DNA of 64,000 nucleotides from Bdellovibrionales bacterium (GTDB taxonomy: Bacteria > Bdellovibrionota > Bdellovibrionia > Bdellovibrionales > JAUICD01), in the NCBI GenBank assembly GCA_965197425.1, contig CBDANC010000015.1, forward strand, positions 64,001 to 128,000, written 5' to 3'. The notes beneath the pieces were generated by a model that was given only the letters and a program-made list of their open reading frames with translations, had not been told where the DNA came from and made no database searches. Below, piece by piece: positions 1 to 64,000 of this stretch. Both the position numbers and the translations under genes were made by a program. Numbering within the stretch: position 1 is the first letter of the stretch; each line of letters opens with the position of its first letter.

Positions 1-542
1 TTTTTTACATAAGTTCTTTTTATTTCAGTAATAGTTCGATCTTGAAGGCGCATTATCGATGCTGCCCTTAATATTCTATATTTATCATTTTGGTTTATTG
101 TTGCTGCATATTCTGGATCTTTTTTTTTAATTTCTTCATAAATAAAGGCAAGCCCTTTGTTTTTTAAATCATGATCTAATATATTTTTTAATTCTATAGG
201 TGTTTTGGGGAAGTTATACATTTCAGATATAAGCGCATTTATATAAAATCCACTTCCTCCTACTATAAATGCATACTCTGTTTTTATTTTAGATAACTTG
301 CTAAGGCATAATTTTTTAAATTCTCCTGCAGTAAACTCATGTCCTTCACTCAATATATCAAATAGATGATGTGGAGTTTTATTTAAGTCCTTTTTTTTTG
401 GTTTAGATGATCCAATGTTTACAGATTTAAAAAATTGTATACTGTCAGAATTTATAATCTCTGCATCATATATCTCTGCCAGCCTTAATGCTAAGGCTGA
501 TTTTCCTACTGCTGTAGGGCCTATTATAAATACTGCCTTCAT
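1..542 (-). CDS. miaA: tRNA dimethylallyltransferase (5' part; runs off window)
   Basis: Not in ORF track. Manual translation from ATG at 542 (ATGA overlap with mutL stop) gives MKAVFIIGPTAVGKS...IINSDSIQ...IGSSKP...PHHLFDI; mutL-miaA linkage is typical. Confidence 0.95.
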   Translation of the reverse strand, partial: MKAVFIIGPTAVGKSALALRLAEIYDAEIINSDSIQFFKSVNIGSSKPKKKDLNKTPHHLFDILSEGHEFTAGEFKKLCLSKLSKIKTEYAFIVGGSGFYINALISEMYNFPKTPIELKNILDHDLKNKGLAFIYEEIKKKDPEYAATINQNDKYRILRAASIMRLQDRTITEIKRTYVK

Positions 543-2296
543 ACTATTCTACAGAATTCTGTGTCTAGTTTGGTAAAGGGATATTCTATATATACAGGTC
601 TTCCATGAGGACAAAAGCTTGATAATGAAAACTCATCCATTTGTTCAAGTAAACCTTTTATCTCTAAATTGCTTAAAACTTTCCCTGCTCTTATTGCAGA
701 ATGACAGGCCATTGTGGCAAAAATATTTGATATGTTTTCCTCTATAGGAGCATTGCCCTTATTTAATTCTATATCATTTAGTATGCATTCAAGACCTGAT
801 TCTATACTTTTTTTATTTAAGATTACTGGGCCTGATAAAATTTCTATAAAGTTTTTGTCAAACGAAATGTTTATGCCTATTTTTTCTAAAAATTTAGTTT
901 GGGATTTTAAGACGGATATCTTGTCTCTATCTAACTCTGTTTTTATAGGGATAAGGTTGTTTTGAACTTTAATATTGCCAGATGAAAATTCAAAATTTAA
1001 TTTTTCATAAAGCATCCTTTCATGTGCTGCATGCTGATCTATCAATATCAAACTATTTCTAGATTGAGTTATTATATAAGTACAATTGCATTGGCCTATT
1101 ATATCTAATGCTTGCCATTTTGGTTCTTTTTTAGAAATTAAAGATTCTTTGTTAGAAGGTGAACCTTGTAATGTTTCGGCAGGTCTTGACCATTTAAAAT
1201 TAGTGGAGTTATTAAACGTTTTTTTTGCAAAGTGAGCTACATTAAATGTGTTTCCTCTAAACCCTGTGGTAACTTGAGGTTTGTGATTTCTAATCGAGTT
1301 TTCTTCAGGTAAAACCCTGTTAAGCCATGGAGAGTTTTGTAATGCTGGTCTTAATGTTTGTACAACTGAATTAAAAATTTCTGACTGTCTTAAAAATTTA
1401 ACCTGGGATTTTGTAGGATGAATATTTATGTCAATCTCATCTTTTTTACACTTAATACTCAGCGCAACTATAGGAAACTCTCTGTGCATAAGTAAAGTTC
1501 TATAACTTTCCATAATAGCTGCTTGGATAGATTTATCCTGTATCCATCTGTCTTGTGCAAATATCCAAACATTTTGAGATGTTTTTTGAGTATTGTTAGG
1601 GCTAGAAAAACAAACTTCTATATTAAAACTATTTATGAATTTCTTAACATGGTATAGTTCATCTAAATCTAATACATTTTTTGCTCTTTCATAAAAAGAG
1701 TCTTTTGGGCTGAAGATATTTACTAGCTCTGAGTCTTGGCTTAACTTAAACTCTGTTTTGAAGTTGATTAAAGCTAAGGCTTTTAGTGTTTTTTTTATGG
1801 AAATTGACTCTGACCTATTGGACTTTAAAAACTTTAATCTTGCAGGCAGATTTTCAAATAACTTTTTAACACTAATCAATGTACCGCTATCGCCGTGGCT
1901 TTTAACAACTGGGCTTGATTTTCCAAAATTTGAGGTAATGTTAAATGCCTCGTCATCTTTGGTTTTAGAAGTTATAGAAAGAATACTTACACTGGCTATA
2001 CTATGTAAAGCCTCGCCTCTAAAACCAAAGCTGTCTAAGTTCCATAAATCATCTATGTTTGATATTTTGCTTGTAGAGTATCGGTCTAATATTAAAGGTA
2101 GATCTTTTTTGGTTACGCCTATGCCATTATCTTTTACCAGGATCTCTCGTCCACTATCAGAAAAATTTATATGTACCTTACTGGCCCCAGAATCTATGCT
2201 GTTTTCTACAAGCTCTTTTACAATCTGAGATGGCCTATCTATTATTTCACCGGCTGCAATTTGGCTTATCACATTTTCTGGTAATTTGATAATCAT
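539..2296 (-). CDS. mutL: DNA mismatch repair endonuclease MutL
   Basis: IAAGE, KELVENSIDSGA, GFRGEAL, DQHAAHER, CPHGRP motifs; start moved to MIIKLP. Confidence 0.97.
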   Translation of the reverse strand: MIIKLPENVISQIAAGEIIDRPSQIVKELVENSIDSGASKVHINFSDSGREILVKDNGIGVTKKDLPLILDRYSTSKISNIDDLWNLDSFGFRGEALHSIASVSILSITSKTKDDEAFNITSNFGKSSPVVKSHGDSGTLISVKKLFENLPARLKFLKSNRSESISIKKTLKALALINFKTEFKLSQDSELVNIFSPKDSFYERAKNVLDLDELYHVKKFINSFNIEVCFSSPNNTQKTSQNVWIFAQDRWIQDKSIQAAIMESYRTLLMHREFPIVALSIKCKKDEIDINIHPTKSQVKFLRQSEIFNSVVQTLRPALQNSPWLNRVLPEENSIRNHKPQVTTGFRGNTFNVAHFAKKTFNNSTNFKWSRPAETLQGSPSNKESLISKKEPKWQALDIIGQCNCTYIITQSRNSLILIDQHAAHERMLYEKLNFEFSSGNIKVQNNLIPIKTELDRDKISVLKSQTKFLEKIGINISFDKNFIEILSGPVILNKKSIESGLECILNDIELNKGNAPIEENISNIFATMACHSAIRAGKVLSNLEIKGLLEQMDEFSLSSFCPHGRPVYIEYPFTKLDTEFCRIV

Positions 2297-2402
2297 GGGT
2301 ATTAAATACAACATTTAATATAAAAGGCAAACCCAGTTTTAATTTTAGCTCTTTTATTTTGAAAATAAGAACAAAAAGAGCTTATAGAAAATATGTGAAG
2401 CT

Positions 2403-3449
2403 TCAAATATTATTTAATATGATAGCCAAAACAATCACTTGAGGCACTAAGACCAAGGGTATGAATAGAGCAGTTTTCCAAGACTTGGTTGTTTCCTTTA
2501 CTATCATAATTTCTGTATAATCTGTAGCAACACCTGCCATCAAAAAGGCAAAGGTATTCCCTACGGCCTTGGCTTTGTTAAAAATTTCTCCCGCCACTGG
2601 AGCCAACCCTTCAGAGCAAACTTCCAGTATAGTAGATATCCCCAACGTAATGCCCAACCCTAACAGCGTTGGAGCAAAATACTTACCTATATGAGCATCA
2701 GTCATAAACATGTTCAATAGACCAGATATAACTATTCCAACACAAAGCCACTTAATAACTATTTTAGAACTACGTAATCCATGAATTATTATCTGATAAA
2801 AAGATTGTAATGTTAGTTTGTCTTTTACAAACATATTTTTTGATAACTCTAATAGTGACACAGAGCTTTTGTTGTTTGAGCTGTTTGGGTTAGCAGGTAA
2901 GATACTACGATTTGTCAATCTGTCAAAAATCAACCCTGATATAATTGCTAGAAGCAAGGATAGAATAATAAAAACGATTGTCCACTTTATACCTATTAAT
3001 GAAGCTAGAATAATTGTTATAGACATTGAGTTCCAAGGACTTGCTATTAGAAAACACATGACCTGGCCAAGGCTTACGCCTTTTTTATATAGCTTCATTG
3101 CTACCATAAGAATACCATGGCTACACAGATCTAAAAATAGGCCAGCAAACGCAGCTCTAAACATTCCATCGAACGAATTGCCTTTACCAAATAATTTAAC
3201 AATAGCTTCATCAGGAATTTTATGAAGAAAACCAACAAATAAAATACTTAAAACAACACCTATCCAAACTTGATTGACCACTTCATATTGAGTTTCAATA
3301 AACCTACTTAAATACAAGCGTTCTAAGTAATCTCCTATACTTATAACTTCACCAGTAAGGTGTATCAGATAAGAAAAACAAACAACTAAAACAACTGCTA
3401 TGAAAAAATAGTCTCTTTTTTGCGTGTTACATTTCATGGGTTCATTCAT
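2403..3449 (-). CDS. Predicted permease (ArsP/DUF318-like)
   Basis: Multi-TM protein with two repeated LCSHG / VCSEG motifs and FLIASP / FLMAG. Confidence 0.8.
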   Translation of the reverse strand: MNEPMKCNTQKRDYFFIAVVLVVCFSYLIHLTGEVISIGDYLERLYLSRFIETQYEVVNQVWIGVVLSILFVGFLHKIPDEAIVKLFGKGNSFDGMFRAAFAGLFLDLCSHGILMVAMKLYKKGVSLGQVMCFLIASPWNSMSITIILASLIGIKWTIVFIILSLLLAIISGLIFDRLTNRSILPANPNSSNNKSSVSLLELSKNMFVKDKLTLQSFYQIIIHGLRSSKIVIKWLCVGIVISGLLNMFMTDAHIGKYFAPTLLGLGITLGISTILEVCSEGLAPVAGEIFNKAKAVGNTFAFLMAGVATDYTEIMIVKETTKSWKTALFIPLVLVPQVIVLAIILNNI

Positions 3450-3590
3450 TAAGGTTAAACCTTAAGACATGTAAAGGCTAAAATATATAAAAAAAGACTA
3501 TAGAGCAATAAATGGCAACGGCACCATCTCTCTATGGCTACACTGCTTAGCCATCTTTTGTTTTAAGGCTGAAAAAAATATCTTTAGTTT

Positions 3591-4307
3591 TTATAAACGA
3601 TCTCTAACATATGATACTACGGCACTAACAGGATGCCTCTTACCATGCTCACTATCCACAAATGCATATTTGAATCTAGCCAAGCCGTCCACCATAAGAT
3701 AAGCACTAATAGTCAGTTTTATGGCGTTGGAAGGAGCATTACGCAAAAACCGATGATTTTTTGGGGTAAGAGCTCTTAGGCCAGGATCAGTTTGTAGTCT
3801 TCCACTGACCTCCAAGTGATGGTTCGTATTATATATTGATACATATAATAATACAGCTCCACCAGTCGTTTGAAGTAGTCCTAAAGCTAGTTGAGGTATG
3901 TTCATTTCAGGGCTACCTATAACAGGGTGATCAAATGACATACCTTCTTGGTACCCCAAACCAAAGTTCTTGTATCCATCCGTCATATAAGATCCAATAG
4001 ACGCGATTTTTTCTGAATGTGAGTCCTCTTCAAGGTTAAGATCAACTGTAATAGAGCGTTCTTCACCTTCGTCAATTTCCAAGTACACGGTCATGTAAAC
4101 TGGGATTTCATTAAGAAAATCTTCTTCACTAATACCATCAAAATGAACCGTAGTAATATGATCTATGTCTATTACATAATCACTTATGTCGTGAACACTA
4201 TCATGTTTAGGAAAAGCCACTCGCTCGGGATTGTCGTCCGAGACATCATTTGCCTGTATGGAAGAAAACGAAAGGGTCAATAAGGCTGATAATAAAAACT
4301 TGGTCAC
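3591..4307 (-). CDS. Hypothetical exported protein with acidic N-terminal half
   Basis: GTG start at 4307 preceded by GGAGG; signal-peptide-like N-terminus (FLLSALLTLSFSSIQA). Confidence 0.7.
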   Translation of the reverse strand: MTKFLLSALLTLSFSSIQANDVSDDNPERVAFPKHDSVHDISDYVIDIDHITTVHFDGISEEDFLNEIPVYMTVYLEIDEGEERSITVDLNLEEDSHSEKIASIGSYMTDGYKNFGLGYQEGMSFDHPVIGSPEMNIPQLALGLLQTTGGAVLLYVSIYNTNHHLEVSGRLQTDPGLRALTPKNHRFLRNAPSNAIKLTISAYLMVDGLARFKYAFVDSEHGKRHPVSAVVSYVRDRL

Positions 4308-4522
4308 AAACACCTCCTTAACAAAGGAACCTTTCACATAAAAAACTGCAATTTAGCATGTAAGAAAGTTTGTCAAGTTGAGATCTATTAAGTCAATATC
4401 CGCCAAGCTTAGAACATAGAACGTTAGGTGATGCAAAAAGCAGCCCTTCACAATCTTCTATTTGGTTTAGGTTCTACAGTGTAGTGTTGTTATTGTCTAG
4501 ATATTTATAAAAATTTCTCATA

Positions 4523-4680
4523 AAGGTCTTCCGAATGAAGCTAAAAACAAGTGGACTTGTTCACTTTGGTTCAATTGGCTCACGGGATAAATCTTTATAT
4601 TATCCAATTGAAATAACCTCCCTGCGGTCGGTTTTTTAGCTGAGTGGTTGCCCAGCACTAGAACATGATACTGATCCCGT
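4523..4680 (+). repeat. Modular palindromic repeat family, full unit containing module B
   Basis: AAGGTCTTCCGAATGAAGCTAAAAA...TTTTTTAGCTGAGTGGTTGCCCAGC...GATCCCGT; about 12 differences from the reverse complement of 6277-6433. Confidence 0.95.
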
Positions 4681-4697
4681 CTCATAAATTATAAAAA

Positions 4698-5954
4698 TTA
4701 CCTAGGGAATATACCTCTTAACTGCATTGCTTTTTGCAACCTTTTGGCTGCAACTCCGATGGAAGCATTTCTAAGATTTAAATCCTTTTCCTTGGAAAAT
4801 TCCCAAACTCTATCAAAGGCCTTCTCCATTGCTGTTTTAAGCCTTTCGTTAACTTCATCCTCTGACCAAAAATAAGACACTACGCCCTGTACCCATTCAA
4901 AGTAGGAAACCACAACTCCACCACCATTTGCCAAAATATCCGGTACAACTATTATTCCCTTTTTGTCCAATATCTCGTCGGCTTCAAAGGTTACAGGACC
5001 GTTTGCTCCCTCCAATATGATCGATGCTTTGACATCATTGGCATTGTGTTTGTCGATAACTCTGTCCAAAGCTGCTGGCAATAATACATCACACTTAAGG
5101 GTCAGAACCTCATTTCTGTCTATTGATTCTCCTCCATCAAATTCTGATAGGCTTTTGCTTTTTCTGTAAAAACACGTCAAAGCAGGGATGTCCAAACCAT
5201 TCTTGTTATATATTCCCCCGAAAGCATCACCTATCGCTACGACCTTCATTCCTCTCTGATAAGCTGAGATAGCTGCATGTGAACCAACATTACCGAAACC
5301 CTGAATAGATATGGTTAGGCCTTTAAGTTTCTTGTTCAACTTCTTACACGCTTGAGTTAAGCAGTATATTGTGCCAAGACCAGTTGCACTGATTCTTCCC
5401 ATGGAACCACCTATTTCTATAGGTTTTCCCGTTACAACACCAGGAACAGAAAAACCTGTTCTATGAGAAAAAGTGTCCATGATCCACGACATAGTCTGTT
5501 GATCAGTACCCACATCTGGAGCCGGTATATCAGTTTCCGGACCTATTATCTGATATATTTCAGTTGTGTATCTTCTGGTTAGGGCCTGAAGTTCAGCTTC
5601 AGAGAGTTTGCTTGGATCAACACAAATTCCTCCTTTTGAACCTCCTAACGGCAAGTGGAGCAATGCATTTTTAAACGACATTAACATAGCAAGTGCTGCG
5701 ATGTGACTTAGATCAACCGAAGTGTGATACCTTATGCCGCCTTTGCAAGGGCCTAAGGTCTGATTATGCTGTACCCTATATCCATCAAAAACTTTAACCT
5801 TATTGTTATCCATACGTATGGGTACGCTTACTACTACAGATTTTCTAGGTTTTAATAACCTCAGCCTAACATCACTGTCTATGCCTATGATATCTGCTAC
5901 TTTTTCAAAATTATTAACTGTATTCTTAAATAGATCACCTTGAAATAAATTCAT
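4698..5954 (-). CDS. gdhA: Glu/Leu/Phe/Val dehydrogenase (glutamate dehydrogenase)
   Basis: GPCKGGIRY, GGSKGG, DIPAPDVGT, QGFGNVG, VVSYFEWVQ. Confidence 0.95.
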   Translation of the reverse strand: MNLFQGDLFKNTVNNFEKVADIIGIDSDVRLRLLKPRKSVVVSVPIRMDNNKVKVFDGYRVQHNQTLGPCKGGIRYHTSVDLSHIAALAMLMSFKNALLHLPLGGSKGGICVDPSKLSEAELQALTRRYTTEIYQIIGPETDIPAPDVGTDQQTMSWIMDTFSHRTGFSVPGVVTGKPIEIGGSMGRISATGLGTIYCLTQACKKLNKKLKGLTISIQGFGNVGSHAAISAYQRGMKVVAIGDAFGGIYNKNGLDIPALTCFYRKSKSLSEFDGGESIDRNEVLTLKCDVLLPAALDRVIDKHNANDVKASIILEGANGPVTFEADEILDKKGIIVVPDILANGGGVVVSYFEWVQGVVSYFWSEDEVNERLKTAMEKAFDRVWEFSKEKDLNLRNASIGVAAKRLQKAMQLRGIFPR

Positions 5955-6111
5955 AAAGCTCCAATATATTTTTGTTAATTCCCTAAGTAATAAAATAAAT
6001 ATTGCGAAAGCTGAATAACAAGTAAGTTTTTAGAAGTCTAGTACAAACAATGAAGATTGTGAAATGGGTTGAGGGGATTGAGTTTTAAAGTGGCTGTGTC
6101 AAAACGTAATT

Positions 6112-6433
6112 CACCTGGCAAAAGTCGGCAGAGCCAACTTATTGCCAGGTTCAATCAGTGCTGGGGCTCACCTTTAGTTACGGGATCGGCACCGTGTCCA
6201 CCAGGAAACAGCCACTCGGCCAAAAAGGAAAGCAAAACTTCCCTTATTTTTTGCTTCGTTCGGAAGCTTTTTAGTAACAGGATCGGCATCTTGTTCCAGA
6301 GCTGGGCAACCATTTAGCTAAAAAACCGACCGCAGGGAGGTTATTTCAATTGGAAAGTATAAGATTTATCCCGTGAGCCAATTGAACCAAAGTGAACAAA
6401 TCCACTTGTTTTTAGCTTCATTCGGAAGACCTT
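6112..6433 (-). repeat. Modular palindromic repeat family, head-to-tail array (two units plus terminal hairpin)
   Basis: On the minus strand: AAGGTCTTCCGAA...GATCCTGTTACT | AAAAAGCTTCCGAACGAAGC...GATCCCGTAACT | AAAGGTGAGCC..CACTGATTGAA plus hairpin CCTGGCAA..TTGCCAGG. Confidence 0.93.
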
Positions 6434-6434
6434 G

Positions 6435-7871
6435 TTACATCCATTGTGAGTCTTGGAACACAGCCTTGTTTTCATTAAAATTATCAGGGGACGGCATCAG
6501 GTACCAAAATTCCTTTACTAACATTGCCAAAGCAGCAAAGGCCAGAATGGTAGCAACCATTCTTTTCCACGGAAAGTTATTTGCTAATATTTGCTTTTTT
6601 TGTATTTTTTTTCTTTTTTTAAGAACTCTAGTTGAAATTACATTCCGGTCCACACTAATTTTTGAAGATAATGTGCTATGTAAACTTATTGTGTCTTTAG
6701 GTTGAAATATTTTTGGGACAGCTCTTGGTGTCCGCACAGAAGATGTATTGCTTTTTGTATCATGTAGTCGCTCCATAGATTTTATTTTGCCCCTAAGCTC
6801 CATTGATCTACTCGGTTTTGGAGTAAAACCAGAAGACAACACTTTTTTATCCCTTGAAAATTCTTTTTTGTATTCTTCTTTAAAAATTTTTCTAAACTTC
6901 TCGCCAAGTCTTTCTGGGTTAAACTTGGGATAATTTATGTTTAAAAATTCATGTAACTTTTCATACAGCTTGAATGCTTCCATTCTTTTGTGTGGATCTC
7001 TTTGTAGCAGTTGCACTACAATGTTATCTATTTCTTCTGGAACATTCTGGTTGATTTCTCTTAGTAAAGGAACTTTAAGATTTAGAATGTTCTGTATTGT
7101 TTTCATTTCATTTGGTCTGTAAAATAATCTTTTGCCATTAGATAGCATCTCCCACATCACAACCCCTAAAGAAAAAATATCCGTTCTGTAGTCAAGATGT
7201 TTGCCTTGAGTTTGTTCTGGACTCATATAGGAAAATTTACCTTTTATGCTAGTTGTTTCGTCTACTCCTAAATCCTCATTGCCGGTTGATACGGCCTTAA
7301 CTTTGCTGATACCAAAATCTAGAATTTTAACTTCACCTTCCCAACCGACCATTATATTTTGGGGACTTATATCACGATGTGCAGGCTTCTCATTCTCTTC
7401 TTTGTCAAACATATCGTATTGGTGGATGTAGTTAAGACCTCTTGCTGTCTCCTTTATGATATATACCACATCTTCTATCTCTAATTTGTTCTCTAACAAG
7501 CCTATGTGTCGTAAACTCCGTTCTTGTTTGTTACTTCTAAGTTTTGTACTTATTTGCTTTAGGTTTCTTCCCTTTATGTAATCAACAACTAAACAGAGCT
7601 CGTTCGAGCCGTCGGAGTAGGCTCTATACGACTTTACCACATTTGGGTGATTCATATTTATGGCAATCTCAACTTCCCTTTTGAAGTACTCTCTAAACTT
7701 TGGTTGGGAAGCATATTTTGGTAGTATCTTTTTTATGGCCACTAACTTTTGTGTCTTTCTGTCTTTCTCGAGAGTTCTGGCAAGATATACTTCTGCCATA
7801 CCTCCAGAAGCAAGCAAAGAAACTAGCTCATAACTGTTGCCTATAATCATGTTGTTATTGTATTTGGGCAT
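6435..7871 (-). CDS. Hanks-type Ser/Thr protein kinase with C-terminal membrane anchor
   Basis: GGMAEVY, VAIK, HRDISPQNI, DFG, YMSPEQ, DIFSLG; hydrophobic segment near the C-terminus; start uncertain (7901/7871/7850). Confidence 0.93.
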   Translation of the reverse strand: MPKYNNNMIIGNSYELVSLLASGGMAEVYLARTLEKDRKTQKLVAIKKILPKYASQPKFREYFKREVEIAINMNHPNVVKSYRAYSDGSNELCLVVDYIKGRNLKQISTKLRSNKQERSLRHIGLLENKLEIEDVVYIIKETARGLNYIHQYDMFDKEENEKPAHRDISPQNIMVGWEGEVKILDFGISKVKAVSTGNEDLGVDETTSIKGKFSYMSPEQTQGKHLDYRTDIFSLGVVMWEMLSNGKRLFYRPNEMKTIQNILNLKVPLLREINQNVPEEIDNIVVQLLQRDPHKRMEAFKLYEKLHEFLNINYPKFNPERLGEKFRKIFKEEYKKEFSRDKKVLSSGFTPKPSRSMELRGKIKSMERLHDTKSNTSSVRTPRAVPKIFQPKDTISLHSTLSSKISVDRNVISTRVLKKRKKIQKKQILANNFPWKRMVATILAFAALAMLVKEFWYLMPSPDNFNENKAVFQDSQWM

Positions 7872-8018
7872 TCCAGCGACCTCGTCTTTAGAATCGGCCA
7901 AAATTAACCCATTACTTTAGGTATTATTATTGTTATTCTAGGTGTAGTATTGCCTTGGGCAATACTGAGAAGTTGTACTTAAAATTGACATCTTTTTACT
8001 ACAAATGGAGTTTATAGA

Positions 8019-8624
8019 TTGAAATGGATCGGTATAACAGGTGGCATAGGAGTAGGTAAGTCTAGTGTATGCAAGATTATTACTGAAAAGAAGCTACCAA
8101 CAATAGAAGCAGACAACATTATTCGTAAAACACTATTGCAAGATCATGAGGTGCAAAATGACATCATCAATGTATTTGGCAAAGAAATTTTAGATCATGA
8201 AGGTCAATTAGACCGAAAAAAGGTGGCTAGCGCAGCTTTTTCGAATAAAGCAAAACTATCTGAATTGGAGCAAATAATACATCCGAAGCTAGCGAATTTA
8301 GTTAAATTAAAAAGGGATTTGCTCAAAAAAAAAGGGTATAAAATAGCTTTTTATGAAGCGCCATTATTGTTTGAAAAACAAATGCAAGATCAATTTGATG
8401 AAATAATCCTAGTTGCAGCTAAAGAAAATTTAGTTATAAAAAGACTTTTAAAAAGGGGATTAGAAAAAAACGACATATTACTTAGAATGAAGCATCAATT
8501 GCCCCAGAAAGACAAGTTAGCTCTAGTATCTTATGTTATTTGGAATAACTCATCACTGTATGATCTTAAAAAAGCTTGCTGTAAAGTTCTAACAGATATA
8601 ACAAAAACAAATGATAAACAGTGA
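8019..8624 (+). CDS. coaE: Dephospho-CoA kinase
   Basis: IGITGGIGVGKS, LDRKK, IIHP, EAPLLFE. Confidence 0.95.
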   Translation: MKWIGITGGIGVGKSSVCKIITEKKLPTIEADNIIRKTLLQDHEVQNDIINVFGKEILDHEGQLDRKKVASAAFSNKAKLSELEQIIHPKLANLVKLKRDLLKKKGYKIAFYEAPLLFEKQMQDQFDEIILVAAKENLVIKRLLKRGLEKNDILLRMKHQLPQKDKLALVSYVIWNNSSLYDLKKACCKVLTDITKTNDKQ

Positions 8625-11208
8625 TATAAATATTAAATTCTTTGGTGATTGGAAAGATCTTAGTAAAGCACTTTCTTCTATAGATATTCAAAAAAACTCT
8701 CTTATTGTATCTGGAATAAAAACTAAAACTGATCTTCAGTTTTATTTTTTAAACCAGCAAAAACTTCCTATGGTTGGAAATTCTATACAAACATTTTATG
8801 AGTTTTTAGAAGATGTCTTATTTCAAGTAAGGCTAGATATTAAAATTGTATCTAGTCACTACATTAAGGCAATGATAGCAAGAGAAGAAAACATGCCTGG
8901 GGCTTCTGAGTCTGTATTTGAGTTTTTAAAACTAATGCTTCCAGCCTTTTCTCATCCTAATGGATTTGAAATAATGTCAGAATGGTCACAAGCTCATAAA
9001 GCCAATATCCGATGGGGAAAATTATTTAAAAAGGCATATAAAGCATATACTCAAATTTTAGATCAAAACATTACAACTCAAGAATTTATACCTGCCCTAC
9101 TCTTTAATCTAGATTTAACCAACATAAAAACAAAAAAAGTGTATTTTTACTTAAGTAGCAACTTAAAACCTGTATATATTCATATCCTAAATAATTTAGC
9201 TAAAAATAATGATCTAACCCTACTATGCCCTACTAAAAATTGGATAGATGAACATGAAGCACTAAAAGTCTATAGAGGACTTAAAGCTTCCAACACATCT
9301 ATCTTATATAAATCAGAAAATAAAATAATCTCTAAAAGATTTACCTCTATGCTATCTGAGGTTAAGGATTGTATAGCACATGTAAGGAAATGGATAGAAG
9401 ATGGCATTGAACAAAAAGATATAGTAATAGCAGCACCAGGTATTGAGTCTTATTGGGAAGTATTAAAAGAACATTTAGACGTTGAGGGCATAGGATATGA
9501 TAGAGCAGTTAAAATACCAATACAAAGTTTTTCCGATGTAACCAGATTAATATCTACAATACGAGCAAATTTAATTCCTTCTAAAAATGATCTACAATTA
9601 GCTATTTTTCACAAAGATAAACCCATTTCATCTTATGATTCTTTTTACGAACAATATGATGTAGTAACCGAGCTAGAAGACTATAAAAGATCTGAAATAG
9701 TCTTTAAATTTATATCAGATAAGTTTAATAAAGAAGCTTTAAGCTTAGATGAGTTTATTGAATATGTATCTGTGATTTGGAAAAAAATAAACGGCGATCC
9801 AGATAGGTTAGCAAAAATTTTAAGTTGTCTTGTTCAAGATAATTTTACTTTCAAAATGAGTCTTTCTAAATGGTTTTATTATTTAGAATCGCTCTTGACT
9901 GATGTAAAAATAACAAAAACTCACCCTAATTTAAATGGGGTAGGTATTTTAGATTTATCTAAATTAGACAGGTTGGATATTAAAAAAATATATCTAATGG
10001 GAGCTACTTATCAAGCAATGAATAGTTTTAAAAGTGTTCCCATCACAAAACAAGATTTAGATACCATAGAAAAAGATACTGGGTTTGTATTAGACTATAA
10101 ATCTAGAAACTTAGAGTTTAATGCAGAGTGGATGTTATCTGGCAATGCTGATGTGGTGATAAGTTTTGCAGAAAACAGCTTTTTTTCAGACGAACTAACT
10201 CCTTCTTACTTTTGGCTAAAATATGCAAAATGCAAATTCACAAGCCAGCCTAAGAAGACAAGATGGGATTTGATTCAAGAAAAAAATGTTAGAAAACCTG
10301 GGCAAAGCAAATCTTATGATAATTACGCGATCAAAAAAACTTTAAAAAAATATGATCTAAAAAAAATATCTGCTACAGACATTGAAACATTTAAGAGTTG
10401 TCCCTTTATATTTTATGCAAAAAAATGTTTGGGATTAAGAGACAATGCTTCTTTAGGTTTAGATTTTAGTTACTTATACCAAGGATCATTTTTACATGAA
10501 TGTTTAGAAGAGTTAGTTAAAGAGCCATTTAAAAATTATTCTAAAAAAGATCTTGAAAAGTATTTAAAAAATAAGATTAAACCTAAGGTTGTGGAGTCTA
10601 AATACATAGATAAATTTATACATAAATATGCTAGAATTCTTGAGAGAGTTTTTGAATTTGAATTAAAAAATAGGGAACAAAAAAATATAAAAACCATAGG
10701 CAAAGAAGTGGAATTCCAAGCTCACTATTTGCCAGACAAAGAGAAGTTTTGTAAGTCAGGTGATGAAATTTCAGTTTTAGTCACAGGTAAGATTGATAGA
10801 ATAGATGAAGTAAAAAATTCTAATCTTCGGATTATTGATTACAAAAGTTCTGGCTCTAAAGTAAGACACTATCAATCTTGGATTAAAAATAATATGCTTC
10901 AGCTAATATTATACTCAATCCTAGCAGACGAAGGTTTTGTGAGGGACATATCAGGAGAAGTATCAGATGCGATGTATTTTAATCTTAAAGATGTTGAGCT
11001 AAAGGGCTTTTGTCTAGATGAAAAATCAAATTCACGGAGCAAAATTTCGCTAGAAGATTTAGGCAAGCTGTACAATTCTTTTAAAGAAATTTTAAGGAGT
11101 ATAATAGATGAAATAAAAAGTGCTGAGTTTGATCCAGCTCCAAGTGACTCTAAGAAATGTGAAGAATGTTATTTAAACAAAACATGTAGGTATAACTATG
11201 AAGCGTAA
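8611..11208 (+). CDS. addB: AddB-like PD-(D/E)XK nuclease subunit with Fe-S cysteines
   Basis: SATDIETFKSCP, GKIDRID, IIDYKS, CEECYLNKTC; coupled to the UvrD-type partner gene. Confidence 0.82.
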   Translation: MINSDINIKFFGDWKDLSKALSSIDIQKNSLIVSGIKTKTDLQFYFLNQQKLPMVGNSIQTFYEFLEDVLFQVRLDIKIVSSHYIKAMIAREENMPGASESVFEFLKLMLPAFSHPNGFEIMSEWSQAHKANIRWGKLFKKAYKAYTQILDQNITTQEFIPALLFNLDLTNIKTKKVYFYLSSNLKPVYIHILNNLAKNNDLTLLCPTKNWIDEHEALKVYRGLKASNTSILYKSENKIISKRFTSMLSEVKDCIAHVRKWIEDGIEQKDIVIAAPGIESYWEVLKEHLDVEGIGYDRAVKIPIQSFSDVTRLISTIRANLIPSKNDLQLAIFHKDKPISSYDSFYEQYDVVTELEDYKRSEIVFKFISDKFNKEALSLDEFIEYVSVIWKKINGDPDRLAKILSCLVQDNFTFKMSLSKWFYYLESLLTDVKITKTHPNLNGVGILDLSKLDRLDIKKIYLMGATYQAMNSFKSVPITKQDLDTIEKDTGFVLDYKSRNLEFNAEWMLSGNADVVISFAENSFFSDELTPSYFWLKYAKCKFTSQPKKTRWDLIQEKNVRKPGQSKSYDNYAIKKTLKKYDLKKISATDIETFKSCPFIFYAKKCLGLRDNASLGLDFSYLYQGSFLHECLEELVKEPFKNYSKKDLEKYLKNKIKPKVVESKYIDKFIHKYARILERVFEFELKNREQKNIKTIGKEVEFQAHYLPDKEKFCKSGDEISVLVTGKIDRIDEVKNSNLRIIDYKSSGSKVRHYQSWIKNNMLQLILYSILADEGFVRDISGEVSDAMYFNLKDVELKGFCLDEKSNSRSKISLEDLGKLYNSFKEILRSIIDEIKSAEFDPAPSDSKKCEECYLNKTCRYNYEA

Positions 11209-13942
11209 AATAACGCAGGCTGGTGCTGGCACAGGAAAAACAACAAGCTTAATAAATGAAGTTTTCAAGTTTTATATTGAATATAGATCGAAGCATGCTA
11301 AACATCCAAATGTTGTCCTTACAACATTCACAAGGAAAGCAACTCAAGAGTTAAGGGAAAGAATTGTAGAAAAAGCAATTTCAGAAAAGGTAGAAAAAAA
11401 TGGATTTTTAGACTTTGCCCTGTCAAATAACAACTTACATATTTCAACTATTCATGGAGTAGTATCTTTATTTCTAAGACAGTATGCTGGAACACTTAAG
11501 ATCGATTCTAACTTTAAAGTAATGAATAAATCTAAACACCTTGCAACTACTGTTTTAAGAAATTTGTTAAATGAAGATAGGGAACTTTTAGAAGAGTATA
11601 GTTTTGATAATTTATTAGACTATGTTGATTCATTTTATAAAAAGTATTCTGAAAAACCAGATATAAAACCAGCTACAAGAGAAGATTTAGAAAAACTTAT
11701 TCAAAATGATAAGGAAAAACCAAATAGTTATACTTTAGAAAAAATAGAACAAGTAGGGGAGAAATTTAATAAACTAGGCATTTTGTTTAGCAAAAAATTT
11801 TACGAAGAAAAGCAAAAAAATGGCATATTAACTATAGATGATCTAGAGCTGCTTATGCTTAAATGTATTAGAGATCATAAAAATTTAGTAAAGGAATTCG
11901 CTGGTTTTTGGGATTATTGGTTAATTGATGAATACCAGGATACAAGCCCTATACAGGATTTCATATTAGATAATTTATCTAAAAACACAAAGTGTTTTTA
12001 TGTAGGGGATCCACAGCAGAGTATTTACTCATTTAGAGGGGCTAAAGAGGAAGTATTTTTAAACAAAGTAAAAAAAATAAAATCTAACGAAGGTACACTG
12101 TATTTAAAAAGTAACTATAGATCAAACAAAGCGCTAGTTAATTTTTTCAACGATTTTTTTGGCTCACATAAAGACAAAGCCTTTAATTCTTTAAATTCTA
12201 AGAGTAACAGAAAGATGCCAAATTATCCTGTATGTACTTTTATTATTTGTGATAAAAACAAAGACAAGCTGCTTCAAGAGGAAGTTGTAAGTAGTGAAAT
12301 AAAATCTCTTTTGAAAAAAGGAGCAAGTCCAGAAGATATTTGTATTTTGTGTCAGACAAATGATCAACTATCTAAAATTTCAAAAAGTTTAGATCAGTAT
12401 AATGTGCCTACATTTGTTCATTCCTCAGGAGCTTTTCATAAAAGAAAAGAAATTAAAGATCTAAAAATTATAATCAAATTTTTATTAAATCCACATGATA
12501 ATATTAATTTCATTTCTTTTTTGCGTATGCCTTGGGTTGAAGTTGGTGAAGATATAATTTTTCAAATAGGGAAAAGTGTTAAAAATTCTAGGGATGAAAT
12601 TTCATATTGGCAACATATTAGAGACAATCAAAAATTTATAGATTTATCAGACAAATTAGAAAAGCTTTTTAGTGATGTAAGTATCAATGGAATAGCTGAT
12701 ACCGTTAGAGATTTTTGTATTGAAAGTGGCTTCATAAATGATTCTCTTTTATATGATGAATCTGGAAGAAGAGAGGCAAATATTTGGAAGTTTTTGCTTA
12801 AAATTAAGGTGCATGAGCCAGAGTTTAACTTTTTAGATCTTATAGAAGGAGAAGAGTATCAATATAGCGAAGATTCATTTGATAGTGATCAAGGGGCAGA
12901 CGCTATTTCTGCAATAAACCCTGGGATGGTAAATTTAATGACCATTCACAAGGCTAAGGGATTAGAATTTAAACATGTGTTTATAGCTTTTTTTGATGTA
13001 AAATCTAAGGGTAATAATAAAAATGGCTTTGTGTTGGATGAAAATTCCAATAAATGGACAATCCCGTACAATGACGCTAAAGAGGCAAAAAAAGCTTCTG
13101 TTTTAGCTAATAGAGTGAAAGAGAATAATAAATCTATAAAAGAGAAAGAAGAAGATAGAAAATTGTATGTAGCAATGACAAGAGCAATTGATTCTCTACA
13201 CATATTTGTTAATGAGAAAGGTTTAAGAGAAAATGGCAAAACTAGTGGGTATTGGGTCAAGAATTTTGATTGGGACTTTATACCAGGTAAGTTTGAAAAG
13301 GATAATTATACTTATGAGGTAAAAAAAGCCAAGGCCTTAGATAGCGAAATTGATTGTGATAAGCAAGTTGATGTTGAAGTTCCTGATAAAATAAAACCCG
13401 ATGTCTTAGTTAAGAAAGCTGTGGGGGATTTTTTAGAAAACAAGGTATTTTATAGTAAGAAAAATACCGTGCTTAGGAGCGTAAGAAAGACAGATTTTGG
13501 AATAAAGTTTCATAGAGTAATGCAGTTAATGCAATCAGGTGTTCAATGTGATTTAGAGGCATTATTTAGCTCTGATGAAACTGTGTGTGAAGTTAGAGAT
13601 GCTGTGGATTTTTTGAAAAATCTTAAAGCCCCCCCGTTTATGAAAATTTTTGAGGTTGGCAAGACTGAATGGTGGTTTATGAAAAAAATAAATGACGTTG
13701 TTTTAGAAGGCAGAATAGATCTTTGGGGTGTGGTGGATAATATTGCATGGGTGATAGATTATAAAACAGGTTCATTGGAAAATTGTGATTTGGCCCTGAA
13801 ACAGTTAGCAATATATGCATCTTTGGTAAAAGATATATGTAAAAGGGAGGTAAAAATTGCTGCCTTGTATCCTATGGATAAAGAGGTAATTGTAAAAGAC
13901 TCTGTATTTATAAATCAAACTTTAGAAAATCTCAATGTTTAA
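11198..13942 (+). CDS. addA: AddA-like UvrD helicase-nuclease
   Basis: AGAGTGKT, TFTRKAT, DEYQDT, VGDPQQSIYSFRGA, TIHKAKGLE, YVAMTRA, C-terminal GRIDL..IDYKTG. Confidence 0.88.
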   Translation: MKRKITQAGAGTGKTTSLINEVFKFYIEYRSKHAKHPNVVLTTFTRKATQELRERIVEKAISEKVEKNGFLDFALSNNNLHISTIHGVVSLFLRQYAGTLKIDSNFKVMNKSKHLATTVLRNLLNEDRELLEEYSFDNLLDYVDSFYKKYSEKPDIKPATREDLEKLIQNDKEKPNSYTLEKIEQVGEKFNKLGILFSKKFYEEKQKNGILTIDDLELLMLKCIRDHKNLVKEFAGFWDYWLIDEYQDTSPIQDFILDNLSKNTKCFYVGDPQQSIYSFRGAKEEVFLNKVKKIKSNEGTLYLKSNYRSNKALVNFFNDFFGSHKDKAFNSLNSKSNRKMPNYPVCTFIICDKNKDKLLQEEVVSSEIKSLLKKGASPEDICILCQTNDQLSKISKSLDQYNVPTFVHSSGAFHKRKEIKDLKIIIKFLLNPHDNINFISFLRMPWVEVGEDIIFQIGKSVKNSRDEISYWQHIRDNQKFIDLSDKLEKLFSDVSINGIADTVRDFCIESGFINDSLLYDESGRREANIWKFLLKIKVHEPEFNFLDLIEGEEYQYSEDSFDSDQGADAISAINPGMVNLMTIHKAKGLEFKHVFIAFFDVKSKGNNKNGFVLDENSNKWTIPYNDAKEAKKASVLANRVKENNKSIKEKEEDRKLYVAMTRAIDSLHIFVNEKGLRENGKTSGYWVKNFDWDFIPGKFEKDNYTYEVKKAKALDSEIDCDKQVDVEVPDKIKPDVLVKKAVGDFLENKVFYSKKNTVLRSVRKTDFGIKFHRVMQLMQSGVQCDLEALFSSDETVCEVRDAVDFLKNLKAPPFMKIFEVGKTEWWFMKKINDVVLEGRIDLWGVVDNIAWVIDYKTGSLENCDLALKQLAIYASLVKDICKREVKIAALYPMDKEVIVKDSVFINQTLENLNV

Positions 13943-15099
13943 TACCTTTCTACTACGATAGCGCTTGCTTCTCCTCCGCCTATGCATAAGGTTGCAAGCC
14001 CTCTTTTTAATTTTAGATTATCAAGTGCATATAGCAAGGTAGTTAGTATTCTAGCTCCACTTGCCCCTATTGGATGTCCCAGAGCTATAGCTCCACCATT
14101 TACATTTATCTTTGATTTGTTGATATTAAAGTGATCAATACAAACTAATGCTACTGATGCAAAGGCTTCGTTGATTTCCCACAAATCAATATCGTTTGCA
14201 TCAAGCCTGGATGCTTTTAGCACCTTTTCTACAGCACCTATTGGGGCTGTGGTGAACCATGCTGGATCACTGGCATGTGATGCGTGTGCAATGATTTTTG
14301 CCATAGGCTTAATCGCTAGTTTTTTAGCTTGATCTTCTGACATTAGAACAAGCGCAGATGCCCCATCGTTGAGTTTGCTGGCATTTGCTGCTGTTATTGT
14401 TCCATCTTTTTCAAATACGGTTCGGAGCTTTGGAATTTTATCGAATAAGACTTTTTTAGGTTCTTCATCGCAAGTTACTTTTACAAGCTCTTTTTTGTTT
14501 TCGTATTCTACAGATACTATTTCATTTTTAAAGAGATCTTTTTCGGTGGCAGCTATAGCTCTTTTGTAACTTTCTATAGCGAACTCGTCTTGACTTTCTC
14601 TTGAGTATTTTTTTTCCTTAGCACATAGTTCACCAAAACTCCCCATATGCTGGTTATTGTATGGATCCCATAGTCCATCATGTATCATGGAGTCTACAAT
14701 TTGTTGATGTCCCATTCTAAAACCATTTCTCATATTGTTTAAAATAAATGGAGCTTGGGACATGTTTTCCTGTCCACCACAAGCTATTATGGTGTTTGGA
14801 TTTATTGTGATCCTGTCTGAAGCTAGCATGACAGCTTTTAATCCTGAACCGCATACCTTATTTATTGTCATACATTCCGTGCTGTTAGGGAGTCCTGCTC
14901 CTAGAGCGGCTTGTCTGGCTGGTGCTTGCCCTATACCCGCTGTTAACACCTGTCCCATTATCACTTCATCTATATCTAAATTCAGCCCTTCCAAAGCTCC
15001 TTTTATTGCAATAGATCCAAGTGTTGGAGCAGTAACACTGGATAAAGAGCCTTTGAACGAACCAATGGGAGTTCTTTTAGCACTGACTATAACAACCAT
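13939..15099 (-). CDS. Acetyl-CoA C-acetyltransferase (thiolase)
   Basis: INKVCGSG, NEAFA, GGAIALGHPIGASG, LCIGGG. Confidence 0.96.
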   Translation of the reverse strand: MVVIVSAKRTPIGSFKGSLSSVTAPTLGSIAIKGALEGLNLDIDEVIMGQVLTAGIGQAPARQAALGAGLPNSTECMTINKVCGSGLKAVMLASDRITINPNTIIACGGQENMSQAPFILNNMRNGFRMGHQQIVDSMIHDGLWDPYNNQHMGSFGELCAKEKKYSRESQDEFAIESYKRAIAATEKDLFKNEIVSVEYENKKELVKVTCDEEPKKVLFDKIPKLRTVFEKDGTITAANASKLNDGASALVLMSEDQAKKLAIKPMAKIIAHASHASDPAWFTTAPIGAVEKVLKASRLDANDIDLWEINEAFASVALVCIDHFNINKSKINVNGGAIALGHPIGASGARILTTLLYALDNLKLKRGLATLCIGGGEASAIVVERY

Positions 15100-15196
15100 A
15101 TTTTACAACAACCATATTTTGTAAGACCACACTACGTAACCACCATCTTTTATAACAGCTTGTTTTTTAGAACAACACTTATGGCTCTTTTTTAAT

Positions 15197-15547
15197 AAAG
15201 GCGAGGTTAGCAAACAGCAAATAAATCTGGCTTTGCCAGTTTTTTTGCTGTGAGCGCCTGTTTCCTGGTGGGCCTCACAGCCGATCTTGTAACTCAAGGT
15301 GAGCCTAATGAGGCTAATAAGATGGATTGGTGAAATGCAGGACGAAGTCCAAATGAAACCAAAACATATTTTAGCCGAGTGGTTACCCAGCTCTGGAACA
15401 CGATGTTGATCCCGTAACTTAAAGTCTTCCGAACGAGGCAAAAACAAGGAGGCTTTGTCTTCTTTCAAAGCCTGGTGGTTGCCCAGCTCTTTATGTGGTA
15501 GGTATCTCCCCTTACGATGAAGGATCGGCTGTGAGGTCCGCCGGAAC
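15197..15547 (+). repeat. Modular palindromic repeat family, array of three units plus an inverted partial 3' end
   Basis: Junctions GTAACT|CAAGGTGAGCC (~15294) and GTAACT|TAAAGTCTTCC (~15419); 15522-15547 is the reverse complement of GTTCCGGCGGACCTCACAGCCGATCC. Confidence 0.92.
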
Positions 15548-15723
15548 GTAGGGCCACTTTTCAAAACAAACAAGTCTGTTTATTTCAGTGGCCTCTAAGT
15601 GTTGTTGAACGTAATTTGCCCGACAAAAAGCAAGCAAACTCGCTTTATTGTCAGGCGGGGGTCAGTGCTTACATATAAACTACTTGATTCAGATATCTTT
15701 TGTCTAGTATAAGAGCCTTCACC

Positions 15724-16590
15724 ATGGCATTAAGTAAGAAAAAATCAAAAGCCAAAAAAAAGGCGCCCAAACATTTGAAAAAGAAGACTAAAAAGAAACT
15801 GTCTAAGAAGAAGTCTTCTAAGAAGATAATCAAAAAAGTATCTAAAAAGAAAGTTCCTAAAAAGGCGACTAAGACTAAAAAGAAGACATCTAAGAAGAAA
15901 GTATCTAAGAAAAAAGTGTCTAGGAAGAAGTCTTCTAAGAAGGCAGTCAAAAAGGCATCTAAGAAAAAAGTGTCTAAGAAAAAGTCCTCTAAGAAGGCAG
16001 TCAAAAAGGCATCTAAGAAAAAAGTGTCTAAGAAAAAGTCCTCTAAGAAGGTAGTCAAAAAGGCATCTAAAAAGAAAGCATCTAGAAAAGCAACTAAGGC
16101 TAAGAAGAAAGTATCGAAGAAGAAAACCGTTGGGAAAAAGGTATCTAAGAAAAAAGTGTCTAAGAAGAAACCTTCTAAAAAGAAGCTTTCCGAAAAAGAT
16201 ATTTTAAAAATTAAAGACGAAGTGGAGCAGGCTTTTGAGGAAGAACTAGTAGAACTAAAGGACGCTTTTGGTAACAAACTTTGTTGTTCAAAGGATTGTG
16301 ATCAGGTTGCTACTGTAATGGATAAGAATGGTCAGCATTATTGTAGGTTACATTACATAGCTTTATGGGAAAGCATTCAGATTAGAAACAACATATTGAC
16401 CGGGGACATTTTGAAAAATTTTGTCGATCGGATTGTAAAGCTATATCCTGAAAAATTCTTGGAGATAGTAAGAAAAGATTTGAGCACAGAAAAAGATTTT
16501 ATTACTGCATTACAAGACTTGGATATGTCGGAATTTGCTTCTTTTGATGACCATTTTGGGTATGCCGACGAGGTTTCCGAAGATTATTAA
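15724..16590 (+). CDS. Lysine-rich histone-H1-like protein with C-terminal Cys/His globular domain
   Basis: About 155 aa of KKVSKKK/KKASKKK repeats, then CCSKDCDQ...YCRLHY and an acidic tail; ATG at 15724. Confidence 0.85.
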   Translation: MALSKKKSKAKKKAPKHLKKKTKKKLSKKKSSKKIIKKVSKKKVPKKATKTKKKTSKKKVSKKKVSRKKSSKKAVKKASKKKVSKKKSSKKAVKKASKKKVSKKKSSKKVVKKASKKKASRKATKAKKKVSKKKTVGKKVSKKKVSKKKPSKKKLSEKDILKIKDEVEQAFEEELVELKDAFGNKLCCSKDCDQVATVMDKNGQHYCRLHYIALWESIQIRNNILTGDILKNFVDRIVKLYPEKFLEIVRKDLSTEKDFITALQDLDMSEFASFDDHFGYADEVSEDY

Positions 16591-16599
16591 GAGGTAAAT

Positions 16600-18870
16600 T
16601 TGACTAAGCAATCACCTATGATGATGCAATATAAAAATATCAAGAATAGATATCCTGATAGTATTTTGATGTTTCAGATGGGTGATTTTTACGAAATGTT
16701 TTTTGAAGATGCCAATGTTTCTTCTTCTATTCTGGGGATTACCCTTACATCTAGAAACAAAAATAAAGAAAACCAGGTGCCAATGTGTGGTGTTCCTTTG
16801 ACCAATTTAGGTTCTTCAGTAAAGAAGCTTTTGGATAGCAATCTAAAGGTTGCGGTCTGTGATCAAATTGAAAATCCTGTAAATGCAAAAGGCATTGTTA
16901 AAAGAGGGGTTACCAGACTTCTAACACCTGGAATGGTATTTGATCCAGAAACTTTGGATGGAACTAAGCAAAACTATCTTGCTTCTTTTGATGATAAGAC
17001 TATGTCTTTTGTGGATTCAAGTACTGGAGATAATTTTTACTATGAGATTACTGGATTAACTCAGGTAAAAAATTTGTTTAATACTTTTAAACCTGTAGAG
17101 TTTGTGAAATCGAAAGATCAAAAAAACATTGGTTTTCAAAATGTGTTTGTAAGTAATTTTGATATGGATGTTCCAAACTTAGATCGGAACAAATACACAC
17201 ATAATGGTGTTGAAATAGAGAGCACCAGGAGGTTAATAGGCTATATTAGGTCTATGAAACATCCTATTTCAACTTTAAGACCTCTATCAAAAAGAGGTAT
17301 GAGTTATATGAATTTGCAACCCAATACTAGGCAACATTTGGAGTTTTTTAAGACATACAATAATGATGTTAGGGGATCACTTTTTCACACGATCAATAAG
17401 ACCAAAACGCCAGGAGGAGCTAGAAAACTTAGAGAATTTTTGAATTTTCCTTTGGTACAAGAAGACTTGATTCAAAGGCGACATGATAAAATTGAAGAGT
17501 ATTTAAAGGATCAGACTTTACTTGGTCTTTTGAGAAAAACTTTATCTGGTATAGGGGAGATAGAGAGAAAGTTAATAAAGATATGTTCTGGTAGTTATGT
17601 ACCTAAGGATTTTGTTTCTGTTGGTCATTCTTTATCAAAGGCTTTAGATCTTTTTAAGATTCAAAACTTTAAGCATAAACATCAAGATGATTTGCAGAAA
17701 ATTGTAGATACAATTTTTAAGACTATTGAAATTGATTTTTGTGGAAATATGAAGGATGGGGGATTTATAAAGCCGGAGGCATCGCTTAAACTTTCTAAGT
17801 TAATTGAGTGTGATAGAGATGCTTTAAGCAAAGTTAAAATGTTGGAAAAGAAGGAAAGAGAAAAACAGAGGATTCCTTCTTTAAAGATTAAGTTTAACAG
17901 TGTGTTCGGGTATTATATTGAGGTGACGAATACTCATAAAAGTAAAGTTCCAGATTATTACATAAGAAAGCAAACTTTGGTAAATTCTGAAAGATATACA
18001 GTTTTAGAGTTAAAAAAAATAGAAGAAGAAGTATTGCTAGCAAGATCTAAGAGGTTAGATTTAGAGCTTAGTATTTTGGATGATTTAAGGATTCTTTTAC
18101 ATGACAATGCTAGGATTTTGATGGAGGTTTCAGACTTAATCTCTAGGATTGATGTTTTTACTTCTCTTGCGTGGCTTGCACTTGAAAACAGCTATGTAAA
18201 GCCCGAATTATCTTCCGACAAAATTTGTGTTGTAAATTTACGACATCCTGTCGTGGAGTTGTATAGCGAGATCCCTTTTGTACCTAACACTTTTGAGATG
18301 CATACATCTGATTGTATGTTGATTACAGGACCTAATATGGCTGGTAAGAGTACAGTTATGAGGCAATTTGCAATTTGTAGTATTCTCTGTCAGATGGGTT
18401 CATTTGTCCCTGCAAGTAGTGCCAAGCTCTGTATTTTTGATAGTATCTATACTAGGATTGGAGCAAATGACTCCTTATCGGAGGGGCTTAGTACTTTTAT
18501 GGTTGAGATGAAGGAAACTGCTAGCATGTTGAATGGGGCCACTAGTAGGAGTTTGCTTATTTTAGATGAGATAGGTCGTGGAACATCTACTTTTGATGGA
18601 ATGAGTTTAGCACAGGCTATTTTAGAGCATTTAGTTTTCAAGGTTAGAGCTACAACTTTTTTTGCTACACATTATCATGAGTTAACTTCTAGTGTAGATG
18701 GGGTGATAAACAAGCATATGGGAATTGAGGAAAGTGGTCAGAAGATTAGATTTCTTTACACTCTTTTAGACGGTGTTTGTGGAAAGTCTTATGGTGTGGA
18801 AGTAGCAAAACTTGCTGGGATCCCTGAGAAAGTTACCTCTAGAGCAAACGAGATATTGTCCCAACACTGA
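16600..18870 (+). CDS. mutS: DNA mismatch repair protein MutS (compact)
   Basis: GDFYEMF, TGPNMAGKST, STFMVEM, DEIGRGTST, ATHYHEL. Confidence 0.97.
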   Translation: MTKQSPMMMQYKNIKNRYPDSILMFQMGDFYEMFFEDANVSSSILGITLTSRNKNKENQVPMCGVPLTNLGSSVKKLLDSNLKVAVCDQIENPVNAKGIVKRGVTRLLTPGMVFDPETLDGTKQNYLASFDDKTMSFVDSSTGDNFYYEITGLTQVKNLFNTFKPVEFVKSKDQKNIGFQNVFVSNFDMDVPNLDRNKYTHNGVEIESTRRLIGYIRSMKHPISTLRPLSKRGMSYMNLQPNTRQHLEFFKTYNNDVRGSLFHTINKTKTPGGARKLREFLNFPLVQEDLIQRRHDKIEEYLKDQTLLGLLRKTLSGIGEIERKLIKICSGSYVPKDFVSVGHSLSKALDLFKIQNFKHKHQDDLQKIVDTIFKTIEIDFCGNMKDGGFIKPEASLKLSKLIECDRDALSKVKMLEKKEREKQRIPSLKIKFNSVFGYYIEVTNTHKSKVPDYYIRKQTLVNSERYTVLELKKIEEEVLLARSKRLDLELSILDDLRILLHDNARILMEVSDLISRIDVFTSLAWLALENSYVKPELSSDKICVVNLRHPVVELYSEIPFVPNTFEMHTSDCMLITGPNMAGKSTVMRQFAICSILCQMGSFVPASSAKLCIFDSIYTRIGANDSLSEGLSTFMVEMKETASMLNGATSRSLLILDEIGRGTSTFDGMSLAQAILEHLVFKVRATTFFATHYHELTSSVDGVINKHMGIEESGQKIRFLYTLLDGVCGKSYGVEVAKLAGIPEKVTSRANEILSQH

Positions 18871-18888
18871 GAGGCCTATGACAAAAAA

Positions 18889-18922
18889 TTCACTTGTTTT
18901 TAGTCTCGTTCGGAAGAGCTTT
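18889..18922 (-). repeat. Modular repeat family, isolated 5' end
   Basis: Reverse complement AAAGCTCTTCCGAACGAGACTAAAAACAAGTGAA. Confidence 0.8.
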
Positions 18923-19126
18923 GTGGTGTATTTTATTGAGATTTTCTAAAAAAAGTTATAGCGATGTCTCTCTCATTTGCTATGATCTTGTTTCATGGGA
19001 TGGGGCTTTCGAAACAAAAACCTTCACAAGGGTATCGACAGTTGTAACACCAACAGTGCTAGTGCTAGTGCTGTTGATGTTGTTGGCGAAGAAGCTAATG
19101 CTAAAAACTTTAATAATAATGAATAT

Positions 19127-19203
19127 TTAGCTCACCTTTATTTAACAAGTCCACTTGTTTTTGCCTCATTGGAAGACCTTTAGTAATGGAATCGGTTGTG
19201 AGG
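19127..19203 (-). repeat. Modular repeat family, junction fragment
   Basis: Reverse complement CCTCACAACCGATTCCATTACT|AAAGGTCTTCCAATGAGGCAAAAACAAGTGGACTTGTT..AAAGGTGAGC. Confidence 0.85.
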
Positions 19204-19290
19204 AAGGTGCAAAAACACAATGTGTTTTAACTACATAATTAAGGAAAACATGAGGTTTACGGAGACCTTTCGCAGCGTAATTCACATAAC

Positions 19291-19418
19291 AAAAACCGAC
19301 TGTAGGGAGGTTATTTGAATTGGAAAATATAAAGATTTATCCCGTGAACCAATTGAACCATCTGGCAAAGCCAGAATTTTTGCTATGCTCAATCAGTGTT
19401 AGAGAAGGCCTTTGAGTT
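19291..19418 (-). repeat. Modular repeat family, unit containing module B
   Basis: Reverse complement AACTCAAAGG..AACACTGATTGA..CTGGCTTTGCCAG TGGTTCAATTGG...AAATAACCTCCCTACAGTCGG. Confidence 0.88.
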
Positions 19419-19530
19419 AGTGTTAGATACGGTGGCTCTTCAGGCACTAGCTAAAGGTATAGAAAAGAGCTTTCAAAACTTGTGTCTGGTATGGTTCGCT
19501 TCATAGAATGGTAGTAAGCGCGGGGGAATA

Positions 19531-20340
19531 ATGAGAGTTCTTAATTTTATTATAAGTTTTCTTATTTGTTTAGCTGTATCTGAGGTGTCTTTTTCTAAAG
19601 ACAAAGTGTTGGCTACGGTTAATTCAAAAAAAATAATGAAAAGTGATTTTGATAAAAAATATAAGGAAGTGGTTGATTCTACAATTAATCCTCCCAATAA
19701 AGATCAGTTTTTAGAAGATTTGGTAAGGTTTGAGGTTGGTGTTCAGGAAGCTAAAAAACAAAAGATTGCTGCAAATCCTATGGTAAGACAAGAAATAGAT
19801 AAGCTAACTTACAGATGGTTGTTAGAAAAAGAATTAAGCAAGTTTTCAGATCAAATCAAGGTTAGTAAGTCCGAGATGACGAAGTATTATAAGCAAAATC
19901 CAGAAATACGAACATCTCATATTTTAATAGAAATACCTCAAAACGCTTCCAAAAAACAAAGAGGAGCTGCTAATGCAAGGGCAAAAAAGATTTTGTCTGA
20001 AGTGAAGGCATCTAAAAAGTCATTTGAAAGTCTTGTAAAATTGTACACAGATGACATTCCTACTAAAAACACAGGAGGGGATTTAGGTTGGCAAACCAAG
20101 AGCAATATGCTGCCAGTTATCTATGCCGCTGCTGTTAAACTTAGAAAAGGTCGTGTATCTAATCTGGTAAGAACAAAATATGGTTATCATATCATAAAAC
20201 TTACAGGCAAGAAGTCATATCACCAGGCCAACAGAAGACAAATTGAGTTTGAAGTTTTTGAATACAAAAGAAAGCGATTGTTTGATAGATATTTTGCAGG
20301 ATTGAAAAAGAAATACAAAATCAAAAAATACTCCCTTTAG
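19531..20340 (+). CDS. Parvulin (PpiC-type) peptidyl-prolyl isomerase
   Basis: Signal peptide, SHILI, GGDLGW, TKYGYHIIKL. Confidence 0.92.
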   Translation: MRVLNFIISFLICLAVSEVSFSKDKVLATVNSKKIMKSDFDKKYKEVVDSTINPPNKDQFLEDLVRFEVGVQEAKKQKIAANPMVRQEIDKLTYRWLLEKELSKFSDQIKVSKSEMTKYYKQNPEIRTSHILIEIPQNASKKQRGAANARAKKILSEVKASKKSFESLVKLYTDDIPTKNTGGDLGWQTKSNMLPVIYAAAVKLRKGRVSNLVRTKYGYHIIKLTGKKSYHQANRRQIEFEVFEYKRKRLFDRYFAGLKKKYKIKKYSL

Positions 20341-20367
20341 TGATGTAGGTTGTGTTAGACATGGCCT

Positions 20368-21300
20368 ATGCAACCTAGATTCATTGACTTGTTTCGCTCT
20401 GTAATCCAGATACTTTTGATCCTTTTACTAACTGTTTCTTGTACTAAAAAGGATCGTAAAGTTGTTTTGGTGAAGGTTGGTGAACATAGCCTCATGTCTA
20501 ATGAATTTGCTAGTTTGTTAGCTAACAGAATTAAGCAATTTAATGTTATAGAGCTTAAAAACCCGCAAACCTTATCTGCAATAAAAACACAAGTGGTAAA
20601 TGAATTTATAAATGAAAGTCTTTTTAAGATATGGGCATCTCAAAATGATATTAAAGTACCAGAAACTGAAGTTTTAGATGAACTGAAAAAAATAAAGAAC
20701 AATTATAAAACAGACCTTTCATTTAAGGAGGCTTTAACAAATTCAGATGCTACATTAAAGCAATTAAGATCTAAAATAAGAATTTCTCTTTTAAAAAAGA
20801 AAGTATTTGATAAACTGAAAAAAAATATAACTCCACCATCAGAAGGTGATATCAAGTCATACTTTGAGGCAAATAAAGAAGACTTTAAGCTCAAACCCAG
20901 ATTAAAAATAGAACAAATAATTTTAACAAAACAGGAAGATGCAGATTTAACATACGAACAGCTCGTAAATGGCAATATACCTGAAAAGGTAAAACAAAAC
21001 TTAGAGCACCATTGGATATATGAAAGCGGACTTCAAGTTTTTGAGGAGGCATTTAAAATGGAACTCAACGAATGGAGCCCTGTGTTAAAATCTGAGTATG
21101 GCTATCACATTTACAGGGTTTTGTTAAAAGAGGATGAAAAATATTTATCTTTTGAAAAAGCAAAAGACTTGGTAAAAGACAGGTTGCTAGAGACCAGGCA
21201 GGAGGCAAGGTATTCTGATTGGTTAGAGGATATGCTTGGTAGTGTTGAAATATTTAAAAATGATGAGGCATTGAAGAATGTTATTGTTGAGGCTAGTTAA
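20368..21300 (+). CDS. SurA/PrsA-like PPIase lipoprotein
   Basis: Lipobox LTVSC; SurA N-domain; KSEYGYHI. Confidence 0.85.
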   Translation: MQPRFIDLFRSVIQILLILLLTVSCTKKDRKVVLVKVGEHSLMSNEFASLLANRIKQFNVIELKNPQTLSAIKTQVVNEFINESLFKIWASQNDIKVPETEVLDELKKIKNNYKTDLSFKEALTNSDATLKQLRSKIRISLLKKKVFDKLKKNITPPSEGDIKSYFEANKEDFKLKPRLKIEQIILTKQEDADLTYEQLVNGNIPEKVKQNLEHHWIYESGLQVFEEAFKMELNEWSPVLKSEYGYHIYRVLLKEDEKYLSFEKAKDLVKDRLLETRQEARYSDWLEDMLGSVEIFKNDEALKNVIVEAS

Positions 21301-22231
21301 TTCGCTCATTTTAAGAAGACCTATTTTAGGTTTTGTTTTCACTGTTTTTATCTCAGGCCATGCTCAAGCTTTGCTAGTTGAGAAGATTTTGGTTGTGGTG
21401 AATGATTCTATAATTACCATGACTGATGTTGAGCTTTATAAGAAGAGTTTAAAAACTGGCGAGTTGTTGGATGAGATGTTGAGTGAGACTGAAATAAAAA
21501 AACTTTTGAATGATAATGATGCTTTGTTGGACAAACTTATAGACAAAAAAATAATAGAGTATGAGGTAAAAAAGAAAGGATATGCTATTGCGGATAGTCA
21601 GTTGGAAAAGGAGATTCGTAACATATACAGAAGTTATAATATGACAAAGAATGAGCTTAAGAAGGCGTTAATGGACAAGGGTTTTAGTTTTGATGAGTAT
21701 TTATCTTTTATGAGGACCAATATTGAAAGACAGAATCTTATATCTCAGGAGATTGCTTCTAAAATTACAATTACTGATTCTGATATTGCCAATTATTACT
21801 ATTCAAAAAATAGTGAGGCTCCTTCGTCTATACGTCAATACACTGTATCTCAATTATATTGGAATGGAGAAAAACTTGGTGAAGCTAAGCATGCTCTTTT
21901 AAGCTTGAAAAAAGGTGATGTTAGTTTTAATGAGTTGGTAAAAACAATAGGTGGTAGTTCTGGCAAACTTGGAACATTTAAGCCCAATGATTTTTCTAAG
22001 GAGTTTTCAGCTGTTTTGGCTTTAGATCCTGGTGAATTTTCTGATGTAATAAAGAGTCCTGCTGGATTTCATATTTTGAGACTAGATAAAAAGGAGCTTG
22101 TTGCTAATCCTCAAATAGAGGCAATGAAGAATGAGTTGACATTGGAGTTGAGTGATCAACTTTTAAAAGCTCGCCTGGAATCTTGGCTTAGAGAAAAGAA
22201 AGGCAAATCGTTTATCAGAATTAACAAATGA
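21278..22231 (+). CDS. surA: Chaperone SurA
   Basis: EKILVVVNDSIIT, SPAGFHIL; directly upstream of pdxA. Confidence 0.85.
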   Translation: MLLLRLVNSLILRRPILGFVFTVFISGHAQALLVEKILVVVNDSIITMTDVELYKKSLKTGELLDEMLSETEIKKLLNDNDALLDKLIDKKIIEYEVKKKGYAIADSQLEKEIRNIYRSYNMTKNELKKALMDKGFSFDEYLSFMRTNIERQNLISQEIASKITITDSDIANYYYSKNSEAPSSIRQYTVSQLYWNGEKLGEAKHALLSLKKGDVSFNELVKTIGGSSGKLGTFKPNDFSKEFSAVLALDPGEFSDVIKSPAGFHILRLDKKELVANPQIEAMKNELTLELSDQLLKARLESWLREKKGKSFIRINK

Positions 22232-23145
22232 AGACTATATCCATCACCACAGGCGATAGAAGATCTGTGGGCCTTGAAGTTACAACAAAAGCCTTAGGTA
22301 GACTTTCTGTGAGTTTGAAGAATTCTTGTATTTTTACTTGGAGAGCTTGCGATAGTAACGATAACTACTTTAATGAACTAAAGAAAAAATTTTCTTATAA
22401 AATAGTGGATTCTCTGTCCAAGGCATTTAAAGCAAAAAAAGATGGATATTTGTTAGTTGATATAAAGTCCTCTGCTAGTGAATATGAGTGGGTCGAGCTT
22501 TCTGTAAAAGAGGCTTTGAAAGGAAATTTTGAAGCTATTGTTACAGGGCCTTTAACAAAAAATGAAAAGTATAAAGGGCACACAGATCTTTTAAGAAAGC
22601 TTACTAACAGAGAGTTATTTATGTGCTTTGTTGGTTCAAAGTTTTCGATATTACTAGTAACAGACCATATCTCTCTAGGGGAGGTTTCTAAGGCTATAAC
22701 CCTAGAAAAACTTCAATCTGCAATTCAATGTTCTAATGAGCTTTTAAAGCTAGTGAGTGCAAGCAGTAGTGGAGGAAGTATTGGATTATTGGGTTTAAAT
22801 CCTCATGCTGGGGAGGATGGAGTTCTTGGTAGAGAAGAGGAAGATTATAAAAAGGCAATTGATTGGGCCTTAAGAAATGAAATTCCTATAATAGGGCCTT
22901 TGGCTCCTGACACAGCTTTCAAGTCAGATGTTTTAAAGAGGTTTCAAGTTTTTGTAGCAAATTATCATGATCAAGGCTTAATTCCGTTCAAGGCTTTGCA
23001 TAAGCCCCACAGCACTGTAAATATAACTCTTGGGTTGCCATTTGTTAGAACAAGTTGTGATCACGGTTTAGCAATTGACATTGCTGGGAAAAACTTAGCT
23101 AACGAACTGTCTATGTATAGAGCCATAGAATTTGCATTAAGGTGA
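22228..23145 (+). CDS. pdxA: 4-hydroxythreonine-4-phosphate dehydrogenase
   Basis: GHTD, VTDHI, LNPHAGE, YHDQGLIPFK, RTSCDHG. Confidence 0.93.
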   Translation: MKTISITTGDRRSVGLEVTTKALGRLSVSLKNSCIFTWRACDSNDNYFNELKKKFSYKIVDSLSKAFKAKKDGYLLVDIKSSASEYEWVELSVKEALKGNFEAIVTGPLTKNEKYKGHTDLLRKLTNRELFMCFVGSKFSILLVTDHISLGEVSKAITLEKLQSAIQCSNELLKLVSASSSGGSIGLLGLNPHAGEDGVLGREEEDYKKAIDWALRNEIPIIGPLAPDTAFKSDVLKRFQVFVANYHDQGLIPFKALHKPHSTVNITLGLPFVRTSCDHGLAIDIAGKNLANELSMYRAIEFALR

Positions 23146-23344
23146 GATCCCCTGCGGGAGGCTTTTGAAGCCTTTCGGCTTCACCGTTTTTTACTATTAT
23201 GGTAAGGTTCGTGGTAACAGCTTTAACTCTGGGACGCTTCGCTTGAACCCTTCGTTAAAGCTATTGCAACTCACCTACATCCTTACATTTATAATACGGT
23301 GTAATTTATATTAGAGTTGGGTGTAAGTGACGGGATTGGCTGTA

Positions 23345-23607
23345 AGGCACCCCCCTACGGGGGGAGGTATTTGATGGTGGTGAAAACATAGGTTATATTT
23401 TGTACTCCACCATTTAAATACCTGTGCCGTAGGCACCCTCCTACGGGGGAGGTATTTGATGGTGGTGAAAACATAGGTTATATTTTGTACTCCACCATTT
23501 AAATACCTGTGCCGTAGGCACCCTCCTACGGGGGAGGTATTTGATGGTGGTGAAAATATAGGTTATATTTTGTACTCCGCCATTTAAATACCCGTGCCGT
23601 AGGCACC
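23345..23607. repeat. Tandem repeat, 3 x 85-86 bp palindromic unit
   Basis: AGGCACC recurs at 23345, 23431, 23516 and 23601; each unit contains CC(T/C)CC-TAC-GGGGG, AGGTATTT..ATGGTGG..CCACCAT..AAATACCT and GTGCC-GTA-GGCAC. Confidence 0.97.
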
Positions 23608-23680
23608 GCTTACCTGCTTTTGCCTTGCGCTATAGCAGATTTGGTGGTATTTGCTATAAAACTTTGATTAAGAGGTGGAT

Positions 23681-24082
23681 ATGGCATCGTATGAAGGTGT
23701 TGTGGTTGTAAAATCTAGTTTAGGCCATGAAGAGCAGAAACAAATTCTTGCTAAGAGCAAAGATGTGATCTCCAAAAATGGTGGAGATTTAAATCACTGT
23801 GATACTTGGGGTATCATGGGTTTGTCCAATCCTATAAAAAGTATAACGGATGGGATATTTTTTCATTACACATTCAATGCTAAGGGAGAATCTCTCAAAG
23901 AGATCGAACGGCTCTACAGATTAGATTCAAACGTTATAAAATATATTCATATTAACTTAGGTGCTAATGTTGATTTAAAAAAGCATGTAGATGAGTACAA
24001 GGATAGACTTACTAGATCTGCTCAGGCTGAAGAAGAAAGAGAACAAAAAAGAAGAGAAAAGAAAAGCAGTAAGTATTTTTAG
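23681..24082 (+). CDS. rpsF: 30S ribosomal protein S6
   Basis: YE..V, DTWG..LSNPI pattern; position upstream of DUF2232-rplI-dnaB; GAGGTGG before ATG 23681. Confidence 0.9.
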   Translation: MASYEGVVVVKSSLGHEEQKQILAKSKDVISKNGGDLNHCDTWGIMGLSNPIKSITDGIFFHYTFNAKGESLKEIERLYRLDSNVIKYIHINLGANVDLKKHVDEYKDRLTRSAQAEEEREQKRREKKSSKYF

Positions 24083-24102
24083 AGAGAAATAAGAGGTGTA
24101 TT

Positions 24103-24912
24103 TTGAGAAAAACGGTAGGACTTTTTTTATCTACACTTCTTTTGGCTGTGTTGTTTGCTCCACTTTGTAGTATTCCGTTGTTAAGCTTAGCGAAGCATGA
24201 TGATCGTGGTTTTTATGCGACAAGTTTCTTTGTGTTCTCTTTATTGTTTGGATTGTCTCATTTAACTGGGTATTTTCTCTGGGCTCCTTTTTTGAGTGTG
24301 GCTTTGTTGGTATTTTTGTTTCACTCGTTCAGAGTAAATGGATTTAATTTATTTGGTTCAGGAGCATTATCTGTGTTTGGAGTTTTAGGCGTAATATCTC
24401 TGGGGCTTTATTTTTGGCTTACTTATCAAAACCTTTCTTTTTTGCCTTGGATCTCTGGAAACTTGGCTCCTTTCTCTTTAGAGCATCAGGAGACTTTTAT
24501 TTCTCTTCTTCCTGCTATTGTTACAACTATGTTGATTGTTTCTCTTTGGATTGGATTGTCTTACAACAATTATAGGTCGTTGGCGATGGCTTTTAAGGTG
24601 CCTGATATTTGTATTTTTATCTTAGGACTTTCTATAGGACTTGCTTTTATAGATCATGGTTTAGATTGGTTGAAGGTTTTTGGGTTAAATATTTTTGTGG
24701 TAATGATAGTTGTTTATTTTTTGTTAGGAACCTCGATTATAACTATGATTTTTAATTTAAATAAGGTTGGGTTTTTGTGGCAACTGTTGATTTGTTTACT
24801 ATTGGTGCTGTATGCTCCTTGGGCTATATTGTTGTTGGGAGTATTTGACTATTGGTTAGATTTGAGAACTAAGACAATAACTCGTATGGCAGAAAAAAAT
24901 ACTAAAGGGTGA
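24103..24912 (+). CDS. DUF2232 (YybS-like) membrane protein
   Basis: Multi-TM; C-terminal LGVFDYWLDLR; conserved position before rplI. Confidence 0.8.
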   Translation: MRKTVGLFLSTLLLAVLFAPLCSIPLLSLAKHDDRGFYATSFFVFSLLFGLSHLTGYFLWAPFLSVALLVFLFHSFRVNGFNLFGSGALSVFGVLGVISLGLYFWLTYQNLSFLPWISGNLAPFSLEHQETFISLLPAIVTTMLIVSLWIGLSYNNYRSLAMAFKVPDICIFILGLSIGLAFIDHGLDWLKVFGLNIFVVMIVVYFLLGTSIITMIFNLNKVGFLWQLLICLLLVLYAPWAILLLGVFDYWLDLRTKTITRMAEKNTKG

Positions 24913-24915
24913 ATT

Positions 24916-25515
24916 ATGAAAGTTATTTTAACATCTGATGTAAGAAATTTAGGGAAAGTTGGTGATGTTGTAAGCGTAAAAAATGGTTATGCCAGAAACT
25001 ATTTATTACCTAAGGGAGTGGCTAGAGTTGCTACTGAGAGGAGAATGAAGGAGTTAAATCACTTGTTGAGTGTTGCAAAGGCCAAGAAATCCCAAATATT
25101 TGCGACTAGAAAGGAGTTATTGGACAAGCTTTGTGGCATAAAACTTACTATGAAGGCTCGTTCAAGTCATGAAAGTGACAAGCTATTTGGTTCCGTAACA
25201 AATGTGGATATATCCAACGCACTCTTTGAAAAAGGATTTGAGATAGATAAGCGCGATGTAGTTTTAAAGAATAACATCAAGACAATTGGGGAGCACAGTG
25301 TGAAAATCAGCCTGGGAGATAACTTAAGTGGAGATATAGTTGTGGTGGTCGAAAAAGAAACAGATGACAGCCTTGATGGTGCTAATAGAGATTTAAAAAC
25401 AAAAAAAGCCAATGAAAAAGACGATGTTACCACTGATAAAAAAGACAATCCAAATACCGAAAAAAATGAATCTAACAAAGAAGTCTCCAATGAAGATAGT
25501 GCTAAAGAAGAATAA
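24916..25515 (+). CDS. rplI: 50S ribosomal protein L9 with charged C-terminal tail
   Basis: MKVIL..DV.NLGKVGDVVSVKNGYARNYL, KLFGSVT. Confidence 0.97.
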   Translation: MKVILTSDVRNLGKVGDVVSVKNGYARNYLLPKGVARVATERRMKELNHLLSVAKAKKSQIFATRKELLDKLCGIKLTMKARSSHESDKLFGSVTNVDISNALFEKGFEIDKRDVVLKNNIKTIGEHSVKISLGDNLSGDIVVVVEKETDDSLDGANRDLKTKKANEKDDVTTDKKDNPNTEKNESNKEVSNEDSAKEE

Positions 25516-25552
25516 CAATTAGAAGGTTAAAAATTAATTTTTAAGGTCGTTT

Positions 25553-26935
25553 ATGCAAAAAAAGGAATCTGTATTAAAGAATGTTGCTTTGCCTCATAGT
25601 TTAGAGGCTGAGAGATCTTTAATTGCTTCTGTGATGATTTCTCAGGACGTTATGGATGATTTGGATCAGGTCATCAGTTCTGATGATTTTTATAAACCTG
25701 CTCATCAAACTGTTTATCAGGCATTTGAATATTTAAGTAAAAATAAAGATGTTTGTGATCTTGTGACCGTATCTAATAGGCTTACGGAGATGGGAGAGTT
25801 TGAGGCTGTAGGTGGTACCCAGTTTTTGCAAGAGATATATGACTCTGCTTTTACAGCAGCCAACATAATGCACTATGCGAAGATTATAAGGGATAAGGCT
25901 TTTGTAAGAAGGCTGATTAAGCTGTGTCAGGGTACAATTGAGGACGCTTTTGGGCTTGAGTCGGATGTAGAGGATTTTATAGCTAAGGCAGAGAGTGAGA
26001 TATATGCTCTCTCTGACAATAGAACGACATCTTGGTTGAAGCCTGCAAAAGATATAGTAAATGTAAGTATGGATAGGCTTCAGGATCTATTTTCAAATAA
26101 ATCTGATGTTACTGGAATTCCTACTGGTTTTGTTGAATTGGACAAAATAACGACTGGCCTTCAATCTAAGGATTTAATTATTTTGGCTGCTAGGCCTTCA
26201 ATGGGTAAAACTGCTCTTAGTCTTAACATGGCAATAAATTCAGCTATTAGGCACAAGAAGAAGGTAGCATATTTTTCTCTTGAAATGTCTAAAGAGCAGT
26301 TGATGTTTAGAATATTATCTATGGAATCTAGAATAAGACTTTCTGATATTAGAGTTGGTAAGATCAAAAATGCAGACTGGAAGGTGTTAGTTGATACAGC
26401 TTCTAGAATATCTCCTGCTCCGTTGTTTATAGATGATACATCAGATGTGGGGCCTAATGAAATTTTATCTAAGTGTAGAAGGCTGAAAAACAAACATGGA
26501 TTAGATTTGATTGTTGTAGATTATCTACAGCTTATGGATGTAAAACATAAGGTAGAAAGTAGAGAGAGGGCTGTCTCTGAAATTTCTAAGATGTTAAAAA
26601 AAATAGCTAAAGAGCTTGATGTCGCGATCTTGGCTTTGAGCCAACTTAATAGGTCTGTAGAAAGCAGATCTAGCAAAAGACCTATGTTATCGGATTTAAG
26701 AGAGTCTGGTTCTATAGAACAAGATGCTGATGTTATAATGATGATTTACCGTGAAGATTATTATGAGAAGGAAAATACCAGTAACAGTGGTGTTGCGGAG
26801 ATCATTGTGAGTAAGCAAAGAAACGGGCCTACAGGTAAAATTTCTCTAGCTTGGGTTCCTGAGTTTGGAACTTTTGCAAATCTTGCACCTAAAAGTTATG
26901 TTTCAGGTGGGGTAGGTCCTGAACTTAGGGATTAA
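25553..26935 (+). CDS. dnaB: Replicative DNA helicase
   Basis: PHSLEAE, ARPSMGKT, VDYLQLM, LSQLNR, DLRESGSIEQDAD. Confidence 0.98.
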   Translation: MQKKESVLKNVALPHSLEAERSLIASVMISQDVMDDLDQVISSDDFYKPAHQTVYQAFEYLSKNKDVCDLVTVSNRLTEMGEFEAVGGTQFLQEIYDSAFTAANIMHYAKIIRDKAFVRRLIKLCQGTIEDAFGLESDVEDFIAKAESEIYALSDNRTTSWLKPAKDIVNVSMDRLQDLFSNKSDVTGIPTGFVELDKITTGLQSKDLIILAARPSMGKTALSLNMAINSAIRHKKKVAYFSLEMSKEQLMFRILSMESRIRLSDIRVGKIKNADWKVLVDTASRISPAPLFIDDTSDVGPNEILSKCRRLKNKHGLDLIVVDYLQLMDVKHKVESRERAVSEISKMLKKIAKELDVAILALSQLNRSVESRSSKRPMLSDLRESGSIEQDADVIMMIYREDYYEKENTSNSGVAEIIVSKQRNGPTGKISLAWVPEFGTFANLAPKSYVSGGVGPELRD

Positions 26936-26942
26936 TAAACTC

Positions 26943-27285
26943 AAGGTCTTCCGAATGAGACTAAAAGATGGATTGGTGAAGTAAAGGACAGAGTCCAAAC
27001 GAAACCAAAACAACTTTTAGTCTCATGGTTGCCCAGTTCAAAGATAAGCCTAACGAGGCCAAATAAATGGACTGGTGCAACGAGTGTACAAAGTACAAGT
27101 GAAACCAGAACATTGGTTCAATTGGCTCACGGGATAAATCTTTATACTTTCCAATTGAAATAACCTCCCTGCGGTCGGTTTTTTGGCCAAGTGGCTCCTT
27201 CCCGGTGGACCTCACAGCCAATACCCTACCTCTACACATGTCATCAAACTCATACACAAGGTCTTCCGAACGAGATCCAACACTA
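26943..27285 (+). repeat. Modular palindromic repeat family, two units plus a third 5' end
   Basis: GAGACTAAAAG...CTTTTAGTCTC and GGCCAAA...TTTGGCC outer stems; module B at 27114-27178; TACACATGTCATCAAACTCAT shared with 42155-42175. Confidence 0.93.
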
Positions 27286-27367
27286 ATTTATCTTTCATTA
27301 AATTAACTTGTGATTTTTGGTTTCTTTTTAAAACTTATTTTTTAAATCAAGTAAACAATAAAAACTT

Positions 27368-27664
27368 TTATCTGTAACTTCTTAGGTTTAGTTTGTGTAA
27401 GTCTATTTTCTTTTTAAGTGTGTTTCTGTTTATACCCAGAACTTGTGCAGACTTAACTTGATTGCCTCTATTAGACTTTAATACTAGTTCTAACAAAGGT
27501 TTTTCTGTTTGCCCCATTATGACATTGTATATGCCACTAAGATCTGCTTCGGAACCTTCTTGTTGCTCAAAGAAAAATTCAAGTTTCTTTCTGACAATGT
27601 CTTCCAGGCTAGTTGATTTTAAGTTGGCAACCAAAAGGTTATCAGGTGAACTAACGCTATCCAT
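27368..27664 (-). CDS. fis: Fis-family DNA-binding protein
   Basis: EKPLLELVL...GNQVKSAQVLGINRNTLKKKI; ATG 27664 preceded by GAGGGG. Confidence 0.88.
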   Translation of the reverse strand: MDSVSSPDNLLVANLKSTSLEDIVRKKLEFFFEQQEGSEADLSGIYNVIMGQTEKPLLELVLKSNRGNQVKSAQVLGINRNTLKKKIDLHKLNLRSYR

Positions 27665-27871
27665 ATGACCCCTCTTTTTTATCGTTTTGAGAATAAGCTG
27701 ATAGGTATCTCTATTTTCTATTTTTTGCAAAGAATTTTTCAAATTATGCAACACAATAACCTTCGATCAAAAAAAAATTTCAATTTAAAAAAAATAAATA
27801 ATTTACAACCTAGGGCTAGTTTTAGTTATCTCCAATTAAGTTCTCTTTGGAAAAGTAGGTAAACTTATACT

Positions 27872-30031
27872 ATGACAAAGGATATAAAGGGAATTTTATG
27901 GCTGTTTGGTGCGGTCTTTTTATTTTTGTGTTTATACAGCTATAACCCTCTTGATCCTTCTTTTAATTCTATATCTAGTAACTTAGGCAAGATACACAAC
28001 ATGTGTGGTATTGTTGGGAGTTTTTTATCTGATGCCCTTTTACAGATTTTTGGTGTAGCTGCTTGGGTATTTGTATTATTTTTCTTGCGGTGTGCGGTTC
28101 TTAGTTTTAAAGGGTATGGGTTACAGATAACCAAGTCAAATGTGCTGATCTGTATTGTACTTCTTGCAACTTTACCTAGTATATGTTCACTTTATTTGCC
28201 CAGTTCCCCTTATGGTTTAAATATTTTAACTGGGGGCGTAGTAGGCCTTTTGGTATCCAATGGCCTTGTAAATATTTTAAACCCTCTTGGCGCTGGGGTT
28301 GTGCTCTGGACCTTCTTTTGTATTTTTATCATTTTTTGCGGTGGTAGGGGCCTTACATTTAATCTTTTTAGAAGTGCGTATAAATTTCTCTATTCGGTTA
28401 TTTTCAATGTGCTTTATTTTTTTGGTGCTAGTAGGTTAGTTTTTTATTTTAGGCAAAAATTTCAAAAACCAAAAGACATTCAGAGTTATTCTGATTTGAG
28501 GGGAGACTATGAGGTTTTTGATATTGAGAAAGAAAAGGTTAAAAATTCTTGTATTCCTAAGTCTCAGGAAAACTGGCTATTTCCTAAGTTAGGCATGTTA
28601 TCTAGTGCTACTACTGCTAGAGTTAGAATTGATGATCATACGATAAAGCGAAGTATTTCTATTTTAGAGAATAAGTTAAATCAGTTTGCTGTAAAGGGTG
28701 TGGTTGTATCAGTAAAGTCTGGCCCTGCGGTGACCTTGTATGAGTTTAAGCCAGAAGTTAACGTAAAGATTAGTAAAATTACAGATCTTGCTGATGATTT
28801 AAGTTTAGCTTTGAGTGCTGAGTCAGTGAGGATCATAGCTCCTCTCCCGGGTAGAGATGTTGTAGGTATTGAAACTTCTAATCCTAATAGAGATATTGTT
28901 TATTTGAAGGATATTTTGGAGGATAGTAGTTTTTGGGATGAGGGAAAGAGCCTTCCCTTGGTTATGGGTAAAAGTGTAAACGGTTCTTGTCAGGTAATTG
29001 ATCTTAGAAAGATACCTCATTTGTTGGTTGCTGGCACAACTGGTTCTGGAAAATCTGTTTTTATTGTTTCTATAATTACGGGTCTTTTATTCAGGCATTC
29101 GCCTAAGACAATGAGGCTTATACTTATTGATCCAAAGCAAGTTGATCTGAGTGTATTTCATAATATTCCTCATTTATTAATGCCTCCTATTAAGGATGTT
29201 AGCCAGGCTGTTGTATCTTTGAAATGGGCCATAGCTGAGATGGAGAAGAGATATAGGTCGATGTCTGAGTTTGGTGTAAGGGATTTGGATAGTTTTAATA
29301 AGGTTGTTTCAAAGTTGTCTGAAAGTGAAAAAGCTCATTATGAAAAGATAAATCAAGAACCTAAGTTTTATTATACTAAGCAGCCTTATATAGTGATTGT
29401 TATAGAGGAGTTTGGGGATTTAATGGCAGTGGATAAGGCTAATGTGCAGCACTTAGTAGTGAGATTAGCCCAAATGGCAAGGGCATGTGGAATACATTTA
29501 ATTTTATCTGTACAAAGTCCTAGAAGGGATGTGGTTACTGGTTTAATAAAAACAAACATACCAGGTAGGATTAGCTTTAAGGTAGCTAGTAAGATTGATT
29601 CCAGGGTTATCTTGGATGAGTCGGGTGGTGAGAGGCTTTTGGCTAAGGGTGATATGTTGTTTATAGCTCCTGGTATTGGAAAACCAGCTAGGTATCATGG
29701 CCCTTGGGTGAATGAGATGGATGTTGAAAAAATTGCTACATTTTGGGAGCAGCAGTCTGAGGATGAATACGACCCTGTTGCTGTAGACATGTTGAATCAA
29801 TCTTCATCAGAAAATGGTATGAGCTATTTTAATAGTTTTAACAAAGACAGCATGTATGATGAGGCATTGGAGTTTGTTCAATCTCAACAAGAGGTTAGCG
29901 TATCTATGCTTCAGCGCAAATTCCGTTTGGGATATCCTAGGGCTGCTAGGATTATTGAAACTTTTGAAAAAGAGGGTATTGTTAGTGTTCCTCAAGGAAG
30001 CAAGCCCCGTCAGGTGCTAAAACAGCAATAG
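27872..30031 (+). CDS. ftsK: DNA translocase FtsK
   Basis: N-terminal 4TM domain, PHLLVAGTTGSGKS, IDPK, gamma domain LQRKFRLGYPRAARII. Confidence 0.97.
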   Translation: MTKDIKGILWLFGAVFLFLCLYSYNPLDPSFNSISSNLGKIHNMCGIVGSFLSDALLQIFGVAAWVFVLFFLRCAVLSFKGYGLQITKSNVLICIVLLATLPSICSLYLPSSPYGLNILTGGVVGLLVSNGLVNILNPLGAGVVLWTFFCIFIIFCGGRGLTFNLFRSAYKFLYSVIFNVLYFFGASRLVFYFRQKFQKPKDIQSYSDLRGDYEVFDIEKEKVKNSCIPKSQENWLFPKLGMLSSATTARVRIDDHTIKRSISILENKLNQFAVKGVVVSVKSGPAVTLYEFKPEVNVKISKITDLADDLSLALSAESVRIIAPLPGRDVVGIETSNPNRDIVYLKDILEDSSFWDEGKSLPLVMGKSVNGSCQVIDLRKIPHLLVAGTTGSGKSVFIVSIITGLLFRHSPKTMRLILIDPKQVDLSVFHNIPHLLMPPIKDVSQAVVSLKWAIAEMEKRYRSMSEFGVRDLDSFNKVVSKLSESEKAHYEKINQEPKFYYTKQPYIVIVIEEFGDLMAVDKANVQHLVVRLAQMARACGIHLILSVQSPRRDVVTGLIKTNIPGRISFKVASKIDSRVILDESGGERLLAKGDMLFIAPGIGKPARYHGPWVNEMDVEKIATFWEQQSEDEYDPVAVDMLNQSSSENGMSYFNSFNKDSMYDEALEFVQSQQEVSVSMLQRKFRLGYPRAARIIETFEKEGIVSVPQGSKPRQVLKQQ

Positions 30032-30083
30032 GGCGTTTCTTAAAAGCTTCTATTTTGTCTATTAAAGTTAAATCAGCTTATTT

Positions 30084-30155
30084 GCATCATGAAACAGGCA
30101 TTCGCAACAAAAAGAGAACAAGTCCCCTTATTTGTTGCTCATTAGCCTCACCTTT
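30084..30155 (-). repeat. Modular repeat family, short unit
   Basis: Reverse complement AAAGGTGAGGCTAATGA-GCAACAAA...TTTGTTGC-GAATGCCTGTTTC (variant but paired outer stem). Confidence 0.8.
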
Positions 30156-30166
30156 AAATTTGTTTA

Positions 30167-30202
30167 TGACAAAATTTGTCTGTCTGTATGACAAATTTTG
30201 CA
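30167..30202. promoter_or_regulatory. Tandem palindromic sites, putative enhancer-binding-protein UAS
   Basis: TGACAAAATTTGTCT (30167) and TGACAAATTTTGCA (30189), 22 bp apart, about 90-125 bp upstream of the predicted sigma-54 start. Confidence 0.6.
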
Positions 30203-30264
30203 GAGTATTTTGCTAAAAATATCGCTAAACCCTGAAATTTGGTGTTTATGGGCGGTTTTTGGTA

Positions 30265-30280
30265 TGGCATGGCAGTTGCT
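30265..30280 (+). promoter_or_regulatory. Sigma-54 (RpoN) -24/-12 promoter
   Basis: TGGCATG-GCAG-TTGCT, GG-N10-GC, one mismatch to TGGCACG-N4-TTGCW. Confidence 0.78.
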
Positions 30281-30290
30281 ATATATAAGG

Positions 30291-30365
30291 GTACAACACA
30301 CTCTCTCCTTACCACATGCTTTTACCGTGTGAGCCCCCTTTCACCGGTAAAAGCATGATTTTTTT
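30291..30365 (+). ncRNA. Putative sigma-54-dependent small RNA (~75 nt)
   Basis: Begins 12 nt after the -12 C; no plausible ORF; C/U-rich 5' arm (CACUCUCUCCUU) and a terminator hairpin with a CCCCCU loop followed by U7. Confidence 0.6.
30315..30365 (+). terminator. Intrinsic terminator
   Basis: 13-bp perfect stem CATGCTTTTACCG / CGGTAAAAGCATG, extended by GTGA/TCAC, then A-TTTTTTT. Confidence 0.85.
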
Positions 30366-30368
30366 ATA

Positions 30369-30480
30369 AACACTGATTGAATCTGCTAATAAACCGGCTT
30401 GATTCAATTGGCTTTTCATATTGAAATATGTTCTATCTTTGCCAATTGAAAGAACCTCCTCGATGGTCGGTTTGTTGGTT
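30369..30480 (+). repeat. Modular repeat family, degenerate unit with module B
   Basis: AACACTGATTGAA..TTCAATTGGC...GCCAATTGAAAGAACCTCCTCGATGGTCGGTTT. Confidence 0.72.
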
Positions 30481-30496
30481 TTTATGGGTTGGTTTT

Positions 30497-31315
30497 ATGG
30501 TTTCTAACATTTTCAAGCATTTTAGCGGGGCTAAGATCACATTTGATGGTGAGGATGCTTTTGATTTTTTACAACGTCTTAGTACGCAGGATATTTTGCT
30601 GGCTGATAATCATCTAGTTCAAGGTATTTTTTTAGACAAAAGAGCCAGGGTTATTGGTCCTTTTTATTGTATTAGGGATAAATATTATCGTCTTATAGTT
30701 TCTGATGAGTTTAAGAACGATGTTATTTCTTACATAGAAAAAATGCATTTTAGTGAGGATTTAAAGTTTAGTGTAGAGAATATAGTTTGGACAGAGGAGA
30801 GATATATTGATACCCCAACGGAGACTGTGGCACATAAGTTAACAGATTGGAGTTTAGATGTAGTCTATAAGGGTGTGTTTTATGAGAAGGTTTTAGCAGA
30901 TGACATGAAACATGAATTCGAAAGGTTATCTTACATGGCCAAAAGTCCTGGTATAGATAATGTATGTTTTAAAAGTATTATGATATTAGACGGTCCATTT
31001 GATCACTTTATTTCCAGGAACAAAGGGTGTTATCCGGGTCAAGAGGTAGTGGAAAAAATTTACCATAATAGAAGACCCAAGGAGATGTTTGTGTGTCATA
31101 TAGAATCACAGTTAGATACCACGGGGAGGTATCCTCTTTTTTCTAAAAGCAGAAAAATTGGGGAATTTTTAAGCTCAATACCTGATGAAAATGTTGGTTG
31201 TAGCATCGCTTTAGCGTTTGTTAGGAGCAATAAATTTAAGGTAGGGGATATGTTAGATACTGAAGATGGTTTAATTGTTAAATTAGTTGGCAAGACCTCA
31301 GTAAGTTTTGAGTAA
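30497..31315 (+). CDS. ygfZ: YgfZ/GcvT-like folate-binding protein
   Basis: GEDAFDFLQRLSTQD, KGCYPGQEVV; the ORF-track N-terminal extension lies in the repeat. Confidence 0.85.
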   Translation: MVSNIFKHFSGAKITFDGEDAFDFLQRLSTQDILLADNHLVQGIFLDKRARVIGPFYCIRDKYYRLIVSDEFKNDVISYIEKMHFSEDLKFSVENIVWTEERYIDTPTETVAHKLTDWSLDVVYKGVFYEKVLADDMKHEFERLSYMAKSPGIDNVCFKSIMILDGPFDHFISRNKGCYPGQEVVEKIYHNRRPKEMFVCHIESQLDTTGRYPLFSKSRKIGEFLSSIPDENVGCSIALAFVRSNKFKVGDMLDTEDGLIVKLVGKTSVSFE

Positions 31316-31428
31316 AAAAAATAAAAAGTAACTGTACATATAGCAGTATGAATTTTAGAATGCTTTTGTCGAGCTGCGGTTTGTTTGCAGCAATAAGGGA
31401 TTAAAATTAACAACAATAGAGGAGAGAC

Positions 31429-32184
31429 ATGAGAGGATTATTATTATTTGCATTATTATTTGCGGTGGGTTGCAGTCCATCGGCTATTCAATTGCAGAAA
31501 ACTTTGGAGCAAAATCCAAATATACTTGTAAACGCCATCAAGAAAAATCCTGATGCGATAATTGGTGCTATTGACGATGCTGCAAAAGGAAAAGCCAATG
31601 CTAGAGCGGCTGGACAACAACAGGACTCAAGGGAAGCTGAATTTGCAAACCCTAAAAAACCTGAAATAGGTAAAGATAGAGTTATGTTTGGGTCAAAGAA
31701 TGCTTCTATAACAATTGTGGAATACTCTGACTTTGAGTGTCCTTTCTGTTCTAGGGGTTACAACACCCTAAAAGAGCTTATGGGTAAATATGAAGGGAAG
31801 ATAAGAGTGCTATATAAACACCTTCCGTTGAATTTCCATCCATTGGCTGAACCTGCTGCTAGGTACTACGAAGCAATTGCATTACAGGATCATAAAAAAG
31901 CTGCTAGTTTTCATGACAAAATTTTCGAGGAGCAAAGCAAGTTAAAAACTGAAGGTCAAGCAATGCTAGATAGATTGGCTAAAGAGGTTGGTGCTGATGT
32001 AGCTAAACTTAAAAGAGACAAGGATTCTCAGAAAGTCACAGATATTATAGAAGCAGACAAAGCTGAAGCTGCTAAGTTTGGATTTTCTGGAACACCTGGG
32101 TTTTTAATAAATGGTGTATCTATTAAGGGTGCATATCCTGCTGCTGAATTTCAAAAAGTCATAGACAGACATTTAGCTAACTAA
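31429..32184 (+). CDS. DsbA-family thioredoxin-fold lipoprotein
   Basis: Lipobox FAVGC; EYSDFECPFC; SGTPGF. Confidence 0.92.
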   Translation: MRGLLLFALLFAVGCSPSAIQLQKTLEQNPNILVNAIKKNPDAIIGAIDDAAKGKANARAAGQQQDSREAEFANPKKPEIGKDRVMFGSKNASITIVEYSDFECPFCSRGYNTLKELMGKYEGKIRVLYKHLPLNFHPLAEPAARYYEAIALQDHKKAASFHDKIFEEQSKLKTEGQAMLDRLAKEVGADVAKLKRDKDSQKVTDIIEADKAEAAKFGFSGTPGFLINGVSIKGAYPAAEFQKVIDRHLAN

Positions 32185-32465
32185 AGTAAAGCTCTTCAAG
32201 TGAGTCATCAAAAAGTAAACTTGTTTGCTTTTTGGACTCACTGTTGCGCAGAGAACCGGCCCCCGTGAAACCCTTGTTTTGCCTTAAATGCTAGAGGTAG
32301 AAATGAAACTGTGTCTTTGCATAGTTCTCAAGGAGGATCAGACAGTCCGGTAATCAGGTACCCCCTAGCGAGGGAGGTATTTGAGCATTGTTAGCGTTAC
32401 AAAATTTTATTTTGTAAAAGATAGAACGCTTGTCGAACACTTTCACCCTTAGGGTGGTCGGGCAG

Positions 32466-33443
32466 TCAGGCGTTTGGAACTTTTAGGCAAGCAGCAATAT
32501 GACGATCTCTTTTTGTATTTAGCTCTGGAATTTTTTTAGCACATTCACTGTCTGCAATACTACATCTGGGGTGAAATGAGCATCCTGTTGGTGGATTAAT
32601 AGGGCTTGAGACATCTCCAGAAAGGATTATTTTTGCTTTCTTTACCTTTGGATCTGGTATTGGTATTGCTGACATCAGTGCTTTTGTGTAGGGGTGCTGT
32701 GGATATTTATATAGGTCAAGGCTTTCAGCTAATTCCACGATTTTTCCTAGATACATCACTGCTACGCGATTTGAGATGTGTTCTACTACCTTTAGATCAT
32801 GAGCTATGAACAGATAGGTTAATTCAAATTTTTCTTGCAGATCCATTAGTAGGTTCACTACTTGTGCTTGGACCGAAACATCTAGTGCTGATACTGGTTC
32901 ATCGCAAACAATAAATTCTGGATTAACTGCAAGTACTCTTGCTATTCCTATTCTTTGTCTTTGTCCTCCAGAAAATTCGTGGGGATATCTGTTTATGGCT
33001 TCAAATCTTAATCCCACAATTTCCAAAAGTTCTTTTACTCTATCCATTCGGTCTTTTTTACTTTTTATTAGTTTGTGAATTACAAGTGGTTCTGAGATGA
33101 TATTTCCTACTGTCATTCTTGGGTTTAAACTAGCGTACGGATCTTGAAAGATGATTTGTATTTTTTGTCTAAGCTTTCTAAGTTGTTCCCCTTTATATTT
33201 AGTTATATTTTGGTTCCTATAGAATATTTCTCCTTGGTCACTTTCTAATAGTCTTACAATAATTCGGCCCAGTGTTGATTTTCCACAACCACTTTCTCCA
33301 ACTAAGCCTAAGGTTTCTCCTTTTTTTATATCAAAAGTTACTCCAGAAACTGCTTTGACACTAATTTTTTCTTTTGAAAAAATATTTGTTTTGATTTCAA
33401 AATTCTTACGTAAGTTTTTAACTTTGATTAAATTTTCACTCAT
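32466..33443 (-). CDS. oppF: Oligo/dipeptide ABC transporter ATP-binding protein (OppF/DppF)
   Basis: GESGCGKS, YPHEFSGGQRQR, DEPVSALD, C-terminal Cys cluster. Confidence 0.92.
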   Translation of the reverse strand: MSENLIKVKNLRKNFEIKTNIFSKEKISVKAVSGVTFDIKKGETLGLVGESGCGKSTLGRIIVRLLESDQGEIFYRNQNITKYKGEQLRKLRQKIQIIFQDPYASLNPRMTVGNIISEPLVIHKLIKSKKDRMDRVKELLEIVGLRFEAINRYPHEFSGGQRQRIGIARVLAVNPEFIVCDEPVSALDVSVQAQVVNLLMDLQEKFELTYLFIAHDLKVVEHISNRVAVMYLGKIVELAESLDLYKYPQHPYTKALMSAIPIPDPKVKKAKIILSGDVSSPINPPTGCSFHPRCSIADSECAKKIPELNTKRDRHIAACLKVPNA

Positions 33444-33444
33444 C

Positions 33445-34422
33445 TTAGGTACCTCTAGGAAAGTAACATGAAAATGTATGGGTGTTAGAGCTTCTAGATA
33501 GATCCGGATGTCTTTCTTCGCATTGTGTTTTGGCGTGATTACATCTTTTTCGAAAACGACATCCTGGCCCTATGTCTAGTAGGCTTGGTACCATGCCTGG
33601 TATAGCTTGTAATCTCTTTAATTTTTTGTCTGTTTCAAAACGTGGTACGGAGTCAATTAATCCTTTTGTGTAATGATGTTTTGATCTGTAAAAAATATCT
33701 TGTGCAGTTCCATACTCGATGATTTTCCCTGCGTACATAACCGCTACATTGTCGCAAGTTTCTGCTACAACTCCCAGATCGTGTGTGATTAGAATCATTG
33801 CCATGTTTAGTTTTTGTTGAAGTGTATTTATTAACTCTAAAATCTGAGCTTGTATTGTAACATCTAAAGCTGTTGTGGGTTCATCCGCTATTAGCAGTTC
33901 TGGACCTGAGCTTAAAGCCATTGCTATCATCACTCTTTGTCTCATTCCTCCGGAGAGTTGGTGTGGATATTCGCTCAGTCTTTTTTTTGCTTCTGGTATC
34001 CCAACTAGCTCTAGCATTTCTATTGTTTTGTCTATTACTTCTTTTCTGCGTAATTTTTTTTGATGTAATGATATGGCTTCTGAGATTTGATTACCTATAC
34101 TGAATACAGGGTTTAAACTGGTCATGGGTTCTTGAAAGATCATAGAGATGTGATTGCCTCTTATACCTCTCATCTCTTTTTCATTGATAGTTAATACTGG
34201 CCTTTTTTTAAATAAAATCTCGCCACCATATATTTTGCCAGGTGGTGATTGAATTAATCTCATTATAGATAGTGCGCTTACTGATTTTCCACAGCCACTC
34301 TCTCCTACCAGCCCCAAGGTTTTGCCTTTTTCAACTTTAAAAGAGATATCATCAACAGCGGTGAGAAATCCTTGGTCTATTTTAAATCCGACTTTTAAAT
34401 TATTAACTTCAAGTAAACTCAC
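33445..34422 (-). CDS. oppD: Oligo/dipeptide ABC transporter ATP-binding protein (OppD/DppD)
   Basis: GESGCGKS, YPHQLSGGMRQR, DEPTTALD. Confidence 0.92.
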   Translation of the reverse strand: MSLLEVNNLKVGFKIDQGFLTAVDDISFKVEKGKTLGLVGESGCGKSVSALSIMRLIQSPPGKIYGGEILFKKRPVLTINEKEMRGIRGNHISMIFQEPMTSLNPVFSIGNQISEAISLHQKKLRRKEVIDKTIEMLELVGIPEAKKRLSEYPHQLSGGMRQRVMIAMALSSGPELLIADEPTTALDVTIQAQILELINTLQQKLNMAMILITHDLGVVAETCDNVAVMYAGKIIEYGTAQDIFYRSKHHYTKGLIDSVPRFETDKKLKRLQAIPGMVPSLLDIGPGCRFRKRCNHAKTQCEERHPDLSRSSNTHTFSCYFPRGT

Positions 34423-34534
34423 AATAAACTACCTGCCGGGGATGTTACCATATGCAGCAAAAAAATATATAAGCAAGTGAAAAAAAAGCTAAAGAATGTT
34501 GACACATAGTGCTTTCGGGCATGACCATGGAACT

Positions 34535-35053
34535 ATGAGATGGATAGTGTTAGCGATTCTTATGTTTACTTTGCCAGCGATGGGTGCAAAGAGACCAAAT
34601 CAAGCAAAAAGAAAAATTTCTGTTAAACAAGAATTATTTGAATTCAAAGAACTTGAAACTTCATGGTGGAGAGCTCCTGTGCCTGCTAGTAAAAAAGGTG
34701 TGGCTTTGTTGTTTAGAGCCCCATTATCTAAGCAAAAAGATTTTCAGCCTATTATGACTGTAAGGGTTGGTAAAACCAAACAGGGCATAAATAATTATGT
34801 GGCTTCATGGATGGGTGACTATTCAAAATTAGGATATGATATTTTGGGTTCTAGGGCATTTAAGCACAACAGCCAAAGATCATATGTGGTAGATGTCAGA
34901 AACTCTTCTACTAAAAAACAAGCTCGTCAGGTGATCTTTTTAAAAAACAACAATACTGTGATATTAACCTGCATAGACAGAGTAGATACCTTCAAAAACT
35001 CTCTTTCTGAGTGCAATAAAATAGTAAAATCTTTTTCCTGGACCACTATTTAG
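34535..35053 (+). CDS. Hypothetical exported protein (possibly PsbP/DcrB-like fold)
   Basis: Signal peptide MRWIVLAILMFTLPAMG; C-terminal F...IVKSF pattern; fold assignment tentative. Confidence 0.7.
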   Translation: MRWIVLAILMFTLPAMGAKRPNQAKRKISVKQELFEFKELETSWWRAPVPASKKGVALLFRAPLSKQKDFQPIMTVRVGKTKQGINNYVASWMGDYSKLGYDILGSRAFKHNSQRSYVVDVRNSSTKKQARQVIFLKNNNTVILTCIDRVDTFKNSLSECNKIVKSFSWTTI

Positions 35054-35162
35054 GTTCCATAGCTTTAAAGACGATATATAAATGTTAAGGATTTATTCTT
35101 AAGTGTGGTGGAACTAGAGTTTTGATTGATTCAATCAGTGTTGGTAGGAGGGGTTTAAACAG

Positions 35163-35864
35163 ATGAGATGGATATTTTTCATACTGCTGCTTGCTTCCTT
35201 TGGTGCACAGGCACAAAACAAAGAAGCTAAAAGTTTTTTTATATCAGCTAAAGACGGTTTTCTTTTAGGTGGTCAGAAAACCAAAACAGTAGGTTCAGGT
35301 GCAGAGCTGGACTATGATAGCAAGATAAGCTTTGTTAACGGAGTGAATATTGGATATGTATTTAACTCCGTTGCACTCGATATGGGCATTTCATATTATG
35401 AAGCTATTTTGGATCTTAATGAATCTGGAAGTTTGCGAACACAATCAGTTTGCAGTTCCATAGGTTGTGTTGTGGGCGAGAGAAAGAATGTTTTGGTCTC
35501 GCTTGGTGGCACAGCATATTTTTTGAGTAACAAAAACTTAGTAAAGCCATACCTTACTCTGAGAGCTGGAATGAGCAGAAGCCATGTTATACTTAACTTG
35601 GGGGTAGATAAAACTGTTACCTCCGAACAGGGTATTGGTACTCGTGCAAACGCAGGTGTGGTGATATCTGATAGTAAAAGTTTTGTTCCTTTCGCTCAAA
35701 TTGGAGCAGGAATAGATCTTTCCTACGGTCTTGGTGTTGGCTATAAATTTATGTGGTTGGGGTCACACAGAGTTAATAAATTGTCAGGACTACAAGATGA
35801 ATTAGAGCTTAAAAACTCATTCAACCATATTGCTGAATTAAGACTAACCTTGCCTTTCAATTAA
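35163..35864 (+). CDS. Outer-membrane beta-barrel protein (8-stranded OmpA/Opa-like)
   Basis: Signal peptide, VKPYLTLRAG, AQIGAGID, amphipathic strands. Confidence 0.8.
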   Translation: MRWIFFILLLASFGAQAQNKEAKSFFISAKDGFLLGGQKTKTVGSGAELDYDSKISFVNGVNIGYVFNSVALDMGISYYEAILDLNESGSLRTQSVCSSIGCVVGERKNVLVSLGGTAYFLSNKNLVKPYLTLRAGMSRSHVILNLGVDKTVTSEQGIGTRANAGVVISDSKSFVPFAQIGAGIDLSYGLGVGYKFMWLGSHRVNKLSGLQDELELKNSFNHIAELRLTLPFN

Positions 35865-35869
35865 TATTA

Positions 35870-35931
35870 AAGGTCTTCCGAATTAAGCTAAAAACAAGTC
35901 ACCTTGTTTCTAGCCTCATTAACCTCACCTT
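35870..35931. repeat. Modular repeat family: two 5' ends fused into one palindrome
   Basis: AAGGTCTTCCGAATTAAGCTAAAAACAAG-TCAC plus the reverse complement of AAGGTGAGGTTAATGAGGCTAGAAACAAG. Confidence 0.85.
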
Positions 35932-36048
35932 GTCTGGTATGTTTTTAATTTTTTTGGAAAAATTAAAAGATATTACTGTTGCCTGGTGGCGGGTGCCAGA
36001 TGCAGATAACAGATCCCTGATTACCAGATCCCAGATCTAATCTGGCGA

Positions 36049-36594
36049 TCAGTACAGAGCTTTAAATACCACTAGAGATTTATCGCCGTAAGTTTTTTTA
36101 CTTATCTGGGATAAATTTTGATATGACTCTTCCATGCTGTCATGTTTGCTTACTTGAATTGTTACCAAACCACTTTCTCTTACAACATCACTATTTGAAA
36201 CAGCTAACAGAATCTTATCTGATATTCTTTTTGTAAAAGGAGGATCAACAAATATAATATCAAACTTTTTATCACAAGCTTCTAGAAACCTGAAAGCATC
36301 TTGTTTATACACTGATATTGACTGTGATAGATTAAACTTTTCTATATTTTTCTTTATAATATCTATGGATTTTGTATTATTGTCTACAGCAACAATACTT
36401 TTAGCTCCTCTAGAAATTGCTTCTATTGACAAATTTCCTGTGCCAGAAAACAGATCTAGTATCTCTGCATCTTGTATATGAAAGTTTATAATATTAAACA
36501 AACTTTCCTTTACTGTATCTGACATGGGTCTTATATGTGAAAAATTAAAGCTTACAAGGGTTCTACCTTTTAGACTCCCACTAATTACTCTCAT
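36049..36594 (-). CDS. rsmD: 16S rRNA m2G966 methyltransferase
   Basis: MRVISG..KGR, VKESLFN, LDLFSGTG, DPPF. Confidence 0.95.
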   Translation of the reverse strand: MRVISGSLKGRTLVSFNFSHIRPMSDTVKESLFNIINFHIQDAEILDLFSGTGNLSIEAISRGAKSIVAVDNNTKSIDIIKKNIEKFNLSQSISVYKQDAFRFLEACDKKFDIIFVDPPFTKRISDKILLAVSNSDVVRESGLVTIQVSKHDSMEESYQNLSQISKKTYGDKSLVVFKALY

Positions 36595-37242
36595 TTAAAA
36601 TTCTTTTATACTAACAGTCATACCTTCTGTTGTGGGTAGTATAATGGAAGTATACTTTTCAGTGTCACTTAGTGTTTTGTTAAATTCTCTCATAACTTCC
36701 CAAGCTTGTTTAGATACATCTTTTGTTGGGTTATCTAAATATATATTCTCAAATAGATAAGTATTGTCCCCAATGATTAGGCCACCTTTTCTGATATACT
36801 TAGAGGCCCAATTCAAGTAATCCATGTATCCTCCCTTATCAGCATCAATAAATATTGCATCAAAAGGAGCAGAGCTTTTTAACAAGTTCAAACTATCTAA
36901 AGCATCTCCAGTCATTACTTCACAATTATTAAAACCAGATAAAGCTTTTTTGGCTAAACTTGCATGCTCAGGCTCTTGTTCAAGAGTCCATAATTTCCCA
37001 TCACTTCCCAATGCTCTTGCAATCCAAAGTGCAGAATATCCAGTAAATGTTCCAACTTCTATAACTTTTTTAGCGTTAATCATTTTCAAAAGTAATTCTA
37101 GAATTTTTCCTTCAACAAAAGAGATAGACATTTCTGGATGAATTTTTTCTGCGCTTTTTTTAGCAAAGTTAAAACTGTCATTTTCAATATTAAAAAGCTG
37201 TTTTAGGTACTTTGTTTTTGGTGAGGTTGCACTTTGTCTCAT
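36595..37242 (-). CDS. O-methyltransferase (Methyltransf_3 family)
   Basis: EVGTFTGYSA, FDAIFIDADK, GGLIIGDN. Confidence 0.92.
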   Translation of the reverse strand: MRQSATSPKTKYLKQLFNIENDSFNFAKKSAEKIHPEMSISFVEGKILELLLKMINAKKVIEVGTFTGYSALWIARALGSDGKLWTLEQEPEHASLAKKALSGFNNCEVMTGDALDSLNLLKSSAPFDAIFIDADKGGYMDYLNWASKYIRKGGLIIGDNTYLFENIYLDNPTKDVSKQAWEVMREFNKTLSDTEKYTSIILPTTEGMTVSIKEF

Positions 37243-37253
37243 TAAACTTCTCC

Positions 37254-39875
37254 TTAGATATTATCCTTTATGTATTTGCTTACAACTTCTTCACATTTAG
37301 TTAGTTTATTTATATCCAATACAAAACCTTGGGCTAAATTAGACCTACCACCTCCGCTGCCACCAGCAATTTTTGTTATAGTGTTTAAAATGTCACCAGC
37401 GTTTAATTTTAAATCTTTTGATACATTAACTATCAAAGGTGATTTTTTATCTTCTCCTACAACTACAACTACTCCTGAAGTGATTTTGTTTTTCAGTTTT
37501 TCTAGTGTGAGCATCAAATATTTTCTGTCATTTGATTTTATATGTACTAATAAAAACTTGTGATCTTTTATAGATTGAGCTTTTTTTACATATTGTTCTA
37601 TTTCGATTTTAGGTCTACTTGATATTTTTATTTTTTTCTTTAAATCTTTTTCCAGGGTTTTTTGCTGTTCTATCCAAGCTGGCATGACAAAATTGTTATT
37701 TTTGTAATCTTGCCAGCTATACTGAACTTGAGCTTTGTTTTTGCTCAAAATATTTTCTCTCGTGTTTTTAAGTAAAAACTTTGTACCTTCAATCCCTGCT
37801 ACTGCTTCTATTCTCCTAACGCCTGACTTTATACTACCTTCAGATACAATTTTAAAAACTTGAATACTAGAAGTGTTTTTAACATGTGTGCCTCCACACA
37901 ATTCAAATGAAACATCTCCCATTTTTATTGTTCTAACCACATCTCCATATTTTTCACCAAACATTCCAATGGCACCCTTTTTAATAGCTGTGTTATATTT
38001 CATTGTCTCATGTACAACATCTATTCCTTCAGAGACAATTTGGTTTATTTCATTTTCCATCAACATGATTTCCTCTTGGGTTACTTGTTTATCATGAGTA
38101 AAATCAAATCTTAATTTTTCATTAGTTACCTGACTACCAGCTTGCTTTATATGATTGCCCAAAACATTCTTTAATGCTGAGTTTAGCAAATGTGTAGCAG
38201 AATGATTATTTGCAGTTTGTTGTCTTGTGAGCTCATCTACTGCTAAATCAATTTTGGATCCAACCTTTATTGATTTACCTTCATTTACTTTTACCACATG
38301 AATAAAAACTCCTTTTCTTTTTATACAATCTTGTACTTGTGCAAGATCTAAAATTTCACCTCTATCTCCTATCTGCCCGCCGCTCTCAGCGTAAAAGGGA
38401 GTTTTGTCTAGGATTAAAAAACCTATTTGATTAGAGTCAAGCTTGTCCACTAATTTTTTAGTGTCAGAAATTGCTAACACCTTACCTTTGCATTTTAAGT
38501 GTTCGTATCCTACAAATTCAGTTTCTTTGTGTGCACCTATAAATTCCATAATATGTGTTTCATCTTTATTTATATGTTGCCCTGTCCAAGTTGATTTGGA
38601 AATCTTTTTGGCCTTAGACATATGCTCTAAAAACGATTTTTCGTTCACGGTAAATCCTTTTTCATTAGCAATAATTTTTGTTAAATCTATAGGGAAGCCA
38701 TATGTGTCATATAACTTAAAAGCAATTGAACCATCTAAAGTTTTACCTGGTGATTTTTCTAGAGCTTTGTTTAATAGCTCTTCTCCTTGCTCCAAAGTTT
38801 GAATAAACTTTCCTTCTTCATTTTTTGTAGCTCTCAATACCAAGGCTTTGTTTTTGTCCAGTTCTGGGTAAACACTGCTCATGTTAGAAATAACTTCATT
38901 TGCTAAGCTAGATAGTAAGTTGGTGTGGTTTGATAATTTTCTAGAATATCTGATGGCTCTTCTAATAATTCTTCTAAGTACATATCCTCTACCATCATTG
39001 GATGGCATAACTCCATCTGCTATCAGAAATGATATTGCTCTTGCATGATCTGCTAAGACTCTCATTGCTACTATAGTTTCATTATCTCTTCTATAGGATA
39101 TGCCAGTTATACTAGACAACTTATCTATTAGATATAAAAACAAATCTGTCTCAAAGTTTACATTTGTATTTTGCATAACAGCAGTTAGTCTTTCTAGACC
39201 AGCTCCTGTATCAACACATGGCTTTGGGATCTTAGTTCTTGAGTTTTCAGATTCATGAAACTGCATAAACACCAAGTTCCATATCTCCACAAAGCGATCT
39301 GTATTATCATCATTTATATTTTTAGCCTCCCCCTTTTCTGGATAATGATCGTAGTATACTTCACTGCAAGGTCCACAAGGGCCTGTATTACCCATCCTCC
39401 AAAAATTGTCTTTCTCACCAAATTTAAAAATTCTACTTGTAGGGATTTTTTCCTGCTTATGCCAAATATCAAATGATTCTTGATCATCTGTAAATACACT
39501 TATATACAATCTGTCTTTTTCTAACCCTAAAGTTTTGGTTAAGTAATCCCATGCATAAAAAATTGCGTCTTTCTTAAAATAATCTCCAAAGGAAAAATTG
39601 CCCAACATTTCAAAAAAAGTGTGGTGCCTTGCTGTATGACCTACATTCTCCAGATCATTGTGTTTTCCACCTGCACGTAGACATTTTTGATATGTGACCA
39701 CTTTATCTTCTTTAAGTTTTTCTAATCCTAAAAAAACATTTTTAAATTGATTCATTCCAGAATTTGTGAATAAAAGATCCCCACCATCAGGAACAAGAGA
39801 ACTACTTTTTAAATGTTTGTGATCATTTTTAGAAAAGTAGGATATAAAACTTTTTCTTACTTCATAACTCTTCAT
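37254..39875 (-). CDS. alaS: Alanine--tRNA ligase
   Basis: LLFTNSGMNQFK, HHTFFEMLGNFSFGDYFK, ELCGGTH, GGSGGGR. Confidence 0.98.
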   Translation of the reverse strand: MKSYEVRKSFISYFSKNDHKHLKSSSLVPDGGDLLFTNSGMNQFKNVFLGLEKLKEDKVVTYQKCLRAGGKHNDLENVGHTARHHTFFEMLGNFSFGDYFKKDAIFYAWDYLTKTLGLEKDRLYISVFTDDQESFDIWHKQEKIPTSRIFKFGEKDNFWRMGNTGPCGPCSEVYYDHYPEKGEAKNINDDNTDRFVEIWNLVFMQFHESENSRTKIPKPCVDTGAGLERLTAVMQNTNVNFETDLFLYLIDKLSSITGISYRRDNETIVAMRVLADHARAISFLIADGVMPSNDGRGYVLRRIIRRAIRYSRKLSNHTNLLSSLANEVISNMSSVYPELDKNKALVLRATKNEEGKFIQTLEQGEELLNKALEKSPGKTLDGSIAFKLYDTYGFPIDLTKIIANEKGFTVNEKSFLEHMSKAKKISKSTWTGQHINKDETHIMEFIGAHKETEFVGYEHLKCKGKVLAISDTKKLVDKLDSNQIGFLILDKTPFYAESGGQIGDRGEILDLAQVQDCIKRKGVFIHVVKVNEGKSIKVGSKIDLAVDELTRQQTANNHSATHLLNSALKNVLGNHIKQAGSQVTNEKLRFDFTHDKQVTQEEIMLMENEINQIVSEGIDVVHETMKYNTAIKKGAIGMFGEKYGDVVRTIKMGDVSFELCGGTHVKNTSSIQVFKIVSEGSIKSGVRRIEAVAGIEGTKFLLKNTRENILSKNKAQVQYSWQDYKNNNFVMPAWIEQQKTLEKDLKKKIKISSRPKIEIEQYVKKAQSIKDHKFLLVHIKSNDRKYLMLTLEKLKNKITSGVVVVVGEDKKSPLIVNVSKDLKLNAGDILNTITKIAGGSGGGRSNLAQGFVLDINKLTKCEEVVSKYIKDNI

Positions 39876-40302
39876 GTGCTATTCTTCTTGCTATGTTGCG
39901 ATCATACCCTTGTGAATATAAGAATCTAAAAATTTTGTGGATACTCCACTCGTTTAAGTTGGATTCTGATTTAGAAAACTTTCTTTTGACCAACTCTCTT
40001 GCCTTTGATAGCTCTAAATCTTCCTCAATTTTCACTTCAGGCAAACCTTTAGTAGATAGGTACTGATTTATGTATCTTCCGCCCTTGTACTTGGAGTTAA
40101 GTCTAGATGCCACCTTCCAGGACAGTTCTTTTGGGGGTATCAAGAATCCATGTTTATCCGCATGCTCTATTGCCTGTTCTACTTGTTCTAAAGAGAAGTG
40201 TTTGCCAAGCTTATCTCTTAGTTCTTTTACAGAGTGATCTCTTGTTGTCACATATCTTATCAATTTATCAAGTGCTTTATTTTTATCTGACATATTAGTC
40301 AT
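39862..40302 (-). CDS. recX: Regulatory protein RecX
   Basis: RDHSVKELRDKL, KGGRYINQYLSTKGL, RFLYSQGY; adjacent to alaS. Confidence 0.85.
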   Translation of the reverse strand: MTNMSDKNKALDKLIRYVTTRDHSVKELRDKLGKHFSLEQVEQAIEHADKHGFLIPPKELSWKVASRLNSKYKGGRYINQYLSTKGLPEVKIEEDLELSKARELVKRKFSKSESNLNEWSIHKIFRFLYSQGYDRNIARRIAHEEL

Positions 40303-40403
40303 TTTTATCTTTCCGATTAAGTAGTTACTATAATTTTCCCATAGTAGCAATACTTGATAATTATCTAAACACAAGTTTTATACTTTGTTTGATATTATAA
40401 AAG

Positions 40404-40880
40404 ATGTTAATAAAGCTTATGAAATTTGTGCGGCTTATTGTAACAGGTTTTTACTTGGGTTTTGCGCCTAAAGCTCCTGGAACAGTAGGCACTTTGCTCG
40501 GTATACCCTTGGTTATTTTGGCAGGACAGTTTGGAGACATATTTTATTTGTCCTTTGTTCTTTTGTTTATTATCGGTGCTATTTTTCTTGTTGAAATTTA
40601 CGAATCAAATTTAAGCACAGATGACTCCCCTGTAGTGGTAATTGATGAGGTGGCTGGTTTTTTGGTAAGCTTAAGTCTCATTCCTAAAAGTTGGGTTTAT
40701 ATAGTCATAGCATTTGTAATTTTTAGAACTTTAGATATCTTCAAGCCATTTCCTATATGTTATTTAGAAAGAAAGATAAAAGGTGGCATGGGCGTTGTGT
40801 TAGATGATGTATCTGCAGGATTAATAACCAATGCTTTCCTACAGATAATTTACCTAAATAACTTGTTTCTAATTAACTAG
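40404..40880 (+). CDS. pgpA: Phosphatidylglycerophosphatase A
   Basis: PKAPGTVGT, VVIDEVAG, FRTLDIFKPFPI, GVVLDD. Confidence 0.95.
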   Translation: MLIKLMKFVRLIVTGFYLGFAPKAPGTVGTLLGIPLVILAGQFGDIFYLSFVLLFIIGAIFLVEIYESNLSTDDSPVVVIDEVAGFLVSLSLIPKSWVYIVIAFVIFRTLDIFKPFPICYLERKIKGGMGVVLDDVSAGLITNAFLQIIYLNNLFLIN

Positions 40881-41050
40881 TTTTTAAAATAATTTCCTAT
40901 ATTCTGTAGGCGTTTTTCCCTTGTTTTAGATACTAAGGGCGTAAGACCTTATACTGAGCGTTAATTTTTCAGTCTGGTGTTAAAAAAGGTATTTTTAGTG
41001 GTGGGTTTATAGTAGGTATATGGCTAAATTAAGGATATATGGGAGGTGAC

Positions 41051-42094
41051 ATGCTTGAGACTAATCGTGCAGAAAGAAGGAAAGCTTTGGAAGTAGCCAT
41101 TGGTGCTATAGAAAAGCAATTTGGTAAAGGTTCTATAATGAAGCTGGGGGATAAAAAAAGCCCCTACCAGAACATTTCTACTATATCTACGGGTTCACTT
41201 TCGTTGGATATCGGGCTTGGTATTGGAGGAGTTCCAAGGGGCAGAATTGTTGAAATATATGGGCCTGAATCATCTGGTAAAACTACATTGGCCTTATCAA
41301 TAGTTGCTCAGTGCCAAAAGGCAGGGGGTACTGCTGCATTTGTGGATGCAGAACATGCTCTTGATCTTTCTTATGCAAAAAAAGTGGGTGTTAAAACCGA
41401 GGATATGCTTATTTCACAACCTGATACAGGAGAACAGGCTTTAGAGATAACTGAGACACTTGTCCGCTCTGGTGGTGTTGATATTTTAGTTATAGATTCT
41501 GTAGCAGCTTTAACTCCTAAAGCAGAGATAGAAGGTGAGATGGGTGATAGCCACATGGGTCTGCAGGCAAGGTTGATGTCACAGGCTTTAAGAAAGCTAA
41601 CTGCTGCAATTAACAGGTCTCATGCGACTGTAGTCTTTATAAATCAAATTAGAATGAAAATAGGCGTTATATTTGGAAATCCAGAAACTACCACAGGTGG
41701 TAATGCGCTGAAATTTTACTCTTCATTAAGGCTTGATGTTAGAAGATCGTCTGTCATAAAAGATGGTGATAGTATCAAGGGTTGTAAAACGACTGTTAAG
41801 GTTGTTAAAAACAAACTAGCACCACCGTTTGCAAAAGTAGAGTTTGATCTAATATACGGTGAAGGTATTTCACAAGAAGGTGATGTTTTAGACCTTTCTG
41901 TTTCCAAAAATTTAGTTCAAAAATCTGGTGCATGGTATAGCTATGAAGGGAACAAAATTGCTCAAGGCAGAGAGGCTGCTAAAGCTTATTTAAAAGAACA
42001 TCCTAATGTACTAAAGGTTTTAAAAAATAAATTGCTTATAATGCATGGAATACAATCTGTAGACGGTAGAAAAGCACCTACAAAAGAAAGATAG
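41051..42094 (+). CDS. recA: Recombinase RecA
   Basis: [39 protein letters not shown] before ATG 41051. Confidence 0.99.
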
Positions 42095-42129
42095 TAGAGC
42101 TTAAAGCAACGTACTGGGTTGGTCGGGGG

Positions 42130-42246
42130 TTAGTGTTGGTGCTCACCTTTGAGGATGAGTTTGATGACATGTGTATGACCGGGCAACCACCAGGCTTTGA
42201 AAGCAGACAGAGTCTTCTTATTTTTTGCCTCGTTAGGAAAACCTTT
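42130..42246 (-). repeat. Modular repeat family unit
   Basis: Reverse complement AAAGGTTTTCCTAACGAGGCAAAAAA...TTTCAAAGCCTGGTGGTTGCCC matches 15421-15484; it continues into the module shared with 27233-27253. Confidence 0.9.
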
Positions 42247-42262
42247 AAACTCAGTGTTGATT

Positions 42263-43153
42263 ATGCTTATTGCTATTTCCGGTGCTAGTGGTTTTATTGG
42301 GGCTAGGTTAAAACAGCACCTGGTTGATTGTGGGTTTTCGGTTCTTTCCATTGTAAGAACGCCTCCTAAAGATCGAGAAGTTTTTTTTGATCCTTATAAA
42401 GATTATTTAGACACAGACAGTCTCGAAGGTATAGATGCTCTGATAAATCTCTCTGGAGCTTCTATCGCCACTCGTTGGAGTAAAAAAAATAAAGAAATTT
42501 TAAGAACCAGCAGAATCAAAAGCACCAACACTTTAGTGAATTCAGTGCTAAAACTTAAAAAACCGCCACAAGTGTTTATTGGGGCAAGTGCGGTCGGTAT
42601 ATATGGTAATAGAGGATCAGAAATTCTCTCAGAAGAGAGCAACATTAATAAAGAAGATTTTTTATCAAAACTCTGCATAGATTGGGAACGTGCTAGTAAC
42701 AGGTTAACTGAAACAAAATGTCGCGTTGTAAATTTAAGATTAGGTCTTGTGTTAGATATAAAAGGTGGAATGCTAAAAAAATTAATACCAATGTTTAAAT
42801 TAGGTCTGGGAGCTACAATAGGGCCTGGAACTCAATACATGAGCTGGATTTGTATAAAAGATCTTTTGTGTTTAATAGAATTTATTTTGAAAAACCAAAA
42901 CATATCAGGTGCTATAAATGCATGTAGCCCGAACGCTGTCACAAATGAGGAGTTTTCAAAAGAAGTAGCAAGCGCACTCAAAAGACCTTGTTTTTTTACT
43001 ATACCAAAATCTTTTATACAATTAATGATGGGTGAAATGGGAAACATTTTGATAACAGGACAAAGAGCAGAGCCAAAAAAAGCAATGAATTTTGGATTTA
43101 AATTCAAATACCCTTTGGTTAAAGAGTGCTTAGAAACACTATTCCATACATAG
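42263..43153 (+). CDS. TIGR01777-family NAD-dependent epimerase/oxidoreductase
   Basis: ISGASGFIG, INLSGA, SAVGIYG, G.GTQYMSWI; start moved to ATG 42263. Confidence 0.92.
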   Translation: MLIAISGASGFIGARLKQHLVDCGFSVLSIVRTPPKDREVFFDPYKDYLDTDSLEGIDALINLSGASIATRWSKKNKEILRTSRIKSTNTLVNSVLKLKKPPQVFIGASAVGIYGNRGSEILSEESNINKEDFLSKLCIDWERASNRLTETKCRVVNLRLGLVLDIKGGMLKKLIPMFKLGLGATIGPGTQYMSWICIKDLLCLIEFILKNQNISGAINACSPNAVTNEEFSKEVASALKRPCFFTIPKSFIQLMMGEMGNILITGQRAEPKKAMNFGFKFKYPLVKECLETLFHT

Positions 43154-43184
43154 TGTATTTTTAGAGACTAACGTTGATAGTTTT

Positions 43185-43784
43185 CTATAGTAGCTCAAAG
43201 TTAATTTTAGAATTTTGTGCAATGGCAATTGGATAATGTTGTGGTAAAAACCAAGACAATGCTTTTAATATTCCAGCATGTTCGGACCTAGGCGGGTTAC
43301 CTAATGAAGAAGCACAAAAACACAGATCAAATTGTTTTTTTTGATTTTTTATAGTTGTAAACTTAACTTGATATACACCTTGATCCAGGAAAAATTGTTT
43401 TAAAATAGATCTTACATAATTTGGTAACTTTGGTTTTTGATTTGCATTTATAACTGAGGTCAAAAAATGGTTGGTTTCTTTAAAATTCCATATCATGCCA
43501 TAAGTAAAAATAAAGTCAGGGAAATGTTTTTGTGGATTAACAACGATACCTACTCCTTTATCATATGCCCAGTTAAGTAATTTTATTGTAGTTTCTTTAG
43601 AGTTCTTGTTGGTTGAGACAAGCATATAGCACATTCCATCAGAACCTTGCCTGGGAAGATTATCATCGACATCTATAAAAATTTTTGGAAAAATATTTAA
43701 AAATGTATTTTCCCATTCCAAGTCTCTGTCTTTATCTTTTATATCTAGGTGTTTTAAAAATTCACTTTGCAACATGTAAGGCAA
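43185..43784 (-). CDS. Hypothetical protein
   Basis: 199-aa ORF filling the gap between neighbouring genes; no motif recognised. Confidence 0.7.
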   Translation of the reverse strand: MPYMLQSEFLKHLDIKDKDRDLEWENTFLNIFPKIFIDVDDNLPRQGSDGMCYMLVSTNKNSKETTIKLLNWAYDKGVGIVVNPQKHFPDFIFTYGMIWNFKETNHFLTSVINANQKPKLPNYVRSILKQFFLDQGVYQVKFTTIKNQKKQFDLCFCASSLGNPPRSEHAGILKALSWFLPQHYPIAIAQNSKINFELL

Positions 43785-43826
43785 AATAAAAGCCTTATCT
43801 TTAAAACAGTCAAGTATAAATAAGTT

Positions 43827-44213
43827 TTAAACTACTTCATCGGTACTGGGTAGTAGGTCAAATAAACACTCTTTAAAATAATTAGAATATTTATTTCCAA
43901 AATTTACATTTAAAGCAAACATGCCATTTCCAAGCATAATAGTTTGTACCACATAGCCACTGATATCTAGGTTCATAGGTTCCAAAGTTAAGGTTATGGA
44001 TTTTCCTTCTAAAGGAGTTAAATTTATATGTCTTCTAAGTTCTATCCATTTCAAATCTACCCTGTCGATGTGTACCAAAAAACTGTCATTAGAGGCGTTA
44101 ACCAAGACAGCGCTATTTGCTATCAAATTAGGAGGGTTAACAGTTCTAACAGATATAACCTTTACACCCACTACATCCTTCACCAAGTTTTTCTTTGAGG
44201 CACCAACTGACAT
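43827..44213 (-). CDS. Hypothetical protein, possibly PilZ-like beta-barrel
   Basis: 128 aa; LVNASNDSF resembles the PilZ D/NxSxxG motif only weakly; GGGG RBS. Confidence 0.65.
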   Translation of the reverse strand: MSVGASKKNLVKDVVGVKVISVRTVNPPNLIANSAVLVNASNDSFLVHIDRVDLKWIELRRHINLTPLEGKSITLTLEPMNLDISGYVVQTIMLGNGMFALNVNFGNKYSNYFKECLFDLLPSTDEVV

Positions 44214-44230
44214 AAAACCCCTTTATAAAA

Positions 44231-44258
44231 TACTCGGATACACCTAGCCTAAAGTTTA
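44231..44258 (-). promoter_or_regulatory. Putative sigma-28 (FliA) promoter
   Basis: TAAA-N16-TCCGAGTA just upstream of 44213. Confidence 0.45.
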
Positions 44259-44389
44259 GGCCTATAATAAAGATATTCTGATGGTGTTTTAGTACAAAAC
44301 AATAGTTGTTGATTATTTATACGATTCGTTTTTTTTGGATCACTTAATGTGTATCAAAATTAATAACATGTATCAAAAATTGACTCAAT

Positions 44390-44481
44390 AAGGTCTTCCA
44401 AACAAGGCAAAAAATAAGGAAGCTATGCTTACTTATTTTTGCCGAGTGGTTGTTTCCTGGCGGACCTCACAACCGATCTCC
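44390..44481 (+). repeat. Modular repeat family, minimal single unit
   Basis: AAGGTCTTCCAAACAAGGCAAAAAATAAG-GAAGC-TAT-GCTT-ACTTATTTTTGCC-GAGTGGTTGTTTCCTGGCGGACCTCACAACCGATCTCC. Confidence 0.92.
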
Positions 44482-44505
44482 TTCCCACAAAGTGTTATTC
44501 AAAAG

Positions 44506-45882
44506 CTAGTTTTGTCTAGCTATAGAATTTACATCTAAACAGGCCTCTCTTATAACCTCAGTTAGTGTAGGATGAGAGTGGAAGCTTCTGGCCACATCCT
44601 CACTGCTTGCTGAAAATTCCATTGCAATAACAACTTCTGATAGTATATCAGAAGCTCTGGGTCCTACTATGTGACATCCTAAAATTTTATCGCTTTTCTC
44701 TTCAGATAAAATTTTAACAAAGCCATGAGTATCACCCATTGCCTTTGCTCTACCATTTGCTCTAAACAAAAACTTTCCTTTTTTATAGGTTATATTTTTT
44801 TCTTTTAATTGCTCTTCAGTATATCCAACACAAGCAACTTCTGGATGTGTGTATATAACACTTGGTAATGTTAAATAGTTCACAAATCCTGTACCACTAG
44901 CAACTATTTCTGCTACAGCAACACCTTCTTCTTCTGCTTTGTGAGCTAACATAGCTCCATCTATAACATCACCTATTGCATATATACCAGGGACTGAGGT
45001 TTGAAACTTATCATTAATTACAATAGTCCCTCTATCGGATAAATTAATATTTATATTCTCTAAACCAAGGCCTGCCGTGTATGCCTTTCTACCAACAGCT
45101 ACAAGACAGATATCACCCGATACAGTGTTATCATCCAAGCTTAACTTAACACCATCTGCATTAATTTCTCCCGACTGCACTTTTGAATTTAAAAGTATTT
45201 TTATGCCTTGAGAGGTCAAGATTTTTTGTAACTCAGAACTCACCTCTTTATCCATATTTCCACAAATTTTATCCATGGCCTCTATAACTGTTACTTGAGC
45301 TCCAAGCCTTTTCCATACAGAACCTAGTTCTAAACCTATTGCACCTCCACCTATTACCATTAAGTGATTTGGCACTGATCCCAAGGTTAGACCTTGTGTG
45401 GAGTGTATAACTTTTTCGTAATCAAATTTTAAAAAGGGGAGTTCAATAGGAATACTGCCAGACGCAATTACTATAGTCTCCGTTTCAACTAATTCATTTA
45501 AATTTTCATTTACAACAGAAACCATGTTTGGAGTTTTGATCTCACCAGTTCCATGAAATACTTTGATCTTATTTTTTTTCATCAAGTATTTAACGCCAGA
45601 AGTAAGTTCTGAAACGATACTATCTTTTCTTTTCATCATATTTGGTAAATTGAGCTTAAACTGGCCGTCTATTCCATGCTTAACTGCATCTTTTGACATC
45701 ATAAAAGCATAGTGTTCTGACGAATCTAAAAGAGCTTTACTAGGTATGCAGCCCACATTTAAACATGTGCCGCCTAAATTATTAGATTTATCTATTAAAG
45801 CTACTTTTAAACCAAGTTGTGCAGCCTTGATTGCTCCAGTATACCCACCAGGACCACCACCTATAAATGTTATATCAAACAT
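44506..45882 (-). CDS. lpdA: Dihydrolipoyl dehydrogenase
   Basis: GGGPGGY, GGTCLNVGCIPSK, HSHPTLTE. Confidence 0.97.
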   Translation of the reverse strand: MFDITFIGGGPGGYTGAIKAAQLGLKVALIDKSNNLGGTCLNVGCIPSKALLDSSEHYAFMMSKDAVKHGIDGQFKLNLPNMMKRKDSIVSELTSGVKYLMKKNKIKVFHGTGEIKTPNMVSVVNENLNELVETETIVIASGSIPIELPFLKFDYEKVIHSTQGLTLGSVPNHLMVIGGGAIGLELGSVWKRLGAQVTVIEAMDKICGNMDKEVSSELQKILTSQGIKILLNSKVQSGEINADGVKLSLDDNTVSGDICLVAVGRKAYTAGLGLENININLSDRGTIVINDKFQTSVPGIYAIGDVIDGAMLAHKAEEEGVAVAEIVASGTGFVNYLTLPSVIYTHPEVACVGYTEEQLKEKNITYKKGKFLFRANGRAKAMGDTHGFVKILSEEKSDKILGCHIVGPRASDILSEVVIAMEFSASSEDVARSFHSHPTLTEVIREACLDVNSIARQN

Positions 45883-45899
45883 AATCCCTCACTAAAAAC

Positions 45900-47129
45900 T
45901 TAAATATTTAAAAGAAGCCTTTGAGGATCTTCTATGGATTGTTTTATATTAACCAAAAATCCAACAGCGTCTCTACCATCAACAATTCTATGATCATAAG
46001 ATAGCGCCAGGAACATCATTTTGCGAGCCTCAATTTTAGAATTCACAACAACAGGTCTTTCAATTATAGAATGCATTCCCAAAATACCACTTTGAGGAGC
46101 ATTGAGTATTGGAGTTGACAACATAGAGCCAAAAACGCCACCGTTAGTGATAGTAAATGTACCTCCACTTAAATCATTCAACGCTATTTTTTTATTTCTA
46201 GCCTTTTCGACAAAATCTTTTATTGCCAGCTCAAGTTCTGCTAAAGTCATTTGATCCGCATCTTTAATAACAGGTACCAATAATCCATTGTCAGTGCTAA
46301 CTGCAACTCCTATGTTGTAATAGTTGTTATAGACAATGTTGTTATCTTCCACAAACGCATTAACTACAGGAAAACTCTTTAAACTTTCAATACTAGCTTT
46401 TATAAATACACTCATTAATCCCAGCTTAATGCCGTGTTTTCTAATAAACTCATCTTGATATTTAGATCTTAACGACATAAGAACAGTTAAGTCTGCCTCA
46501 TTGAAGGTAGTAAGTATTGCAGCAGTTTGTTGAACACCTTTTAATCTAGTGGCAATTGTTTTTCTTATAGAAGACATAGGTTTTATAACCTTTCTTTCTG
46601 AAGATTTTTGGTTTGGTTCTACAGAAGGTTTTGGTTTGTCATTTAAATCTTCTTTTAATACACGGCCGGCCTTACCACTTCCCTTAATAGAATCTATATC
46701 TATGTTTTTCGATAAAACTCCATGCCTTACTGCAGGAGATAAGTTTTGAAGATTCGATCTAGAAGCCTCTGTAGTACTATTTGGTTTTGAAATTGTTGAT
46801 TTTGAAGTTTTTGATGTAGTAGCAGATTTTGTGTTGTTATTATTTTCTACTTTTGTTTTAGCTTCTTGATTCAAATTTTTTGGTTTCGCAACTGAGCTAT
46901 CAATGGTTCCAACTATATCTCCTACCGCAACTGTTTCACCAGGTTGTTTTAATATCTTCAACTGTCCACTTACATCTGCTGCAACTTCAACAGAAGCTTT
47001 TTCGGTATCAATGCATAAAACATCTTGACCTTTCTTAACAAAATCGCCTTCTTTTTTTAACCATTCTCCTACAGTAACTTCCGTTATAGATTCACCTACA
47101 GATGGGATAACTATATTTACTACACTCAT
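45900..47129 (-). CDS. sucB: 2-oxoglutarate dehydrogenase E2
   Basis: Lipoyl domain ([15 protein letters not shown]), [27 protein letters not shown]. Confidence 0.96.
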
Positions 47130-47146
47130 TGCTTAGTCCTCGTTTC

Positions 47147-49861
47147 TTAGTTTTCCTGATTTCTAATGTTTAGACTTTCATTTATTATTCTTTCTTGTTC
47201 AAGACTATGTCTTTTACTACAACCTGTTGCAGGACTTGCGCTTAAAGGCCTTCCTATATATTCTAAATTTAAATTTGTTCTATTTAAAATGCTGTACATT
47301 TGAGTTCTAACAAACCTATATGCTCCCATATTTCTAGGTTCCTCCTGCACCCAGCATAACCTTTTTATATTAGGATACTGAGAAATCATTTTATCTATAT
47401 AAGGTCCTGGGAATGGATAAATTTGCTCTAGTCTGGCAATCAAAGTATCATTAATTCCCTGCGACTCCTTTTGTTCAACTAGATCATAGTATATTTTTCC
47501 AGAACAAAGCAGTATTTTTAGAACCGCGTCTTTATTAGTGACCTTATCTTTTAATATTTCGTTAAAGGTTATTGCATCACTACAGAACTCGTCAATGTGA
47601 GATATCACCCTTTTATGTCTCAATAAAGATTTAGGAGACATTATTATAAGAGGTTTTCTAAAGTCTCTTTTCATCTGCCTTCGTAATAAATGGAAAAATT
47701 GTGCAGGGGTTGTTGGATTACAAACTTGCATGTTGTTATTTGTACATAGTGATAAAAACCGCTCCAGTCTAGCAGAGGAGTGCTCAGGCCCTTGCCCCTC
47801 ATATCCGTGAGGTAGAAACAATACAATACCACTCATTCTGTTCCATTTAGATTCAGCGGCTACAATGAATTGATCTATTATTACTTGGGCACCATTTGCG
47901 AAGTCGCCAAACTGAGCTTCCCATATGGTAAGCATCCAAGGATCTGCTGCAGACACACCATATTCAAAACCCAATACAGCAGTTTCTGATAAAAAACTAT
48001 TATGAATAATAAAATTAGCCTCACCTGCAGATAAAGTATCAAGAGGAGAGTAGATAGATTTGTTTTTATAGTCAAAATATTTGGCATGTCTATGTGAGAA
48101 TGTACCTCTAGTTGAGTCCTGTCCAGTTAACCTTACTCTTGTTCCCTCCAAAACTAATGATCCATAAGCTGCCATCTCTGCTAATGTCCAATTCATTAAT
48201 CCCTTAGATTTATATTGCTCATACACTTTTTCATATTGCTTTTTAAGTTTAGGATGCCAATTAAAATTTTTAGGTGGATTCGCTAAGGCTGTAATTACCT
48301 TATCTATGTCTGCTCTTAAGCCAGATGTGTCGACTTTGGCAAACATATCATCATCATTACAGGTTCTTCTTAAACCAGTCCAAGATCCTCTGATTACATC
48401 TGGTTTTTGCTTTAAAGGGGTTTTTCTTACATTGTCCAGTATGTTTTGTAATTCATCAATTTTGTTATTATAAAGTTTTTCTATCTCGTCTTCATTAATC
48501 AAGTTTTGTTTGGACAATTGATCTGCATAAATTTGTCTAACGGTAGGGTGATTCTTGATTTTATTATACATAGCTGGTTGAGTGTAAGACGGTTCATCTC
48601 CCTCATTGTGGCCATGCCTCCTATAACCAACATGTCTTATAACTATGTCTTTAAAAAATTTATTCCTATAAGTTATGGCAATTTGTGCAGCTCTAATTAC
48701 ATGTTCAACTTTGTCAGCATTTACATGAATAACAGGGGTGTTACTAATTTTTGCAACATCAGAAGAGTATGTTGCTGTTTTTAGCTCATGAGGGTTTACT
48801 GTAAATCCAATCTGGTTGTCAAAGATTATGTGAACAGTACCACCTACGTTGTTTGCTTCAAGGCCTGACATTTGAAGAGTTTCGTACACAACACCCTGGC
48901 CTGAAAATGCAGCGTCTCCATGTATCATAACAGGTAGTACAGACATATAATTTTGCTTTCCGTTAGCTCTCTGTTTTGCCCAGCTACTTCCTGAAACAAC
49001 AGGACATACATATTCTAAATGAGATGGATTAAAGGCAAGTGACACATTTACAGGTCCATACTCTGTAGTTCTTAAGGTGGAAAAGCCCATATGGTACTTC
49101 ACATCTCCACTTTCATTTTTTCCATTTAACAAAGAATTTTGCCCGTCAAATTCAGCTAATACAATGTTAATTGCCTTACCCATAAAGTTAGTTAAGACAT
49201 TGATTCTTCCTCTGTGTGCCATAGCTATAACAAAGTTTTCTGCTTTTGCTTTTTCCAGCAACACCTCTAAAAGCAGAATCCCAGTATCAGATCCTTCAAC
49301 AGAAAACCTTTTAGTACCCACAAATCTAGAGTGCAAAAACCTCTCCATGGCTTCTATTGAATTCAATTGATTTAGATGATTTAGTTTTTGTTTGTTTGTT
49401 AATTTAGGATCTAAACCTTTTTGTTCAAATTCATTTATTAAAAAATCTTTTTCTTTTTTGTTACAGTCATTAAATTGAACGCTTATGTGAGAGCAATAAG
49501 TTTTTATTAAAAAATCTATAACATCTTTATTCGACTTACAGCCTTTTTTGATAAACCAACTATCTTTAGTTAAATCGTCCTGATCTTTAGAATTTAAAAG
49601 TTTATACAATTCATCGTGCGATACCTTGCTGAACTCCAAAGGATCTAATAAGGCAAACTTATGTGCCGTATGTCTTAGAGTATCTACATAATTACTCTGA
49701 CTTAAACCCGATCCACCTTCCTTGGTAGAAAGGCCGAGTTCAAGGCCCTCAAAAAAACGTCTCCACTCTGCATCAACTGATAAAGGGTTTTGTAGATAAT
49801 CTTTATGTAGGGAATTTATATAGTCAGAACTAAGAGAGTTCATATAGTCAGTCGTTTGCAT
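47147..49861 (-). CDS. sucA: 2-oxoglutarate dehydrogenase E1
   Basis: MAHRGR, GDVKYHMG, HGDAAFSGQG, WEAQFGDFANGAQ, GPEHSSAR. Confidence 0.97.
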   Translation of the reverse strand: MQTTDYMNSLSSDYINSLHKDYLQNPLSVDAEWRRFFEGLELGLSTKEGGSGLSQSNYVDTLRHTAHKFALLDPLEFSKVSHDELYKLLNSKDQDDLTKDSWFIKKGCKSNKDVIDFLIKTYCSHISVQFNDCNKKEKDFLINEFEQKGLDPKLTNKQKLNHLNQLNSIEAMERFLHSRFVGTKRFSVEGSDTGILLLEVLLEKAKAENFVIAMAHRGRINVLTNFMGKAINIVLAEFDGQNSLLNGKNESGDVKYHMGFSTLRTTEYGPVNVSLAFNPSHLEYVCPVVSGSSWAKQRANGKQNYMSVLPVMIHGDAAFSGQGVVYETLQMSGLEANNVGGTVHIIFDNQIGFTVNPHELKTATYSSDVAKISNTPVIHVNADKVEHVIRAAQIAITYRNKFFKDIVIRHVGYRRHGHNEGDEPSYTQPAMYNKIKNHPTVRQIYADQLSKQNLINEDEIEKLYNNKIDELQNILDNVRKTPLKQKPDVIRGSWTGLRRTCNDDDMFAKVDTSGLRADIDKVITALANPPKNFNWHPKLKKQYEKVYEQYKSKGLMNWTLAEMAAYGSLVLEGTRVRLTGQDSTRGTFSHRHAKYFDYKNKSIYSPLDTLSAGEANFIIHNSFLSETAVLGFEYGVSAADPWMLTIWEAQFGDFANGAQVIIDQFIVAAESKWNRMSGIVLFLPHGYEGQGPEHSSARLERFLSLCTNNNMQVCNPTTPAQFFHLLRRQMKRDFRKPLIIMSPKSLLRHKRVISHIDEFCSDAITFNEILKDKVTNKDAVLKILLCSGKIYYDLVEQKESQGINDTLIARLEQIYPFPGPYIDKMISQYPNIKRLCWVQEEPRNMGAYRFVRTQMYSILNRTNLNLEYIGRPLSASPATGCSKRHSLEQERIINESLNIRNQEN

Positions 49862-50015
49862 TAATTATCCCTCGGGCATGAATGTATTAGACAGCATAGC
49901 TTAAAGCAAAACCTGACACTATAATTGACTATATGTGGCAGACTAGGCTATGTTTTGTGTTTATGTTTCTATAAGGTCAAGTTGACTAAAAGACAAAAGT
50001 ACTTTTACTCTTGTC

Positions 50016-52109
50016 ATGGATTTGAGGACCATGGATTTAAGGTTAGATACACCTGTTCAGTATGTGAAAGGCATAGGCCCAAAAGTAGCAAATTTATTAA
50101 AAAAAAAACAAATAAAAACAGTATTAGATTTAATAAGCCACTATCCTAAACACTACCTAGATTACCGTAAAGCTCGATCAATTAATAGTCTCAAACCAGG
50201 AGAGCATGTAAGCCTCACTGCCACAATAGTATCTGTGAATAGCATCAGTATGGGACGCAGTCTGCACAGAAGAATTTGGACAGTGTTGGTAAAAGATAGT
50301 ACAGGCTCCATTGCCTGTAAATATTTTCGCATTCCCTATAGAGGATATTTTACAAGACTGACTGCTGGAAAGAAAATAACCATAGAAGGGAGCGTATCGC
50401 TTTATAGAGCTGGGATGGAATTTCACCATCCGGACATACTAGAGTTTACAGAGGATAAAAAAAATCAAGTGGTGCCTATCTATCCAGAAATAGATGGAAT
50501 TAGTCAAAAAAAACTTCAAAATATAATTGAAACTGCCTTGATGGGTACTAAAGATAAATTAGGTGAATATCTCCCTGATTGGATCTTAAAGCAAAATAAA
50601 TTTGCAAATCTTAAAGAAGCTATATTTAAAATTCACAAACCTCATGATGATACTGATTCTAATTTTTTATCTAAAAATTCAATTTATCACGACAGAATTA
50701 AGTTTGAGGAGTTTTTTTGGTTTCAGTTACCTTTACTCATGGTGAGATCAGATATTCAAGAAGCTAAAACAAAGGCATTTGATTCTAACAATAACATTTT
50801 AAATCAATATATCGATAAACTTGAGTTTAAATTAACAAACGCACAATCTAGAGTGTTAAAAGAAATTATATCTGATCTCAGTCTGGAAAAACCTATGCAC
50901 AGAATGATACAGGGAGATGTTGGATCTGGCAAAACTGTAGTTGCACTTTTATCTGCTATGCTTGTTATGTCACATGGATATCAAGTTGCTATAATGGCCC
51001 CTACAGAAATTTTAGCAGAACAACACTTTAAAAAAGCTAAAAAACTTTTTGATGATCTTTTCAACACAGTATTGCTAACAGGTAATATGAAAAAATCTAT
51101 AAGGGATGAAAAAGCTAAGATTTTAGAAAGCGGTAACGGGTTATTGTGTATAGGTACTCATGCTCTAATTCAAGAAAATGTTAAGTTTAAAAACTTAGGC
51201 CTTGTCATCGTGGATGAGCAACATAGGTTTGGGGTAGAACAAAGAGCGGTACTTAAATCAAAGGGAAGGCACCCACACCTGCTTGTGATGACAGCAACAC
51301 CCATACCAAGATCACTTTCTATGACTCTATACGGAGATTTAGATGCTTCCATAATTGATGAAATGCCAGAAGGAAGATTGCCAATTACCACTAGGGTTAC
51401 CTATCAAAGTAAAAGATCACTGGTAATAGATTTTATAAAAAAACAACTTAAAAAGAGAAGACAAGTGTATATTGTATATCCTCTTATAGAAGAAAGTGAA
51501 AAAATGAACTTAAAAGATGCAACAACTGAGTATGAAAAATTAGTAAAAGAGTTTTCTGGTTACAAGGTAGAAATACTGCATGGTAAACTGAAGAAGGATG
51601 AAAAGGAATTTGTATTTCAAAAATTTGTGAAACATGAGATAGATCTTTTAGTCTCTACTACCATAATTGAAGTTGGAATAGATGTTCCCAATGCAAACTT
51701 GATTTGGATTGAAAATGCGGAGAGATTTGGTTTAAGTCAACTGCATCAGTTAAGAGGTAGGGTAGGTAGAGGGAAGTATCCAAGTTATTGCATACTAATG
51801 TTGGGAAATGCAGTATCACATGAAGGCAGAGAGAGAATGAGGATAATGGAAGAGACCACAGATGGTTTTAAAATTGCGGATAAGGATTTAGAACTAAGAG
51901 GACCTGGAGATTTTTTGGGTACAAGACAATCTGGGGTACTAACTCTAAAAATGGCCAATGTCTCTTCTGATTTGAGTATTTTAACCAAAGCCAGAACTTG
52001 TGCAAAACTTTTGTTAAAAAAAGACCCAAAATTACAAAACCCAGAACATAAAGCCTTAAAAAACAAAATTATTGAAAAAGGTTATTTGTCCTTAACCCTT
52101 TCAGGGTAG
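50016..52109 (+). CDS. recG: ATP-dependent DNA helicase RecG
   Basis: QGDVGSGKT, DEQHRFG, MTATPIPR, QLRGRVGR, DLELRGPG; start may be 50031. Confidence 0.97.
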   Translation: MDLRTMDLRLDTPVQYVKGIGPKVANLLKKKQIKTVLDLISHYPKHYLDYRKARSINSLKPGEHVSLTATIVSVNSISMGRSLHRRIWTVLVKDSTGSIACKYFRIPYRGYFTRLTAGKKITIEGSVSLYRAGMEFHHPDILEFTEDKKNQVVPIYPEIDGISQKKLQNIIETALMGTKDKLGEYLPDWILKQNKFANLKEAIFKIHKPHDDTDSNFLSKNSIYHDRIKFEEFFWFQLPLLMVRSDIQEAKTKAFDSNNNILNQYIDKLEFKLTNAQSRVLKEIISDLSLEKPMHRMIQGDVGSGKTVVALLSAMLVMSHGYQVAIMAPTEILAEQHFKKAKKLFDDLFNTVLLTGNMKKSIRDEKAKILESGNGLLCIGTHALIQENVKFKNLGLVIVDEQHRFGVEQRAVLKSKGRHPHLLVMTATPIPRSLSMTLYGDLDASIIDEMPEGRLPITTRVTYQSKRSLVIDFIKKQLKKRRQVYIVYPLIEESEKMNLKDATTEYEKLVKEFSGYKVEILHGKLKKDEKEFVFQKFVKHEIDLLVSTTIIEVGIDVPNANLIWIENAERFGLSQLHQLRGRVGRGKYPSYCILMLGNAVSHEGRERMRIMEETTDGFKIADKDLELRGPGDFLGTRQSGVLTLKMANVSSDLSILTKARTCAKLLLKKDPKLQNPEHKALKNKIIEKGYLSLTLSG

Positions 52110-52139
52110 TACAGAAGTTAGCAAATAAAAACTTCTGTA
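52110..52139. terminator. Hairpin between convergent recG and OMP gene
   Basis: TACAGAAGTT-N10-AACTTCTGTA; weak U-tract. Confidence 0.45.
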
Positions 52140-52248
52140 TGTGTATGCATTTGAAACCTTAATCAAGACAGACATGAACAATGCAATTTTGTTTATTTAA
52201 ATAGAAAGATAAAAATTAAATAAGCATCTCAGATGAAGTTAAGTTGGC

Positions 52249-53085
52249 TCAATTGCCTGTAAGGGTCCCTGGCTTTATCTCCACCTTTAATTGAACGTTA
52301 TGCCCCCCAATACTATTTGTTTCAAGGTTTACATCGAAATTTTCTGGAATGTCTTCCTCTAAAACGCTATCCCTTGTCCTATCAAGACTTAGCATATACC
52401 CATCTGTGAATATATAGTTATATAGGGTTCCTAAGTTAACAGGCCCTAGGTCAAACCTTAGGCCAACACCAGCCTGTGCGGCAGGTGAAATATCCCAACC
52501 ATCCAGGTATCCAATAGTAAAATCTAATGAAGTCCCAGTGTCTTCTTCCAATAACTTTGCAGACATTTTTGCATCTACAATAGCAGTAGCTAGGCCAAAG
52601 TCAGTGCTTAAATAAGGAGTTACTACGCTGGAGTTGTCAAAATAATAATTTCCTCCAACAAAAAAAGTGATTGTTTTTTGGCTACCATCAATAGATATCT
52701 CAGGTCCGTCTTGTACGACTGATCTAAAAATATCATGTTGAAAGTATCCAAGGCCTGTATCAAAAGATAACCCTTTATAGGGTTTGTATTCTGCAGTTAT
52801 GTTAAAAGCAGGGATCCAAGTTTCTTTAAGCTCAAATGTACTAGGGAGTAAAATAGCTTCTACTTCTTCATCCTGGCCATCAAAATCATATTCAGATCCG
52901 AAATTAAAATCTCTAACTCCATAAAAGACAGTGCCTAGAGACAGCCCCAAACTCCATCCAAAGTCATCATAATAAAACACTCTGTCATCATCATAAAGAT
53001 CTCTTACTTGTGAGTGTGTACTAAAAGAAAAAACTTGTATCAAAAGTATAAAAAACAAGCTTTTTAATGATAGAAGCTTTTTCAT
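52249..53085 (-). CDS. Outer-membrane beta-barrel protein, paralog 1
   Basis: Signal peptide MKKLL.., GGNYYFDNSSVVTPYL, QAGVG..DLGPVNLG. Confidence 0.8.
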   Translation of the reverse strand: MKKLLSLKSLFFILLIQVFSFSTHSQVRDLYDDDRVFYYDDFGWSLGLSLGTVFYGVRDFNFGSEYDFDGQDEEVEAILLPSTFELKETWIPAFNITAEYKPYKGLSFDTGLGYFQHDIFRSVVQDGPEISIDGSQKTITFFVGGNYYFDNSSVVTPYLSTDFGLATAIVDAKMSAKLLEEDTGTSLDFTIGYLDGWDISPAAQAGVGLRFDLGPVNLGTLYNYIFTDGYMLSLDRTRDSVLEEDIPENFDVNLETNSIGGHNVQLKVEIKPGTLTGN

Positions 53086-53280
53086 ATCAACTCCTCTCCC
53101 CATTTTCTCAAACTAATCTCTCTTAATACAAGGGAATAGATAATGGTAGTATTGATATATAAAGCTTGGCAAATAAAACCTCCTTCTTACAGATTTTTTA
53201 TGTGTAAATTAAAACCAAAGGTAGTACTGGTTAGATTTAAAAATAGTATAAAAACTGCACTGGCCTGCTATTAAAGGCAT

Positions 53281-53311
53281 AAAAAAACGGAGGATAAATC
53301 CTCCGTTTTTT
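53281..53311 (-). terminator. Intrinsic (bidirectional) terminator
   Basis: AAAAAAACGGAGGAT-AA-ATCCTCCGTTTTTT just after the 53339 stop. Confidence 0.9.
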
Positions 53312-53338
53312 ATTCAAAATAAAATGCTTATCTATGTT

Positions 53339-53977
53339 TTATAGAGGCATCTTAACTGTTAGTGCAGCACTGTGACCAAAAAGGAACTTTTTCAAAAACT
53401 TCACATCAGTAGGAGCAGTATTCGTCACTTTAGTTGCATCTGTTGTATCCGTATTGCGGTATTTTGCTCCACCAAGTGCAACAAAGTTGTACTGAAGACC
53501 AAGGCTAACTGTGCCTAAGCTATAATCTACACCAAGACCAACTTGTCCAGCAGGAGCAAGCAAGGTTCCTTTAGCTTCACCTATCTTTGCCATGTCTGCG
53601 GAATAACCTAGATCAAAAGATATGTGAGGCATAACAGGGCTGTCATTCGCTATGTAGTAATTTCCTCCAACAAACAAGGTAAATCTATTAGAACTAGCAA
53701 CATCTGTTGTACTGTCTTTAAATTTACTTTGCAAATAACTTACATTAGCTTCCACAGTAAATGCATCTCCAACAGCAAACTCACCACCTAAACCAATCGC
53801 AGGCGGTACCCAAACCTGACTTGCTTTTATTTCAGCGCCATCTACAACAGTATTACCTTGAAAAAATACATTACCCAATGACAAGTTAACACTGTTACTT
53901 GCGCCGCCTTCCTGAGCCTGAGCAGTAGCTACAAATCCCATAACAGCAAACGCCAAAAGTAGTTTCTTATAAGTCAT
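53339..53977 (-). CDS. Outer-membrane beta-barrel protein, paralog 2
   Basis: GGAGG RBS, signal peptide ..ATAQA, GGNYYIANDSPVMPH, QVGLGVDYSLG. Confidence 0.82.
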   Translation of the reverse strand: MTYKKLLLAFAVMGFVATAQAQEGGASNSVNLSLGNVFFQGNTVVDGAEIKASQVWVPPAIGLGGEFAVGDAFTVEANVSYLQSKFKDSTTDVASSNRFTLFVGGNYYIANDSPVMPHISFDLGYSADMAKIGEAKGTLLAPAGQVGLGVDYSLGTVSLGLQYNFVALGGAKYRNTDTTDATKVTNTAPTDVKFLKKFLFGHSAALTVKMPL

Positions 53978-54088
53978 AAAACCTCCAAAAGTTACTAAAA
54001 CAACCAAACTACAAGATAATAAAACAACATTATCCAGTATAGTAAAAAAATAACAAGCTATTTTTTCTAGCCCAAAATCTAATCAAAA

Positions 54089-54116
54089 CTATCGGAACAC
54101 TTATACTAAAGGTTTA
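54089..54116 (-). promoter_or_regulatory. Putative sigma-28 (FliA) promoter
   Basis: TAAA-N16-TCCGATAG, about 110 bp upstream of the OMP paralog 2 start. Confidence 0.5.
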
Positions 54117-54321
54117 TAGTAAAATTAAAGTATAAACTTTCATACTATGGAAACATTTCACCTAATTTGTATCAACTACATTCCATTATCTTGTACCCAA
54201 TTATATAGCTAACCCACTGTAATGAGTTGTAAAAACCACATTTTTGGTATTCCATTGTGTATCACAATTAAATATTAAGTAAATATATAAGTAAATATTA
54301 TGCTGTTTACCGCTTAGTATT

Positions 54322-55176
54322 TTATCTAGCCCCTCTTAGTGTGCCAGGTTTAACGCTCAGTTTTAGGTCAACTCTGTGTCCACCAAGCTCTCTCATGGTA
54401 AACCTGTTGGTTACATCTAAGTTTGTAATACCACCAGATTCATTGGTAACTGACATCTGTTCATTTTGATACAAATTATGCTCATTTAACAGAATATAAT
54501 TGTAGGCAGCTCCTAAAGTTACAGGACCTAGGTCCACATCAAATCCTCCCCCAGCTTGGATAACAGAGTGATATCCCCAATCATCCACTATAGTTGCATC
54601 CTGATCGGCAGAGTTCAACTGCAACAAAGTACCCCCAGCTCCAACATCAGCGGTTAAATATGGGGTAATAACAGTACGATTTCCAAAAAAGTAATTTCCT
54701 CCGGCTAAAAGCAGAATACTTCTGCTTTTTCCATCAAAAAACACGTCATTATCATTACATAGAAATACATCGCTACCTTCATTAACATCAGCTAAAATAC
54801 ATAATTCAATAGCACCGTCATGTTCCTGTTGAAAATAAGAACCCTCTATACCCAAGGATAAACCCCTATAAGGCCTATATTCTCCGACTAGGGTAATTGC
54901 AGGCACAGGAATGGTTTGGGTAAGGTCACTATAACCAGTAGCACTCGATACTTGCATGGAGTCGCTGTTGGTATCATCACCTACATTAGTAGTGCCATTC
55001 ACATCAAAGTCTAGCCTATCAAATAAAAGTGCACCAATTGATACACCCAAGCTCCAGCCTTCTAATTCACCATAAAATATTCTGTCATCATACATATTTT
55101 GTTGCGAATGAGCACTTAGCGCAAAAAACTGAATAACAACTAACAGAACCAACTTGTTTATAGAAAACCTTATCAT
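54322..55176 (-). CDS. Outer-membrane beta-barrel protein, paralog 3
   Basis: Signal peptide, GGNYFFGNRTVITPYL, QAGGG..DLGPVTLG; clearly similar to 52249-53085. Confidence 0.8.
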   Translation of the reverse strand: MIRFSINKLVLLVVIQFFALSAHSQQNMYDDRIFYGELEGWSLGVSIGALLFDRLDFDVNGTTNVGDDTNSDSMQVSSATGYSDLTQTIPVPAITLVGEYRPYRGLSLGIEGSYFQQEHDGAIELCILADVNEGSDVFLCNDNDVFFDGKSRSILLLAGGNYFFGNRTVITPYLTADVGAGGTLLQLNSADQDATIVDDWGYHSVIQAGGGFDVDLGPVTLGAAYNYILLNEHNLYQNEQMSVTNESGGITNLDVTNRFTMRELGGHRVDLKLSVKPGTLRGAR

Positions 55177-55339
55177 AAAAACCCCCGGTATTTATCGTGT
55201 GTGCTAGTAAGAAAGATAACTTTAAACCAAGAAGTATAGCAAACATATTTTATAAATGGATAGAATTTATTGCGATGAAACCAAAAGGTTGCACAATTCA
55301 GTTGCAAGAACTTAAGCCTATAATTTTTATTGTTCAGTT

Positions 55340-56584
55340 TTAAAGCATCTCTTCTATTTCTAAAAGACGATTATATTTTGAAATTCGCTCTGATCTGGAT
55401 AACCCTCCAGCTTTAATCCCCTCACACTCTAATCCTAAAGCTAAATCAGCTATTGTATCATCTGAGGTATCTGCGCTTCTATGAGACATAATTTTTGAAA
55501 ATTTATTTTGCTTTGCTATCGACACAGCCTCCATAGTCTCACTAAAAGTGCCTATTTGATTACATTTGACTAACAAAGAATTGGCCCAACTATTCTTTAT
55601 TCCGATCTTAACTTTTTGAACATTTGTTACAAAAAGGTCGTCACCTACTATTTGGACAGTATCTCCCATCGATTTTGTAATTTTCTTCCATGTGTTTGTA
55701 TCTTGTTCTGAAAAAGGATCTTCTATACCAATAAGAGGGAAGTCTTTTTTTAGTCCTTCATAAATATCTAAAAGCTCATCACTAGTTATTGTTTGTTTAT
55801 CCCATAAATATTTGTTGTTTTTAGATAATTCATTTGCAGCAACATCTAAAGCTACGAAAACATTTTCTCCAGGAAGATAACCAGATTTTTGAATGGCTTC
55901 TAAGATTAGCTCTAAAGCACTTTTGTTATTTGAAAGATTTGGAGCAAATCCACCTTCATCTCCAACAGCTACAGACATGCCTTTGTCAGATAATGACTTT
56001 TTTAAAGTATGAAAAATTTCAGCACCAGCCCGCAAACTTAATGCAAATGTAGAAAGCTTTGGTACTAGCATAAACTCTTGAATATCTAAGTTGTTATTAG
56101 AGTGTGCTCCGCCGTTGATGACATTTATAAAAGGTGCAGGCATGCTAAATTTTTCTTTGTCATGTTTAGACTTTATATATTTAGATCGCACATATTTAAA
56201 TAGAGGAAGATTTAAGTCCATGCTCCCTGCCCTCAAGCAAGCAAGAGAAACACCTATGATAGCATTTCCTCCAAGCCTAGCTTTGTTTTTTGTTCCATCT
56301 AGATCCATTAGATTTGCATCAATTTTATTTTGTTCTGTAACTTCTATTCCTATCAGTTTAGGTGCAATGATTTCATTAACATTGCTTACTGCTTTAAGTA
56401 CTCCCATTCCATGGAATCTTTTGTCATTGTCTCTTAGTTCAACACATTCAAACTTACCTTTTGAAGCCCCTGAAGGAACTTTAGAAACAGCTGTGTTATT
56501 TTGAGTTGTGACTCTCACTTCAACAGTAGGGTTGCCTCTACTATCTAAAATTTCCCTGGCAAAAACTCTTTGTATCAGTGACAT
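55340..56584 (-). CDS. eno: Enolase
   Basis: REILDSRGNPTVE, VPSGAS, VGDEGGFAP, VGDDLFVTN, SHRS. Confidence 0.97.
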   Translation of the reverse strand: MSLIQRVFAREILDSRGNPTVEVRVTTQNNTAVSKVPSGASKGKFECVELRDNDKRFHGMGVLKAVSNVNEIIAPKLIGIEVTEQNKIDANLMDLDGTKNKARLGGNAIIGVSLACLRAGSMDLNLPLFKYVRSKYIKSKHDKEKFSMPAPFINVINGGAHSNNNLDIQEFMLVPKLSTFALSLRAGAEIFHTLKKSLSDKGMSVAVGDEGGFAPNLSNNKSALELILEAIQKSGYLPGENVFVALDVAANELSKNNKYLWDKQTITSDELLDIYEGLKKDFPLIGIEDPFSEQDTNTWKKITKSMGDTVQIVGDDLFVTNVQKVKIGIKNSWANSLLVKCNQIGTFSETMEAVSIAKQNKFSKIMSHRSADTSDDTIADLALGLECEGIKAGGLSRSERISKYNRLLEIEEML

Positions 56585-56677
56585 TTTCTAAACCACACCT
56601 TCAACAATTATTGCTTGCATAAACATTAAATAAAGCATAGAAACCACCTATGGCAAACAAAAACAAACAATATAGAG

Positions 56678-57304
56678 ATGAGTAATACAAATAAAATAAA
56701 AATTATTAACAAAAACACAGTTTATATACATTCTAAAGTTACAATTGGTGAAGGCACAGTAATTTATCCAGGGGTTTGCATAGAATCAAACACAATAATA
56801 GGAAATGACTGCGTTATTGAATCAAATTGTGTAATCAAAAGCTCCATAATAGAAAACAATACTCTTATAAAGGCCGGGAGTTACATAGAAGAATCTGTAG
56901 TAGGTTCTGACTCACAAATAGGCCCTTATGCACATATTAGAAAAAATAGTAAAGTTGGTAAGTCTTGTAGAGTGGGCAATTTTGTTGAACTAAAAAATGT
57001 AACTTTTGGTGATAAGTCTAAGGCAGCACATCTTGCTTACCTTGGAGATGCAGTAGTAGGAATAGGCGTAAATATAGGATGTGGTGTAATAACCTGTAAC
57101 CTAAGAGAAGATGGCAAAAAGTATCAAACCTTAATAGAAGACAGTGTGTTTGTGGGAAGTGATGTACAGCTTGTTGCTCCTATAAAAATTGGAAAAAATG
57201 CTATCATAGGTAGTGGTTCAACCATAACCAAAGATGTTCCTGCCAATTCGCTTGCTATAGCAAGAGCGCGAGAAACCATTAAAGAAAACTGGAAACACAA
57301 ATAA
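56678..57304 (+). CDS. glmU: Stand-alone GlmU acetyltransferase (left-handed beta-helix) domain
   Basis: [53 protein letters not shown]; no N-terminal pyrophosphorylase domain. Confidence 0.88.
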
Positions 57305-57306
57305 AC

Positions 57307-59175
57307 ATGTGTGGAATTATAGGATATCAAGGAAAGAGAGAAGCTTGTGAAGTGTTAATCAGAGGATTAAAGACTCTGGAGTATAGAGGTTACGATAGTT
57401 CAGGCATTAGTGTTATTAAAGAAAATAAATTTTCAAGAATACGCTCTGAGGGAACACTCAGTAACCTTGTGGAAAAAATAGAAGGTGAAGACTTAAAAAG
57501 TTCCATTGGTATTGGGCATACAAGGTGGGCAACTCATGGTATTGTCTCAGAATTAAATGCACACCCTCATCAAGTTGGTAGTGTGAGTATAGTTCACAAT
57601 GGTATTATCGAAAACTATATAGAGCTACGGGAACAAATAAAAAAAGAACAAAAAAATATTGTCCTTTCATCTGATACAGACTCCGAACTAATAGCTGCCC
57701 TTATCTATACTAATATAGAAAAAGGTTTGTTAAACGCAGTGTTGGAAACTTTGCCTAAATTGCAAGGTGCATATGCTGTTGTGGCTATGTGTGAAACTGA
57801 GCCGAATACCATAATAGGTTTTAAAAATGGCCCACCACTTGTTATAGGTACTGGAGATGGAGAAACTATAGTAGCCAGTGATATCAACCCTATTGTACCT
57901 TACACAAAAAATATTCTATACATGGAAGATAACGAAGTTATAGAAATTGTTGATAACAAATTAAGATTATTAGACACCAGTGGTAGGGAGAAATCACCAA
58001 AATTCATTAGCGCAAGTTGGAATGTAGAAGAAGAGGGAAAAAAAGGCTTTTCTCACTATATGCTAAAGGAAATTTTTGATCAGCCATCTAGTATAAAACA
58101 AGCAATCTTACCATTTTTGAACATAAAAAATAAAACTATAAATTTACCTAGCTTAGGTTTCGGAAAAAGTTTTATAGATTTTGTAAATGGTAATAACAGC
58201 TCCCATGACAATACATATGAAGTATTAAAAAAAGTTGAACATATTTTTATAGTTTCTTGTGGTACAAGCTATCATGCTGGTTTAGTTGGAAAATATATGA
58301 TCGAAAATTGGACTAATGTGAAAGTTGAAGTTGATATGTCCAGTGAGTTTAGGTATAGACGACCTCTAGTTCCTAAAAATTCTTTGTTCATATCTATATC
58401 TCAAAGTGGCGAGACTGCAGATAGTATTGAAGCATTAAGGCTTGCAAAAAAACTAGGAGCAGAAACTCTTTCGATAAGCAATACACCAGGATCTACATTA
58501 GATAGAGAATCGAATGGTCACATCTACATGTCTGCAGGCCCTGAAATAGGAGTAGCCAGTACCAAGGCATTCACATGCTCACTAGTAGGTTTAACTGCTC
58601 TGGCATTTTGTATGTCTAAATTGAAAAATAAAAACCCTATAGGAGAGTCAAAAATTTTCGATGCATTTATTGCGTTACCAACTCAAATAGAGACTGTTCT
58701 TGGTTTAGATAAAACTGTTCAACAAATTGCAAGCTCCTTCAAGAATTTTAAATTTTTGTTTATAGGTAGAGGTATTAGTTATCCAATAGCTTTAGAGGGA
58801 GCTTTGAAATTAAAAGAGTTAGCATATATTCATGCTGAAGGGTATGCAGCAGGGGAGATGAAACACGGGCCTATAGCATTGATAGATAAAAATATGACAA
58901 TTGTTGCAATAGCACCTTTAGATCATGTTTATGAAAAGACGATTAATAACCTAGAAGAGGCTAAGGCCAGAGGTGCTAACATAATATCAATTACCGACTC
59001 AAACAATAAACACCTAGATCAATTAACCCTTCACCAGATTGTAATACCAAACAATATATTGTCAGGTGTTTTAAGTGTTATTCCATTACAGCTACTTGCT
59101 TTCCATATTGCAAAAGCCTTAGGTCATAATGCGGATAGGCCAAGAAATTTGGCTAAGTCAGTTACAGTGGAATAA
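57307..59175 (+). CDS. glmS: Glucosamine-fructose-6-phosphate aminotransferase
   Basis: MCGIIG, LEYRGYDS, GHTRWATHG, SQSGETAD, PRNLAKSVTVE. Confidence 0.98.
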   Translation: MCGIIGYQGKREACEVLIRGLKTLEYRGYDSSGISVIKENKFSRIRSEGTLSNLVEKIEGEDLKSSIGIGHTRWATHGIVSELNAHPHQVGSVSIVHNGIIENYIELREQIKKEQKNIVLSSDTDSELIAALIYTNIEKGLLNAVLETLPKLQGAYAVVAMCETEPNTIIGFKNGPPLVIGTGDGETIVASDINPIVPYTKNILYMEDNEVIEIVDNKLRLLDTSGREKSPKFISASWNVEEEGKKGFSHYMLKEIFDQPSSIKQAILPFLNIKNKTINLPSLGFGKSFIDFVNGNNSSHDNTYEVLKKVEHIFIVSCGTSYHAGLVGKYMIENWTNVKVEVDMSSEFRYRRPLVPKNSLFISISQSGETADSIEALRLAKKLGAETLSISNTPGSTLDRESNGHIYMSAGPEIGVASTKAFTCSLVGLTALAFCMSKLKNKNPIGESKIFDAFIALPTQIETVLGLDKTVQQIASSFKNFKFLFIGRGISYPIALEGALKLKELAYIHAEGYAAGEMKHGPIALIDKNMTIVAIAPLDHVYEKTINNLEEAKARGANIISITDSNNKHLDQLTLHQIVIPNNILSGVLSVIPLQLLAFHIAKALGHNADRPRNLAKSVTVE

Positions 59176-59184
59176 AACTAACCT

Positions 59185-60372
59185 TTAGTGTTTAGCTTCC
59201 ATAGATATTGCTACAGCAGACAGTTTTGCAATAATGCCATAGACATTTTCCATCATAATGCCGTTTGTTGGGGACTCAATATCTGTCATGCAAAACTTTT
59301 TAAACACACTTCCTGGAGAATTTAGATTGTCAGTTATTGTTTTTTTCCCATGAGTTCTAAGGAAACCTCCTACTAAATTATCTCCAATCATATATAATAC
59401 TGGCTCCGCAATGTATCCTTCATCAGTTTTTATGCATGATGGTACACCCTCTTGGATAATTAATTCATTAACTGTTGTGCCAAGTTTTCCAGTTTTAATT
59501 CTCGATTTTTGTTTTTCATTCCAATCCAAAATATCTTTTGGATTTTTTACGGGAATAACACCCATGCCATATGTTCCTGAGTTGTTTTTGATAAACAAAA
59601 ATGGATCACTTTTAATTTCTCTTTCTTTATAATCATGGGATAAGGTTTTTATCATCTCCTCTGACATTTTAACTAGATGTTCAAATTGTATCTCTTCTAC
59701 ATTTACAGTTTCTGCCATCAGAGAGAGATACCAAGGATCGAGGTTTAAAAGATCGCATAACTCATTTACAACTCTGTGATAATATTTTAAATGAACACTT
59801 TTTTTTCTATTAAACCAACCCAATTCATACGGTGGGATGAGGGGTTGTTTTATGTTTTCAAATAATTTGTTTTTTAAAGTAAAATCATTGTTACTCAAGA
59901 TTAAATCGATTTCATGATCATCTACTCTTGCAATTCTATCTTTTATCTGTACATCTGATAGCACAACAGTTCTGCCAGATGAAGTGGTAATACTACCACT
60001 ATCCATGTGTGTTGCCATACTTATTAGACATTGGAATCCAGCTTCTTTAATGATGGAAAATATGGTATATATATTGTCCCAGTAGAATAAATTTCTGGTA
60101 TTATCTTCTGTCAAAAGGAGTATTGTTTTAATGTTACCATATCTTTTTAGTATAAAACTTCTAAAAACTTCTGATGAAGTTTCTTTGTCTACATCACACA
60201 TATTGTTAAATCCAGCAGGATATATATTTGCATCTATTGGAGCAATTTTAAATCCAGCATTTCTAATATCTACACTTGAATAAACGGTACATGGAAATTG
60301 ATTAAATTTAGTTTTAAAGAAATCATAGATGGTATCTTTTTTGCCTCTTATAGTAGTGAGAATATGATCCAT
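59185..60372 (-). CDS. gshA: Glutamate--cysteine ligase (ATP-grasp GshA type)
   Basis: YSSVDIRNAGFKIAPIDANIYPAGFNN, K..SGTYGMG, IIQEGV, NLNSPG. Confidence 0.9.
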   Translation of the reverse strand: MDHILTTIRGKKDTIYDFFKTKFNQFPCTVYSSVDIRNAGFKIAPIDANIYPAGFNNMCDVDKETSSEVFRSFILKRYGNIKTILLLTEDNTRNLFYWDNIYTIFSIIKEAGFQCLISMATHMDSGSITTSSGRTVVLSDVQIKDRIARVDDHEIDLILSNNDFTLKNKLFENIKQPLIPPYELGWFNRKKSVHLKYYHRVVNELCDLLNLDPWYLSLMAETVNVEEIQFEHLVKMSEEMIKTLSHDYKEREIKSDPFLFIKNNSGTYGMGVIPVKNPKDILDWNEKQKSRIKTGKLGTTVNELIIQEGVPSCIKTDEGYIAEPVLYMIGDNLVGGFLRTHGKKTITDNLNSPGSVFKKFCMTDIESPTNGIMMENVYGIIAKLSAVAISMEAKH

Positions 60373-60373
60373 A

Positions 60374-61135
60374 TTAAATCTCTTGGTTTATTTTTAGTTG
60401 AACAACAAGCCAAGCTGCACCTACAACTGCAACAGGTAATAAGAGTAGGTTAATTACTGGCATAATTCCAAAAAAACAACAAAACCCAGTAAATTCAATA
60501 AAATATTTCTTGAATATAGAAAATCTTTTTTTCAAATCAAACTCAAGTATTTCTAATGAATAATCTAAACAATCAGATGTAATAATCAAAAGACCTATAA
60601 ATCCTGCTAGTATGCTTAAGCCAGGGACAAAGAAAGAAAGCAAAAATGGTACAAGACCAATTATTAACAGAACGGAGGTTCTGATTATTGAGATAAAAAA
60701 CATTCTAGCACAAGTTTTTAGCCAGTTTGAAATAGAAAATGGTTTTTGTTCAAGTGCATTTAGATCTTTAAGCGTTCTTTCTGCTAGTAGAGAATGGAAA
60801 GGGATGCATATGATGTTTACTAGAATCATCATTATAAACACCCATAAGATAGAAATAACAATATAAGTTGTTACGTTCAGTAAAAGCTTTGCAATTGTAG
60901 CCACAATTCCGCTGGACAGTATTGCTGTTTTTGGAGAGAAAAGAAAAGACAAAAACATAGGGAAAGTGCCAAAGCTGAACTCAAATGCTAGTATCAAACC
61001 TATAATTACAAGCACCAGTGATATTGCAAACGGTGCGATGCTAAGGTGCAGTAACTTGGTATTGTTTTTTATTAATTTAAAACCATTAATTGGAGCTTTG
61101 AAACCTAAAATAAATCTAGGTATTAAATTTCTCAT
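60374..61135 (-). CDS. EI24/CysZ-like membrane protein
   Basis: Multi-TM; PFHSLLAER, DYSLE, PVINLLLLPVAVVGA. Confidence 0.8.
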   Translation of the reverse strand: MRNLIPRFILGFKAPINGFKLIKNNTKLLHLSIAPFAISLVLVIIGLILAFEFSFGTFPMFLSFLFSPKTAILSSGIVATIAKLLLNVTTYIVISILWVFIMMILVNIICIPFHSLLAERTLKDLNALEQKPFSISNWLKTCARMFFISIIRTSVLLIIGLVPFLLSFFVPGLSILAGFIGLLIITSDCLDYSLEILEFDLKKRFSIFKKYFIEFTGFCCFFGIMPVINLLLLPVAVVGAAWLVVQLKINQEI

Positions 61136-61205
61136 ATACTTATTAAAACCTGCTACAAGCTATTCATCAGATCAAGATATTGTAACTTTAGATCAATTAG
61201 CCTGT

Positions 61206-62372
61206 TTATTTGACGTGAGCAAGCTTTTTGTTTAAGAAGATTTCTGCTAGATACTGTTCAACCAATTCGTGCCTGACAAGTTCTGTTAAATTGTTTTCAA
61301 AAGAAACCATTCCATCTTTTGCTCCCGTTTGTATTACAGATTTAATTTGAAAACCTTTGTTTTCTCTTATCAGGTTTGAAACTGCTGGGTTATTTACCAA
61401 AACTTCAAATGCAGCAACTCTGCCTGTCTTACCTTTAACAGGGAATAGTTTCTGTGAGACTACCCCTTTTAAACTCTCTGCTAACATTGTTCTTACTTGT
61501 GATTGTTGATCAGCAGGGAACACATCAATAATACGCTCAAGTGTACTTGTTGCATTAGAAGAGTGAAGTGTAGATAACACCAAGTGACCAGTTTCAGCTG
61601 CTGTTAGAGCAAGGGATATGGACTCCAAATCCCTAAGCTCACCTACAAGAATTACATCAGGGTCTTCTCTTAAGGCAGCCTTAAGGGCATTTTTAAAGCT
61701 TTTGGTGTTAGACCCTAGCTCTCTTTGGTTTACAATAGATAATATATCTTTGTGAACAAATTCAACTGGATCTTCTATTGTTAGAATATGACAATGTTTT
61801 GTTTTGTTTATATGGTCTACCATAGAAGCCAAGGTCGTGGATTTACCAGAACCTGTAGCACCTGTTACAAGTATCATCCCTCTATCTAACGCAGCTAATT
61901 TTTTTAGCACAGGCGGCAGGTTCAATTTGTCAATTGGAACCACATCTTCAGGGATTAAACGAAGTGCAGCGGCGAGACCATTCTTCTGCATGAATATATT
62001 AATTCTGAATCTACCTAAGCCTTCAATGCCATATGATTTATCCAACTCCCAGTTTTCTATAAATTGTCTTTGTTCTCTTTCAGATAGGATCTCAAATAAT
62101 AAAAGCTGACACTCTTCTTTCTCTATTATATTTTCATTCAACTTAGTGATTTTACCGTCTACACGATAATATATGGGCTTTCCACTAGATATGTGTAAGT
62201 CACTGGCTTTTACACTACACATAATTTCCAAAAGCTTGTGTATGTGAGGTGCGGAGGCACTGCTGGCAAAAGATGACCCAGTTACATTTTCCCCTACAGC
62301 ACTTTTAGTTGTATTGGGTATATCAACATCCATAGTTCTTGTTTGATCTAGGTTTTTCTTGCTTTCCGACAT
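61206..62372 (-). CDS. pilT: Type IV pilus retraction ATPase PilT/PilU family
   Basis: ASDLH, GATGSGKSTT, TIEDPVE, ALREDPD..VGELRD, AAETGHLV.STLH; start moved to ATG 62372. Confidence 0.93.
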   Translation of the reverse strand: MSESKKNLDQTRTMDVDIPNTTKSAVGENVTGSSFASSASAPHIHKLLEIMCSVKASDLHISSGKPIYYRVDGKITKLNENIIEKEECQLLLFEILSEREQRQFIENWELDKSYGIEGLGRFRINIFMQKNGLAAALRLIPEDVVPIDKLNLPPVLKKLAALDRGMILVTGATGSGKSTTLASMVDHINKTKHCHILTIEDPVEFVHKDILSIVNQRELGSNTKSFKNALKAALREDPDVILVGELRDLESISLALTAAETGHLVLSTLHSSNATSTLERIIDVFPADQQSQVRTMLAESLKGVVSQKLFPVKGKTGRVAAFEVLVNNPAVSNLIRENKGFQIKSVIQTGAKDGMVSFENNLTELVRHELVEQYLAEIFLNKKLAHVK

Positions 62373-62442
62373 AGGTATCCCCTGACCCATTCTGTTCGGT
62401 ATGTATTGAAAATTTATTAATAGTGGGATAGAAAAAAGGCAT

Positions 62443-63621
62443 ATGACTTTATTAATCTCTTCTGAGCCAAACATTCAAAAAGTAGCTGTTATCCATAAAA
62501 GCAAGACAGTGGATTATTTCGAGAGCCGAGATTTTGAGCTAGATGTGGGCTCTATATACAAGGCAAAAGTTAAAAATATTATCCCAGGTCTTAAGTTTTT
62601 ATTTTTAGACTTAGGAGGAAATCTTAGTGGATTCATGAAAAATGTGGAAACCAACGAATTTCACCTAGGTCAGCATCTTATGGTTCAAGTAGCTACTTTG
62701 CCCTACAAAAATAAGCTTGCTAGGGTGAGCTTAGATATTTCGATTCAAGGGCTGACTTCAGTATATATGCCAAAGAAAGTAGGTATAGGTATCTCAAAGG
62801 AGATAGAGGATGAAGAAGTAAGAAACAAACTTATTACAGGGATAAGTGAGCTTGAAATTACAGATGGTGTTATACTCAGAAGTTATGCAAAAAAATCTGC
62901 AGTTAAAACTATAGAAAATGAAATAACCTATCTTAAAAGTACTTATGAAAACGTAAAAAAAATATATTCTTCCAAAAAATCTATAGGTTTAGTTTACAGG
63001 GATTCCCCCTTACCTGTTAGGGTTATAAAGAACTTTGCTAAGTTTGGTATTACAAAAGTTTACTCTGATAACAAGTCCTTGATATCAGATATTGAGCTTT
63101 TCTTAAAAACCTTCACTTTAAAGGTGAGTATTTCACTTTATGACACATCAAAGAACATATTTGACCAATATGATGTCAAAGATCGTTTGAAAAAAGCTTT
63201 TTTCAGAAAAATTTATTTGCCTTCTGGAGGACATATTATTTTTGATGAAGCAGAAGGGTTTGTTTTGATCGATGTAAATACAGGAAGTTTTCTGGGTAAA
63301 AAAAATGTAGAAAAGACAATACTAAAGACAAACTTGGAAGCAGCTCTGGAAATCTGCATTCAACTTAGAATTAGAAACTATAGCGGCATTATACTAATTG
63401 ATTTTATAGATATGGATCAAAACTTAAGTAAAAAAAAGTTAATAAATGTTTTACATAAGGAACTAAAGAAGGACATAGCCAGAACAAATCTAATTGGCTT
63501 TACCAGGTTAGGTTTAATTGAAATGACTAGAAGACGAACCGGCGTAAGCCTAAATGAAATGTACTCAAACACCTGTCCTCATTGCATGGGAAAAGGGGTG
63601 TTATCCACCAAACCAGATTAG
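62443..63621 (+). CDS. rng: Ribonuclease E/G family (RNase G-like, short)
   Basis: GSIYKAKV, IDVNTG, IRNYSGIILIDFIDM, LIEMTRRR, CPHCMGKG. Confidence 0.9.
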   Translation: MTLLISSEPNIQKVAVIHKSKTVDYFESRDFELDVGSIYKAKVKNIIPGLKFLFLDLGGNLSGFMKNVETNEFHLGQHLMVQVATLPYKNKLARVSLDISIQGLTSVYMPKKVGIGISKEIEDEEVRNKLITGISELEITDGVILRSYAKKSAVKTIENEITYLKSTYENVKKIYSSKKSIGLVYRDSPLPVRVIKNFAKFGITKVYSDNKSLISDIELFLKTFTLKVSISLYDTSKNIFDQYDVKDRLKKAFFRKIYLPSGGHIIFDEAEGFVLIDVNTGSFLGKKNVEKTILKTNLEAALEICIQLRIRNYSGIILIDFIDMDQNLSKKKLINVLHKELKKDIARTNLIGFTRLGLIEMTRRRTGVSLNEMYSNTCPHCMGKGVLSTKPD

Positions 63622-63775
63622 AAGTAATGGCGTGTATATAGCGAATTTTCACGGCGCTGGGATAGGTTAGGGTGTCTACATCTACTAAAAAATAAAGCTG
63701 TAAGAATTGACAATTGTTGGTTGTTATGAGACAACTTTCAGGTTTCAAACCTTGAGGTAGATGGGAGATATCTAA

Positions 63776-64000
63776 ATGTATGCCATTATTCAATCCGGAG
63801 GAAGACAATACAAGGTGTCTCCTGGTGAAAAGATTACAACGTATCACAAGGATTGTTTCAAACTTGAAGCCAATCAACCTGTTAAAATTGATAAGGTTTT
63901 GGGGTTTGGAGATAATAATACTTTCAAAGCAGGCAGTCCATTTGTAGATGCTGTGGCTCATTTCAAGGTTTTAAGAGCTTTTAAGCAAAAGAAGGTGTTG
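63776..64000 (+). CDS. rplU: 50S ribosomal protein L21 (partial; runs off window)
   Basis: Not in ORF track. Manual translation MYAIIQSGGRQYKVSPGE...DKVL...GSPFV. Confidence 0.93.
   Translation, partial: MYAIIQSGGRQYKVSPGEKITTYHKDCFKLEANQPVKIDKVLGFGDNNTFKAGSPFVDAVAHFKVLRAFKQKKVL

What the first reader, a model, noticed from the sequence alone, without database searches (positions are those of the whole stretch)
4523..44481. Window-wide modular palindromic repeat system: fixed ends, covarying outer stem, swappable internal hairpins
Seen directly: at least 9 intergenic loci carry members (4523, 6112, 15197, 18889-19418, 26943, 30084/30369, 35870, 42130, 44390). The pattern is HEAD AAGGT(CTTCCG|GAGCCT)AAYGA, then an outer stem arm, a variable insert, the complementary arm, then TAIL GAGTGGTTG(CCCAGCTCTGGAACA..|TTTCCTGGYGGACCTCACA..)GATCYYGTAACT. 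Units join head-to-tail at an ..ACT|(C/T/A)AA(A)GGT junction. The outer stem changes sequence but keeps pairing: AGCTAAAAA/TTTTTAGCT (4523), GAGACTAAAAG/CTTTTAGTCTC (26943), GGCCAAA/TTTGGCC (27057), GGCAAAAA/TTTTTGCC (44390), GCAACAAA/TTTGTTGC (30084). Inserts come from a small reused set of hairpins in different combinations. Established knowledge: REP/BIME/REPIN, BOX and RPE elements are modular, but I do not recognise this consensus. Inference: a non-autonomous element family whose structure is under selection and whose modules are shuffled by an enzyme encoded elsewhere. Several copies start within about 2-20 bp of a stop codon (kinase, dnaB, OMP, mutS), so they could also act in 3'-UTRs.
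Basis: partly seen in the sequence, partly recalled or inferred. Interest (0 to 1): 0.82.

Follow-up and report, generated by a model that had tools for sequence, protein, structure and literature searches.

The report
Orphan folded-DNA mobile repeat family
About 200 places in this small bacterial genome, and about 150 in its sister species, carry a mix-and-match hairpin repeat with fixed ends and compensating stems; it likely spreads as folded single-stranded DNA, yet no known transposase that could move it was found in either genome.

Summary
Confirmed, and larger than reported. G000 has about 209 loci (33 kb) and sister genome G001 about 152 loci with the same ends: AAGGTCTTC, a stem, GTTGCCCA, then a ~31-nt tail, in head-to-tail arrays. 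Stem columns covary with their predicted partners. G·T pairs outnumber A·C whichever way the neighbouring genes run, and the loops are DNA-type (C-GNA/ANA-G), so one strand probably folds as ssDNA. The repeats have moved: of 811 syntenic gaps, 96 are filled only in G000 and 15 only in G001. There are no terminal inverted repeats and no target duplication. Some insertions replace 1-45 bp; a 66-nt module nests at TT. Neither genome has a Y1/RAYT, Y2, tyrosine recombinase, IS110, reverse transcriptase or TnpB. The serine recombinase, Rpn and four-helix-bundle (FHB) candidates do not track the repeats. It fails the defining tests for REP/BIME, MITE and attC, and has no Rfam match. It works like REP/BIME or RPE repeats but is a new, enzyme-less family. 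Analogous systems occur in other small genomes of the order. The scan reported FHB heptamer cassettes on other DNA before; here those are a separate system. No read data were available.

The parts
4523..4688 (+). Single unit: head H1, outer stem, a2 hairpin (4549-4564), B module, T1 end (4646-4655), tail a
4568..4633 (+). 66-nt B module nested at the T-run of the unit, with TT at both junctions
6101..6433 (-). Three-unit head-to-tail array (H1+a2+B+T1+tail; second unit ending in T2; H2/E hybrid); first head 2 nt after the kinase stop
15198..15518 (+). Array: H2+a5+T2+tail d; H2+three-way D insert+T1+tail a; H1+a1+T1
15519..15650 (-). Inverted remnants (tail d, E 3' end)
18880..19418 (-). Nested, decayed composite: E+a5+B, truncated H1+a2, H2 followed by a fragment also seen beside the giant-gene paralogues, H1 remnant next to the mutS stop; the orthologous gap in G001 shows no such repeat
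26943..27275 (+). Array after dnaB: H1+D+T1; D+B+T2+tail d; tail b; H1 stub
30059..30154 (-). H2 unit with a2-type hairpin
30371..30478 (+). Degenerate E head plus B-like module at the 5' end of ORF 30428
32190..32251 (+).
35870..35931 (.). Chimera: H1 (+) and H2 (-) facing each other across one stem
42130..42245 (-). H1+a1+T1+tail b, then H2 stub, between recA and the TIGR01777 gene
44390..44481 (+). H1 + hairpin + T2 + tail d

Best explanation
This is a family of short, gene-less repeats with two different fixed ends and a covarying stem that has inserted at many new sites; it is likely copied as one folded single DNA strand and pasted in by a structure-reading strand-transfer enzyme acting in trans, probably HUH-like, which is not in either assembly. 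SHOWN: the ends are shared by two species with 69% median protein identity; the stems compensate; the same strand folds best in every gene context; insertions are lineage-specific; there is no target duplication; units form direct arrays and nest. INFERRED: the ssDNA intermediate (from G·T over A·C bias and C-(G/A)NA-G loops); a circular or rolling intermediate joined tail-to-head (from arrays spaced exactly one tail apart); and module swapping by nested insertion plus recombination between copies. UNTESTED: the enzyme. Survival depends on host selection: copies sit at gene edges, and some give the downstream gene an SD sequence.
For: Exact end pattern: 71 matches in G000, 6 in G001, at most 1 in 249 other genomes of the order; 20 in G001 with the longer spacing; 152 loci in G001. 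Covariation. G001 stems: 993 of 1080 cells Watson-Crick, G·T 45 vs A·C 6. G000: G·A 104 vs T·C 4, G·T 36 vs A·C 16. Plus strand more stable in 102 of 114 units as RNA and 85 of 114 as DNA. G·T exceeds A·C in all four transcription contexts in both species. D-type loops in G000 are 49 of 49 (G/A)NA triloops closed by C-G; G001 loops are mostly (G/A)N(N)A. GCGNAGC/GCGNNAGC mini-hairpins are far more stable as DNA than as RNA (PMC13037366, passages). Mobility: 96 G000-only and 15 G001-only of 811 syntenic gaps; 37 of the 96 have a G001 gap of 20 nt or less; identical units at up to 4 loci. Tail-to-head spacing is 8 nt in 28 of 45 junctions. Nested B adds a net 66 nt with a TT overlap, in several host types and in FHB genes. 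The excision-circle and rolling-circle model for BIME arrays (PMC3333891, passages) predicts such arrays.
Against: No Y1/HUH in G000 or in G001 and G002; no Y2; a crude HUH-motif scan found nothing plausible. Insertions in G001 Rpn paralogues replace about 39, 45 and 1 bp, and another replaces about 17 bp; a precise transposase would not do this, though later deletion is possible. No consistent replication-strand bias: G001 75 of 130, p=0.1; G000 73 of 185 the other way, p=0.005, confounded by gene direction. A-type loops are T-rich on the plus strand, so their (G/A)NA form lies on the opposite strand. G·T bias could be inherited, or could reflect G·U pairs in an RNA. Both species fill the same gap more often than chance (14; odds ratio 6.7), which could mean old, host-selected sites. 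No read data.
Confidence: 0.55

Rival explanations
1. No dedicated enzyme: stable hairpin ssDNA pieces are captured at breaks by host repair using 2-4-nt microhomology, and recombination between copies builds the arrays and mosaics.
For: No transposase found. Imprecise insertions that replace target DNA. No site-specific duplication. Rpn nucleases, proposed to make substrates for microhomology-mediated assembly (PMC5350276, passages), are expanded in G001, G002 and G004.
Against: Passive capture does not explain 17 fixed terminal bases shared across species, or unit-length inserts that begin at the head and end one tail later. G000 has only 1 Rpn hit, on a probably foreign contig, plus one divergent ORF.
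Confidence: 0.2
2. The elements are structured RNAs (terminators, RNase sites or a self-propagating RNA), kept by host selection on transcripts.
For: A-type units look like A-tract, hairpin, T-tract terminators (direct reading). RNA folding z is about -2.9. Shared gaps are enriched. Heads 2 nt from a called start codon all carry the AGGA-forming variant, 7 of 7; for all CAT-preceded heads it is 10 of 18 vs 18 of 65, p=0.046.
Against: The folding strand is independent of transcription. Triloops are DNA-type. A-type units are not enriched between convergent genes (12 of 55 vs 9 of 45 D-type). No Rfam match. No reverse transcriptase in G000, G001 or G002.
Confidence: 0.1
3. The elements are degenerate integron attC sites (gene-less cassettes) left by a lost integrase.
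For: Like attC sites, they show conserved fold with variable sequence and a G·T strand bias (PMC5027507, passages). The G001 tail matches 20 nt of the R'-spacer-L' arm of a site that passes my attC rule (L255). B has a TT core.
Against: The attC rule is met by 2 of 189 G000 loci and 2 of 124 G001 loci, vs 1-3 and 2-4 in shuffles, while the positive control passes. No tyrosine recombinase in G000 or G001. Solitary copies break at tail/head, not at G|TT. No co-oriented cassette genes. A few chance hits are expected for that 20-nt pattern.
Confidence: 0.07
4. The conserved 230-aa serine recombinase, or the FHB protein, moves the repeats.
For: The recombinase is the only site-specific recombinase found in G000 and G001 (77% identical) and is present in all four repeat-rich genomes of the family but not in G003. 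G002 FHB cassettes begin with the G002 repeat end in 4 of 4 loci read.
Against: Recombinase genes are not bounded by repeat ends. In 60-kb samples, G193 and G183 (with it) had no multi-copy intergenic repeats, while G211 and G221 (no hit with this query) did. FHB is absent from G001 and from 11 of 11 family-f6 genomes.
Confidence: 0.08

Closest known systems
REP/BIME/REPIN with RAYT (TnpA-REP) (PMC3333891, PMC3733652; passages)
   Same: Hundreds of intergenic imperfect hairpins, mosaic tandem arrays, mismatches kept in the stem, proposed ssDNA-circle amplification. CGTC REPs are reported to lack a dedicated transposase.
   Different: Units are 60-135 nt, some with three-way junctions, plus a 31-nt tail. 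No GTAG or CGTC tag. Arrays are direct head-to-tail, not REP/iREP pairs. No RAYT gene.
Rickettsia RPE, pneumococcal BOX and SPRITE (PMC3184786, passages)
   Same: Similar size, modular (BOX), in-frame insertion into genes (B in FHB genes), uncertain mobiliser.
   Different: Fixed asymmetric ends, a cross-species covarying stem and nested sister families. Sequence relation not tested, as no library was available.
Integron attC sites (PMC5027507, passages)
   Same: Structure conserved while sequence varies; one strand favoured by G·T pairs; TT core for B.
   Different: Box geometry at chance level, no integrase, no cassette genes, different breakpoint.
IS200/IS605 ssDNA elements and their non-autonomous derivatives (recalled; abstract start of PMC6006769 seen)
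   Same: No inverted repeats, no target duplication, asymmetric ends, short biased sequence 5' of the left end.
   Different: No TnpA, no consistent lagging-strand bias, some insertions delete target DNA.
FHB (PF05635/TIGR02436) cassettes with 7-8-nt arms (earlier scan notes)
   Same: About 20 such cassettes exist in G000; B has inserted into five; they are fused to the analogous repeat in G002.
   Different: This family has no heptamer arms and is dense in G001, which has no FHB gene.

Membership tests
REP/BIME (RAYT-associated) | High-copy intergenic imperfect palindromes, often in arrays | tested here: met
REP/BIME (RAYT-associated) | GTAG (or CGTC) tetranucleotide at the foot of a 20-40-nt hairpin | tested here: not met
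   The ends are AAGGTCTTC and GTTGCCCA; units are 60-135 nt
REP/BIME (RAYT-associated) | REP/iREP inverted pairs | tested here: not met
   Arrays are mainly direct head-to-tail
REP/BIME (RAYT-associated) | Y1 transposase gene flanked by the repeats | tested here: not met
   0 in G000, G001 and G002; the G004 Y1 gene is not flanked; G000 is in 15 contigs, so an unassembled gene is possible
Classical MITE (DDE) | Terminal inverted repeats | tested here: not met
   Left and right ends are unrelated
Classical MITE (DDE) | Target-site duplication | tested here: not met
   Match of 5 nt or more in 4 of 52 vs 1.5 shuffled; end-register test not significant, n=26 and n=43; filled/empty pairs show replacement
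IS200/IS605-type non-autonomous element | Strand-specific ssDNA hairpins, no inverted repeats, no duplication | tested here: met
IS200/IS605-type non-autonomous element | Fixed 4-5-nt target 5' of the left end | tested here: inconclusive
   Only position -2 (T, about 70%) and -1 (A/C) are biased, and these may belong to the element
IS200/IS605-type non-autonomous element | Lagging-strand-template bias | tested here: inconclusive
   Opposite weak trends in the two genomes
IS200/IS605-type non-autonomous element | Cognate TnpA with the same ends | tested here: not met
Integron attC | R''-5-L''...L'-5/6-R' geometry with an extrahelical base | tested here: not met
   Chance-level passes; positive control passes; home-made rule, not IntegronFinder
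Integron attC | Integrase and co-oriented cassette genes | tested here: not met
IS110/IS1111 derivative | Cognate IS110 recombinase | tested here: not met
   0 in G000, G001, G002 and G004
IS607-like / serine-recombinase element | Recombinase gene bounded by the same ends and co-occurring with the repeats | tested here: not met
FHB/IVS heptamer cassette | 7-8-nt tandem arms and dependence on a PF05635 gene | tested here: not met
Known structured RNA | Rfam match | tested here: not met
Known structured RNA | Discrete transcript | not testable with these tools
   No sequencing runs were available
RPE/BOX-type repeats | Sequence homology to described families | not testable with these tools
   No ISfinder or REP library here

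The most novel reading that the evidence does not exclude
Reduced-genome members of this order carry a class of structure-read ssDNA mobile cassettes. Each lineage has its own ends; they nest and swap modules, rewire ribosome-binding sites, and are moved by a host or still unrecognised enzyme unrelated to HUH, tyrosine, serine, DDE or IS110 recombinases.
Probability: 0.2. Interest if true: 0.85.

Novelty: new variant of a known kind. Interest (0 to 1): 0.55.

Why it matters
How transposase-less palindromic repeats (CGTC REPs, RPE, BOX) spread is an open question. Here two small genomes, one of them a single contig, hold 150-200 structurally intact copies and none of the usual enzymes. That leaves a short list of about 1,000 shared proteins and a precise predicted substrate: the plus-strand fold and the tail/head junction. 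A structure-specific, sequence-tolerant DNA insertion activity would be of mechanistic and tool interest. The repeats also reshape operon junctions and may supply ribosome-binding sites.

Tried and rejected
Enzyme searches of G000: Y1, tyrosine recombinase, reverse transcriptase, IS110, Y2, DUF559 and the TnpB zinc ribbon (63) were blank. GIY-YIG gave only a 612-aa UvrC-sized protein. HNH gave one 92-aa gene beside a conserved gene pair (topoisomerase VI-like by my reading), with no flanking ends. An IS1595-like N-terminal fragment lies on C13, and an IS1634-like ORF lies on probably foreign contig C11 (66; family names recalled). rve, DDE_Tnp_1, DDE_3 and Cas1 were not searched. The Pfam scan covered 129 proteins: 128 of the 132 basic, soluble G000/G001 orthologues that my filter picked out of 1031, plus the serine recombinase. 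It gave only that recombinase and Rpn as transposase- or recombinase-type hits. None of the 21 ORFs flanked by repeats on both sides looked like a mobiliser from their N-termini; one is an FHB gene. BLASTN of a window array found 0 of 60 relatives, missing G001 because its stems have diverged. A profile of G000 D units found 9 G001 loci and 0 in about 0.94 Mb of G002, G004 and f6 DNA (107), so homology beyond the genus is not shown. Collection scans: metagenome 0 and 3 (105; no element, two are one attC-like site); viral 28 single hits without a convincing stem and 0; genome contigs 0. An HDV-like ribozyme (motif recalled) was rejected by eye: no P1 partner and no fixed catalytic C. Sigma70 and sigma54 spacing were not conserved across variants (by eye); the promoter/terminator scan of 42-46 kb was at chance. 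The first stem-register script (45) weighted G·T and A·C equally and was replaced. In one search, the H1, T2, E3 and tail-c patterns had high control counts and were not used for totals. The 60-kb sampling test (91) is insensitive: G001 scored 1 of 20, and the G002/G004 samples were chosen around FHB genes. Paper searches listed nothing on this family; the library lacks most subscription journals.
Full report
OBSERVATION. The window is G000:C15:64001-128000 of a 1.60-Mb, 35% GC assembly in 15 contigs, 99% complete. Earlier scan notes call it a Bdellovibrio relative; I did not test this, though the tmRNA tag GNDYALAA fits what I recall for Bdellovibrio. All nine cited loci read as described, far above chance. 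The neighbours are housekeeping genes such as mutL, mutS, dnaB and recA.

EXTENT AND ANATOMY. BLAST with window copies gave 167 merged loci; one iteration gave 209 loci, 33 kb. The main unit is head AAGGTCTTC, an outer stem, an inner insert, the stem's other arm, GTTGCCCAG and a tail of about 30 nt. 136 un-nested head-tail matches fall mainly into classes of 61-67 nt (simple hairpin), 90-97 nt (three-way junction, D) and 131-133 nt (hairpin plus B). Sister families (head AAGGTGAG with a GCCTGTTTC-type end; E; B) share the inner hairpins. 154 classified units give 48 head+insert+tail combinations. The next head follows 8 nt after the tail's GATCC in 28 of 45 junctions.

STRUCTURE. In 79 distinct units, four stem pairs have mutual information 0.37-0.87 vs shuffle maxima of 0.14-0.23. 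The predicted partner scores best for seven of the eight variable head columns, and two positions are usually tandem G·A (relatedness not modelled). Non-canonical cells favour the plus strand: G·A 104 vs T·C 4 and G·T 36 vs A·C 16 in G000; G·T 45 vs A·C 6 in 90 G001 cores. The bias holds in all four gene contexts in both species, so it is not set by host transcription, though it could be inherited. D-type loops are C-(G/A)NA-G triloops in 49 of 49 G000 cases, and G001 loops are mostly (G/A)N(N)A. Such mini-hairpins are much more stable as DNA than as RNA (PMC13037366, passages). Against this, A-type loops are T-rich on the plus strand.

RELATIVES. BLASTN missed all 60 relatives, but an ends-only pattern found G001, the other genome of the genus. 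With G001 read almost whole (1999 bases missing), it has 152 loci, nearly all D-type, with a 31-nt tail and arrays of up to 6. G000 D cores and G001 cores have about 49% median identity. G002 and G004 carry an analogous stem-plus-tail system with other ends (698 and 222 matches of its end motif). G000 contigs C1, C4 and C11 carry that type and have few orthologues, so they are probably foreign. G185, G211, G221 and G237 have long-hairpin families of their own. Homology outside the genus is not shown.

MOBILITY. Among 811 syntenic gene gaps, 96 are filled only in G000, 15 only in G001, 14 in both and 686 in neither. In 37 of the 96, the G001 gap is 20 nt or less, including 9 four-base overlaps (ORF calls are crude). 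The 14 shared gaps exceed chance (odds ratio 6.7). In the parts I read, position or orientation mostly differed, but I did not test this formally. There is no site-specific duplication. Three G001 insertions into Rpn paralogues replace about 39, 45 and 1 bp, and a fourth pair replaces about 17 bp. B adds a net 66 nt with TT at both junctions, at the same structural position in many host units. It also lies in 5 of 20 FHB copies, in frame in four, possibly from one event. Of 138 first heads, 10 overlap a stop codon, 11 lie 5-6 nt after one, and 7 lie 2 nt from an opposite-strand start codon. All 7 carry the variant whose reverse strand reads AGGA about 7 nt before the ATG (looser test p=0.046).

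ENZYME HUNT. G000 and G001 lack Y1, Y2, tyrosine recombinase, IS110, reverse transcriptase and TnpB hits. A 230-aa serine recombinase is shared and occurs in 10 of 251 genomes of the order, including all four repeat-rich family members. It is not bounded by the ends, and its presence did not predict repeats in 60-kb samples of six carriers and six non-carriers. FHB genes (TIGR02436; weak match to 2gsc) number 19, 0, 14, 0 and 19 in G000-G004 and 0 in 11 f6 genomes. Rpn numbers 1, 16, 16, 0 and 19 in G000-G004; RpnA shows no sequence or cruciform preference (PMC5350276, passages). G211, G221 and G237 also lack Y1. DDE and Cas1 families were not searched, and only 129 proteins were scanned with Pfam.

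MECHANISM. The best reading is a non-autonomous element that is copied as a folded plus strand, probably through a tail-to-head circle or rolling intermediate as modelled for BIMEs (PMC3333891, passages), and inserted without duplication by a structure-reading enzyme in trans. Nesting and recombination between copies would produce the mosaics, and host selection would keep copies at gene edges. The fold bias, mobility, arrays and lack of duplication are shown. The ssDNA intermediate and circle are inferred. The enzyme is unidentified. Repair-mediated capture, an RNA role, attC ancestry and the serine recombinase or FHB are weaker rivals.

COMPARISON. It works like REP/BIME and RPE/BOX repeats (PMC3733652 and PMC3184786, passages), and the former paper notes that CGTC REPs lack a dedicated transposase. 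It fails the defining tests for REP/BIME, MITE, attC (PMC5027507, passages), IS110 derivatives and FHB cassettes, and has no Rfam match. Nine paper searches listed no description of it. No supplements were read; repeat lists in them could bear on novelty.

VERDICT. The feature is real, a new sequence family and a new variant of a known kind. Interest is 0.55. It rises if the missing enzyme proves to be of a new type. Expression and strain polymorphism remain open, as no read data were available.

Noticed in passing
window 23360-23614: Three tandem 85-bp copies of an unrelated repeat (two identical), with further copies on C12, C14 and C15.
   Followed up: no
window 35932-36060: Gene-less FHB-type flank, similar to the downstream flank of the FHB gene at G000:C15:352879.
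   Followed up: partly
G000, 20 sites (e.g. C15:391933-392244): Dispersed FHB genes with 7-8-nt tandem arms and a long hairpin over the RBS and start codon; two copies are 98% identical.
   Followed up: partly
G000 and G001, whole genomes: No tyrosine recombinase (no XerC/D) despite FtsK; a conserved small serine recombinase beside a dCTP-deaminase-like gene could be the substitute.
   Followed up: partly
window 18930-19125: Fragment matching the sequence beside the giant-gene paralogues, embedded in a repeat composite after mutS.
   Followed up: no
G000 contigs C1, C4, C11 (and C10): C1, C4 and C11 carry G002/G004-type repeats, and C11 has a second ribosomal-protein cluster, so they are probably another organism; C10 looks phage-like.
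   Followed up: partly
window 15700-16590: Lysine-rich, histone-H1-like repeat protein; several similar ORFs elsewhere in G000.
   Followed up: no
L205:10996, L207:7416, L191, L199:2355, L208:3779: Other long-hairpin repeat families with covarying-looking stems in G211, G237, G185 and G221; G211 and G237 share a motif; no Rfam match in L205, L207 or L191.
   Followed up: partly
G001 (e.g. 75073, 112867, 325996, 406159, 534110, 1387178): A longer, near-identical repeated segment with its own hairpins, at six or more loci.
   Followed up: no
G001, G002, G004: 16-19 Rpn/YhgA paralogues each; at least four in G001 are interrupted by the repeat.
   Followed up: partly
L197, L198 (G229): Short palindrome resembling Neisseria dRS3 or Rickettsia repeats (resemblance recalled).
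   Followed up: no
L208:3374-3776 (G221): Long 10-bp tandem arrays in a repeated leader.
   Followed up: no

Follow-up and report, generated by a model that had tools for sequence, protein, structure and literature searches.

A predicted stand-alone sigma-54-dependent small RNA behind ftsK in a Bdellovibrionales genome and its likely kinship with an order-wide poly-C RNA

Introduction

The intergenic region downstream of ftsK in a reduced genome of the Bdellovibrionales (G000; 1.60 Mb, 35% GC, 99% complete) raises the question whether a sigma-54-type promoter followed by a short hairpin is a gene in its own right and, if so, what its RNA might do. The window analyzed here is the entire 64,000-nucleotide stretch C15:64001-128000 of that genome, and the pertinent features, in window coordinates, are the following.

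27872..30031, plus strand: ftsK, with Pfam FtsK domains; upstream context of the unit
30086..30160, no strand assigned: dispersed genome-specific repeat between ftsK and the enhancer; context, outside the unit
30168..30193, plus strand: predicted enhancer (bEBP) site made of two overlapping dyads, based on dyad conservation in relatives
30265..30280, plus strand: sigma-54 -24/-12 promoter TGGCATGGCAGTTGCT, exact consensus, with rpoN in the genome
30291..30314, plus strand: predicted 5' single-stranded arm, 24 nt, unpaired in the MFE and centroid folds
30297-30310, plus strand: conserved seed CACACTCTCTCCTT within the arm
30315..30357, plus strand: terminator hairpin, 13 bp + 1-nt bulge + 5 bp, z -8.83, with the loop CCCCCT at 30334-30339
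30359..30365, plus strand: U7 tract of the intrinsic terminator, seen in the sequence; T5 in the sister genome G001
30497..31315, plus strand: ygfZ-like gene, weak GCV_T match below cut-off; downstream context, not tied to the unit

The original prediction read this arrangement as a sigma-54-dependent small RNA that blocks ribosome-binding sites. The present analysis supports a stand-alone unit with an anti-Shine-Dalgarno-like arm and parts company with the prediction over the targets that it named. The best explanation overall, to which we assign a probability of roughly 0.6, is a stand-alone sigma-54 sRNA gene whose arm pairs with mRNAs without Hfq and blocks their translation.

The repeat at 30086-30160 is REP-like, contains a hairpin, is often clustered between genes in G000, and yields 46 blastn matches in that genome (itself included) versus 0 in G001.

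Promoter, enhancer sites and sigma-54 machinery

Two TGACA palindromes had been proposed upstream of the promoter. At 30167, TGACAAAATTTGTC proves to be a genuine inverted repeat of the form GACA-N5-TGTC (dyad 30168-30180), whereas the repeat at 30189, TGACAAATTTTGCA, is imperfect and, together with the 30167 site, forms TGTC-N9-GACA (30177-30193). Measured from the box, G000 and G001 both have these two dyads at -97 and -88; in the genome G002 they lie at -106/-97, and three genomes of family f2 have the N5 dyad at -96/-97.

The proposed -24/-12 box is an exact consensus match at 30265-30280 and is retained in G001 as TGGCATGGATATTGCT. The strict form of the box is unique in the window (1 match versus 0.15 expected); since, however, 14 of 100 shuffled windows also contain a strict box, chance could account for the box taken by itself. 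Its setting is more distinctive: among the 69 boxes with at most one mismatch in G000, only that at 30265 is followed by a strong terminator (-25.4), and one other precedes a terminator, at -12.2. The predicted 5' end, the transcription start anticipated near G30291, falls where the -12 GC would place it.

The genome was also expected to encode rpoN and enhancer-binding proteins, and indeed rpoN and seven genes with strong Sigma54_activat domains are present. In the NCBIfam scan of five of these seven activators, none was assigned over the cut-off and none passes the cut-off for GlrR. No match to Hfq was found in G000.

The predicted RNA

The predicted RNA spanning 30291-30365 has a folding energy of -25.4 kcal/mol (z -8.83), which 0 of 200 shuffles equalled; it comprises an open arm of 24 nt, an 18-bp hairpin whose loop reads CCCCCU, an A, and U7, and no alternative fold of the 75-nt RNA was found. 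The single-stranded arm of the original prediction is accordingly borne out, its 24 nt being unpaired in both MFE and centroid structures, as are the 13-bp perfect part of the terminator stem, the loop and U7, with the correction that the full stem comprises 18 bp rather than 13. The statement that there is no plausible ORF likewise stands: the only ATG-led ORF with its start in the unit has 17 codons, begins at 30316 within the stem and has no purine-rich site upstream. The distance from the end of the unit to the likely ygfZ start (30497), given earlier as about 130 nt, measures 131 nt. A search of 29500-31000 against Rfam 15, one of the checks suggested with the prediction, returned seven matches at E <= 10 and no family at gathering score; one of the seven overlaps just the last 20 nt of the unit. 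The unit is very probably transcribed as a discrete RNA.

Conservation in the sister genome

Among 60 relatives, only G001, a member of the same genus (g1), gave a clear blastn match (E 4.3e-17), and this match is confined to the promoter and the RNA. Behind its own ftsK, G001 keeps the enhancer dyads, the box, the arm and the stem, and the 14 bases of the seed CACACTCTCTCCTT are identical, while the flanks of the two loci diverge. The stem differs at two pairs: a G-C has become A-U through changes on both sides, and an A-U has become G-U. The gene downstream of the unit is a different one, with two other ORFs separating the unit from the ygfZ orthologue, which indicates a stand-alone unit independent of ygfZ. 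The C-rich exposed loop fared otherwise: it had been proposed as a pairing seed, and in G001 it is replaced by UGUUCU (TGTTCT in the DNA), in a molecule whose arm has no run longer than two C. Because the loop is lost while the arm is kept, the arm, and not the loop, appears to be the conserved pairing part.

The suggested search for conservation downstream of ftsK thus recovers promoter, seed and stem in G001 only. No box was found within 450 nt downstream of ftsK at 28 of 30 ftsK loci, and the two loci at which the unit and ftsK are linked both belong to genus g1. Across the phylum, a seed-specific pattern gave 8/401 matches. Of the 36 seed-pattern loci recorded in all genomes, only L113 is a copy of the unit, namely that of G001; most of the others were inspected and taken as chance, and the lone metagenome match, which sits inside an unrelated ORF, is attributed to chance as well. 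The exact form of the unit seen in the window is accordingly restricted to two genomes, G000 and G001.

No FtsK gamma domain was found in G002 and G004, which are single-contig assemblies of 90-92% completeness. A CRISPR-like look also marks L399:5350-5600 in G001, where direct repeats of about 36 bp are separated by variable spacers.

An order-wide sigma-54 poly-C RNA

A pattern combining the promoter with a C-run and a T-run is present in 54 of 131 Bdellovibrionales genomes versus 0 with a reversed control; G000 and G001 themselves do not match this pattern. The RNA that it delineates is about 55 nt long and consists of the box, a G(T/C)A start, a poly-C arm, a GC-rich stem of the form GCG(G/A)CC(T/A)GG...CC(T/A)GGTCGC, a C-rich loop and a U-run. 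Across the order, the sequence is little constrained apart from two homopolymeric C-runs, which are retained, and the consensus stem shows two-sided changes at 4 of 8 pairs.

A covariance model (R1) of the RNA alone, trained on 39 sequences drawn from the same 131-genome set, matches 96 of the 131 genomes, mostly with one copy each. Of the 39 non-training matches fetched, three were dropped at contig ends, and a sigma-54 box (<=2 mismatches) immediately precedes 25 of the remaining 36, a feature seen in 0 of 72 control windows. R1 also matches 8 of 66 genomes from beyond the order at E <= 0.5, three of them with a box.

The regions upstream of these RNAs are enriched in the two dyads that mark the window unit. 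TGTC-N9-GACA occurs in 25 of 76 cases versus 2.8 in shuffled sequence, although 11 of the 25 are close relatives that have it at a single position; for GACA-N5-TGTC the figures are 17 of 76 and 3.6. These are the two most enriched spacings, and at other sigma-54 promoters they are found in 4/28 and 3/28 cases, respectively. The start motif lies 11-12 nt past the box in 49 of 78 members as opposed to 3 of 28 other sigma-54 promoters, and the window unit has GTAC at the same 11-12 nt. The commonest genomic context, between amiA and rph, accounts for 26 of 50 loci; beyond it, promoter and RNA are kept together in many gene contexts and orientations, including loci followed by convergent genes.

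An Rfam search of 12 related loci detected only a tRNA and one sub-threshold match away from the RNA, and the listings from our searches of the openly available Bdellovibrio literature contain no description of it. The order-wide RNA is uncatalogued, being absent from Rfam and from the literature searched.

Several variants deserve mention. No sigma-54 box is seen in the upstream sequence fetched for six RNAs of this family (L236, L240, L477 and L478 in G028 and G036, L481 in G270, and L482 in G387), which suggests a promoter switch in some lineages. The copy in G004 (L197, C1:2569616) is longer at its 5' end by some 90 nt, which fold into an additional AU-rich hairpin. In G003, the family copy (L085) is accompanied by two additional sigma-54 RNAs (L066, C14:5861, and L199, C35:19704) with C-rich loops and two to three hairpins. 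Outside the order, G096 (L298), G130 (L300) and G267 (L297) encode RNAs with a box and a C-rich hairpin, two of them with longer 5' parts.

Relation of the window unit to the order-wide RNA

Judged by sequence similarity, the window unit does not belong with this RNA. Against R1, the window copy scores 8.2 bits (E 6.2), ranking 30th of 42 in its own window; genome-wide, the model finds no match in G000 and none at the G001 locus, and the stem of the window copy, CATGCTTTTACCG/CGGTAAAAGCATG, differs from the family consensus. A profile of the RNA alone finds neither copy. When the promoter is included, the unit ranks first in G000 (E 0.19) and fourth in G001 (E 27). A second match of a profile in G000 (C13:117407) is antisense within a coding region, has no box and was dismissed as chance.

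The architecture and, in part, the genomic surroundings point to common descent. The order of parts in G000 is the same (box, start motif, pyrimidine arm, C-rich-loop hairpin and U-run), the loop of G001 not being C-rich, and G000 and G001 both contain the two dyads, whose distances from the box agree with those in G002 and f2. The copy in G003 is flanked by orthologues of the O-methyltransferase and oppD/oppF genes that lie 2-7 kb from the unit in the window, and that in G051 by the O-methyltransferase and oppD orthologues; the amiA-rph pair of G000 is 178 kb from the unit, so that the commonest context of the family is not shared. G002 and G004, which belong to the same family, have intermediate forms, and no other copy was found in G000 or G001. 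It is thus quite likely that the window unit is a diverged, low-GC copy of the mostly single-copy order-wide RNA of about 55 nt, with a replaced stem and with the poly-C rewritten to CUCUCUCCUU. We nevertheless do not file it as a member of the family.

Candidate targets

To look for targets, 1361 genes of G000 were called with a simple script, the start codons being set by Shine-Dalgarno (SD) energy only, and their leaders were scanned by RNA duplex folding. The targets named in the original prediction are not supported. The site GAGGAGAGA at dsbA is present as described, but with the arm the gene reaches only rank 131 of 1359, and the site is missing from the orthologue in G001. The fis gene ranks 720 (arm) and 33 (loop) of 1359 and the outer membrane protein gene at 35163 ranks 65 (arm) and 35 (loop); these two proposals, like that of lpdA, drew on the CCCCCU loop that is lost in G001, and we abandon them. 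Over 850 orthologue pairs of G000 and G001, the conserved top matches number 8, compared with 2-14 for shuffled arms, so that overall target conservation is no better than that of shuffled arms.

One gene nevertheless stands out.

G000 C15:398369-398833, minus strand: g1242, outside the window, encoding a 150-aa helical protein; also L480:1870-2334 and L375:10899-11351

In two related scans g1242 comes first of the 850 pairs, with helices of 10 bp and 11 bp between the arm and the SD plus spacer, though the two leaders differ. Shuffled seeds equal these helices in 2 of 100 cases when length and Watson-Crick count are combined, and 22 of 100 reach 10 bp by length alone. The gene is present in all 91 Bdellovibrionales genomes searched (61/61 and 30/30), its products being ~65-70% identical, and its called starts are GUG or UUG in 72 of 90 cases, as judged by SD energy. 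The protein has no Pfam or NCBIfam match; it has 1323 homologues, and the 120 listed are all named just 'hypothetical'. Its atlas matches are under 0.9, and the confident three-helix model (pLDDT 84) finds no PDB match at E <= 0.001.

A further test examined, in genomes that had played no part in selecting g1242, whether each genome's arm fits its own g1242 leader better than the leaders of other families. In the first set, 7 of 27 other genera fall in the best tenth by this own-arm test (rank test p 0.20), compared with 1/26, 0/23, 2/27 and 4/27 for control windows. In the held-out set, comprising the 25 of 30 genomes with a parsed RNA and sharing six genera with the first, 5 of 18 genera do so (Wilcoxon p 0.027; controls 1/18 each); for its 12 new genera the figures are 3 and p 0.11. 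Pooling distinct genera gives 10 of 39 versus 3.9 expected (binomial p 0.004); both the threshold of 0.1 and the gap in the pattern were picked post hoc, and related genomes do not count as independent. We set aside a naive permutation test, in which a control window scored p 0.004.

Genus g4 offers the clearest example, with an arm that bears no relation to that of the window. The entire genome of G005 (g4) contains the 12-base complement of this arm at just two places, the RNA gene itself and the start of g1242, and G054 has it at these two places and at one mid-gene site; in three other genomes it does not lie at g1242, and the pattern thus matches g1242 in 2 of 5. Families f6, f8, f11 and f13, most of f12, and the genomes G002 and G045 show no own-arm preference. 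Taken together, these sequence comparisons lend modest co-variation support to g1242 as a target, and we consider it a tentative proposal, with odds somewhat short of even, that the order-wide 150-aa helical protein is one target of the RNA. The broader notion that all Bdellovibrionales share one sigma-54-switched RNA repressing g1242, with seed and leader co-evolved by lineage, is more doubtful still; on that notion, the co-evolved pairs would be poly-C/poly-G in some lineages, CUCUCUCC/GGAGAGAG here and ACGAUCCCAUAUCC/GGAUAGGGAUCGUG in another family.

The cell division gene ftsZ is a weaker candidate than g1242; we think it unlikely to be a target and retain it as a weak lead. The arm pairs with its leader at -21.5 in G000 and -17.0 in G001, and GGGG is found at the ftsZ ribosome-binding site in 33 of 48 genomes of the order versus 23 of 300 other gene starts; among phylum members outside the order the proportion is 9 of 20 (10 of 30 loci not being parsed), and the own-arm preference amounts to 1 of 26 genera. 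As a target of the loop, ftsA found no support. Separately, a small stand-alone LuxR-type HTH protein (G000 C12:109185-109517, minus strand; L391:7056-7385) is preceded by a GGGGG ribosome-binding site in both G000 and G001 and, judging from that site, is a candidate target for poly-C forms of the RNA.

Mechanism and alternative explanations

Under the preferred reading, an enhancer-binding protein would occupy the TGTC/GACA sites 90-100 bp upstream, and the bound activator would open the sigma-54 promoter. The resulting RNA of about 75 nt would end at its own terminator, and its open C/U-rich 5' arm would pair, without Hfq, over the SD and start codon of target mRNAs, blocking translation initiation. 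That the predicted RNA acts by base pairing at all is probable in our estimate.

Several alternatives have to be weighed against this reading, and the most conservative of them question the existence of a separate RNA. The hairpin could be the ftsK terminator and nothing else, the box being silent or incidental: it lies on the same strand, 284 nt past the ftsK stop, and the frequency of strict boxes in shuffled windows would allow for such a coincidence. Yet box, enhancer spacing and single-stranded arm persist in G001 despite the diverged flanks, and the promoter and RNA of the wider family are kept across many gene contexts and orientations, so that we regard this account as very improbable, although the hairpin may have an additional role in ftsK termination. 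Still harder to credit is a sigma-54 promoter with an attenuating leader of ygfZ-dsbA, or a short-peptide gene, as the same-strand position of ygfZ downstream and the 17-codon ORF might suggest; other genes follow the unit in G001, members of the family precede convergent genes and no alternative fold was found. The ORF, for its part, begins within the stem, lacks an SD and is not the same in G001.

The two remaining alternatives accept the RNA and dispute its action or its origin. Poly-C and pyrimidine tracts are bound by proteins such as Rho or KH-domain proteins, and the RNA could serve as a decoy or tether for a binder of this kind instead of pairing with mRNA. The order-wide retention of two C-runs with little other constraint, the failure to find Hfq and the whole-genome target scans that do not beat shuffled arms are all compatible with this idea. 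It sits poorly with the long lineage-specific arms complementary to the same gene start in g1, g4 and several genera, and with G001, which has neither a C-run in the loop nor one longer than two C in the arm; a decoy for CsrA, in the manner of CsrB or RsmY, was rejected for want of GGA motifs in 30291-30365, such decoys having repeated GGA motifs in their loops according to the part of the source consulted (PMC13443453). We judge the protein decoy improbable, and the same grade applies to the possibility that genus g1 has a sigma-54 anti-SD sRNA of independent origin, an analogue that replaced the poly-C RNA and has other targets. An analogue would account for the failed covariance model and RNA-only profile, the different stem and the ftsK context unique to g1, but not so readily for enhancer dyads at a matching distance, the shared +1 motif, the partial synteny with G003 and G051, the intermediates in the same family and the lack of any other family copy found in G000 or G001.

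Comparison with known regulatory RNAs

The stand-alone, arm-pairing sRNA favored here resembles several characterized systems in part. Pxr of Myxococcus xanthus (RF01812) shares with it a sigma-54 promoter and an Hfq-less host, as far as the consulted part of the source goes (PMC5568312), and pairs near the SD sites of several mRNAs, according to the accessible portion of a recent preprint (10.1101/2025.09.11.675593). Pxr, however, is a processed RNA of 108 nt with three stem-loops that adjoins the activator gene nla19, whereas the window RNA is about 75 nt long with one hairpin and no adjacent activator. The RF01812 covariance model matched 0 of 5 genomes at E <= 1, and identity with Pxr was rejected for the lack of a covariance match, of three stem-loops and of an nla19 neighbor. 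In RepG of Helicobacter pylori, a C/U-rich terminator loop pairs with a G-rich leader, and sigma-54 control is not stated in the sections consulted (PMC8295292). That loop resembles the loop of the order-wide RNA; in the window RNA, the conserved pairing part is the 5' arm, and there is no Rfam match. With C/U-rich pairing like that of RepG, and with sigma-54, no Hfq and SD-proximal pairing like Pxr, the window RNA would share the working mode of both while being a member of neither.

Vibrio Qrr1-5, controlled with LuxO, are base-pairing sRNAs driven by sigma-54 and an enhancer protein and depend on Hfq; here there is neither an Hfq match nor an Rfam match. GlmY and GlmZ of Enterobacteriaceae are larger and act through a decoy/Hfq mechanism. 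Their genes also have sigma-54 promoters, which GlrR activates from upstream TGTC-N10-GACA sites, as given in the part of the report consulted (PMC3045617). The spacing here is N9, and in the order-wide family N9 outnumbers N10 by 25/76 to 4/76; there is again no Rfam match. The window RNA is a member of none of Pxr, RepG and GlmY/GlmZ. Within the order itself, APsRNA1-7 and merRNA of Bdellovibrio bacteriovorus are intergenic RNAs of 98-655 nt, three of them with FliA promoters; in the portion of the paper available, the attack-phase sRNAs are reported as not conserved outside the species and no targets are shown (PMC3627812). Compared by these partial descriptions, the RNA described here is shorter (55-75 nt), of sigma-54 type and order-wide.

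Other sigma-54 loci of possible interest came to light in the course of the analysis. In G033 (L063, C6:165380), a sigma-54 box with upstream TGTC/GACA sites is followed by a longer structured stretch with no ORF on the strand, possibly another sRNA; in G002 (L075, C1:167045), a box is followed by a tandem array of a 16-bp repeat. Many identical boxes precede paralogous lineage-specific genes in G001, G002 (L070-L098) and G004, which suggests expanded sigma-54-controlled gene families.

Implications

What is new here is the rewritten seed together with a first specific candidate target that has modest co-variation support. The reduced 1.6-Mb genome is useful in that its non-homopolymeric seed removes the ambiguity of poly-C pairing and points to a specific, testable target. 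Should the g1242 pairing fail, one more uncatalogued sRNA of a known type would remain. How Bdellovibrio-like predators switch between attack and growth phases is poorly understood, and a tiny predicted sigma-54 RNA that at least 96 of the 131 genomes contain offers a direct handle on it. If the shared-module reading is true, the Bdellovibrionales would possess a riboregulatory module that is common to the order, works without Hfq and plausibly serves as a switch of their predatory life cycle.
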